Of a stretch of 64,000 bases of DNA, positions 1 through 64,000 are shown piece after piece. Positions within the stretch are counted from its first letter, which is position 1, and each line of letters begins with the position of its first letter. The notes under the pieces were generated by a model that saw only the letters and a program-made list of their open reading frames with translations, was not told where the DNA came from and did not search any database. The translations under genes were made by a program, and so were the position numbers. Source of the DNA: Trypanosoma brucei (taxonomy: Eukaryota); the NCBI GenBank assembly GCA_000002445.1, contig CP000071.1:1-64000 (forward strand), in the 5' to 3' direction.

Positions 1-1327
1 GATCAACCGAAACAGACAACAGCTGGCGGCGGATATCGCTAGTATGGAATTAGCGGCGGCGGCAGAACCAGACCCACCAAAGAAGCTAGGATACAAGGCG
101 CTCCAGACGATGCTTCAACTAAAAAAAGCCGATTACGACAGTTCCATCACACCGGCAGAGGAAAAACTCAAAACCGTCACAACAGTACTAGCAGCTCGCA
201 AGCAACAGGTCATTACAGCGATGTCGATACAGCCGTCAGCGGCATTCGAAAAAACAAAAGCAGTACACGACGCAACAGCATCAGGCTTCACGTCCGGCGG
301 CAGCGACGCGTCGTGCACAGTAAGTTTCAGGGCAAAGCCCACAACTCACAGCAAATGCAGCTACAAGCAGACACCGTCCGAGCACGTGCACAAAGCGCCA
401 ACGGAGCTGACAAAAGCTAACTCGCTGAAACTAGCGCCCGACACAACGTTCACCCCGGTGCAAGCAACTGCCAAAGCCCTGGCCGGGGGCACGCTTAGAT
501 CTGCAACGACAACGACGGCGGCAGACAAGGACTGCGCGGGAAGCAGTGGAGAAAACCGGGGTGCGGGATCAAACAGAATGGGAGTAGACCTCGGCCTGGA
601 AAGCGCAACCTACGCGAAAGTGGCGACGATAACCATATACCAAAACAGCGACCCGAGCAGCGGCTGCAGAAGCGAGGAGCCAAAAAACAACGATGGCCTA
701 ATAACGGCGGAGATATTAGCCCACGCTGTTTGCTTAGCCAAAGGAATCACGGTGCCGCCGGCCTACAGCTTGCAAGGCAAGTCAGCCGACGACCTAAAAA
801 ACGACGAGGACATGCTTACAGCGATGGCATAGTTGTACGCCAAAGCACCCGGAACGCTAAAGGTAACTGAGTTAGCCCAGAAGATCGAACTACAAAACAC
901 CGTATTAGCTATCTTCGGCCCAGACAACAAGAAACTTGCTGATGATTTCCTAAAGTCACTAAAAGAAAATGAAATTTCCTATAAAGTCGGTGGACAAACC
1001 AAACAGGGGCGTATCAATAATATCGCTGGCAAAAGAGAAGGAACTGAGGCCATTGCATATTTTTACGGTATCGCGTTCCACGAAAATGCTGCTGAAGACG
1101 AGCGTGAAGACAAAAAGAAAATAGATTCAAAATCAACAGAAAAGTGCAAGGAAGACACCGAAAAAGATAAATGCCAAGAGGATAAAGATTGCGAGCACAA
1201 AGGCGGAAAATGCAAACTTAAAGATGGTGTAAAAGCTGAAAAAGCAGCAACAAACACAAACACCACAGGAAGCAATTCTTTTGTCATTCATAAGGCCCCT
1301 CTTTGGCTTGCGTTTCTGCGTTTCTAA
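1..1327 (+). pseudogene. VSG pseudogene, 5'-truncated by the window edge. N-terminal-domain ORF (44..832) and C-terminal domain plus GPI signal (833..1327) are in the same frame, separated by one in-frame TAG at 830-832
   Basis: C-terminal Cys-rich domain (KCKEDTEKDKCQEDKDCEHKGGKCK) and canonical VSG GPI-signal tail GSNSFVIHKAPLWLAFLRF. Both ORFs are in frame 2. VSG-type 3'UTR follows. Confidence 0.8.
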
Positions 1328-1591
1328 TTTATGAAATTTTCCCCCTCTTTTTCTTAAAGAATTTTTGCTAAAATTTTATGAAATTCATGAAAATATGCCA
1401 TTTTGAGAACAGTTATTAAAATTTTCGAATAATTTATTTCAACACTTATTTAATGTAAACATAATAGTTAATCAAGTATGGAAAAATTTTTAATCGAAGC
1501 AACCTACGGTTGCAAGGTATTATGGTAATAGCGTATTGAAAATAAGTTCTATTTTGATTTGTGTTATTTTAATTATTTTACGGACATTAGT

Positions 1592-1715
1592 TATAATAAT
1601 AATAATGGCATTTTGAGTGTGTACATATGAATATTATAATGAGAGCAGTAATAATAATAATTATTATTATGATAGGAGAGTGTTGTGAGTGTGTATATAC
1701 GAATATTATAAGCAC
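1592..1715 (+). repeat. 70-bp repeat block (about 2 units) upstream of the next VSG
   Basis: (TAA)n/(TTA)n runs followed by GATAGGAGAGTGTTGTGAGTGTGTATATACGAATATTATAA, the T. brucei 70-bp repeat core. Confidence 0.85.
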
Positions 1716-3246
1716 AATGGTCGTTATGGAAAATGACTAGCCAAAATAGAAGCATTTGCAAATATTTCAAGTGTGCATTTAAAGTAAGTGAATGGAACAG
1801 TGAGTGAAAAAGGACAGGGGATATTATGAAAGGAATAGAGGAAAGAAAATGATAGTGGCCTGTAAAGATAAAAGATGGAATATGCATAGTTTGAAAAGAA
1901 AATAATGGCGCATTGTATTACTATACACAAGGAGATGATGGGGTGGGGAATGAGAAAGCCTCAGGCTGCAGTGTGCATTCCATGTGGGGCCGTAATGCTA
2001 TCAGCGGTATTAAAACCAGCAGAGACCACTGAAAAAGGCGAAAGGAAAAGGAACAGGTCATTGATAAGAAACCGCGCATTGGATACAGTGTAGGAGCTTC
2101 ATGAGGTAAAAAAATTTTGTAATGATACATTACGACCTCCACATTGTTTCAAAAGCCAAACACTAAAACCGTTTAATGAACGCACAATTCATATAAGATT
2201 ACAAACTGACGCGACGCTGATTGAGCGCATCAACAAACTTCAAAGCAAAAGATGACAGCCATGGCCGCATCTACTATCCAAGGGGGGAAATAGCCAGACA
2301 GCAAAACAAGATAGAGGTGTAAAATACTCAAGACAGTACGCACGACAAAAACATCAACGTTATGTTGTCATTAAAGGTGCGAAAAATCAATAGGCATTGG
2401 CAAACACTAAAAGTAGACAAATATAATAGATCCTAAAGTGTTTTGGGTATGCAAAGTTCTTTATTTGTTTATAGAAAGGGAACATCCTTCTGTTGAAAAT
2501 TCGCGAATTCTATAAATTGACAGGTACAGAACTGGATTTACTTGTTCAAAGTTTTTGCCGTTGAGGATGCAGTGTCAAAGCCAATTCTCCTAACGAAAGG
2601 GCTCAGTTTAAGCCGCAAAAGCAGCAAGCGACTAAAACAAACGTGATGGAAGCCACAGAGAATTTTAAGGGACAGTCAGCAAAAACTCGACATATCCTGT
2701 ACGGACCAATGCCAGTAGCAGAAACGCCAGAACAGCCATAAACACCGGCAAAACCCAGAAAACTTAAAAGTAAAGCAACTACAGTAATTATAGTAAAAGC
2801 AAAAATACCGTGGAAGGTGGAGGCATAGACGCTCTCTAAAACCAGAAACCGAGAACTATCAGACAGATTTACAGAGAAATAGTTAAGAGCATCACAGAAG
2901 CGACAGACAAAAATTGTGTTCATTGTTCCTTCAAACAAAGTAGCCAAAAGAGCAGTAACATCAGACCACCCAATGAACAGATATAAACAGAACCAAGGAG
3001 TTCACCACTAATATAAAAAAGTGGCTCATCAGACACTTCCAAATACAGCAGCAACCCACGGGACCGGAGTCGTAGCAGATAGAAAATTCCTGAGGTTGAC
3101 AAACGGATAACTAAGTAAACAAAAAATTACCATTAAACTCAACTACTCCAGCATGGCCGCTATTACAGAATGATGCCGCACCAGCTTTCTACTCAACAAC
3201 GGACAAACAACGACATTCGTCCAAACACCTTCCCGCTTAGTAGAAT

Positions 3247-4698
3247 ATGCTGCAGATGTTAATAGTCGTATTTATAGCAGCAGCGGTTCTCAGCACGGAA
3301 ACCGAAGCCAGCGCAGACGCAGCTGCACCCGCAATAGCTGACTCTTGCGATGAAGAACTGTACCTCACAAAGCTGAAGCGGCACATTCAGCTTCTGGCAA
3401 ACTCTTTCGAATCGACCATTAAGGAACAGCGAAGGGACAAGAAGAAATTCACAATAGCAGCGGCAGCATCAGAAAAGAAGAAAGAGAGGTGCTTACTAAA
3501 CGGGCTGGCGGCGCTTACAACAGCAGAATTGGAAGAAAATGAAAGACAGCAGGGCTCAATACGCCGAGCGGCAACGGCAGCAATAGGCGAGATAGAAAAG
3601 CAAGAGAAACTCGTAGCACGAGCAGGCCAGTTGTACCGACTAAAAACATCAATAGCCGCTGGCAACGTGCACGTGCGGTCGCCAGGCAACTCGCACGGCG
3701 TGAAATTAGTGCTAGCGACGACCGCCGAAGATGCCGACGGCTGCAGACCCCTTGACCCGGAAACAACAACACAAATAAAAGGGCAGAACATAGCGATCGC
3801 TAACTTGGTGTCGATCAAGCTCACTGACCCGGCGAAACTCGCCAAAACATTAGCAAAAGCGTATTTAAAGGCAACAGCAAGCAGCTCTTGCATCGGCGGC
3901 CCAAGCGAGGCGCCAAGCCAAAGCGCAGCGGCAGCGTTCAACTCATGCACATTCGGCAACGGCGACGCCAACCCATCGATTACCAGAACCAAGGCAACCT
4001 ATACGGAGGCAATGTCAACTGTAAATATCTTTACGTCGGGAAGCGTTAAAACTTGCCACTCAGATGTCGCAACAGCAGAGCCTGGCGCTACAGAAAACAA
4101 ACACCTAGGCAAACTACTGTGCGAAATACTAAAACACGCGTCAACACCCGTAAAAACCGAAATAAGCGGCCCAGCGGTTAGTAACAACAAGGAGCTACTT
4201 CAGGCTGTCGCGGCCTGCGATGCGAGGTACAAGGATATCGCAGATGCTACGGACCAAACCAAAAAGGGAGAACTAAAAAAATAAGTCACCGAAGCGTACG
4301 GCACGGACAATGCGAACTTCAAAAACATATTCGAAAATATAATCGATAAGAAAAACGTTCCAAGCAAAACAGGAGCAACAATGGGGACAAAAACAATCGG
4401 CCAAGTGACAACAGACACTGAAGCACAACAAATTCTAAGCCATTTGGAGCAACAAAGGTCAGCCAGAGAAGAAACAGCCAAACCAGCACCGACCCCAACA
4501 GCGGTAGATTCAAAAAAAGTAGAAGACTGCAAGGGCGAAAAAGACGAAACTAAGTGCAACAATAAGGATGGGTGTGAATTCAAAGATGGGGAGTGCAAAT
4601 CTAAAGTGACGACAACAGCAACAAGCACAACAAAAAACACCACAGCAAGCCATTCTTTTGTCATTAACAAGGCCCCTCTTTGCTTGCATTTTTTCTAA
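3247..4698 (+). pseudogene. VSG, near-intact, with a single in-frame TAA at 4282-4284 between the N-terminal domain (3247..4284) and the C-terminal domain plus GPI signal (4381..4698). A-type-like N-terminus
   Basis: Signal peptide MLQMLIVVFIAAAVLS. The two ORFs share frame 1 and the intervening codons are open. C-terminus CKGEKDETKCNNKDGCEFKDGECK...SHSFVINKAPLCLHFF. Confidence 0.85.
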
Positions 4699-4971
4699 TA
4701 GGATAAAACTTTTAGTTTTTTGCTTAAATTTTTGAAATTTATGAAACTTTGCTATTTTGGAAGAATTTGCTAGCATTTATTAAATTTGGTATACTTTAAA
4801 ACTTTTTGACAAACGCTTTCAAATTTCTGAAGACTTTTTAAAATTTTAATGTGTATGAAAGTAGAATAGGGTTATACGGCAGCAAGGTGATAGAACATAG
4901 AAAATGAGTACTGTTATCATTTGTTTTATTTTGTTTATTTTATGGATATTAGTTAGATTAATTACAGTATT

Positions 4972-5045
4972 ATCAATAATCATAATAATAATGATAATAA
5001 TAGGAAAGTTTTTTGAGTGTGTATATAAGAATATTATAATAAGGG
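4972..5045 (+). repeat. 70-bp repeat (1 unit)
   Basis: ATAATAATAATGATAATAATAGGAAAG...TGAGTGTGTATATAAGAATATTATAATAAGG. Confidence 0.8.
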
Positions 5046-5559
5046 TGGTTTGGAGACTGAATGAACAACAAAAAAGAAGCACTTAAAACAGTTGTAGTGG
5101 TACAATAAAAGTAAACACAAAGAAAAGGGAGATTGAAAGAAGAATGTCGTGATGGACAGAATGACAGAAATGGAAATGGAATATGCACAATTTCATACAT
5201 AAACAAGAATATGGCACTGTAATACACAATAATATGATAGAGGGAACAATGGTGTAAAGACAAGGCGCAGTAGACGTGGTGCTGAAGTCGCTACGTTATT
5301 CGCAGTAATAGAGCCCACTAAGGACCATAAATGTTGACGTTTTAGATTTTGATGCAGAGCGGTTTGTTTTGCAATAAATGGATAACTCATCAAAAAATTA
5401 ATATATTTGTAATGAAATCTCCAGTTTTCTTAAGTTTTCTACCTTTTTTTCTATCTGATATTTGGTAGGTATATTAGGACATGACGTTTGGTACATCAGA
5501 GCTTTACTCTTACTTTTGCTATAACATTTAGTGTGCTTAAGCTCAATATATCAAGATTG

Positions 5560-6360
5560 TGGGGCTAATATTGAAAATTATTACAATTGAGATGGGAGTT
5601 TTGTATACTCATGCTAAGAGGCCTAAATGGGTTACGTAATTTTTAGAGAAACAGAATGCAAGTTGTGAGCATATTGTAATAACTACTGATGGATCTGATG
5701 CTATTGTTGCTAACACCGAGAAAAGTATGAAACTGCTGTGGAGTATGTTAGTCATGACAACATCAGAGTGTTATGCTCCTCAGTTTGATTTGCTCATGAA
5801 CTCAGATCACTTTGATCTGCAATCGCAATGTCACTGTTTTTTTAATGTGGGCTACAGAAAAGAAGAGGATAAAAAATTACATCATTTACTAAAATCAACT
5901 CAAAGTGCTAACACCTTATCTTAGTGGTGGTGGTGATTGATAGCCAGAGTCTGGGCTTTCACAAAATTTGAATATTAATTTGGAGAGTTATAAAAGAGAA
6001 GTGAGAAACATGTTTTAGAGCAGAGTATTTACAAACCATTGCTAATATTGAGTGTTACACAGGAAGAAGCTGTTGGACAGAAATCTGTTTTGAGGAGGGA
6101 GATGGTCGGATTGGATTAAAAAGAGATATTCTTTTCGATTCCCAATAGTGGTGAAGTCGAAGAGGCTCCATTCATTCATTTTCCAGGACAGCCCATTGCG
6201 TGGGAAGAGAAGGCAAAATTAATTGTGAAAAATATTTTTTGGTTTGAAGAGTTGAAAGAAAGCAATTTAGTACAATAGATTTAAGTGCAATTGAAACTTA
6301 TGTGATTGGTGGAGAGAAGTGGAATTTTGAATATGGGAATATTCGTGAAAAAAAAACAAA
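5560..6360 (+). pseudogene. Unidentified degenerate coding fragment, copy 1 of 2 (paralogue at 39990-40860). Possibly an ESAG/GRESAG-family remnant
   Basis: About 75-80% nucleotide similarity to 39990-40860 by eye. Translations show ...MGVLYTHAKRPKWVT.../...MGGLYSHVKRPRWVMEFLERQNASDDDVVITVDGSDVIV... broken by stops. Confidence 0.45.
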
Positions 6361-7308
6361 GCAAGAAATTTGTTCAAAGCTAATAAGCTATGAAAATTCC
6401 AGAAACGAGCACAATCCATGCAGTCACTTGCTTGCAGTACATGGCTGTCTTGTTTTTCTCACAATACTAGGAAGCGGTGGACAAACCCGCAGATGACAAA
6501 CTGGCAAAGGAAGCAGTCAAAGAAGCGACGTCGATAATCTTTTGGGGCCAAAGTATATACATCGATGAGCGAACCTTTTTCAGAGATATACAAGCATGGT
6601 AGTGAAGTTTCTAGCAACAAAATAAACGGGAAGTAACAGTAAAGACAAGCACCATGCACATAAACTAAACTTAAGTAAGGTAATGCACCTGTCTTGCACA
6701 GCACTGTTGTTTCAACAGTGGGCCGACCTTGAAGCCAATCAAGCACACCGGCCAATAAAAAAACGCAAAGGCCCAATATTAACCAAGCGTGGCCACAAAA
6801 GGCGTAAAAGGAACCAGGTATTGAAGGAAATAAAGATCGCATCTCGACGACGCCCAAGCACAAACGTTGTATTTTACTCCAGAACTGCAGCCGAAGAAGA
6901 GGTTTAAACAGAAAGAACACGTTAAGAGACAGAAAGTGCAAATTTCCATGCACGAAGAGTTTTTTAAAATTGGTTACAGAAGCAACAAAGAACTCATATA
7001 TTGGTGTAATAGACTGGAAATTTATATAAATTTGATAAAAATGAATTAAAACACAAGAATCAGTAGTTTAATCACCATTAGAAATCCGGTGGTGAAACAG
7101 CATGCAAGTTTATTACCTTTTTAAAAAGAAACATCCAAAAAATAGAGCGGCTTCGACTATCTTTTTTTTTTGAAAAATCTCGCCAATAAATAAAAGGGTA
7201 AAACCAGCATAAGGTGAAGCACACGAACCATAAAACCCAAATCAGAAACAAAGCAACGAACAATCCAATTACCAGCAGCATAAGACAAAGCGGCGGCTAA
7301 AGGATAAC

Positions 7309-8886
7309 ATGTCAACAAAAAAGCATTTAGTCAGCCTTATACATGTTTACGCCGCAGCCAGCATAAAAGAAAGCAATGCAGCAGCAGGCGAGGGCAAAAA
7401 CATCCGCGAATTCCACATCTTGTGCAGTTTAGTAGAGCTGTGCAAGAAAACACCTATAAACCTACCTGGTTCTTCTCTGTTGGATGACGACGTACGAGCA
7501 ATAGAGCTGGTAAACATGAGCGGCAGTACAGACGAATGGCAAAGCCAGTTTCCGACTACAGATAAGGTCAGCGGGGAAAAAAGCATAGACTGCGAAAAGC
7601 AACCAAAACAAATCAGCTGCCATGAAAAGTACGACAAGTGGCGTGCAACGCGAAAGGCCCTCGAGGCGGAACCTAACAAAGAAATCAAACAGACACCGGC
7701 CAAGGGTATACAGAACACAGCTTACGGACGCAGAATTCATATCCAGATAAATGACATAGCAAAAGAAGCTCAAGTCATTTATAACAACTACAAAGCTGAA
7801 ACGGCGCCAGTGCTAAACGGCATCAACGACAAACTGAGAATTCATTTCGGAGATGCGCTTTATGGCAAACAGGACAGGCCACTAGCCGGCGCCCCAGCAG
7901 ACAAGTGGCAAGCGAGCGGCACACGCAATAACGACTGCAAAGGCGCCAAGGCCGGAATTTCGCCGCGCGGCGACCTCTTCTGCTTATGCGCTCAAGACAC
8001 CACCATAGCAGAACACATGTGCGGCGACACAGTAACAGCGGCAGGAAGCAACTGGCTACTCGCAACAGTGGCCCCACTCATTGACGGCATGGCTTCCAAG
8101 TGCGCAGGAAAAGCAAAACCAACAATAACCGCAAGCTACATCAGACATGCGCTGGAAACATTCGACTCAGCACTAAAGTCGCACACCCAGGGCACAAAAG
8201 ATGCAGTCGTACTGGGCACACCGCACAGCAGCGGTGTATGCGGCGGCCAAGCAAGCGTAGCCTGCGTAGACTACACGGCCGCGGTCATGCCCAAAGAACA
8301 AGGCAAACACAACGACATAAAATGGTATAACGAATTGACTGACGCATCCAAGGCGCTTGACAATTACGCGGCCGCCATGGCAGAGGAGAAGGCGGCACAA
8401 ACAAAGATACAAAAACTTAAACAGGAGGCTAACCGCTTATTCCAGACGCTAAAAGTACAAGAACCAGCAGCAATTCCACCCATTTCGCAACTACCACGAA
8501 TAGACCCCCTAGAGTTGAAGAAAAAATGCGAGCAGTTCCACAACAAGTCAAAGGAATGCACAGAAAATGGTTGCAAATGGAAAGGTACTGATGAAACAAC
8601 TGGCACATGTGATGTAGATGAGACTAAAGTTACATCTCAGACAAACGCAGCAGGGACAGGAGAAGCATCAAACGAGGAAACAGCCACATCTGGATGCGCA
8701 AAACACAAAGATAAAACTGAGTGCGATGCTGACAAAAAAGACGACAAGCAAAATTGTGCATTTAGGAAGGGTAAAGATGTTGAAGATGACAAGGATACAG
8801 AAAAGTGCCGCTCTTCTGGTTTTCTCGTCAATAATAAATTGGTTCAGAGTATAGCTGCTGTTTTTGTGAGTTTGGTACCATCTTAA
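7309..8886 (+). CDS. VSG, apparently intact (525 aa). A-type-like N-terminus, two Cys-rich C-terminal subdomains, GPI signal
   Basis: Uninterrupted ORF. Motif NIREFHILCSLVELC. C-terminal domain CEQFHNKSKECTENGCKWKG...CAKHKDKTECDADKKDDKQNCAFRKG...CRSSGFLVNNKLVQSIAAVFVSLVPS. VSG 3'UTR 16-mer downstream. Confidence 0.75.
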   Translation: MSTKKHLVSLIHVYAAASIKESNAAAGEGKNIREFHILCSLVELCKKTPINLPGSSLLDDDVRAIELVNMSGSTDEWQSQFPTTDKVSGEKSIDCEKQPKQISCHEKYDKWRATRKALEAEPNKEIKQTPAKGIQNTAYGRRIHIQINDIAKEAQVIYNNYKAETAPVLNGINDKLRIHFGDALYGKQDRPLAGAPADKWQASGTRNNDCKGAKAGISPRGDLFCLCAQDTTIAEHMCGDTVTAAGSNWLLATVAPLIDGMASKCAGKAKPTITASYIRHALETFDSALKSHTQGTKDAVVLGTPHSSGVCGGQASVACVDYTAAVMPKEQGKHNDIKWYNELTDASKALDNYAAAMAEEKAAQTKIQKLKQEANRLFQTLKVQEPAAIPPISQLPRIDPLELKKKCEQFHNKSKECTENGCKWKGTDETTGTCDVDETKVTSQTNAAGTGEASNEETATSGCAKHKDKTECDADKKDDKQNCAFRKGKDVEDDKDTEKCRSSGFLVNNKLVQSIAAVFVSLVPS

Positions 8887-8957
8887 GAATTTTAAGCATT
8901 TCAGCTCGATTCTGTGAAATTTACTATCTTGAGAAAATTTTATAAATTAACTAAATT

Positions 8958-8974
8958 TGATATATATTAACATT
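8958..8974 (+). promoter_or_regulatory. VSG 3'UTR conserved 16-mer variant (TGATATATATTAACAT)
   Basis: Matches TGATATATTTTAACAC with 2 mismatches, about 70 nt after the VSG stop. Confidence 0.5.
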
Positions 8975-9107
8975 TTTTGATGAAAATTTAAAATTAGAGA
9001 AAATGTATAAGGTAGTAACCTATGAGTAAAAAGCATTATAGATTTCAAGTATTAAAGTATAAGCACTATTCTAATTTAAAATTTACTTTTTAATTTATTG
9101 TTATTTA

Positions 9108-9165
9108 GTATAATAATGATAAGAGAGTGTTGTGAGTGTGTATATACTCTTGTAATAATAGTGGC
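9108..9165 (+). repeat. 70-bp repeat (1 unit)
   Basis: TATAATAATGATAAGAGAGTGTTGTGAGTGTGTATATACTCTTGTAATAATAGTGG. Confidence 0.8.
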
Positions 9166-10899
9166 GGCGCTGACCGAAATTTACAGCTGATGTAGCAATG
9201 CTTAAAACAATGGAAATGGTACAATGGGAGTAGCCTAGCGAGTAGTAAAGAAAAAGCAAGAGGAATGTTATGAAAGAACATGGAGACTTGGATACAGATA
9301 AGTAGCGCCACGATGTAATCTGAAAGAGGATATAATCTTCATAAGGAAAAATGAGGAGATGAAGAGCAAAAAGATATGACGTTCATTGACTGGTAATATT
9401 TATTTACTTCTTTATTCGCAGAATAAGGCATAAAAAATAATAAGACGCGCATATGAACCAACGTAAAATATAAGTGGAGTGAAGGTGATCACTTGCACCA
9501 CCACTCCAGATCCGTATTTTCCTTCCGCCTAGAAGTCAGGAGGATTAAAGGAACTGGAAATACAGATGAAAGGATGCGCCTACTCGCATATAACAACACG
9601 GCTTAGTAAATCTAAGGCACAATGGCAAGAGCTTGCACCAACACAATGCCACAGTCTAAAACACATTAACACTAATGGGAGCATAAATTAGACCACAAAC
9701 ATGAAAGAAATCAAACACTTAAAAAATACGGCAATTACTTTGTCATTTGAGCAGCTGTAATCGCATATTAAACTGAAGAAAATAGAAGCAACTAACAGCC
9801 ATAAATGTTGAAAAATTAGACAAAAAGAGGTTTAGAGTGATAGAGAACTACGTGAGACTAGGATAACATAGAACACAGGGTTATTTAATAGATAAGGGAT
9901 GACGCCTTGTTAGAATTTTATAAATAAAACTAACTTCGGAATTGAATTACAAAACAATCTGTCTATAATTAGTCTGACTTAGAGAAGAGCTTCCATATAA
10001 AAAGTGCCGACCAGTAAGTCCAGAAACCGTACCAATGGCGTGTACACAAAAGATAGAGAAAAAACAATTTATGAAGCAAAGCTAACTGCGAAATTAACTT
10101 CAGCCATAGCGCATCAACTGAAAGTGAAAAAAGAGATGAGAAATGGCGGTGATTGAAGAGCAACTGAACTTTAGTGAGCGATGGATGGCAGAAACAGCAA
10201 ACGTGGTTGCTAATGTGATACTGGGAGCTATGTTGACTTTCGAAGATATTCTAGCAGTTGTTTAAAGCGACAAGATGCTGTCATACAAGGGTATTTGACA
10301 TTTTAAAAATAGAACTTTGAGACAAAAATTGGTTTAGATTTTTTTGGCAACAGACTTAGCAAATTGACAGGCGTAATGGCAAAAATTTAGAGACCACAGC
10401 AGCACAAAAAATTAGAACTGAAAGCCATTTTGACTGAACAAACACGACCAATGCAGTACGCTAAGGCAAAACAACGTTCATTTGTCAGAACACCGGCACA
10501 ACAAGGCGATAGTATGGCATCACTGCTTGTGAAATTGACAAACAGCGGACCTTCGACCTGGAATTTCAAGATTACAAAAAACCGACAGAAATTATTACCT
10601 AAAGCAAGCCAGGAAACTAACAATCAATACCAACAAACCGGACAGAGCAGCAAAGCTAAACCAGACTCATTACGTATTGTCGATGGCCGAAACGGTTAAA
10701 CCACGGCTAAAGAACGCAAACGCTAATTTATATAACGCAGCTCGGCAACGCCATAAAACTAACCGCGATCAGACTACAAATCCGGTATTCCCAACAATAA
10801 TACAGCTTCGTTAAGCCTATAACGCCGAACCTGATGAAACGTTACCCGTTTTCTCACCAACTCATTGATTTAGTAAAAGAAAAATTATTGACAAGACTT

Positions 10900-11950
10900 C
10901 GGTACAACACAAAAAAAAACGACAGTCAGCAGCAACCCAAGCAACAGAGAAAATGCCATTTTTACCAACGATAACGCTTCTGACTGCATCCACTGTTGGC
11001 TCAGTCTCAGGAGAAAGCAACACGCAAAGGAACTGGAGAAAATAACGGATATCTGTAAGGAATACGAATACTTTTCAAAACTAGAGGATCACATGAATGG
11101 ACAGACAGCAACAACCGAAGCCGCTAGGACCTTGAAAGCCTTTACAACACGTGGACGCTGGCAGCAGCCGCAGCAGAGAACCCAAAACGGCGCTGCTTAA
11201 TACTGGGGATAGCAGCAGAAGCAAGGAGTAGAGCAAACCAAGCGGCGTTCAATACAGAAACGGCATCCAAGACCTACCAACAGGCCCTAGCCGCCATACA
11301 TCAACATAAGGGCAGGCTACACGCAATTCACGAGACGACGAAGCTGCAGATAAAGGAAGATAAGACGCCAGGAACATCGCCAAGCAGCACAGACCATGCC
11401 GCTATTTTGTTCAAACTATTACAAACTAACACATAAGCCTGCAAGATGAGCACAGAAGGCGACAGTGACTCTTTCAACGGCAATAAGCCAGACTTTGGCC
11501 AGCTAAAAAATATCAAGCTGACAACCATAGACGGCATACACAAAGCCTTCAGACCTACAACGCTTTCAATAGCAGACGCCACCAGCAGCTTCCCAAACAA
11601 CCAGCCGGTAACAGGGATACAGTCGCGGCTAGCTGGCTGTCAGAGTGCTGCAGCGACCACAACAACATATGCCTTCAGCACGCCAGAAGCAACTTCGTAA
11701 AAAAGCCAAATAACAGCAGACATCTTCGATGCAGCGACAGAAAACTCAGAATGTCATAAAACAATACGAAATCTACTAGCAAATTCAGCACCAGAAACTA
11801 AATTGCAGAAAGATCTTTGCGACGCACTGAAGCCAAAACAACCTGTGGTGCAACCATTACAAGGAAGTAGTGGCGAGAGTCCTGCAGCACTACAGAGCAT
11901 GCAACTATTCATAAGAACTTGCGACGTCCATTTACAATCAATAGAAGACT
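10900..11950 (+). pseudogene. Highly degenerate VSG N-terminal-domain fragment(s), ending at the ingi copy 1 insertion
   Basis: Stop-interrupted translations in a VSG N-domain style (...CLILGIAAEARSRANQAAFNTETASKTYQQALAAIHQHKGRLHAIHETTKLQ...). No C-terminal domain before the retroposon. Confidence 0.4.
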
Positions 11951-12526
11951 CCCATAGTGGCCCCCAAGCGGAAAACTGAAAAGATACATAAAAAACTCTT
12001 ACAAAATTTATTTTTTGGAATTTTCTTCGTGCCTTCGTGGGAGTTTGCCCCCACTGGCGCGGTCATCAGCCATCACCGTAGAGCCCTGAGATGCTATCGA
12101 TCTGGCGACTGTGGCAGAGTCTCCCTTTTTTTATTCATCCTAACACACTCTCTATAATTTTTGTTGTAGCTCCGAAGTTGAACGGAATACAGCAGATGGG
12201 GCGAGAAGCCTCCAACCCCGGACTCTCCCAAAGATGTCAATTAGCAATCCTTTTGTTTTGATTTTTGTTACTCGTTTATTATTCTTTCTCCCTCTTTCTG
12301 TTTTTGTTGCTTGTTGATTGCATACCCCCTCTGTCTCTGAGGGTGTCTGGACTATTCCTGCATCCGGTGCTTTTCCTGCTAGCTCCACACTCGGCAATGA
12401 GGGAAAAGTTGCAGAAGGGAGAGTCGGTTGTATGACTGATACCATAGGTGAGAACTTTACCTGCGGCCGGCTCCGTTCAACCGCAATGAGAAACTGGGTT
12501 ACCCTTTTAGAGAAACATACATCCTG

Positions 12527-12545
12527 CACACACACACACACACAC
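12527..12545. repeat. (CA)n microsatellite inside the ingi copy 1 3' region, at the point where copy 1 and copy 2 stop aligning
   Basis: CACACACACACACACACC. Confidence 0.7.
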
Positions 12546-13250
12546 CTTCTACCGCAAACCTGACACTTAACTCCTTCAAACCGGGACAGCTCATCAGGTG
12601 CAGCGACGTTTCTTCGCAGTCTCCGCGTTGGTTGGTAACAGCGCGCCCTACCTTCATACCGTGCATCTTCTTTTGATGTATGGTGAGGCCAGTTTTGCTA
12701 GCACACTGCCTTCCGCATGTCGGGCACACCAACATGGATGTGTTTGTATGCAGGGAATCAGTGGCACACAATTTTGTGCTTTTGCTGCATTTAAGCTCGA
12801 CTCCCTCACCTTTGTGGAAAGCCTTACAGTGTTGGATGAGGAAGTCCCTGCAACTGAGCACTTTTTGGTACACACCACACTGCACCTCGCCCTTCCCCGG
12901 GACGTCAACGTTTCCCTCACGGGCACGCTTACGAGGGAATTGCACCACCACCACGGTACCGTCCTCCGTCACTATGCTTTTATGTTTGAATTTCTTGTGT
13001 AGTGACAGGGAAGAACGTGTACCGAAGCTCGCCTCCCACAGGTCACATTGAAACGGCAGCTTCCGTGTATCCTGAGGGGCTGGCGCTGCTGGGACGCTAC
13101 CATCTCCTTGCAATGAGTCCTCGTTCTTTCGCCCCCTTTTCACGCGGAAACTACCGCTGCCTATGCCATGTATTGTTTGAAGGTGGTGTAATAGTCGGCC
13201 TGGCACTGCGAATTTGGAGGCACAGAGGGTACAATGAAGCACCTTCGGTT

Positions 13251-16200
13251 TCATCGGGACTCGTGTGCTCGATGGTAGAGAAACGATCGCCACCACTGGA
13301 GGGGGCTCCGGGGGATGTCCACTACAGGTGTTGCATCGCCGTATTTGATCCTCCGGAGGGCATAAGCTCGCACAAAGCCGTGTTTGTTTACCATGTGCGT
13401 TACAGCACTCGAGCGGCATTGGTATGTGGCATCACATTCCGTACATTTGGTTGGTTCGGAGGTTCTCTGAAGAGTGCGTATCGCAACAGGTTGGGCTGCT
13501 TGCATTGTTGGTCCTATCGCTGCATGTTGCGGGTTGCACCATCGGCACTGTGGAGGCACACTCGGGTTGATCTTTCGCAACATCCATCCATAGTGTCTTG
13601 AAGACCCAACCCGAAAGCGTGCCAGTGCCGTTTCTTCTTCCATCGTCAGTTCTTCTTTATGTTTTGTTGGAAAGTGGTTGCCCATGATACCAAACCTATG
13701 AGTGTTCTCATGGACTTCTTCTGACCTAAGCACTCGCTTCGCATAAGCAATGATGTCGGGGATCCATATGTCTCGCAACTGTGGTAAATCTGCGGCCTTT
13801 TTAGCCATTTCATCGCAAACCTCATTCCGTTTCATATCACAATGACCGAACATAAATTGAATTAGGATACGCACCTTCCTTCTCTGAACTTGAAGCAGAA
13901 GCCTCCATAGTCGTCTCAGAATTGGGTCCGTTACGGCTAGTGGACCTGTCTGCAGTGCTGTTAACATTGACAGCGAGTCATAGAAGGTGGACAACATGCT
14001 CGGTGTGCTTCTGCATGCCGGAAGCCATTTCAGCAGCCGTTGCAGTCCTATCTCTAATGCTACGCATTCCGCTCTGTAACTGCATGAGAGTTTCCCTGCT
14101 CCAGTTTTGGGTACACGAATCAGCGTGTTGTTTCTATAGAGCAGGGCAGCTGCCCCGGTCTTCTCACCGAGGGACACGGATCCATCAGTCCACAATTCGT
14201 AGTGCTCTCGCCGCGGTGGCTCCTTCCCCCTCCGTGCAAAATGCCGTTCAATCCACTTTTCGGAAGCCTCCCTTTTGACATCGTCAGGGTCATCAGCGCA
14301 CACAGGCTTTATCTGCGTGTGAAATATCTGTCGGCAGCTGTGGCGGAGCGTCGATGTCTCTAGCGGGTGCTCGCGTGGCTCAATGCGGAGGTGGGGGTAG
14401 GACCGCATGATGCGGGAATGTAGGGCTCTGACTGGGTGTTTGCTGTGGTATACTTCCTCAGCACTGCGCCGCAAACATCCGCCTCGTGACTCACACATCA
14501 GCATGAATTTAATGCTGCGCACAAGAGTGGCCGTCTTGAGTGGCAGGAGGTTTGCTTCCAGCAGAGAGTCCTCTTTGCGCGTCCCATGCGGTACGCCGGC
14601 TATGATTCGACTGGCCTTGTGTTGTGCTGCTGCAAGGAGGTCGCGACTTTGTTCCGAAGCGTCCCAGTACCATACCTCAATGCCATACATGGTGTGTGCC
14701 TGTACGAGTGCTAGATAAAAAGCTCTCAGTACTTGTCGTCTTGGCCCCCATGTAGGAGCTGAGATGGCTGCTATCTGCAGTAGTCAGAAGTCCATCTTGC
14801 GTCTCGTTTCAGCCGCATGTGTTGCCATCCCTTGCAGACACTGGAATGTTACTCCTAGAAGCTTCGGTGTCCTGTCAGCTCCAATTCTTTCGCCTTCCAG
14901 TTATAATGTAAGGGGGTGGCGCTCTGTACACCCGAAGAGTGTGCACTTCGTTTTTGCTACGTTGACAGACATGAAGTACTCTTTTGACCACTGTAACACC
15001 ACGTTTAGACCGCACTGTAGTGTGTGGTTGATGACTTCCCTCTCTGTGTGCCTGGCAAGTAGCGTTAGGTCGTCTGCAAAGAATCCGTGCTGCAGTAACG
15101 GCACTTCTGCAAGGCGTTGGCTCAACGAGTTCATGACAATAATGAACATGATTGGGCCAAGGACAGTTCCTTGTGGCACTCCTCGCTCAAATGTTCTGCT
15201 TCTGGAAAGCTTCTCCTTGAATCTCACTCTGCCAGTTCGGTTACTCAGAAATGATACGCACCACTTCACAATGTGGGGTGATACCTTCATTCTGTGCATT
15301 TCCCTCGCAATTTTGTCGTGGTCTACTGTATCGAATGCCTTCTCGTAGTCGACGAATACAGCACCCGTACGAGATTAGTGCGTGGGGCGGCAGAGAGCAG
15401 CGCGGACGTGCAGCAGCTGTTCGAGCGTTGAGCATCCGGGGCGAAAGCCTGATTGCTGCGGCGTCAGCTGGGACTCAACAGTGTCTCTAAGTCTCGGGGC
15501 AATTACGCGTTCCATGACTTTGTAGAGAGAGCTCATGAGCGTCACAGGCCTGTAAGAATCGAGGCCCTCCGCCTTTTTTCCGGCCTTCAGGATGGGGATG
15601 ATAACACCGGTTTTCCATGCAGGCGGCACGACTCCCGTTCGTAGGCTCTCATTGAATAGCCTCAGAACAACATTCAGCGCTGTTCTGCCGAGATGTTGCA
15701 GTACCTCCTTGTATAAGCAATCAGGTCCGGCTGCGGATCCACTCGGTAGCAGTTTGATCGATCTCCGTAGTTCAGCCATCGTGATGGGACTGAACTCACT
15801 CGCTATCGTCTTTATGGGTGCCGCTGGGTGTGAGTCGGGGTGCCTTCTTGCGCGGGACGAGTACAGTTTACTGAACCTCTCAGCTTGATGGTAGTCCGTG
15901 ATGGCCGCGTTATCAACAAGTACAGCCGGTGTGGTTAGTTGTCGTGGCGCATATACCTTCTTGACAATGTACCAACTGCAGCGGTCTGACACCGCAAGTC
16001 TGGAGCATAGCGTGCTCCATCTCTTCTTTGTGGTACGGTCCAGGATCTGCTTACGCGTGGCTACCAACTTTTCCCTTCGGTGGGAGGGTCCGCATCCAGC
16101 GATCTCTTCATCGAGTTTCGCGAGCTCAGGTGTCCAATGTGGTGGCGTTGCTCTGCAGCCACGGGGGACGGAGACCTTCGTCGCAATGCAGATGGCGGAG

Positions 16201-16990
16201 CTCAATTTCTGTTCCATGGTGTTGACGTTCTTCTCTCTACCAATTTTCCTGCAGAGCTCGTCAACCTTGAGACGGAAATTCCTCCAGTCAGCTTTTAGCC
16301 GTGCGTACATGGGCTTTCGAAGCCGCGGGCAACTCAGTGCATCTGTGTCGTCTCCAACGATAACGTCGAAAAATATGTGATGGTGATCGCTATCGGGAGA
16401 ATACAGCGATGTTCACGTGTACACTGTGCAATTCCTTGACAGTGTCACATCAGGGGTGGACTCCCCGTGGTGGCGCGCGTACCTGGTGCACTCACCAGTG
16501 TTGCAGACCAGAAACTGGTTGTCAATGCACCACTGTGTGAGGGGTTCACCCTTGGTATTTGGTGGGCTCGCGCGATCCCATGCCAACGCGTGTGCGTTAG
16601 CGTCTGCAGCGATGAGAGCTGGGCACCATCAGTCGTCAGAAGCGTATCTAGGTCAGTTGCCGTGAAGGTGTGTTCTGGTGGGATGTATGCCGACGTGACA
16701 GTCAGCGCCGTTCCACGTGCAAGGTGAATCGTTGCATGCACTTGTTCAATGCGACCAACAACGGCCATACCTGTCTCGAGTGGCAGGTCCTCCCTCACTA
16801 GTATTGATACACCACCTCCTTTGCAGTTACGAGCTATTCCGTGATGTTGGTAGCCAGCAACGCTAAAGCAAGCCGCCTCTCCAGGCGTCATCCTTGTCTC
16901 GCTCAACAGACAAAAGGCGATCCGCTCATCAACAAGGGTTTTGTGGAGTGCTAATCTCTTTTTTCTTGAGGTAGCCCGGCGCAGTTCCAC
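13251..16990 (-). pseudogene. ingi polyprotein ORF remnants: endonuclease 16445..16990, RT 14901..16310, RNaseH-like/Zn-finger 13251..14690, in different frames
   Basis: RT motifs QQSGFRPGCST, FADDLTLL. DGSVSLGEKTGAAALLYRNNTL is RNaseH-like. C2H2 fingers CTECDATYQCRSSAVTHMVNKH. Frameshifts between pieces. Confidence 0.8.
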
Positions 16991-17284
16991 TGCATCCCGC
17001 GCAACGACGGGCCGGGATTCTCTTCCACATCACCGGACCGCAGCATCTTAGTGCGGATGATACTGCTGATGGCACGCTGGCACGTGCCCAGGGACCGACA
17101 AATGAAAAACACTGTCCCAGCAAGATGCTGCTGATCCCTGTGCTGTATGATGCCGTAGCCGAAGCAAAGCAGTGTTCCCCATGAAAGAAACGCTGCTGGC
17201 TCTTGGCTTCCCCCAATGATACGGGGTGCTGGACCCTAGCACCACGTTGAGGTGGCGGGCACCGCCAGGAGGAAACACAGTGTT

Positions 17285-17780
17285 TTTTTTATTTTCCCTC
17301 GCGCAGATGTCAGCACCATGCAATCGCTCCACCCAATGGTAAGAAGTAAATGCTTTTAAGCACACCACGCCGCGATGACATGGTGTAGCGTGGGACTCAA
17401 CACTGGATACCGGCGTTCCTACCCACTAAACCCCCTTTTTTTGAGAATTGATACCAACTGGAGGCCGACCGCATGTGCGCTTGTCTAGGGGGGCGGTCTC
17501 CATTTGACGCCAGTTCGACTCCCCACACACACGTTGCGTTGGAACCATGTTTACCATATCCATCTGCCTCCCCGGACGGAGGTTGTATCAGGGATTTTGG
17601 TTCTCCCACCTGAGCAGAGTATTGGCCCGTGGAAAGCTAAGTAATGGTTCTCCCCACGGAGCGGTCGCACCATATCCGGTGTTGCAGCCGCTGTTTCGAT
17701 GGGACATTTGACTTCCCAGCCGATTTCTCTTCTTGTACTGGGCCCTGGCGCCACGTTGAGGCAGATCCATCCTTAGTGTA
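17285..17780 (-). mobile_element. Short (about 500 bp) RIME/SIDER-like retroposon in tandem, immediately 5' of ingi copy 1
   Basis: Second Pr77-like start on the - strand near 17765 (CCTCAACGTGGCGCCAGGGCCCAGTACA...). Element ends in an A-run (+ strand T8 at 17285-17292) directly abutting the ingi 5' end. Confidence 0.5.
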
Positions 17781-18906
17781 AGCTAAATACTTTCCGCCCA
17801 CGGGGATCGATGCCGGTACTATATGCGACGAGACCTCTACTTTACCACTAAACCAGGGGCCAATGAGCATATTTACAAACGTTAAACAAAATTTCAGTAA
17901 GTGCCTAAGCCAGCAGCACATTTAGCATTCCTCGAAGGAAGTGGCAGAACACGTCTAACCAATAAAGAAAAGCTCAAATTAAAGAACTGTTGAACCACAA
18001 CATAGCGTAGAAACAGTCACTCTTAGTGACCCTCATACACAGACTAATTGAAAAAGTCATTAGGTAGATAAATGTTTTTTTAAACAAAGGAAGGTGAAGG
18101 TTTTAAACATGCAAATGTTACGAACAATGTATTAGATTAAACACACTATGACTTATAGGACCCAAATTTAATCTATATTAAGATGTGCAAGGCGTAAAAC
18201 CTCAGGTATTTTTAATTAGAATTTATTAACCCCAACAGCTTTCTGTAGCGTTAAAGTTAAAAAGGGTGCAATAATAGTAAAGAAAATCGCGCAGACAGAG
18301 ACATGTAGGTTAAATCGTGAACGTAAAAGAAACAAAATTCTGAGAAATAAAGATTATGAAGGCAATAGCAGTTTTTTAGTCACAACTTACCACCTGAATA
18401 ACGTTGTAAATACCACAACAAGACTTAATAATCTAGAGACTAAGACGTCGATGAGAGAGATATAACCAAAAGATGCGACAAATGCAGATCCTTTCAATTA
18501 CCACCACCACCACAATATTTATTAGTTTTTTAAAACCCACAATCAGTAGTACCTACAACAAGGTTAATAGAGTATGATAACCAAGTATAGGCACTATAAG
18601 GCGCTATACTTCTATCGCGCGTCTTAATCAACATCTTACAAAATTACGGACCGCACCGATGTATCACCACAAAATGAAAAAACCAAAACCCAATACGCAG
18701 ATGGCATAGCAAGGGCAATACAGAAGCAACCTAACATCTAAAGGAGAAAAAACTAGTGTTGAAAAAAGACAAAAAAGATATCAAACCTTTTCGACCAACC
18801 CTACTTGTTTTACTTGAATAAAAAAGAGCAAGACAAGCCTAATTTTTCCGAGCCCAAACACCTGCACGACAACACTGAACGGCGGAGGAAATAAAACAAA
18901 AACAAC

Positions 18907-20445
18907 ATGCTGAGGAGGCTGCTGAACATAAGCCTAGCGCTGTTACTTCAACAACCAGCACAGGGAACAAACGACAAACGGCCACTTAAGCTTTCAGTAG
19001 CGACCTCGTTCTGCACATATTCAAACAAAGCAAAGAAGGCAGTAGCAAATATGGCAGACAAACTAAACGCCATGCACAAATCACTTAAAGCTGCAGAAAA
19101 AGCGGCGCTGCAACACCAACTTAGCCAAGCAGCACTTCCTCAGTACAAAGAGGCCGCAGCAACTATGACCATTTACGCCCAAGCAACCTATCTGGCCGCC
19201 CTAAGCGAGCTTCACGACTGGGCAGGCGAACAAACCAAAACAATAGGCCAAGCAATGTACGTCAGCGGCCGAATCGACGGACTGATGGAGGTCTTAAAAA
19301 GGCACATGTCAACGACCAAAGGCAGCAACAAAGGTTGCATAGCAAACGACGGAGACGCGACAGGAATAGGCAAGTTCGTGGAGAGCAAATGCGATTCAAA
19401 GGATACAACAGTTCTAAGTCCCGCAATTGAAGGCCTAGCAGCCGCATTAGACACAGATATAAGCAACGAAGGCGACCCAGAATCTAATTCGGGACGCGAC
19501 GACTGCCTGCTAAACAACAATCCGCACAGCAGCTATACAGCGGTGACGGTAGACATCAACCTTCTAAACGGCATCCTGCAGATACCCCAGGCCGGCGGCT
19601 TTACTACATCCACAAACGTCCGCGCGGCGACCAAAGCGAACAGTTTGTTCACTGCACTGAAAACGAACGGAGCCAAGCTCAAAATTGACTTAACGGCAAG
19701 TACGATCGACCCACCGACTGACCTCCTTGGGCTAAAGAACCTGCTTAAAACCGCAACCAGTCGACAAGCACTTAAAAGTGCAATTACGCAATACCGAAAC
19801 AAACCAACAGACGACAAGAGCATCAAAGACGACACAATCAAGGCGGCCTTCAGATTAACAGCTGACGACCAGGAGGGCAGGTATCTGAAGGCACTCAAAG
19901 CGGTAGAAAGAACAATTCCCACCACGCCAGGGGAGACCAAATCCACACCCCTGCTCGACACGATTTCCAAACAGCTTGAAGCTGCACTTACGGTGGAGAT
20001 AGGCGGAATATATAAAAAAAACAGTGGAACTAAAGAAGGAAACTGAGACGCTCAGACAAAATCAAGGCAAACAAGCATCGGAAGACACATGCAACAAAAT
20101 AAAAGTCGAACAAGCCTGCAATGCAACCGCAGCATGTAATTTTAATAAAACAGAAACTAAAGAAAGTAAAACGTTCAAATTGGATGCCAGAAAAGCCACA
20201 ACAAATGGAGTCTCTGTAACACAACCTCAAACAGGAGGGACAACAACTGTAAAATTCTCCGGCCATAGTAACAGACCAACTAGTAGTGAAAATAAAATAT
20301 TGTGAAATATAGCCCTGTTTGTGTATGGAGAAAAGAAGATGGTGAGGATGACAACGATACGAAAAAATGCCGCGATTCCAGCTTCCTTCTAAGCAAACAA
20401 TTAGCCATTACGGTTTCTGCTGCATTTATGGCTTTGCTTTTCTAA
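18907..20445 (+). pseudogene. VSG pseudogene with frameshifts. N-domain ORF 18907..20046, then C-terminal domain in other frames, GPI tail ...CRDSSFLLSKQLAITVSAAFMALLF
   Basis: Signal peptide MLRRLLNISLALLLQQPAQG. C-terminal-domain pieces 20024..20305 and 20306..20445 are in shifted frames. 3'UTR 16-mer follows. Confidence 0.8.
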
Positions 20446-20496
20446 AACAAAAATTTCCCCCCCCCCTCAATATTTCTTGCTAAAATTTTGCTATTT

Positions 20497-20512
20497 GATA
20501 TATTTTAACATC
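20497..20512 (+). promoter_or_regulatory. VSG 3'UTR conserved 16-mer (TGATATATTTTAACAT)
   Basis: One mismatch to TGATATATTTTAACAC. Preceded by a C-run and TTGCTAAAATTTTGCTA as in other units. Confidence 0.6.
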
Positions 20513-21689
20513 TTAAATCTTTTAGAAGTTATATTTTTGGGCTGATTGTGCGTCTGAAATTTTTTAACGACTAAAAATTCTTCTTTTTTTTGCTGCTGAA
20601 TTTTTTCAGTGTTGGATTTTTTAAATATTTGGTGTTGGTTCTGAAAGTTTTGTTCAGAATAGAATAATAAGGAAGGAAGAAAAAAGGCGGGTTATTCGGG
20701 CTAGGAATTTTATTTTTAAAAAATTTTTAAGTGATTCTGCAATTTTTTTTCTGCACACCATAACCTTTATTCACCAATTATATTGATTTCCTTTTTGTTT
20801 CTGTCTTAAACCATAATTTTCAACAACTGCAAATTTAAGCTCTGCGTTCTGCGCCTCTTTTTTTGTTAATTTTTTAAATTTTTAAATTTTCTTAGTGATG
20901 CAGCTCTTTTTTCACATTAAGGCTAGCGCTCATTCATATGTCAGGTACCCTCACTTAAATTTTTCTCATACTCATTTCATATTCACATCGTTACAATTCT
21001 ACCCTTGTTGCTTTCGTGAATTTCAGCTCTTCATTTTGCGCGACACGCGGCTTCAAATTTTTTAAAGAAACTATGGCGCTACGCACGCCATCAATTTTTT
21101 TAGTGTTGGGGAGTGGAAGTTTCGCTGCGCGAAACCATTTGCTCTCAAAAGGAAAATTAAGGAAATATAATAATTGGGGGGGGCCGATCGTCAAAATCAG
21201 TAACAAAGTCGCCGGCACACAATCTTTTACTTGAAACTGACGGCTAAAACAGCTCAACATTCATGGGTGCAGGTTTTTTTTACGAATTTTTTAACTAATT
21301 TTTTACAACACGTTTTTAATTTGTTTAAAGTGATGCACCGGCTCTTTTTTGATGCTGACACTACCCCTTATACACCTAGAAGCATATTTGGCTTTTGCTT
21401 GTGTTTATCCTAAGGTAGCTTTATTTTTATTCCCATATGAATATAAATTTTTTAATCTTTTTATCACCATTAATTTTTTATTTTTTTCATTGTTTTTAAA
21501 AATCAATTATTTTTTTTTTGATTTTTTATTTTAATTTTTTACAACATGTTTTTAATCTTTATTAAGTAATACCCCTGTTTCGTTTACAAAGAAGCTATGC
21601 ATTTATCAGGAAACGCAGGTTTTGAGATACCACGTACTGGAAATAGAACACAAAAAAACGCATCACTAACAAAAGTAACCAAAACAGAC

Positions 21690-22031
21690 GAAACTTTCTC
21701 AACGAAAGGAACAGGAGATGACTGCAAACTCCCATGCAAAGAGGTAGAATAGGAAAGTGGCAAAAAGAAGTGCAAATCGGATAAAGATAAGGCTAAAAAG
21801 GAAACAGCAAACCAAGCAGGAAGAGGAGGGACAAGCGCCGGGGCAGATTGCAGTAAATACGACACACAAGAGAAATGTGAGAAAGCCAATGAAGGTCAAA
21901 CCACCAAAGTTTGCGGATGGAAGGGCGAAAATAGTGACAGATCTGACAAAGAAGATTACAACTGCGGCTCTTTCAGTGTTCTTATAAATAAGAATCTTAC
22001 TCTGATGGATACTACTTTTTTTATTTGGTAG
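21690..22031 (+). pseudogene. Orphan VSG C-terminal-domain fragment with GPI-signal-like tail
   Basis: ...DCKLPCKEVE...CEKANEGQTTKVCGWKGENSDRSDKEDYNCGSFSVLINKNLTLMDTTFF. No N-terminal domain upstream. Confidence 0.55.
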
Positions 22032-22267
22032 TATTTTAGAATTATAAGAATATTTTCTAAATTTTATAAGAATTTACTAAATTTGATATATTTCAACACT
22101 TTTGTAAAACTTGTAAATTATTCAAAAATTTAAAAATATGAAATTTTTATAGAATGAATATGAAAGTGGCTTGTAGTTGCAAAGTATTATGGTGATAAGG
22201 TATGAAAAATAAGTTCTATTACTGATATTTGATATTTAGATTATTTTCTTTCTTTTGTTGAAATAAG

Positions 22268-22310
22268 AGCAGTAATAATAATAATAATAATAATGATAGA
22301 AAGGATAATA
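22268..22310 (+). repeat. Partial 70-bp repeat: (TAA)n arm only, degenerate core
   Basis: AATAATAATAATAATAATAATGATAGAAAGGATAATAAAG. Confidence 0.5.
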
Positions 22311-24040
22311 AAGAAGAGATGGAGGTCAGTATAAAAGCTAAATATTGTCGTTCGTTGTACGAAGACGGACAGCCATAAGGAAAGAAGCAGCGACAAGTAA
22401 GGAATGCACCAACGGAAGGCACGTGACCTCAGAAAACAAGAAAATGATACTTAACCAGCAGATTCTGGCGCCCATTTCGTGCAATAATAGATGTGAGCTA
22501 CTGCAGAGGTAATGGTTTGGTTTTTAGTTTTTAATGTGTTGGCAAAACCTAGTATACAGATGTGAAGAATGAAAGGCGAAAGCAAGGAATTGGGTATGTG
22601 TGAGGTAGTGTCGAAGGCTTCTACACGTCTAATTTACGAAAAGGAAACAATGTTTGTGGTGAACGATATAATATTATCAGAAATAAATTTCTTAAATACA
22701 ACCACCAGTGGATTATTATTTCCTGCGAAAGAACAAAAATAATGCATAAACTGCTTAATATAGCAAGTATATGAAAAAATGGAAGAGTTTTGTAAAGCAG
22801 AAAGATTTTGTAATGATACTTCAACAAGTTCATACTTGCTCATATAACAAACATTATGTTCATTCAATGGCGGAGCACTTTACGCTAGGTGCGACGCTGA
22901 TCTTCATTTAATGGATAGAATAAAGAGAGTCAGGAACCTGAAACAGACGGTTATGGCGTCCAAAAGCACACTATTTCAAGCGAATAGACCCCAGAACGAC
23001 ACAAATTTACAAAGGCGGTCGAAGCAAGGACATGGCAAAGGGAGATTCGTTATTTTGTTGCCCAAGACCCCGGCACCAGCAGAGCTTCACTAACTAAAGC
23101 CCCTCAGAAGAAGTCATATGAGTTTAATTTTTGAGGTATAGAGAAGTATTCGATAATTCAAAGATTTTGTGAGTGGAATCTTCCAAAGATTAGTCATATA
23201 ACCAAATTTCCAAGAAGCAAGACTATTTGTAACTGTGCACCAGGAGGAGCCGCCTATAATACATGTTTTTTAAGAACCTTACGCGACAATAAAGCTAATT
23301 GTTAATTCTTTGAATCCGCGGCCATCTAAAAACACAGGCAAAAGCTTTAAAAACCTAATTGTAGATTTGAAACATCACAACTGCTAGTCCCCCGAACTCA
23401 AATCTCTGTTGAATAGTTTGCACTTATTGGACAGCCGGCTGTCAGCCACAAATAAGGATACACCGATTAAGGAAATTGAAGTAGCGCAATAAAGAGTAAA
23501 TGATAAAATCTAAAAACATACTATATTCAACAAGTCAGCACCATGTAGGCTCTGAATAACATATTAACACGTTTCTTTAACTGGCACCTGCAGCGAGACC
23601 AACAGCAAAAAGCGCCTGCTTTTTTAGAGACCAATGGTTTTGTAATGTTTCATGCAGCGCTAGCGGCAGGAAAGAGACACAACAGTAGCACAAATCCATG
23701 CCAGGAGGCCTCAAGAACAAACGTCAGCCGCAAGATACAACATTCGAGCTGTGAACAAGCAACTGCCATGTGGGTGGCAGCAAACGGCGACACCACATAC
23801 GATCAGCATTAAGTGTTCGGCAGCCGCAACCTGGCTCAAGGCAGACCAAAGCAACGTTAAATAAAGGCTGCAGCGCACCCTTACGTAAAAAACAGAAGGC
23901 TTCCAACCGGAGATACTCTAGCACCACAATAAACCCCAAAGAACCTACACTAAGCAAGCACAACCGTAAGCAAACGATACTCAGTCAAACAACGACCCCC
24001 CCCCCCATCCTTTAGACAAGGGAAGAAAGTATACAAAGAA

Positions 24041-35294: not shown

Positions 35295-35360
35295 AATAAT
35301 AATAATAATGATAGGAGAGTGTTGTCAGTGTGTGAATATACTAATATTATAAAATGAGCA
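35295..35360 (+). repeat. 70-bp repeat (1 unit)
   Basis: AATAATAATAATGATAGGAGAGTGTTGTCAGTGTGTGAATATACTAATATTATAAAATGAG. Confidence 0.8.
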
Positions 35361-36915
35361 ATGTAGCAGAGTGATTAGAGAGCAAAAATTAAAGAACTTT
35401 AAACAATAACAAGTGTGTTTAACAAGAGTAAGTGTAAGTAGGTTACTATGATAGATTGAGAGGAAAAGGAATATTATGAAAAGAAGAAGAGAAAGTTAGA
35501 GGGGTATGTAGAAGATGTGCAACTTCAAACACAAAACAATACGCCGGGTATCATTATATACACAGAGATGACGAAGTGGGTAATGAGGGAAATACAAAGT
35601 CCAGTGTGTAGAGGAAACAAAATCAATATACCATGAAAAAACGGTTTTAGAAAGCGGAATGTGAAAAGGTGCGGCATAGCGTATATGCTCGAAATAACTC
35701 ATTGAGGGATGTATAATTTAAATACAAGGCGCTATAATGAATGTAAATCAATCTGTTATAGAGAATTAAAGTGATAAAGGCCATGAAACTCATATAAAAG
35801 TACTTTTTGTGCTTCAAATTATCGAATTAAAAAATTATATCTAACACAATCATCTGATGCTTGCACAAAATTATGTGACAAACCGCTCAATAGTAGTAAA
35901 TTTAGAATTTTTAGCATCAAGCGAAAGAACACGTTAAAATAATAAAGAAATATAATCTCTATTGCACCACAAGGTATAGAAACGGTGATATTTACTGGCA
36001 TTAATACACCGAGTTTCATTTCCAGAGTTACTATATAAAAAAAGAAGATCATGTTTTATAGACTTAACTATACAAAGGTGTTAAAAGCGTTCGTAGATAT
36101 CTGAGTTGGTGAATTTGAAACAAGGTAACTTAACAATACTGGTGGATCCAATCTAGCAGTCAGAGCCCACTAAGGTCCAGATTTTTCTCATAAGCATTCA
36201 ATTCCATTAGAGCTTTTTTTATAGTTAATTGACAAAGAATTCGATAGGAGTGCAACCGTGCAGACAAAACACCATCGTTTAGATTGGAATCTAAAGGTGA
36301 AAAGCACACGAGAATAAGGCCAAAATTGGAGAAAACAAACCACCTAAAGAAAAAAAACGGACTCCAGCTTATCGATAGAGACTTTTTCCACGAATAGAAT
36401 CGCCATTGACTGAGAAGCTTTTAAGAAAGCACAGAGAAAAAACTATAAAGTAGGCAAGATAATCTCACAACGACAGGAAAGCAGAAAAGGAAGCGTGTTT
36501 CATGTGAAAATGAGTTTACCTATACTGAGGTTTGCACTGTGCATTGCTTGTCGTGCACTAGAAGTGTTCAAAAGAATACCAGAGGTGGGGGCATACGCAT
36601 ATACAGAATCCACAGCGAAGATGTTTCGTACGTCCTAAAGTAAGAATTAGCAGCGAACGGTAAGAAAGTAGTAAGGTAGCACAGCCGGCAATAATAGGAG
36701 CATTTTTTTGTTAAATTTTGCAGTGGTAGAAATGTAAAAAAATGCCATAACTGACTAGTAGGGTTTGTTCTTAGGTGTGCAATAAAGTATGCGACTCGGC
36801 CATAAGCATAATTCCAAAAATCGTTAACAACCACTTTCCATCTTCTTACCACACCGTTAACAAACACAACCCACAGCAAGACGCCAAAATACACCTGGAA
36901 GGTAGGCATAACTAT

Positions 36916-38437
36916 ATGAATTATTTTTGTATAGGTGTTCTGATTGCTTTTGCTACAGCAGCAGCCAGGGCCTGAAATGTCCACAACGGCCAAAACACAG
37001 AAGTTTTCGGAGCCTTATGCGAGCTAGCGCGCTTGTTACAAAACGCACCAGATGTTCCAGAGGCGCTCACAACCAAAACAGGAGACTACAAGGAGATAAT
37101 CAAGCGTAATATGAGCGTCGCCGATAGCTCATGGAAACAGTTATTCGCCGACAGCAAAACACCAGATCAATGGGCGACAGAAAAGCCAAAAAAAAGGCGC
37201 AGCACAGGCAGACTGGGACAAAATGTTGGACGACTGGAGCGAAGCCATTAAGAGCCTTGAGGACACTTCCGGGAAACCGAAAACCACGGAACAGCACTAC
37301 GCGCAGCTATAACCTGCCCAACTTCAGCTCGCCAAGGCTGAACTAGCCGTGATATCCAACACAGCAGTCGAGTTAGCCACAATAGCGAGAACAGCTGAAC
37401 CGACAAGCAGACTAATAAAATCGACAAATATCGCAACGGAGATGAAAAAACTCTTTGTCGGAGACAAATCAGCGACGGTAACGGGCGCAACGCGGGATCA
37501 GGTGTTCGGAGCCGGATCAGCTTCCATCAACTCACGAGAAACTGCGTGCAGCACAACGACGCCGAACGGCAAAATTCAAACATTGCTGGCGGCAATGAGC
37601 TGTATATGCCAAGGAGAGCAAAGTGGTCAAATTGACGACATTTGTTTCAATGGACAAACAGCCGCCAATGTTTGGGAAGACAATGGCGCGCCAAACAACA
37701 ACGCCGCAAAGGAAATAGCACAAAAATGCACCACAGACGATCACAAACAGAAAACTACACACCGGATGATACAGCGGACACTAAACAACATCGCCCGGCT
37801 CGTAACCACCAAATCCGGAAACACGTACCTCGGAGCATTCGAAACCAGCTGCGATGGTCAACAAGCCAACGGCAGGTGCATCAAATGGGCAAACAAAAAG
37901 CCACACGAAATATTTGCGGACCCGAAAACCCCATGGCTCAAAGACGTAGAGGAGCTCGCGGCAGCTCTAGAAGTACGCGAAAAACATAACAACCTCGTAA
38001 ACGACCGAAGTAAACAATTGGCCGTTCTGTTAGCGCGCGCCAGAGCTCTAGAAACCCCACGCAGCTTTGCAACAGCAATAGCACAAACAGCACAAGAAGC
38101 AGCCGGCAGCCAAGGAAAAGCGGAACAAAATAAGGCGGATACCTGCGCCGCCCATACAGCGAACTCGACCTGCACAAAAAAATAACCGCAAATGGGAAGG
38201 TGAGAATGAGACAAAAGGAACATGCAAACCAAAAGATGGAGAAAAGCAGAAAAACGCAACAGGAACAGGAGAAACACCAAATACCGAAGGGAAAAGGGGA
38301 TCCGATAAGAAAAACAAGAGGAGTGCAAATATACTGACTGAAAATTGGAGAGTGAAACTTGCAAATATTTCAGTTTCATCGTCAATAAGAACTTTTCTCT
38401 GATGGATGCTGCTTTTATGAGTTTTTTAGCATTTTAA
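36916..38437 (+). pseudogene. VSG pseudogene (A-type-like). Frameshift after the signal peptide and stops/frameshifts in the C-terminal domain
   Basis: Signal peptide MNYFCIGVLIAFATAAARA. N-domain ORF 37349..38185. GPI tail CKYFSFIVNKNFSLMDAAFMSFLAF in a shifted frame. Confidence 0.8.
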
Positions 38438-38704
38438 GGACTTTAAGGATTTTAATAAACTTACGAAATTTATGGAAATTACTATGTTGTGAGTATTTGA
38501 TAAATTTTACTAAATTTTTAAAAATATTTAAATTTAAACACCACTTTATTAAAATTTTCAAATTAGCGAAATTTTTCAAAATTTGAAATATGGTATGATA
38601 GTGGCCTATGACTGAAGAGTTGTATGGTAAAAAAGTATGAAAAGAAAGCAACATTATAATTTTGTTTATTTAGTTTATTTTGTGGATATTAATTAGTGTT
38701 ATAT

Positions 38705-38815
38705 TATTTATAATAATGATAATGAAAGGAGAGTGTTGTGAGCGTGTATACACGAATATTATAATAAGAGCAGTATTGATATTAATTATGATAGTTATAG
38801 TTATAGTAATAGTGA
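38705..38815 (+). repeat. 70-bp repeat block (about 1.5 units)
   Basis: TAATAATGATAATGAAAGGAGAGTGTTGTGAGCGTGTATACACGAATATTATAATAAGAGCAGTATTGATATTAATTATGATAG. Confidence 0.8.
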
Positions 38816-39024
38816 TGGAAGTGGGTGTTGTGGTTATCTTCTCATTAATATTATCAGGAGTATGCTGACGATAAACAATTTATGCCGAAATGAAAGCACT
38901 TAAGGCAAATGAGAGGGTGAAATGAGAGGAAGTAAATGAGTGGGATGATAAATATGAGAATGGCGGGCAAGTGGTATATTATTTAACGAAAAGCAGAGAA
39001 ACATGGAAAGAAAGAGAAAAGAGG

Positions 39025-39085
39025 AGATGAAAGACAGAAGATAGAAGATAGAAGATAGAAGATGGAAGATGGAAGATGGAAAATA
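39025..39085 (+). repeat. (GAAGATR)n 7-bp tandem repeat, about 8 units, inside a purine-rich tract
   Basis: GAAGATAGAAGATAGAAGATAGAAGATGGAAGATGGAAGATGGAAAATAGG. Confidence 0.7.
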
Positions 39086-39989
39086 GGCAATATTATACAC
39101 AAATCTGACAATGTGAATTTTCAACACATGGAGATAATGGAAGGGAAACTCATTGAAAGACAGAGTGAAGCGTACAGGCTTAATAAAATCACCACGGTAT
39201 CTGTAGAAACAGTGAAATGATAAGGAATGGAAGGAAGAAAAGTACGTAATGAAACAACAAAATGCATGCCGGACCAGCAAAAGATAAAATATTAAAAGAA
39301 AAGATTGTAGTTCATAATTAACGCAGAAATAGATAAGTGTAGCTGTAGTGATAATCATAGCTGCAACAGCAGTGGTCCGTAAAGTTATACAGATGGAGCT
39401 CTCATGCTTAAAATAGACTGTTGGAGCAGAAAACACAAAAAATGGTAAATTTATTCAAACATATGAGTATATCAGTACAACTAGATACCGCCAGAACCCT
39501 AAAAAATCATAAAGGGGAAATGTGAGTGCAAGAAAAACGGAAAGCACATATTTTGTGGCAATAATTATAGTTGAAGCTAAATTCTAAACAAAAAGTATAT
39601 GCGTGATGAAATATAAACTTTACACTCTGAGAATAAACAATTAAACTGCTACATAATAAAAATGTAAAGGTATTACTTATCTAAACAACTTAGTGGTGAA
39701 ATAGACTTCACACCTTATAGTGTTTATGCTTGTCCTACAACCCTCTCACCCATTTCATGGTAGATTAGGTCATTTATATTCCTAGTATGAGAATATTTCT
39801 GTTGAATTTTATATTACATTTAGTGCTTATAAGTTCAATATCACTTCCAGATGATGGAATAAATAACAAAGCAAATATGATATGTAATCACTCTAAAAAG
39901 CCCAAGAGTGTTTGTGGTTGTATTTCAATCTCATGTAACTCAAGGATGGTGTATTCTCATATTTAGTGTCAAACTAAGTAATGTTGAAA

Positions 39990-40860
39990 TTATTACAATT
40001 GAAATGGGAGGTTTGTATAGCCATGTTAAGAGACCTAGATGGGTTATGGAATTTTTAGAAAGACAGAATGCAAGTGATGATGATGTTGTAATAACAGTTG
40101 ATGGATCTGATGTTATAGTTAGTGATGAAAGTAAGTATGACAAGGCGGTAAAATCTTTTATACAGAATAGTGCAGAGAATGATGAGCAGTTTAAAGGAGA
40201 GGATATAGTCAAAGAAAACATATTTCTTCTATTTTATTTATGACAACATCAGATTGTTATGCACCGCAGTTGGATTCACTTATGAACTCAGATCAAAAGG
40301 AGCATGTGCAGAAATGTTTTTGCTTTTTTAATGTGGGTTACAGAAATTAAGAGGATAAAAAATTACCTCATTTACTAAAATCACCTTCAAGTGGAAAACC
40401 TTATCTTAGTGGTGGCGGCTTGATAGCGCGAGTATTGGCGTTTAAGATATTTGAATATACATTTGGAGAGTTACTAAAGGGAAGTGGGAAGTGGTGGTCG
40501 GATCAAAGTATTTCTAAGCCTCTGTTAATATGGAGTGCAGTTGAGGCAAACGCTGTTAAGCAGAGATTTTTTTTGAGGTGAATAATGACTGGACTGGATT
40601 GAATTAGATTATGAGGAAAGATTCTTTTGTACTCCCAATAGTGGTGACTTTGGAAAGGCTCCATTCATTCATTTTCATTGAGAGCCGTTTGCATGACAGC
40701 AGAGAGCGGTATTGATTTTGAAAAATCTTACCTTGTATAAAGAAGTGGAGAAAAGAGAATTTGTAACAGGAGACTTGTGTAATATTTAAATTTATACTGT
40801 AGGTGGAAGGAATTTGGATTTGACATATGGAAATATTTGTTGTAATGCGTTCGTAAATGG
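39990..40860 (+). pseudogene. Unidentified degenerate coding fragment, copy 2 of 2 (paralogue of 5560-6360)
   Basis: ORF 39908..40243 (MGGLYSHVKRPRWVMEFLERQNASDDDVVITVDGSDVIVSDESKYDKAVKSF...) followed by stop-ridden homologous sequence collinear with copy 1. Confidence 0.45.
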
Positions 40861-41072
40861 TGGTTTGTTTGAGTATAAGAAGTTTTAATATAAATATGAC
40901 AGAATTGCCGATTCTTAAAACAGGAACAAATAGGAACTTAAGGTAAATAGAAAAAAAGGAAGATCTGTCTAGAAACAAATTGTCTCGCATCACAAGCCAT
41001 CACAATAAAAGCATTTTCATGGATATTCCCAGATTTAGTTCAAGAAAATAGAATTCTTAGCACCAAATAAGC

Positions 41073-42557
41073 ATGATTGGGGTGACAAAGCCGCTATTTC
41101 TGGTCATAGCTGCTCAACCATCAATGACAGCGGCCAACGGCAACGCCCCAGAGTTCAAAATCATGTACGAAATATACCAATTGGCGGCAAGTCGAGGAGA
41201 TATCACCACGATTAATTCCGACCCAAATGTTGAGTCAAATCTGAGGAGCTTAAAACCCTAAATTTAACGGTTGCAAGTGAAGCCTGGCTGGAAGATAAGG
41301 AAGGTGCACTTGCCGACAAAGACGGCACAAAGAAAGAAGATGCAAGGAAAGAGTGGCAAAAAGAAAAGCTCAAACTTGACAAGACTCCAGCCGATGGCAA
41401 AGAGCGCAAATTACGCAGGTTTCCAAACCACAGCAGTCGACCAGCGGCGGCTGCTGCAATCAAAAGAGCCTTGGAAGCCGCACTGAACTTAAAAGACCAG
41501 TACTACCTAATTTCGGCACGGCAAAAAGCCGCACCTTCAGAAATCAAAAAAGACCTAACTGATGCAGCATACGGCACCGGTAACGCCAAAATCAAAGGCA
41601 GTATCATGGTGGCATCTGCAAAAACTTACTGCGGCAGCACAACCGGCTGCGCCTCAACCAGGACAGGAATAGCCTATAACTTTCTCTGTCTCCACAGTTT
41701 AACTGACCGGCCGGCCACGGTGGAGTGCGCCCACGGCCTAACAGGCAACCATTTAAACGAGCAGCCCGGCGACAGTAACGCACAAACCGCACTCACAGCG
41801 ACCCTACAGAAATGCCCCAAGAATGTTGGCAAGAACGACCTGACAGCTTAACGAATTACAGCGGTCATCAGCGCGTTTCTTAGCCAGTTGGGACGGGCAA
41901 ACACATGCGAAGCAAAGACCCCAGTGAGTTATATCTACGGCAAGGCGCACAGCAACGGAAACTGCAACGCCAAATCCGGTCAAGGAAACTGCATAAACTA
42001 CAAGCAGCAACTCACAGGGAGCGGAACTGGGATACCGTGGATCAAGAAGCTCGAAGGCGCACAACAAAAGCTGTTAAATCAAGTAGAAGATGAGACCGCA
42101 ATGAGGACGATCGCAGCTAAAATTGAAACACTGACAACCACCGCGTGAAGGATACACGACCAAGCGCTGCTAACCCCGGATGTCGCCGCGACCACCAAGC
42201 CAAGCGCCACAGAACTCTCAACAAGAACAGAAACAGACGAAACTTGCGAAAAAAAGGCACAGGAGATAACTGCAAACCTCCATGCAAAGTTGTTGGGGAA
42301 GGTGACGCCGCAAAGTGCAAATTGTATAAGGAAGAAGTAAAAAAACAGGGAGAAAACCAAGCAAGAGAGAAAGATAGGAAACCTGACTGCAGTAAATTTA
42401 CCAACCACTAAGCCTTTGAGGATGTAAACAAGGATGGAAAAAAGGAAGGGATAGTGACCCTTACAACGATACAGTCAAGTACCGTGATTCCAGTTTACTC
42501 GTCAATAAGAAAATGGCTCTAATGGCTGCTGCTTGTGTGAGTTTGATAGAGTTCTAA
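41073..42557 (+). pseudogene. VSG pseudogene (A-type-like) with multiple frameshifts
   Basis: Signal peptide plus start MIGVTKPLFLVIAAQPSMTAANGNAPEFKIMYEIYQLAA. N-domain pieces 41271..41851 and 41888..42148. C-terminal domain CKPPCKVVGEGDAAKCKLYKEEVKKQ. Tail DSSLLVNKKMALMAAACVSLIEF. Confidence 0.8.
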
Positions 42558-42832
42558 ATATTTTAGTATTCTAGGTTTTTTTTCTCATTTTTATGATATC
42601 TATTATATTTTTTTGAGAGAACTTTATATATTTACTAAACTTTGATATTTCTTAACAGTTTTTGATGCAAACGTGTTAAATAGTTAATTTTTTAAATTAT
42701 AAAATGATTAATATTGAAAGTTAAGTAAAATATGAATGATAATGGCCAATAGGCGTAAACTACGAGGGTGAGAGGGTGCGAAAACGTTACTATTTAAATT
42801 TTTATACTTTTTTGTTAATGAATACTAGTGGT

Positions 42833-42895
42833 TATGATAATAATAATAGGAAAGTGTTGTGAGTGTGTATATATACGAATATTATAATAAGAGTG
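42833..42895 (+). repeat. 70-bp repeat (1 unit)
   Basis: GATAATAATAATAGGAAAGTGTTGTGAGTGTGTATATATACGAATATTATAATAAGAGTGG. Confidence 0.8.
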
Positions 42896-43849
42896 GTTGT
42901 GAAGATTAAATGAAAAGAAAAAGTAGAAACACTTTAAAAAATAGTAAGGGTGGTATGTGAGTAAGTGAGTGAAAAAGAATTAGTATGAACAAACAAGAAT
43001 ATTATTATGAAAGAAAATGCAGATAGGGGAAGGCAGGGGAAAGGATATGGAACATGTGCAGTGTCAAACAAAAACATGAATATGGTAATCAGTACAAAAG
43101 AAGAAGTCTTATGGAGCAATGATGGAGGGAGAAAGTTCAGTGTAGTGGACAAATGGGATATATGTGTTATCTGTAGGAGCAAAAAGTAAATACAAAAGAA
43201 AGAACCTACGCAGTGAAGCAACTGGATACGGAAAGGCGGGGCACAGGGAGGCAAAATGCAGCCGATTATGATGCACCGTATATAACGCGAAATTGGATGG
43301 ATGTACAAGCGAAGATGCTGGTCGAAACTGGAACTTTTTAATCTGATGGCGTATCCAAATGTCAAGGAGTAAGTTCAGTAGAAAATTAACCATAGAATTA
43401 ATTTTTTGGGGGGATGTAGTGACAATAAGAAAAGGATAGAGAAGATTTTGTAGATGAGAAGTGAAGATTTAAGAAATTTTTAAATCTTGCTTTTACCGTA
43501 TCTATTATCATAATCTCGCGGAGAGGAAGTCTGTAATTAGCAGCGGAGAACAGACACAGGGTCACAAAACTTTACCACAACGGGTATCCGCGGCATAAAA
43601 ATATAGTCACACTACCCTTTGCGCCATCCAGAGATGCTATGCAACCCTTGACGAAGCTGCAACCGCACCACTTAACATCAAATCCAAGACAGCAATGCAC
43701 TACATAACCACCACAGCCTCTTTTTTTTTGAAAAAAGCCAAGCTGCAGGCGTCTTTGAAAAGCATTTTTACTTCTTTGTGGAACTTCACAATAACTAAAA
43801 CGGATAACAGCCACGGGCAGCGAATAGTATAATAGAAGAGCTAACCGCG

Positions 43850-45373
43850 ATGGCTAAAAAAGCATTAGGCTTCGCTCCAGTTGCAACTCTAATAATTGTG
43901 TTGTCACCGTCTTCAATTCACGCCAACGTTGGACCAGGAGACAACGCCGCGGAGTTCAATATCTTGTGCGAAGTAATTTCTCTTGCCGAGAGCGCACCGA
44001 CGCTACCTACCGTCCAACCAGCACCCACTTCGCAATACGATGAACTCTTCAGACTAAATATGACGGCTGCTGACGAGAAGTGGCAAAAAATGTTCTTAAA
44101 AACAGCCGACCCCAAAGTGTGGCACCAAACGCGGCCGGAAAGCATCACTGACCCTGGAGGTTAGGACAGTAACTGGGCAAGCTGGGCCAAAGCTGCAGAG
44201 GAAATAACACAAGATGCCAAAATGGCTGAAATCAAAAAGTTGAAGCTGGAAGAAGCAAACCCAAATCAGTTAACTCAAATAAGGACGGAACTGAAAAAAC
44301 TGGCAACCGCGGCCAAAAGTAAAATGGCTGAGCGCCAGGCGCTGCAGGACAAACTCAGTAAACCTGCAGGCAACCTAGCTGAAACGCTCAAAGACATAGC
44401 GTATGGAAACAAGCAACAGACGCGCGACACCGTACTCGCAGCCAACAGTTTTGGCGGTGGACCGGCAGCGTATACCACAGTATGCTGAGGCACGGCAACA
44501 AACAACAAACTAACAACGGTAGCGGGCACCATAGCCTGCCTCTGCAACAAAGCAGTGGCGAACGGCGAATCAGCAGTATGCGGGAGATCAGAAAAACTCT
44601 CAACTTCGACGTGGACAGTCGGCAGCGGCCCGGACGACGATGTCATAAGAGAGCCACTGACATTCTGCAACAAATATAGCCCGAAGGAACTCACTTCAGC
44701 ATCCGTATACCGCGTTTTAGAAAGCATCAGCCGCCACATCAAGGTTTCCGGGACAGACGGAATACTGGGAAAACAGCACGCCGGCTCCTGTAAAGGAGCG
44801 AAAACTGACGGCATCTGCATCAAACTAACAGGTTGGGCCGCCGACAGGCATGCAGATATAACAAAACTACAATGGGCACAGAAGCTCAAAACACTGGCGG
44901 ACGAAGTGCAACAACGAGAAGAAGCAGCAACCGAAGCAAAACAAGTTGACGACGACATTATAAAACTGCATGCGGAAGCAATGTTGGTAAGGGAAAATAC
45001 GCGACACATTCAGGAAACGGCTCGAAGCCTCGGAAGCGGAAAGCAGCCACCTACTTCTTCAGCGAAAGACACAAGCGCCGGATGCAAAAACCACACCAAC
45101 AAGACCGCAGAGCAATGCCAAACCCTTGTAAGCGACCATGATCCTGCAACTAACAAATGCAAACCTAAAACAGGAGCAGAAGCAACACTAGTGGGAACAG
45201 GAGAGGGAGTTGCAGGAGAACAAAAGAAAAGGGAGAAATGCAAGGGGAAATTAGAACCCGAATGCACCAAATCTCCCGAATGCAAATGGGATGGAAAAGA
45301 GTGCAAGGATTCCAGTTTTATCTTGAGCAATAAATTGGCCCTTATTGCTGATTTTATGAGTTTACTGTTTTAA
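43850..45373 (+). pseudogene. VSG pseudogene. All three ORF pieces are in the same frame, so only two in-frame stops (TAG 44162-44164, TGA 44486-44488) disrupt it
   Basis: Signal peptide MAKKALGFAPVATLIIVLSPSSIHA. Motif EFNILCEVISL. C-terminal domain CKGKLEPECTKSPECKWDGKECKDSSFILSNKLALIADFMSLLF. Confidence 0.85.
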
Positions 45374-45450
45374 TTTCTAGCTCTTTCAGGATTTTTGTCC
45401 AATTTCATGAATTTTTTTAATTTTTGATTTAGAGGAAATTTTATAAAATA

Positions 45451-45466
45451 TGATATATTTTAACAC
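45451..45466 (+). promoter_or_regulatory. VSG 3'UTR conserved 16-mer, perfect
   Basis: TGATATATTTTAACAC about 80 nt after the stop. Confidence 0.7.
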
Positions 45467-45637
45467 TGTTTGATGAAAATGTTAAAGTTAGTGAAAAACG
45501 TGAAAAATTTTAAAATCTTATAATTTGATATGAAGGTAGCTTCTGAACGTATAGCAAAATGGTAGGATAAGAAATGTGAGTTCTATTATACCTTGCTATT
45601 ATTATTTTTTGTTTGTTTTATGGATTTTATTTGGTGT

Positions 45638-45765
45638 TATAATAATGATAATGATAGGAGTGCGTTGTGAGTGTGTAAGTACGAATATTATAATAAGAGC
45701 AGTAATAATAATAATAATAATAGGAGAGTGTTGTGACTGTGTATATACTAATATTATAATAAGGT
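45638..45765 (+). repeat. 70-bp repeat block (2 units)
   Basis: Two cores, ...GATAGGAGTGCGTTGTGAGTGTGTAAGTACGAATATTATAATAAGAG and ...TAGGAGAGTGTTGTGACTGTGTATATACTAATATTATAATAAGG, separated by (TAA)n. Confidence 0.85.
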
Positions 45766-46607
45766 TAGTAATGAGAACTCAATGGACAACCACAATAGAA
45801 GCAGTTAAACAAAAGTAACGGTTGCTATGAGAGTGAGTTAGTGGGTGGGCCAGCTGATAAGAAATATTTATCAAAAGGAATATTGCTATAGAAAAAGCGG
45901 AACAGTAGGGACGTGTAATATGCTCAGCTTAAATCACAAGCACATGATGGAGATAATAATAAGGTGTAGAAAGAGAGAAAGAGAGCACGGTTTACAAGCC
46001 AAATGTATTCGTTATATATAGAAGCGGCGATACCAGAGGAAAAAGGAAAAAGGAAAAATGAAAAATTTCGACGAAATGACAGACTAGGTGGAAGCCCGGC
46101 GAACAATGATACATCAGGAGCAAACAATGATGTGCCATTTTTACACAACAATGGATAGATGATACAGAGGAGATGATGGTAGTGACTCTGATTTTTTATA
46201 TAATGGGGTAGGTTAATGTTAAACAATAACCAAAAAAAACGCTGAGGATTCGAAGGTTAAATTTGGGGTATTATTTTTTAACGGTGACAATAATGCAGAA
46301 AAGGTTTAATAGATAATGGCCAAATATGCATTACATTTGCTCCAAAAACCAAAAACCGCGATTGCTAACATAAATACAGCGAGCAGTACCGACGTATACG
46401 TCGCTAAAAGCTAAGTAAAAATACGCTAGCACAAAAGTCGAGACAGGAAAAAACTGTAATCTCGTGAAATACAGCACAGAACCAAATCCACAACCCTTTT
46501 AAAGCTGAAAAAATGACAATCAAATATAGAAACATCGCGAAAGTAAACAGTCAACAAAGGGGGAGGGAACATCAGAGATAGGCATATTAGAACCTTCAAA
46601 AACGGTA

Positions 46608-48055
46608 ATGCAAATAGAATCAGTACGCTCAGCTGTTGCTATAACAGTGCTCCACCTACTGACAAAACCAACAGACGGAGGAAACAACCACATCGGCTAT
46701 GCAGCGTGGAAAAAGGCCTGTGACTTTGCGGCCGACCTAGCGAAAGCGCCAAGCAGAACAGTCTGGTTCGCACTAAAAGATACTAAAAGGGCTGAAACGG
46801 CGATTACGTTATCACTCGCAGCGCTTGCAAGAGCAGCAATAATAACCGATGCCAATGAAAGCCTTGCGCTCAATGCTTTATCTTCAGCGGCACTAAACAC
46901 CGCCTCACTCAGCCTAAACAAGCTGGAGGCCGAAACGCTTCAAAATGTTGAGGCCGCGGCAGTAGCGTCGTGCCTCAAGGGCCACATCGAAGAAACTCTG
47001 ACAATCCTTCGGGACGCACCTTCGAGCAGTCGCTGGTGCCTAAACGTCCGAGAAGACGGCGCCAAAGCAGCAGGTGACGCGATGCTAAGTCAATGCACAG
47101 ACAAACTGTCGACCCTCACGGCAGCAGAAAAAAAACTCAGCAGCGCAAAAACAACATCTGCAGGGTTCTCAGAGCTGACGCGCGTTAAATCGAACCTAGC
47201 AGAAACAACCACAGACGACAACAAATGTGTACTCACCGCAGCCAGGAACACCGGCAACACAAATTCAATCCAGACAAACAAAAAAATCATGGGCGGCATA
47301 CTCAAATTCACAGGAGATGGCGACGCCGAACTGCTACCACACAACACCAGAAAGAAACCACAGACAAGACCGGGCGGTGGCAAGGAGATAATCGACTTGG
47401 CGCACCATTTACTCAGCGCCCTAGAGAACCGACAAACGACTGCAGCGGAGGCAACGCAACAGAACCTCATAAACACCATAGCGACCGAAAGCACGATAAA
47501 GCCAATAATAGCGGATCTGGCGGTACAAACCGGGCTAACGCGGAATGGAGACCCGGCGAACCAGAAGGCGGAAGGAACATTCAAAAGAATGGCAGGAGAT
47601 GCTGGCGCCAACCTAAAAAAGTTGTGGGTCAGTTTACAAAATACACCAATAGATAAACAACAGGCAGAAAAATCTGAGACAGACACTGTGGCTGAACTTA
47701 ACACACCAAAGAAACTGATTCAATATCTCAGTTACAAAATCACCACAGATAAATTCCAAATTCGCCTGCTACAAGCTAAAAACGCCAAACTAAAAGCGGA
47801 AGCCAAAAATGGCAAAAAAGAAGTAAAATCAATAGAGAAAAATTGAAATGAAAAAACAGATGCCGAAAAGTGCAATGATGACAAAAACTGCAAATATGAT
47901 GAAACCAAAAAAGAGGGACCAAAATGTGTATTGAGTGAGAAAAGCAAAAAGGAAGCAGAAAAAACGAGAGAAAAGGTGACAAAACTTCAAACACCACAGG
48001 AAGCAATTCCTTTGTAATCAACCGTCACCCTTTTATTGCATTTTTGCTTCTATAA
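46608..48055 (+). pseudogene. VSG pseudogene (A-type-like). In-frame TGA at 47847-47849 and a frameshift just before the GPI signal
   Basis: N-domain ORF 46608..47846. C-terminal domain CNDDKNCKYDETKKEGPKCV. Tail TTGSNSFVINRHPFIAFLLL in the +1 frame. Confidence 0.8.
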
Positions 48056-48096
48056 AAATTTTAGGTTTTTCCCCCTCTTTAAAAAACTTTGCTATT

Positions 48097-48110
48097 TGAT
48101 ATATTTTAAT
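48097..48110 (+). promoter_or_regulatory. VSG 3'UTR 16-mer variant (TGATATATTTTAAT)
   Basis: Preceded by CCCCCTCTTTAAAAAACTTTGCTATT as in other units. Confidence 0.55.
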
Positions 48111-48283
48111 ATTTTTTAATTAAAATATGAAAGCTCAGATTTTCAATATATGAAATTGTAAGATTAAAATCGACTATGGGCGCTAAGAAGTATGGTGGCA
48201 GGGAATAAAAAATAAGTGATACTCTAACTTGGTTTTTTATTTTGTTTTATAGATATTGAGTAGGTTATAATAGTAAAACTAGT

Positions 48284-48330
48284 ATGATGATAATGATAAT
48301 GATAATGATAACGATGATAATTATGAACGG
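48284..48330 (+). repeat. Partial 70-bp repeat: (TGA/TAA)n arm only
   Basis: TGATGATAATGATAATGATAATGATAACGATGATAATTATG. Confidence 0.45.
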
Positions 48331-48454
48331 ACAAAATAGAAGCACACAAAAAATAGCATGGGTGAAATGTGAGTAACTTATGTGAAGAAATGATGAGGAT
48401 TATTGCTAAAAACTTGTAGGAAAAAGAGATGGAGATATAATATGTGCAGTTTTT

Positions 48455-51400
48455 TCATTATACGGTTACCTTCACGAATATCAAATGTTCTATACATACA
48501 TCCTGTGAGGCTACTTCTTTAGTTGATATGTTTCCTATTCTCACGCTCCGCCATTCACTCCCTCCTGTGGGGCCTGGATAACAGCGTCTTGTTGAGGAAC
48601 ACGCTTTTGAATATTGTCTTCCACCATTTGAGGAAAATATCACTTGCTGTTATCCGAATGTGTTGCATGACACCAGTGAATATTTAGAATGATGGTGACC
48701 TTTCTCTCTTGATTCGCAGTCGGGTTATCAATTTGTTCGTGTCTATGGTAAGAACCGAATTTGCCGTTGGAAAGAAGACTGCCCTTAAGAAGATCACCAG
48801 CTTAACACTGAAGTATATATCTTCCTTTTTCGGAATGACTACTACATTCTAAGACCTGAGTTTACTCAAAGATGGACACTGCAACAGGTGAGCCGATGTT
48901 TCTTTGCATTCCTTTCTTACCTTATTTCATCTATCAGAGCCACGTGCCTGCCTGTGTGCTGCTTGAATTTGCAATGTTAGATATTGCTTGTGTGCGCATA
49001 CCTTCTAGCAGTGTGGGAATTGGTGCTAGAGAGAGGCCAGTGGCGTGATTTAAAGGGATTCTTTTTCACACTCTCTCTTCACAGTGATTGCATTTTTGTG
49101 GTGTGTTCTGGTATGCCATACTAGTGTATACCATGACATGTAGGTGTTCTCACACCTTCCACATGCAAACTCTCTACGAGGGTTCTCTGTATGCCCTCAA
49201 GTCCTTATGCCGTTTGTGTTTCAGCTCCTCTCTCTGACCGCATATATTTTCTCGTCTGCTGGAGTGTCATGCTCGGTCTCTCTTTTTCTCTTTCTTGTCA
49301 TGGAGTTCAAGTTTTGTGTGTGTGACGAGTCTGAGTTGAGAAGTGCTCTATTTATTGAGTGAGGCTTCAATCCATTTTTTGTAGTGGTTTCTAGTTGTGT
49401 ATCTCCACTGTGGGGGGTGTTCACCTTCTTACTTTTTTAGTCCGAGTTCTCGATACTCACGCACTTTTGTGTGTATCAGTCACGTCTTGCTCTTGAAACA
49501 CCTCTTGCATTTGTGGAAAACATAAAGTAGTGGCTCATTGTCATCCTCATTTTTGTTTTCACCACTATTGTCTTCCGTTACTTGCAACTTTGACATCTTC
49601 TTTGTCATTTTACTTAACTTTAACAGTTGGGGTATGAGTAAGATATCATGCCCGGGGTGTTTTATATTCATATGGCGTAACATCCAGTTGTGGTGATATT
49701 CTTTACCGCATATCTTACATGTTTCTCTCCGACACTATTTATTGTAGTGGTGCACGTGGTTCCCCTTCACTCTGCTTCGAATTGTACTTATGTCTGTTGA
49801 GCCAGGTTTTGCTTTTATACACCTGTTTGCAGCTAAGACATTTGTATGCTTGTGGTGCTTCCCATTGTTCATCTTTACTGCTATCATCCTGTATTTCCGT
49901 TTGTTGTGTCACTTCGGTTTGCTTTTCAGGATGTTTCAGGCGCATATGCCTATCCAACCAGCCATACGTGACATGCTGCTTCGGAAGCCATTGACACTTG
50001 TGGAGAGTAGGTAACGACTGTTCTTCTCGTTTCCTCTTTTGTCGCTCTGTCCATACTAGTGGAGTTGTCAAAGTGTATTGTGGCACATGTTGTTGCAGTA
50101 GTCCCTTTCTGTCGAATACTTTACAACATACGTGACATCGATAGACAATCTCACATGCCTGTTCTGCTCTCTGAGCAATCGTTAATACAGCTAGCGTATA
50201 TTGACGAACACACTGATGTATTTTCATCATGTGAAGAACTTCCACTTACCGTCTTGCACATACGATATTGCAAACTGGGAATATGATATGGTAATTCTGT
50301 ATTGTAGCTATTGCCACCTTGCGTTCCTCAGTTTCTTCTATCTTTAGAGTGTTTTGAGTTTGTGCAGTGTAATTTCTGAGATTGTTCCCCGTGTACTTTG
50401 TACACCATCTGCGCTTCAGTTATTCACCTGTTCATGTGATCACCCTATGTGTCCATCCAAAATGTTTTGAAGTCCCTGTTTTAAATTGAGCCAACAGTGA
50501 CTCATCATACATGTCTAGCGCCTTCATTTTGTATGTCTGTTTTACATGGTTTAGTAAAGCGCTGCGGTGTGTGTTTTTGTGCCGGTCTTCCACAAATTCG
50601 CGTCGTGTCTGAATACATAATTGGCGCGTTATACCTGTGACAATGTTGGTGATCTGTGAACTACAAATTGACGGCATATGTTTTTCTTTGTTTGGAAGCT
50701 CGTCTGTTTTGGCATTTCTCGGGATGCCGCAATTAAAAAACACAAACTGAAACGACATGTCTACTCTCAGTTTCATGAAGTGTATGATCAAATTCTATAT
50801 GCGTCGTAGTATGCAATCTGTCACTACCGCAGGACCGTTTTAAGTGCAATTAACAAAGATAAAGAGTCTGTGAATATTGCCACTTTCGTTTTTCTACTCT
50901 CGTTGATCTTTATTACTGACTTAAGTTTCATAAGTCTTGCCTCCATGGCTACACACTAGGCTCTGTATCTGCATGCTAACCTGCCTGCTTTTTTCTTTAC
51001 TTTTACTGCATTACCTCGTCTAGGGTATATTATCGCGCCGGCACCAGAGGATTCTTCCAGTATCACTGACCCATCCGCCCACACTTTATAATCGTAGTCT
51101 TTGAATCTACGTACCCTTTGTATTGTGTGCCTTTTCTTTTCTCTGTCACAAGCGTTAGAATGGAGACCACCTGGTGTTGTGGTGTTGAAGTATGGTCTCC
51201 TCGCCAGTTGCCATATGCTTGCCGTGTGTGGCTTCTCCGGTCTGCCCACTTCCTCATACGGGTGTGACACACTCTGCAGGCACGTGTGCATCGGATAATT
51301 AGGTGGTAACATTTTCCCACTGTATCAGCTGATGCCTTACCTTTCGCTCTACTTTTTAAATATTATTCTATTGCTCTTCTGTGAGCAATATTATCTCTTG

Positions 51401-53440
51401 TGAGGGCTGGACTCCTTCATGGCATCTTGCGAATTTGTATACTTTGAAATACCAGCGATAACATGTGCCTCCTGTGCTTGTACTTGTTCAAGCTTCTCCT
51501 TGTTTGATGGAGAAGCTTTGAACAAACATGCTGCGATACCATAGCACACCTTTCCCTGGATTAAGGTTAAGTAAAATGTTCGGACGCTTTCTTTACTCGC
51601 TTTCCATTCACGTGGTGCAACAGCCCTTAGTTTTATTAATCTCATAATTCCTTTTGTTTGTAAGGTACATGTGCTATTTGCTTACTCAGCCCTTTGTGTG
51701 GCTGTATTCTCATCCCAAGGAGTCTGGAATTTCTCTTCTTTTTTTACCTATGCTCTTCCAGAATTAGGTGCAATGAGTCTCTGTCTCTCACCTCAAAGAG
51801 TGTGAATTCCATCTTTGTTTTTGCAGACACCTCCATATAGTGCCCTGTTGACCAGGTCGCTATACAATCCAATCCTGTTTGCAGCGTCTGCCGAATAGCT
51901 TCTCGGTCAGTGTTAGAGCATACTATCGTGAAGTCGCCTGCGAAGAAGCAGTGTTTAATGGCTACAATGGCATTTAATTTCGCGCTTAGGGAGTCCATTG
52001 CAATAGTGAATGGCAACGGCGTCAAAACGGAAACTTGTGTAACACCACATGTGAGTTGTATTTTCTTTGAGAGGGTGTTGTTTATTCGTACTAATGCAGT
52101 CCGTCCCTCCAGAAAATTTGCAAACCACGAAATGAGGTGCATGTCTGCCTCATATCTTATTAATGCATCTATTATGCACATGCAATCCATATAGTCAAAT
52201 GACCTCGCATAATCTATGAATAACACAGCAGTTTTCTCTCCTGCTACTCTATATTTCACTAAGTCTGTGAGTGCCATTAGAGCGTCTAACAACATATATC
52301 TGCCCGAACGAAAGCCACATTGCTGAGGTTTCATCTTACACTCTACTTTGTCTCGCATTTATTGCGCTACGATCCTCTCCATGAGATTACAGAGGATGTT
52401 AGTGAGTGTAATGGGTCAAAACGATGACATACACTTGGCCACTTTGTTGAGGTTGAGTAGTGTGACAATAACACCATGATTTCACTTCTCCGGCACCCGG
52501 TGTCTCTGTAGCCTACAGTTGAAGAGCTTGAGAACACATATTTCTTTATACGGTGTCCTAATTGCTTCAACTGTTCACAATGTATACATTCCTTATCGGT
52601 GTAACTTCCTGAATATAATTCCTTCAGTGCTGTCTCAAGTTCTGCCTCGTTATTGGTGCGAATTCTCCGCTCGCACGGTATGGTATACTCATGGGAGGAG
52701 AATCTGGTGATTTCGTCGACTGCTCTCTATATATCTGTGCTAGTTTATTAGTTTGCTGTCTGAGTGTTAGAGAATGGTCATTCAAAACCAGAACTGGAGA
52801 TGACAGTGGCCTCGGTTCATATATGGATTTAACTAAATTCTAACTTTTTGTATCAGTCACTGACATATTCGACACATTTTCCTTCCAATGTTGTAGGGAC
52901 GTTTCAGCGAGAACCTTCCTTCTCTTGTATGTAAGGACATCTCTCTGTGCTTCTCATTTGTGCACTCCCTTATTCTCGTGTCTATTCCAGTCAGTTGTCG
53001 TGTCCAGAACGGTGGAGATACATCCTTACCTTTCGGTATTGTTTTATTTGACGCTTTGAAAATTCGTTTAGTTACTGCCTCATTCATGGCATTCATGTTC
53101 TTTCTCGATTTCCTTAATTTTTTCAACATCATTATACCACACACTTTTCGAAACTACCGCCAATTTGCTTTGTTCCAAACATAAAACGCCCTTTGTGGCG
53201 TTGTAATTGCGACAATTTCCACACCAATTCCAATACACACCTCAAACTCCATCCAGCAGTGGTCACAACCTGGACTGAGGTTTGCCTCCCATCTTGTGAC
53301 TTCGCAGTCTCTGTACATCGTAATGTCGGACGACGACCTAATTGCCGTTTGTGGAATTCCTCTCGTTGGTGTACCATCATTTTGCATTTCTGACATCGTT
53401 TTGTAGACACCAGTCTATAACGCAGTATTCCGCTGCATCA
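48455..53440 (-). mobile_element. Divergent ingi-related non-LTR retroposon (DIRE-like), about 5 kb, degenerate
   Basis: ORF fragments on the - strand match the ingi domain order but are strongly diverged. RT: 51744..52358 (QQCGFRSGRYM...LFIDYARSFD...FFAGDFTIV). RNaseH-like: 50956..51312 (YKVWADGSVILEESSGAGAIIY...RLACRYRAE). FKTGTSKHFGWTHRV at 50432..50791 corresponds to ingi FRVGSSRHYGWMLRK. C2H2 fingers 49480..50245. Poly(T) on + near 48450. Confidence 0.65.
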
Positions 53441-53496
53441 TTTGACCGAAGCGGGTCAAATAACTCATGATCTGCGTTACTGTCTGATCCTATTAC

Positions 53497-56400
53497 TAGT
53501 GGTCCCTGGCGATGCCGGCCACCTCAACGTGGTGCCAGGGTCCAGTACACCGTATCATTGGGTGAAGCCAAGAGCCAGCAGCGTTCCTTTCATGGGGAAC
53601 ACTGCTTTGCTCCGGCTACGGCATAATACAGCACAGGGATCAGCAGCATCTTGCTGGGACAGTGTTCTTCATTTGTCGGTCCCTGGGCACGTGCCAGCGT
53701 GCCATCAGCAGTATCATCCGCACTAAGATGCTGCGGTCCGGTGATGTGGAAGAGAATCCCGGCCCGTCGTTTCCCGAGATGCAGTGGAACTGCGCCGGGC
53801 TATCTCAAGGAAAGAGATTAGCACTCCACAAAACCCTTGTTGATGAGCGGATCGCCTTTTGTCTGTTGAGCGAGAGACAAGGATGACGCCTGGAGAGGAA
53901 GCTTGTTTAGCGTTGCTGGCTACCAACATCACGGAATAGCTCGTAACTGCAAAGGAGGTGGTGTATCAATACTAGTGAGGGAGGACCTGCCAGTCGAGAC
54001 AGGTATGGCCGTTGTTGGTCGCATTGAACAAGTGCATGCAACAATTCACCTTGCACGTGGAACGGCGCTGACTGTCACGTCGGCATACATCCCACCAAAA
54101 CACACCTTCACGACAAGTGACCTAGATACGCTTCTGACGACTGACGGTGCCCAGCTCTCATCGCTGCAGACGCTAACGCACACGCGTTGGCATGGGATCG
54201 CGCGAGCCCACCAAATACCAAGGGTGAAACCCTCACACAGTGGTGCATTGACAACCAGTTTCTGGTCTCCAACACTGGTGAGTGCACCAGGTACGCGCGC
54301 CACCACGGGGAGTCCAGCCCTGATGTGACACTGTCAAGGAATTGCACAGTGTACACGTGAACATCGCTGTATTCTCCCGATAGCGATCACCATCACATAT
54401 TTTTCGACGTTATCGTTGGAGAAGACACAGATGCACTGAGTTGCCCGCGGCTTCGAAAGCCCATGTACGCATGGCTAAAAGCTAACTGGAGGAATTTCCG
54501 TCTCAAGGTTGACGAGCTCTGCAGGAAAATTGGTAGAGAGAAGAACGTCAACACCCTGGAACAGAAATTGAGCTCCGCCATCTGCATTGCGACGAAGGTC
54601 TCCGTCCCCCGTGGCTGCAGAGCAACGCCACCACATTGGACACCTGAGCTCGCGAAACTCGATGAAGAGATCGCTGGATGCGGACCCTCCCACCGAAGGG
54701 AAAAGTTGGTAGCCACGCGTAAGCAGATCCTGGACCGTACCACAAAGAAGAGATGGAGCACGCTATGCTCCAGACTTGCGGTGTCAGACCGCTGCAGTTG
54801 GTACATTGTCAAGAAGGTATATGCGCCACGACAACTAACCACACCGGCTGTACTTGTTGATAACGCGGCCATCACGGACTACCATCAAGCTGAGAGGTTC
54901 AGTAAACTGTACTCGTCCCGCGCAAGAAGGCACCCCGACTCACACCCAGCGGCACCCATAAAGACGATAGCGAGTGAGTTCAGTCCCATCACGATGGCTG
55001 AACTACGGAGATCGATCAAACTGCTACCGAGTGGATCCGCAGCCGGACCTGATTGCTTATACAAGGAGGCACTGCAACATCTCGGCAGAACAGCGCTGAA
55101 TGTTGTTCTGAGGCTATTCAATGAGAGCCTACGAACGGGAGTCGTGCCGCCTGCATGGAAAACCGGTGTTATCATCCCCATCCTGAAGGCCGGAAAAAAG
55201 GCGGAGGGCCTCGATTCTTACAGGCCTGTGACGCTCACGAGCTGTCTCTGCAAAGTCATGGAGCGCATAATTGCAGCAAAGCGTAGAGACACTGTTGAGT
55301 CCCAGCTGACGCCGCAGCAATCAGGTTTCCGCCCCGGATGCTCAACGCTCGAACAGCTGCTGCACGTCCGCGCTGCTCTCTGCCGCCCCACGCACTAATC
55401 TCGTACGGGTGCTGTATTCGTCGACTACGAGAAGGCATTCGATACAGTAGACCACGACAAAATTGCGAGGGAAATGCACAGAATGAAGGTATCACCCCAC
55501 ATTGTGAAGTGGTGCGTATCATTTCTGAGTAACCGAACTGGCAGAGTGAGATTCAAGGAGAAGCTTTTCAGAAGCAGAACATTTGAGCGAGGAGTGCCAC
55601 AAGGAACTGTCCTTGGCCCAATCATGTTCATTATTATCATGAACTCGTTGAGCCAGTTCCTTGCAGAAGTGCCGTTACTGCAGCACGGATTCTTTGCAGA
55701 CGACCTAACGCTACTTGCCAGGCACACAGAGAGGGATGTCATCAACCACACACTACAGTGCGGTCTAAACGTGGTGTTACAGTGGTCAAAAGAGTACTTC
55801 ATATCTGTCAACGTAGCAAAAACGAAGTGCACACTCTTCGGGTGTACAGAGTGCCACCCCCTTACATTACAACTGGAAGGCGAAAGAATTGGAGCTGACA
55901 GGACACCGAAGCTTCTAGGAGTAACATTCCAGTGTCTGCAAGGGATGGCAACACATGCGGCTGAAACGAGACGCAAGATGGACTTCTGACTACTGCAGAT
56001 AGCAGCCATCTCAGCTCCTACATGGGGGCCAAGACGACAAGTACTGAGAGCCTTTTATCTAGCACTCGTACAGGCACATACCATGTATGGCATTGAGGTA
56101 TGGTACTGGGACGCTTCGGAACGAAGTCACGACCTCCTTGCATCAGCACAACATAAAGCCAGTCGCATCATAGCTGGCATACCGCATGGGACGCAAAGAG
56201 GATTCTATGCCGGAAGCAAACCTCCTGCTACTCAAGACGACCACTCTTGTGCGCAGCATGAAATTCATGCCGATGTGTGAGTCACGAGGCGGATGTTTGT
56301 GCCGCAGTGCTGAAGAAGTATACCACAGCAAACACCCACTCAGAGCCCTACATTCCCGCATCATGCGGTCCTACCCCTACATCTGCATTGAGCCACGCGA

Positions 56401-58330
56401 GCACCCACTAGAGACATCGACGCTCCGCCACAGTTGCCGACAGATATTTCACACGCAGATAAAGCCTGTGTGCGCTGATGACCCTGACGATGTCAAAAGG
56501 GAGGCTTCCGAAAAGTGGATTGAACGGCATTTTGCACGGATGGGGAAGGAGCCACCGCGGCGAGAGCACTACGAATTGTGGACTGATGGATCCGTGTCCC
56601 TCGGTGAGAAGACCGGGGCAGCTGCCCTGCTCTATAGAAACAACACGCTGATTTGTGCACCAAAGACCGGAGCAGGGGAACTCTCATGCAGTTACAGAGC
56701 GGAATGCGTAGCATTAGAGATAGGACTGTAACGGCTGCTGAAATGGCTTCCGGCATGCAGAAGCACACCGAGCATGTTGTCCACCTTCTATGACTCGCTG
56801 TCAATGTTAACAGCACTGCAGACAGGTCCACTAGCCGTAACGGACCCAATTCTGAGACGACTATGGAGGCTTCTGCTTCAAGTTCAGAGAAGGAAGGTGC
56901 GTATCCTAATTCAATTTGTGTTTGGCCATTGTGGCGTGAAACGGAATGAGGTTTGCGATGAAATGGCTAAAAAGGCCGCAGATTTACCACAGTTGCGAGA
57001 CATATGGATCCCCGACATCATTGCTTATGCGAAGCGAGTGCTTAGGTCAAAAGAAGTCCATGAGAACACTCATAGGTTTGGTATCATGGGCAACCACTTT
57101 CCAACAAAACATAAAGAAGAACTGACGATGGAAGAAGAAACGGCACTGGCACGCTTTCGGGTTGGGTCTTCAAGACACTATGGATGGATGTTGCGAAAGA
57201 TCAACCCGAGTGTGCCCCCGCAGTGTCGATGGTGTAACCCGCAACGTGCAGCGATAGGGCCAACAATACGAACACAAACAGCCCCACCTATTGCGATACG
57301 CACTCTTCAGAGAACCTCCAAACCGACCAAATGTACGGAATGTGATGCCACATACCAATGCCGCTCGAGTGCTGTAACGCACATGGTAAACAAACATGAC
57401 TTTGTGCGAGCTTATGCCCTCCGGAGGATCAAATACGGCGATGCAACACCTGTAGTGGACATCCCCCCGGAGCCCCCTCCAGTGGTGGCGATCGTTCCTC
57501 TACCATCGAGCACACGAGTCCCGATGAAACCGAAGGTGCTTCATTGTACCCTCTGTGCCTCCAAATTCGCAGTGCCAGGCCGACTATTACACCACCTTAG
57601 AACAATACATGGCATAGGCAGCGGTAGTTTCCGCGTGAAAAGGGGACGAGAGAACGAAGACTCAGTGCAAGGAGATGGTAGAGCCCCAGCAGCGCCAGCC
57701 CCTCAGGATACACGGAAGCTGCCGTTTCAATGTGACCTGTGGGAGGCGAGCTTCGGTACACGTTCTTCCCTGTCACTACACAAGAAATTCAAACATAAAA
57801 GCATAGTGACGGAGGACGGTACCGTGGTGGTGGTGCAATTCCCTCGTAAGCGTGCCCGTGAGGGAAACGTTGACGTCCCGGGGAAGGGCGAGGTGCAGTG
57901 TAGTGTGTGTACCAAAAAGTGCTCAGTTGCAGGGACTTCCTCATCCAACACTGTAAGGCTTTCCGCAAAGGTGAGGAAGTCGAGCTTAAATGCAGCAAAA
58001 GCACAAAATTGTGTGCCACTGATTCCCTGCATACAAACACATCCATGTTGGTGTGCCCGACATGCGGAAGGCAGTGTGCTAGCAAAACTGGCCTCACCAT
58101 ACATCAAAAGAAGATGCACGGTATGAAGGTAGGGCGCGCTGTTACCAGCCAACGCGGCGACTGCGAAGAAATGTTGCTGCACCTGATGAGCTGTCCCGGT
58201 TTGAAGGAGTTAAGTGTCAGGTTTGCGGTAGAAGGTGTGTGTCTGTGTGTGGCGGCATGGTTAAATTATTGGGTCGCATCAGGCCCATATTGTGTCATCA
58301 CAAATATTATTCTACCATTAAAAAAAAATA
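53497..58330 (+). mobile_element. ingi non-LTR retrotransposon, copy 2 (about 4.8 kb), degenerate ORF. 3' end differs from copy 1
   Basis: Starts GGTCCCTGGCGATGCCGGCCACCTCAACGTGGTGCCAGGGTCCAGTACACCGTATCATTGGGTGAAGCCAAGAGCCAGCAGCG (Pr77 signature). ORF pieces 53903..54328 (endonuclease), 54463..55989 (RT), 56186..56731 (RNaseH-like), 56774..58126 (Zn fingers). A9 at 58321-58329. Confidence 0.9.
53737..53760 (+). other. 2A-like self-processing peptide motif DVEENPGP at the N-terminus of the ingi ORF
   Basis: Translation ...IIRTKMLRSGDVEENPGPSFPEMQW. The same motif is present in copy 1 on the - strand at about 17010-17040. Confidence 0.7.
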
Positions 58331-61039
58331 AGTAGCACTAGTATTAAGGGAAAAGCTATTGTTTTCTCACTTCCGTCGCGTACATCATGCGTGATACAAC
58401 AACTTCCATTTATTCTATGGTATCTTTTCATATAGCAAGGGACACTCGGAATTGTTGTATCACTTTCGTTGTCCCAGCAATGATTGTGACCCACATTTCT
58501 CCATGCTCGTAACTATTTTGTTCCCACGACATTTAACTACGTCATGTCTCACACCGATACATATGTTGCATATCCATGTTTGAGTCCTCAATATTTCACG
58601 GGTCGCCTGCTGCAGCTTCACGACATCGGCGTCTTCTGAAAAGACCCTTGTAATGGTGTGTAAAATTACGGGATTTCCTTTATTAACTGATGGGGAGTCG
58701 ATTCAAATTCACTAATTCCTCATTTTCGCTAAGGTATCGAAACCCTGCCCGAATATTCTCAGGTAACTTCACTTGGGAGAGGAATGACTTTATATCAAAC
58801 ATTGCTACAGACTGGTCATGGAGAGTATTTAAATACTGGGAAAAGTGACCCAATGGGAGATATGCCTCATCATCATCCCTGCTCTTTTTAGTCTTTGGTC
58901 GTGCAATAAATCAACGCCTTCTTCCAATTCTGTGTTTCCCCAATCACAAAGAATGGCACACAACCCATCCTGTCGTATGTCTCTGAAACTGTGCTAATAA
59001 TACGCGGCTGCTTCATTATTTGGGCATCCTTTACTACAATGTGCAATTTCAGATTTCCTGTTTGATACTTTCTCTCTTTCTTTCTCTCCACATCTTCTGT
59101 ACCATTCATAATACTCCAAACCTCATCAAATCGTCTACTCGCTGCTTGCATCATCCTCTGTCGTATCCACGGAGGGGAAATCATTCCCACATTCATTTCC
59201 TATTGGAGAGGTGAAGTCTTTTTTTTCCTCATCCCGTGAGGTCACCTTTGTTTTCCCTTGTGAGTGTCAAGTAATGCTGTGCCCTCGATAATTTGGGAAG
59301 GTATTCCCTGTTATAAATCTCTGCTTCCCTCACACTGAGGCCGCACATTCCTTCCAATTGTATCTTACATCAAAACCAGCAAAGGAACCAACTTACTGAT
59401 TGCTGCTGTCACACATCTGAGATACCGCATTGCGCTTCGTTGGAGTTATATTGTGTAGATGTGCTTTCCCAATTCTATTAATAATATGTTGTCAATGTTG
59501 TGTTCCATTGCAACTACTGCCGCTGCGCGTGTCAGCAGTGCTCTTCTCTTTTTGGGATGTTCTATCATTACGTATGCTCGTTTCAGTATGGTGTCATTTT
59601 CCCCTTTGTGGTAATGGCTATGAACTTCTTCTCTTTTCCTCCAGAGGTTCCTCCCTATGACTTTTCTCACACTGGCAATATCCTTTCCTCAGTTGATAAT
59701 TACGTATCGTGTGACTCTGTGGGTATCGCTTTTGAATTTCTTTGAAAGTTTCCCTCCAAACCCACTATTGAGGCTTTCTTGCCGTGTGAGTGTGGTATAA
59801 CATTTTTCCTCTTTTTTTATTTGGGAGCTGTGTGATTTCTTTTTGCCACCAGATGGCTGGATGCAATTCATTCCATTGATATTGCAACTGGATACCACTC
59901 TGGACGGAACTTCCTGCAAGATATTATCGAATCCCCATTATAACATGTGTTGTGTTTGTTTGATGGGTTCACCTGTTACCGTATTGTAAAGACGGACCCA
60001 AAAACAACATCCGCGTCGGTGTGTCCAATAGAAATGATGGAAGAGCTCTCCTGTACTAAAATGGCGTTGCTCTTTACGAGTTGCAAACTTACAACAACAA
60101 ATAGAAGTGTAGTTGCATCCTATGCTGGAATGCGGTAATGATTTTTCGCCAATGCATAAAAACACCGCATGATGAATTCCCTGTTGCTCACATGTTTTAG
60201 TCCTCAGCCACATTCACTTTGCTATTCTGTTGGCTCCTGAAACCAATGTCATGATGTACGGACAGCCTTTTGTGGGAACTGCAATAAAAATAATAATCAT
60301 AATTATAATAACTCCTTTCACCAATGAGTTTATTCTCGGTTGTAAAAGTGCTCTTGGTGCCACTCCATTTTTCTTTTTTGAGTCCACACCTGCTGAGGGG
60401 CTGTTGTATTTTTTATTAAAGAGTGATGCACCGTTTTATTCCCCACCCCTTTTAGGTGAATTTCTCATGCACAGTTTGTACTTTCCCATTGTAGAATGTT
60501 TCTCAAGGTGTTTCTTTTGTGAAGCTTTGGTTATGCTATAATTAAAGACCACTCAACTCCCTGCTTCCGGGACCTGTTGTTGCATTTATTCCCCTTTAAT
60601 TGCTGCAAATTTATTCATTTGACAAGTTGTACTGCAATAATTCACTTGACCATATGTGTAACATCGTGTCTCGTTGCTTTATAAAAATTCAAAAAGAACA
60701 CATCAGGTGATATTCTTCTGCTCTTACTTCGTCCATTCACATCTCTTCCCGTCAGTTCGGAAACTCCCACTCAAACTCACCACTCTGTGAAGATTTGTAG
60801 TTTCCGTTAGTGATGGACGTACTGAAGTGGACATGTTTGGCACTTCAAAACTAATTCTTTAAACTTACACCTTCCTTCTTGCATACAGCTTCAGTGCGAG
60901 AGTAAAAGAATAGTTGAGTATCATGAGAAAACATAAGCCCAAAACATTCTTGACGCAAGCTTTCAAAAGTTAGTGCCATTTTAAAATATTTTATCAGTTT
61001 GGTTTATTTTCTTTCTTTATGTATATTATGATTTGAGTT

Positions 61040-61125
61040 ACGATAGTGATAGTAATTGTTAAAATAATGGAAATAATAGAAGTGTGTTGTGAGTGCCCAT
61101 ATTCTAATATTATAATATGAGTAGT
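61040..61125 (+). repeat. 70-bp repeat (1 unit, variant)
   Basis: GATAGTAATTGTTAAAATAATGGAAATAATAGAAGTGTGTTGTGAGTGCCCATATTCTAATATTATAATATGAG. Confidence 0.7.

Positions 61126-64000: not shown

What the first reader, a model, noticed from the sequence alone, without database searches (positions are those of the whole stretch)
12127..58330. Two ingi copies in inverted orientation bracket about 36 kb holding nine VSG loci plus orphan fragments
ingi copy 1 (- strand, 12127-17275) and copy 2 (+ strand, 53497-58330) are about 95% identical by eye over about 4.8 kb. They are inverted relative to each other. Homologous recombination between them would invert the intervening 36-kb block (VSGs at 18907, 24041, 29452, 33550, 36916, 41073, 43850, 46608, the orphan C-terminal-domain fragments, the telomeric tract and the GT gene). 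All VSGs currently point the same way. No inversion is visible in this window, but the configuration is a standing substrate for inversion or palindrome formation. The two copies also have different 3' ends.
Basis: seen in the sequence. Interest (0 to 1): 0.5.

Follow-up and report, generated by a model that had tools for sequence, protein, structure and literature searches.

The report
Inverted dead ingi pair in VSG array
Two closely related, already-dead copies of the trypanosome retrotransposon ingi sit in opposite orientation around 36 kb of silent surface-antigen (VSG) genes; they could recombine and may have exchanged a short patch, but nothing shows the block was ever flipped, and this arrangement is ordinary for Trypanosoma brucei.

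Summary
Copy 1 (12126-17270, - strand) and copy 2 (53504-58251, + strand) align over 4.75 kb. They lie 36.2 kb apart with their 5' ends facing inward.

Both are Tbingi non-LTR retrotransposons. They have the conserved 5' signature, then endonuclease, RT, RNase H and zinc finger. They are 92-95% identical to ingi copies of T. b. gambiense and T. equiperdum.

They are sister copies of an element that was already dead. They share three nonsense codons and 58 substitutions absent from three outgroup copies, and each has private frameshifts.

Copy 1 is full length with an A-tail. Copy 2 loses homology at an internal (GT)n and ends in about 78 nt of unrelated sequence. Neither has the 12-bp target-site duplication.

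The pair is a competent recombination substrate, with 14 perfect blocks of at least 100 bp. One 513-nt block is longer than chance allows (P about 0.001) and suggests gene conversion.

No inversion is evident. Every VSG piece, inside and outside the block, is on the + strand.

Synteny in other strains could not be tested. Ingi in VSG arrays and ingi-mediated rearrangement are already published, so this is a known kind of feature of low interest.

The parts
12126..17270 (-). ingi copy 1: full-length (5145 nt) degenerate Tbingi. The 5' signature starts at 17270 and an A7 tail ends at 12126. The last ~400 nt (12126-12528) are the canonical ingi 3' part that copy 2 lacks.
   Evidence: The 3' part matches T. 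equiperdum ingi at 91%. The endonuclease profile hits 16448-17029 and 16416-16628.
53504..58251 (+). ingi copy 2, the part homologous to copy 1 (4748 nt). Its 5' end is complete (CCCTGGCG). Homology stops at the end of an internal (GT)n run.
58252..58329 (+). Non-homologous 78-nt tail of copy 2, ending in A9T. It has no match in copy 1, elsewhere in the window, or in L001.
54557..55069 (+). 513-nt tract of copy 2 that is perfectly identical to copy 1 (15704-16216). It is a candidate gene-conversion tract.
   Evidence: none of 20,000 uniform placements of the differences reached this length; 19 of 20,000 rate-weighted placements reached it; the tract differs from the three outgroups at 14-17 of 513 sites.
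15704..16216 (-). The partner of the 513-nt identical tract, in copy 1.
   Evidence: Coordinates derived from the ungapped arm I1 (the two coordinates sum to 70773).
54358..54360 (+). Shared nonsense codon TGA. It is TGG in T. equiperdum copy eqA and in the T. b. gambiense copy; eqB has a gap in this codon. The copy 1 partner is 16413-16415.
55396..55398 (+). Shared nonsense codon TAA (CAA in all three outgroups). The copy 1 partner is 15375-15377.
55987..55989 (+). Shared nonsense codon TGA (AGA in all three outgroups). The copy 1 partner is 14784-14786.
17271..17282 (-). 12-nt spacer CACTGTGTTTCC between the A-run of an upstream short retroposon-like sequence and the 5' end of copy 1. This is the geometry of a tandem retroposon arrangement.
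   Evidence: The 12-bp TSD and tandem arrangements are described in PMC3820030. The same 12-mer is not found after copy 1's A-tail.
17283..17780 (-). Short (~500 nt) retroposon-like sequence in tandem with copy 1. It has a partial 5' signature core at 17735-17771 and an A-run ending at 17283. It may be a SIDER-like element; its identity is not established.
   Evidence: (nhmmer E about 1e-3), (28 nt at 93% to the copy 2 signature).
49742..53502 (-). Degenerate ingi-related element (DIRE-like), 30-47% aa identity to ingi, with many frameshifts. It carries the endonuclease C-terminal part, RT, an RNase H region and zinc fingers. Its 5' half is missing, and the remnant ends 1 nt from copy 2's 5' end.
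   Evidence: RVT_1; profile positions 171-285 at 53523-53157; zinc fingers at 49742-50245.
17271..53503 (.). The bracketed 36.2-kb block. It holds eight + strand VSG loci, two orphan VSG C-terminal fragments, a telomere-like tract, a glycosyltransferase-like ORF, the short retroposon-like sequence and the DIRE-like remnant.

Best explanation
These are two sister copies of the Trypanosoma brucei non-LTR retrotransposon ingi (Tbingi). Both are dead. They lie head-to-head, with their 5' ends facing inward, 36.2 kb apart in a silent VSG array that runs uniformly on the + strand.

Shown:
- Family identity of both copies.
- 97.4% identity over 4.75 kb.
- Three nonsense codons and 58 substitutions that unite the pair against three ingi copies from other genomes. 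Their last common ancestor was therefore already non-functional.
- Independent later decay: 45 and 58 private substitutions, private frameshifts, and one private stop codon.
- Homology that starts exactly at the canonical 5' terminus in both copies, with unrelated flanks.
- Absence of 12-bp target-site duplications.
- Loss of the canonical 3' 400 nt in copy 2.

Inferred as the most likely history:
1. Each copy arrived by its own retrotransposition from one defective lineage, mobilised in trans by the machinery of active ingi copies, as RIME is.
2. Copy 2 landed in, or next to, an older ingi-related remnant on the opposite strand. It later lost its 3' end, its 3' TSD and the neighbouring DNA in a deletion anchored at its internal (GT)n run.
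3. At least one gene-conversion event then erased all differences over 513 nt.

Functionally the pair does nothing as a designed system. It is a dispersed inverted repeat. Homologous recombination between the arms gives gene conversion if resolved without crossover. It inverts the 36-kb block if resolved with crossover. Break-induced or fold-back replication at the arms could give palindromic products.

The present arrangement is the non-inverted one.
For: - Repeat and identity.
- Domains: RVT_1, RNase_H, zf-C2H2; endonuclease profile, E 1e-55 to 1e-19 on both copies.
- Naming and relatives: 'Tbingi protein'; 92-95% DNA identity to T. equiperdum and T. b. gambiense ingi copies, against 97.4% within the pair.
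- Shared TGA/TAA/TGA stops absent from the outgroups, and 58 shared derived sites.
- Private indels.
- Exact 5' termini with unrelated flanks.
- No other ingi or RIME fragment in the window.
- HR competence: 14 perfect blocks of at least 100 bp, 2481 bp in total, against a minimal processing segment of about 100 bp (PMC1904282).
- 513-nt identical tract: 0 of 20,000 uniform placements and 19 of 20,000 rate-weighted placements reached it.
- No inversion: every VSG-like piece in the window is on the + strand, both outside the block (4285-4695, 7234-8883, 62482-63999) and inside it.
- The (GGGTTA)n tract lies downstream of the + strand VSG at 24041-25522 in the orientation expected of a telomeric VSG.
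- Published background: PMC2854126, PMC3553974, PMC3820030.
Against: - Neither copy has the 12-bp TSD expected of a young ingi insertion. The best matches are 7/12 and 8/12 with slack, reached by 25% and 7% of shuffles. At about 1% private divergence a TSD should still be nearly intact, so simple insertion plus point decay is not the whole story. For copy 1, which has both canonical ends, I have no specific explanation.
- The deletion proposed for copy 2 is inferred only from what is missing. Endonuclease profile positions 1-170 of the older element occur nowhere in the window.
- Uniform VSG orientation argues against a net inversion by parsimony only, because T. brucei arrays can contain strand switches.
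- The identical tract lies in a segment that is also about half as variable as average among outgroups.
- The sister relationship rests on only four outside ingi copies.
Confidence: 0.78

Rival explanations
1. Concerted evolution. Two unrelated, independently inserted ingi copies were made alike by one or more long gene-conversion events between them, or from a third copy. This transferred the nonsense codons. The sisterhood would then reflect conversion, not common descent of the insertions.
For: - The shared stops and 58 shared sites would be copied by conversion.
- Homology confined to the element, starting at the exact 5' terminus, is what conversion between pre-existing elements must give.
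- The 513-nt identical tract suggests conversion does act here.
Against: - The remaining 2.6% divergence is spread along the whole element, so a near-full-length conversion would have to be old.
- Conversion does not explain the missing TSDs either.
- It cannot be separated from descent from a common dead master with four outgroups.
Confidence: 0.3
2. DNA-level inverted duplication. Copy 2 arose from copy 1, or the reverse, by an inverted segmental duplication or a template-switch repair event, not by retrotransposition.
For: - There are no TSDs on either copy.
- The inactivating mutations are shared.
- Copy 2 lacks a canonical 3' end.
Against: - Similarity begins at the first base of the canonical element in both copies, and the flanks are unrelated on both sides. 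A DNA duplication would not be expected to stop exactly at the retroposon's 5' terminus.
- No other inverted similarity exists in the window.
Confidence: 0.1
3. An inversion, or another ingi-ingi crossover, has already happened. The present copies would then be chimeras, which is why TSDs do not match and why the older element next to copy 2 has lost its 5' half.
For: - TSDs are absent on both copies.
- The 5' half of the DIRE-like element is missing from the other side of copy 2.
Against: - The cross-wise TSD test (5' flank of one copy against 3' flank of the other) is at chance: 6-7 of 12, reached by about 60% of shuffles.
- The missing half of the DIRE-like element is not next to copy 1, nor anywhere else in the window, on either strand.
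- VSGs inside and outside the block share one strand.
- A crossover with an ingi outside the window cannot be excluded.
Confidence: 0.08
4. Assembly or polishing artefact. Short-read polishing or consensus calling across multi-copy ingi sequence made the two copies look more alike than they are, and created the 513-nt identical tract.
For: Ingi is a multi-copy family, and repeat copies are the usual victims of mis-mapped polishing reads. I have no read data.
Against: The copies keep 125 substitutions and several private indels spread over the rest of their length. They also have distinct junctions with unique flanks. The existence and orientation of the two copies is therefore not in doubt. 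Only the fine pattern could be affected.
Confidence: 0.08

Closest known systems
Tbingi / TbRIME non-LTR retrotransposons of Trypanosoma brucei (ingi clade; PMC3820030, PMC1874656)
   Same: - The conserved 5' signature starting CCCTGGCG.
- The endonuclease-RT-RNase H-zinc finger order.
- About 5.2 kb in length with an A-tail (copy 1).
- 92-95% DNA identity to ingi copies of T. b. gambiense and T. equiperdum.
- A tandem arrangement with another retroposon, separated by 12 nt.
- Location inside a VSG array.
   Different: - Both copies are non-autonomous, with three shared stops and private frameshifts.
- No 12-bp TSD on either copy.
- Copy 2 lacks the canonical 3' 400 nt, which is the RIME 3' half.
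Ingi/RIME-mediated chromosomal rearrangements described in the T. b. brucei / T. b. gambiense genome comparison (PMC2854126)
   Same: The proposed mechanism is the same: homologous recombination between dispersed ingi or RIME copies, producing indels and rearrangements, often beside VSG or ESAG sequence.
   Different: Here only the substrate is seen. No rearranged product is observed.
Repeat-mediated rearrangement in Leishmania: inverted repeats give linear amplicons and direct repeats give circles (PMC4028189)
   Same: A trypanosomatid genome in which low-copy dispersed repeats bracket gene blocks and serve as platforms for stochastic rearrangement. Inverted pairs give inverted-duplication products.
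   Different: It is a different genus and repeat family. In Leishmania the products were detected by sensitive PCR and are selectable. Nothing of the kind has been tested for this locus, and T. brucei is not known to rely on such amplification.
DIRE (degenerate ingi/L1Tc-related elements; PMC3820030, PMC1874656)
   Same: The - strand remnant at 49.7-53.5 kb has the ingi-like domain order, is heavily frameshifted, and is only 30-47% identical to ingi at the protein level.
   Different: Its 5' half, including the 5' signature, is absent, so the defining signature could not be checked.

Membership tests
Tbingi (ingi-clade non-LTR retrotransposon) | Conserved ~79-nt 5' signature at the element's first bases | tested here: met
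   Both copies start CCCTGGCG/TCCTGGCG...CCACCTCAACGTGGTGC... and align from base 1 with the T. equiperdum ingi copy. An nhmmer profile of the first 93 nt finds exactly these two sites at E 1e-30. The comparison was with other ingi copies, not with the published consensus itself.
Tbingi (ingi-clade non-LTR retrotransposon) | Coding order: AP endonuclease - reverse transcriptase - RNase H - C2H2 zinc finger | tested here: met
   Pfam RVT_1, RNase_H and zf-C2H2 in that order. The endonuclease was recovered with a profile built from 53 relatives, because Pfam's own models miss it.
Tbingi (ingi-clade non-LTR retrotransposon) | High nucleotide identity to recognised ingi copies | tested here: met
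   91.8-95.0% to ingi copies in T. equiperdum CM010677.1 and T. b. gambiense FN554965.1 / FN554970.1. The closest named proteins are 'Tbingi protein' and 'reverse transcriptase [T. brucei equiperdum]'.
Tbingi (ingi-clade non-LTR retrotransposon) | Full length of about 5.2 kb ending in a poly(A)/A-rich tail | tested here: met
   This feature is met by copy 1 only: 5145 nt, A7 at 12126-12132. Copy 2 does not meet it: homology ends at 58251 and is followed by 78 unrelated nt ending in A9T.
Tbingi (ingi-clade non-LTR retrotransposon) | 12-bp target-site duplication flanking the insertion (PMC3820030) | tested here: not met
   Adjacent 12-mers match at 0-2 of 12. The best matches with 8-nt slack are 7/12 (copy 1) and 8/12 (copy 2), reached by 25% and 7% of shuffles. 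This bears on the history of the insertions, not on family identity.
Autonomous (active) ingi | Single uninterrupted long ORF | tested here: not met
   There are three shared nonsense codons, one private stop in copy 2, and private frameshifts in each copy. The longest ORFs are 479 and 450 aa.
Recombination-competent inverted repeat in T. brucei | Uninterrupted identity at or above the minimal efficient processing segment (~100 bp, PMC1904282) | tested here: met
   14 perfect blocks of 101-513 bp, 2481 bp in total. Overall divergence of 2.6% is expected to lower efficiency: 2.8-fold at 1% and about 33-fold at 5% on 450-bp substrates (PMC1904282).
Recombination-competent inverted repeat in T. 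brucei | An observed recombination product (inversion, or both orientations present in the population) | not testable with these tools
   There are no reads and no second assembly of this locus. Exact-product look-ups and homologue searches found no orthologous contig. Indirect tests (VSG strand, cross-wise TSDs, location of the DIRE halves) give no sign of an inversion.
[quoted passage not shown] | Ingi-like domain order, heavily degenerate, distant from active ingi | tested here: met
   Endonuclease C-terminal part, RT, RNase H region and zinc fingers on the - strand in many frames, at 30-47% aa identity to ingi.
[quoted passage not shown] | 79-nt 5' signature | tested here: not met
   There is no signature hit beyond the two ingi copies and the short element at 17735-17771. 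The remnant's 5' half is missing.
Silent subtelomeric-type VSG array | Serial VSG genes and pseudogenes with N-terminal (A or B type) and C-terminal domains on one strand | tested here: met
   Pfam VSG_B, Trypan_glycop and Trypan_glycop_C hits on 12 loci or pieces, all on the + strand. The closest protein is T. brucei 'VSG 1125.1397' at 98% identity.

The most novel reading that the evidence does not exclude
The 513-nt perfectly identical tract is the footprint of a recent non-crossover recombination event between these two dead, inverted ingi copies, 36 kb apart inside a silent VSG array. That would mean array-embedded ingi pairs really do pair and exchange sequence in vivo. It would make them working 'handles' for array-scale restructuring (inversion, fold-back or palindrome formation) of the VSG archive, and not just theoretical substrates.
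Probability: 0.3. Interest if true: 0.35.

Novelty: already known. Interest (0 to 1): 0.15.

Why it matters
It matters little on its own. Ingi elements within VSG arrays, and ingi/RIME-mediated rearrangement, are established features of T. brucei genomes (PMC3553974, PMC2854126). This pair is one more instance.

Its modest value is as a well-defined test locus. It offers two sister copies with known private markers, unique flanks on all four sides, and a candidate conversion tract. With long reads or junction PCR, one could measure how often inverted ingi pairs in silent arrays convert or invert. That bears on how the VSG archive is reshuffled.

Tried and rejected
1. Placing the window in public assemblies to test synteny.
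- Exact-product look-ups for three VSGs, the DIRE ORF and two copy-specific ingi ORFs all failed.
- The homologue search with the intact VSG found only VSG-catalogue entries without contigs: 98% to an EATRO 1125 entry and 75% to a Lister 427 entry.
- The DIRE RT found one 60% hit without a contig.
- Synteny therefore remains untested.

2. My idea that copy 2 sits inside an older element whose two halves still flank it, which would have proved that no inversion occurred.
- The left half is real and abuts copy 2.
- The 'DADVVKLQQ' motif I read on the right flank is not supported.
- A sensitive clade profile and full-length relatives find nothing at 58.3-61.5 kb or anywhere else. Pfam finds nothing either.
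- I rejected the idea.

3. TSDs, both own-flank and cross-wise. None is significant.

4. tRNA-like strings seen by eye upstream of copy 1 (17795-17860 and 17380-17436). ARAGORN and Rfam find nothing, so I dropped them.

5. Pfam endonuclease models on ingi itself gave no hit, so Pfam cannot be used for this domain in this clade.

6. Clustering of private substitutions as a sign of conversion from third copies. There are only small local clusters, probably alignment effects near indels, so this is not informative.

7. Searching for other ingi or RIME fragments in the window as alternative partners. There are none.

Full report

Yes. An inverted-repeat scan finds six collinear ungapped segments joining 12529-17269 to 53505-58251. 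Gapped blastn merges them into one 4752-column alignment at 97.08%, with 123 mismatches and 11 gap openings.

A MAFFT alignment of the core gives 4610 matches, 125 substitutions (90 transitions, 35 transversions) and 17 gap columns. That is 97.36% at aligned bases and a JC distance of 0.027.

No similarity extends into the flanks. No other ingi or RIME fragment exists in the window.

**2. Anatomy of the two copies**

Read in the element's own orientation, both copies start with the same terminus:
- Copy 1: TCCTGGCGGTGCC... at 17270.
- Copy 2: CCCTGGCGATGCC... at 53504.

This is also where a T. equiperdum ingi copy starts.

Copy 1 runs 5145 nt to an A7 run ending at 12126. Its last 400 nt match the 3' part of T. 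equiperdum ingi copies at 91%.

Copy 2 follows copy 1 up to the end of an internal (GT)n run at 58251. It then continues with 78 nt that match nothing in copy 1, in the rest of the window, or in L001, and it ends in A9T at 58329. The remark about 'different 3' ends' is therefore correct. Copy 2 lacks the canonical 3' part.

The 5' ends face each other across 36,233 nt.

**3. Family identity**

- Broken reading frames in both copies carry RVT_1, RNase_H and a C2H2 zinc finger, in that order.
- Pfam misses the endonuclease even in these copies.
- A profile built from 53 relatives, found by an exhaustive HMMER search, recovers the endonuclease in both copies at E 1e-55 to 1e-19.
- The nearest database proteins are called 'Tbingi protein' or 'reverse transcriptase [T. 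brucei equiperdum]'.
- The neighbouring intact VSG is 98% identical to a T. brucei EATRO 1125 VSG entry, so the window comes from a T. brucei-group genome.

**4. How the two copies are related**

I fetched four other ingi copies:
- Two from T. equiperdum CM010677.1.
- Two from T. b. gambiense DAL972, FN554965.1 and FN554970.1.

These are 91.8-95.0% identical to the window copies. The window copies are 97.36% identical to each other.

Copies 1 and 2 share 58 substitutions against three agreeing outgroups. They also share three nonsense codons where the outgroups have sense codons (ORF boundaries):

| Position in copy 2 | Window pair | Outgroups |
|---|---|---|
| 54358-54360 | TGA | TGG (eqA, gam3; eqB has a gap) |
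| 55396-55398 | TAA | CAA (all three) |
| 55987-55989 | TGA | AGA (all three) |

Their last common ancestor was therefore already a dead element.

Each copy has since decayed on its own:
- 45 private substitutions in copy 1 and 58 in copy 2.
- One private stop in copy 2, CAA>TAA at 56729.
- Private frameshifts in copy 1: +2 at 16964, +1 at 16868, -1 at 13315.
- Private indels in copy 2: frameshifts of +2 at 53872, -2 at 56191 and +2 at 57903, plus an in-frame +6 at 57268.

**5. How they got there**

Homology starts at the first base of the canonical element in both copies, and the flanks are unrelated. This argues for two insertions, not a DNA-level inverted duplication.

A dead ingi can be mobilised in trans, as RIME is (PMC3820030). 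This step is inference.

Against a simple story, neither copy has the 12-bp TSD that Tbingi insertions make (PMC3820030):
- Adjacent 12-mers match at 0-2 of 12 positions.
- The best matches with 8 nt of slack are 7/12 for copy 1 and 8/12 for copy 2.
- Those scores are reached by 25% and 7% of shuffles.

For copy 2 the loss of the 3' end would have taken one TSD copy with it. For copy 1 I have no specific explanation.

Upstream of copy 1 there is a ~500-nt retroposon-like sequence:
- It has a partial 5' signature at 17735-17771 (nhmmer E about 1e-3).
- It has an A-run ending at 17283.
- Exactly 12 nt (CACTGTGTTTCC) separate that A-run from copy 1.

This is the tandem geometry described for this clade (PMC3820030). 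However, the 12-mer does not recur after copy 1's tail.

**6. A third, older element, and a test that failed**

A - strand RT ORF at 51744-52358 led to a degenerate ingi-related element spanning about 49.7-53.5 kb:
- It is 30-47% identical to ingi at the protein level.
- It has zinc fingers at 49742-50245.
- Endonuclease profile positions 171-285 lie at 53523-53157.
- It ends 1 nt from copy 2's 5' terminus.

I hoped its 5' half would lie on the other side of copy 2, which would have proved that no inversion had occurred since insertion. It does not. The profile and full-length relatives find nothing at 58.3-61.5 kb, next to copy 1, or anywhere else on either strand.

The most economical reading is one deletion, anchored at copy 2's (GT)n. 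It would have removed copy 2's 3' end, its TSD and the older element's 5' half. A crossover with an ingi outside the window cannot be excluded.

**7. Has the block been inverted?**

There is no sign of it.
- Sensitive searches with the window's own VSGs and fetched VSG proteins place every VSG-like piece on the + strand (Pfam). This holds left of copy 1 (4285-4695, 7234-8883), inside the block (ten loci or fragments from 18907 to 47846), and right of copy 2 (62482-63999).
- The telomere-like (GGGTTA)n tract at 26195-26790 follows the + strand VSG at 24041-25522 in the orientation expected of a telomeric VSG.
- The cross-wise TSD comparison that an inversion would predict is at chance.

This is parsimony, not proof.

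**8. Could it recombine, and has it?**

The pair holds 14 perfect identity blocks of 101-513 bp, 2481 bp in all.

In T. brucei the RAD51-type pathway has a minimal efficient processing segment of about 100 bp. Recombination falls 2.8-fold at 1% divergence and about 33-fold at 5% on 450-bp substrates (PMC1904282). The pair is therefore a usable but penalised substrate.

The longest identical block, 513 nt (copy 2 54557-55069, copy 1 15704-16216), is too long for the overall difference density:
- 0 of 20,000 uniform placements of the differences reached it.
- 19 of 20,000 placements reached it after weighting by local variability among outgroups.
- The same tract differs from each outgroup at 14-17 sites.

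A gene-conversion event is the likeliest cause. A polishing artefact cannot be excluded without reads.

**9. Comparison with what is known**

[quoted passage not shown] Presence/absence differences of ingi between T. b. brucei and T. b. gambiense are documented (PMC2854126).
- In Leishmania, dispersed inverted repeats give linear amplicons and direct repeats give circles (PMC4028189). That is the nearest worked-out analogue of what such a pair can do.

The finding is a correctly read, ordinary instance of a known situation.

**10. Verdict**

- Observation: confirmed, with corrected numbers.
- Interpretation: supported as a statement of potential.
- Novelty: already known.
- Interest: low (0.15).
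- The one mildly interesting residue is the candidate conversion tract, together with the absence of TSDs. Both hint that these array-embedded copies take part in recombination.

Noticed in passing
It is cut off at endonuclease profile position ~171, exactly 1 nt from the 5' end of ingi copy 2. Its 5' half is nowhere in the window.
   Followed up: yes
window 17283-17780 (- strand), with the spacer at 17271-17282: A ~500-nt short retroposon-like sequence with a partial 5' signature and a terminal A-run. It sits in tandem with copy 1, separated by exactly 12 nt (CACTGTGTTTCC). It may be a SIDER-type element; its identity is not established.
   Followed up: partly
window 58330-60750: The right flank of copy 2 has a - strand-like AT skew (down to -0.42) and tiling stop-free stretches of 60-103 codons on the - strand. 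It has no Pfam, retroelement or VSG similarity and remains unidentified.
   Followed up: partly
window 26195-26790: An interstitial, degenerate telomere-repeat tract, (GGGTTA)n with about 92 units and a 193-nt higher-order period. It lies about 670 nt downstream of an apparently intact 493-aa VSG (24041-25522), and an orphan VSG C-terminal fragment follows at 27615-27770. It looks like a captured former telomeric VSG locus.
   Followed up: no
window 32272-33690 (+ strand): A single 472-aa ORF joins a galactosyltransferase-like segment (Pfam Galactosyl_T, residues 166-208) to the first ~40 residues of a B-type VSG domain. The VSG then continues in other frames to 35075.
   Followed up: no
window 10391-12154 (+ strand): A run of 87-102-codon stop-free pieces with VSG-like composition (AT skew +0.34) leads right up to copy 1's A-tail. 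Neither Pfam nor VSG queries recognise them. They may be a very diverged gene remnant into which copy 1 inserted.
   Followed up: partly
L001 8119-20057 (T. equiperdum CM010677.1 844593-865855): Two ingi copies, 96.8% identical to each other, lie tail-to-tail in inverted orientation in a core-gene region, with rearranged ingi fragments between them (12897-15661). The locus contains a 100-N gap, so this could be a scaffolding artefact. If it is real, it is an example of ingi-ingi rearrangement.
   Followed up: no
L002 589-8006 (T. b. gambiense FN554970.1): An ingi 5' fragment of only about 1.1 kb (94.8% to the window copies) lies about 4.7 kb from a B-type VSG gene. This is another ingi-VSG association, in a different subspecies.
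   Followed up: no
window 45639-45763: A two-unit tandem repeat of 66 nt containing (TAA)n and a GT-rich core, upstream of the VSG at 46608. It resembles the 70-bp repeats that precede VSGs.
   Followed up: no
window 44-1327 and 3247-4284 (+ strand): ORFs of 262, 164 and 345 aa with VSG-like composition have no Pfam hit. Only a C-terminal-domain piece at 4285-4695 is recognisably VSG.
   Followed up: partly
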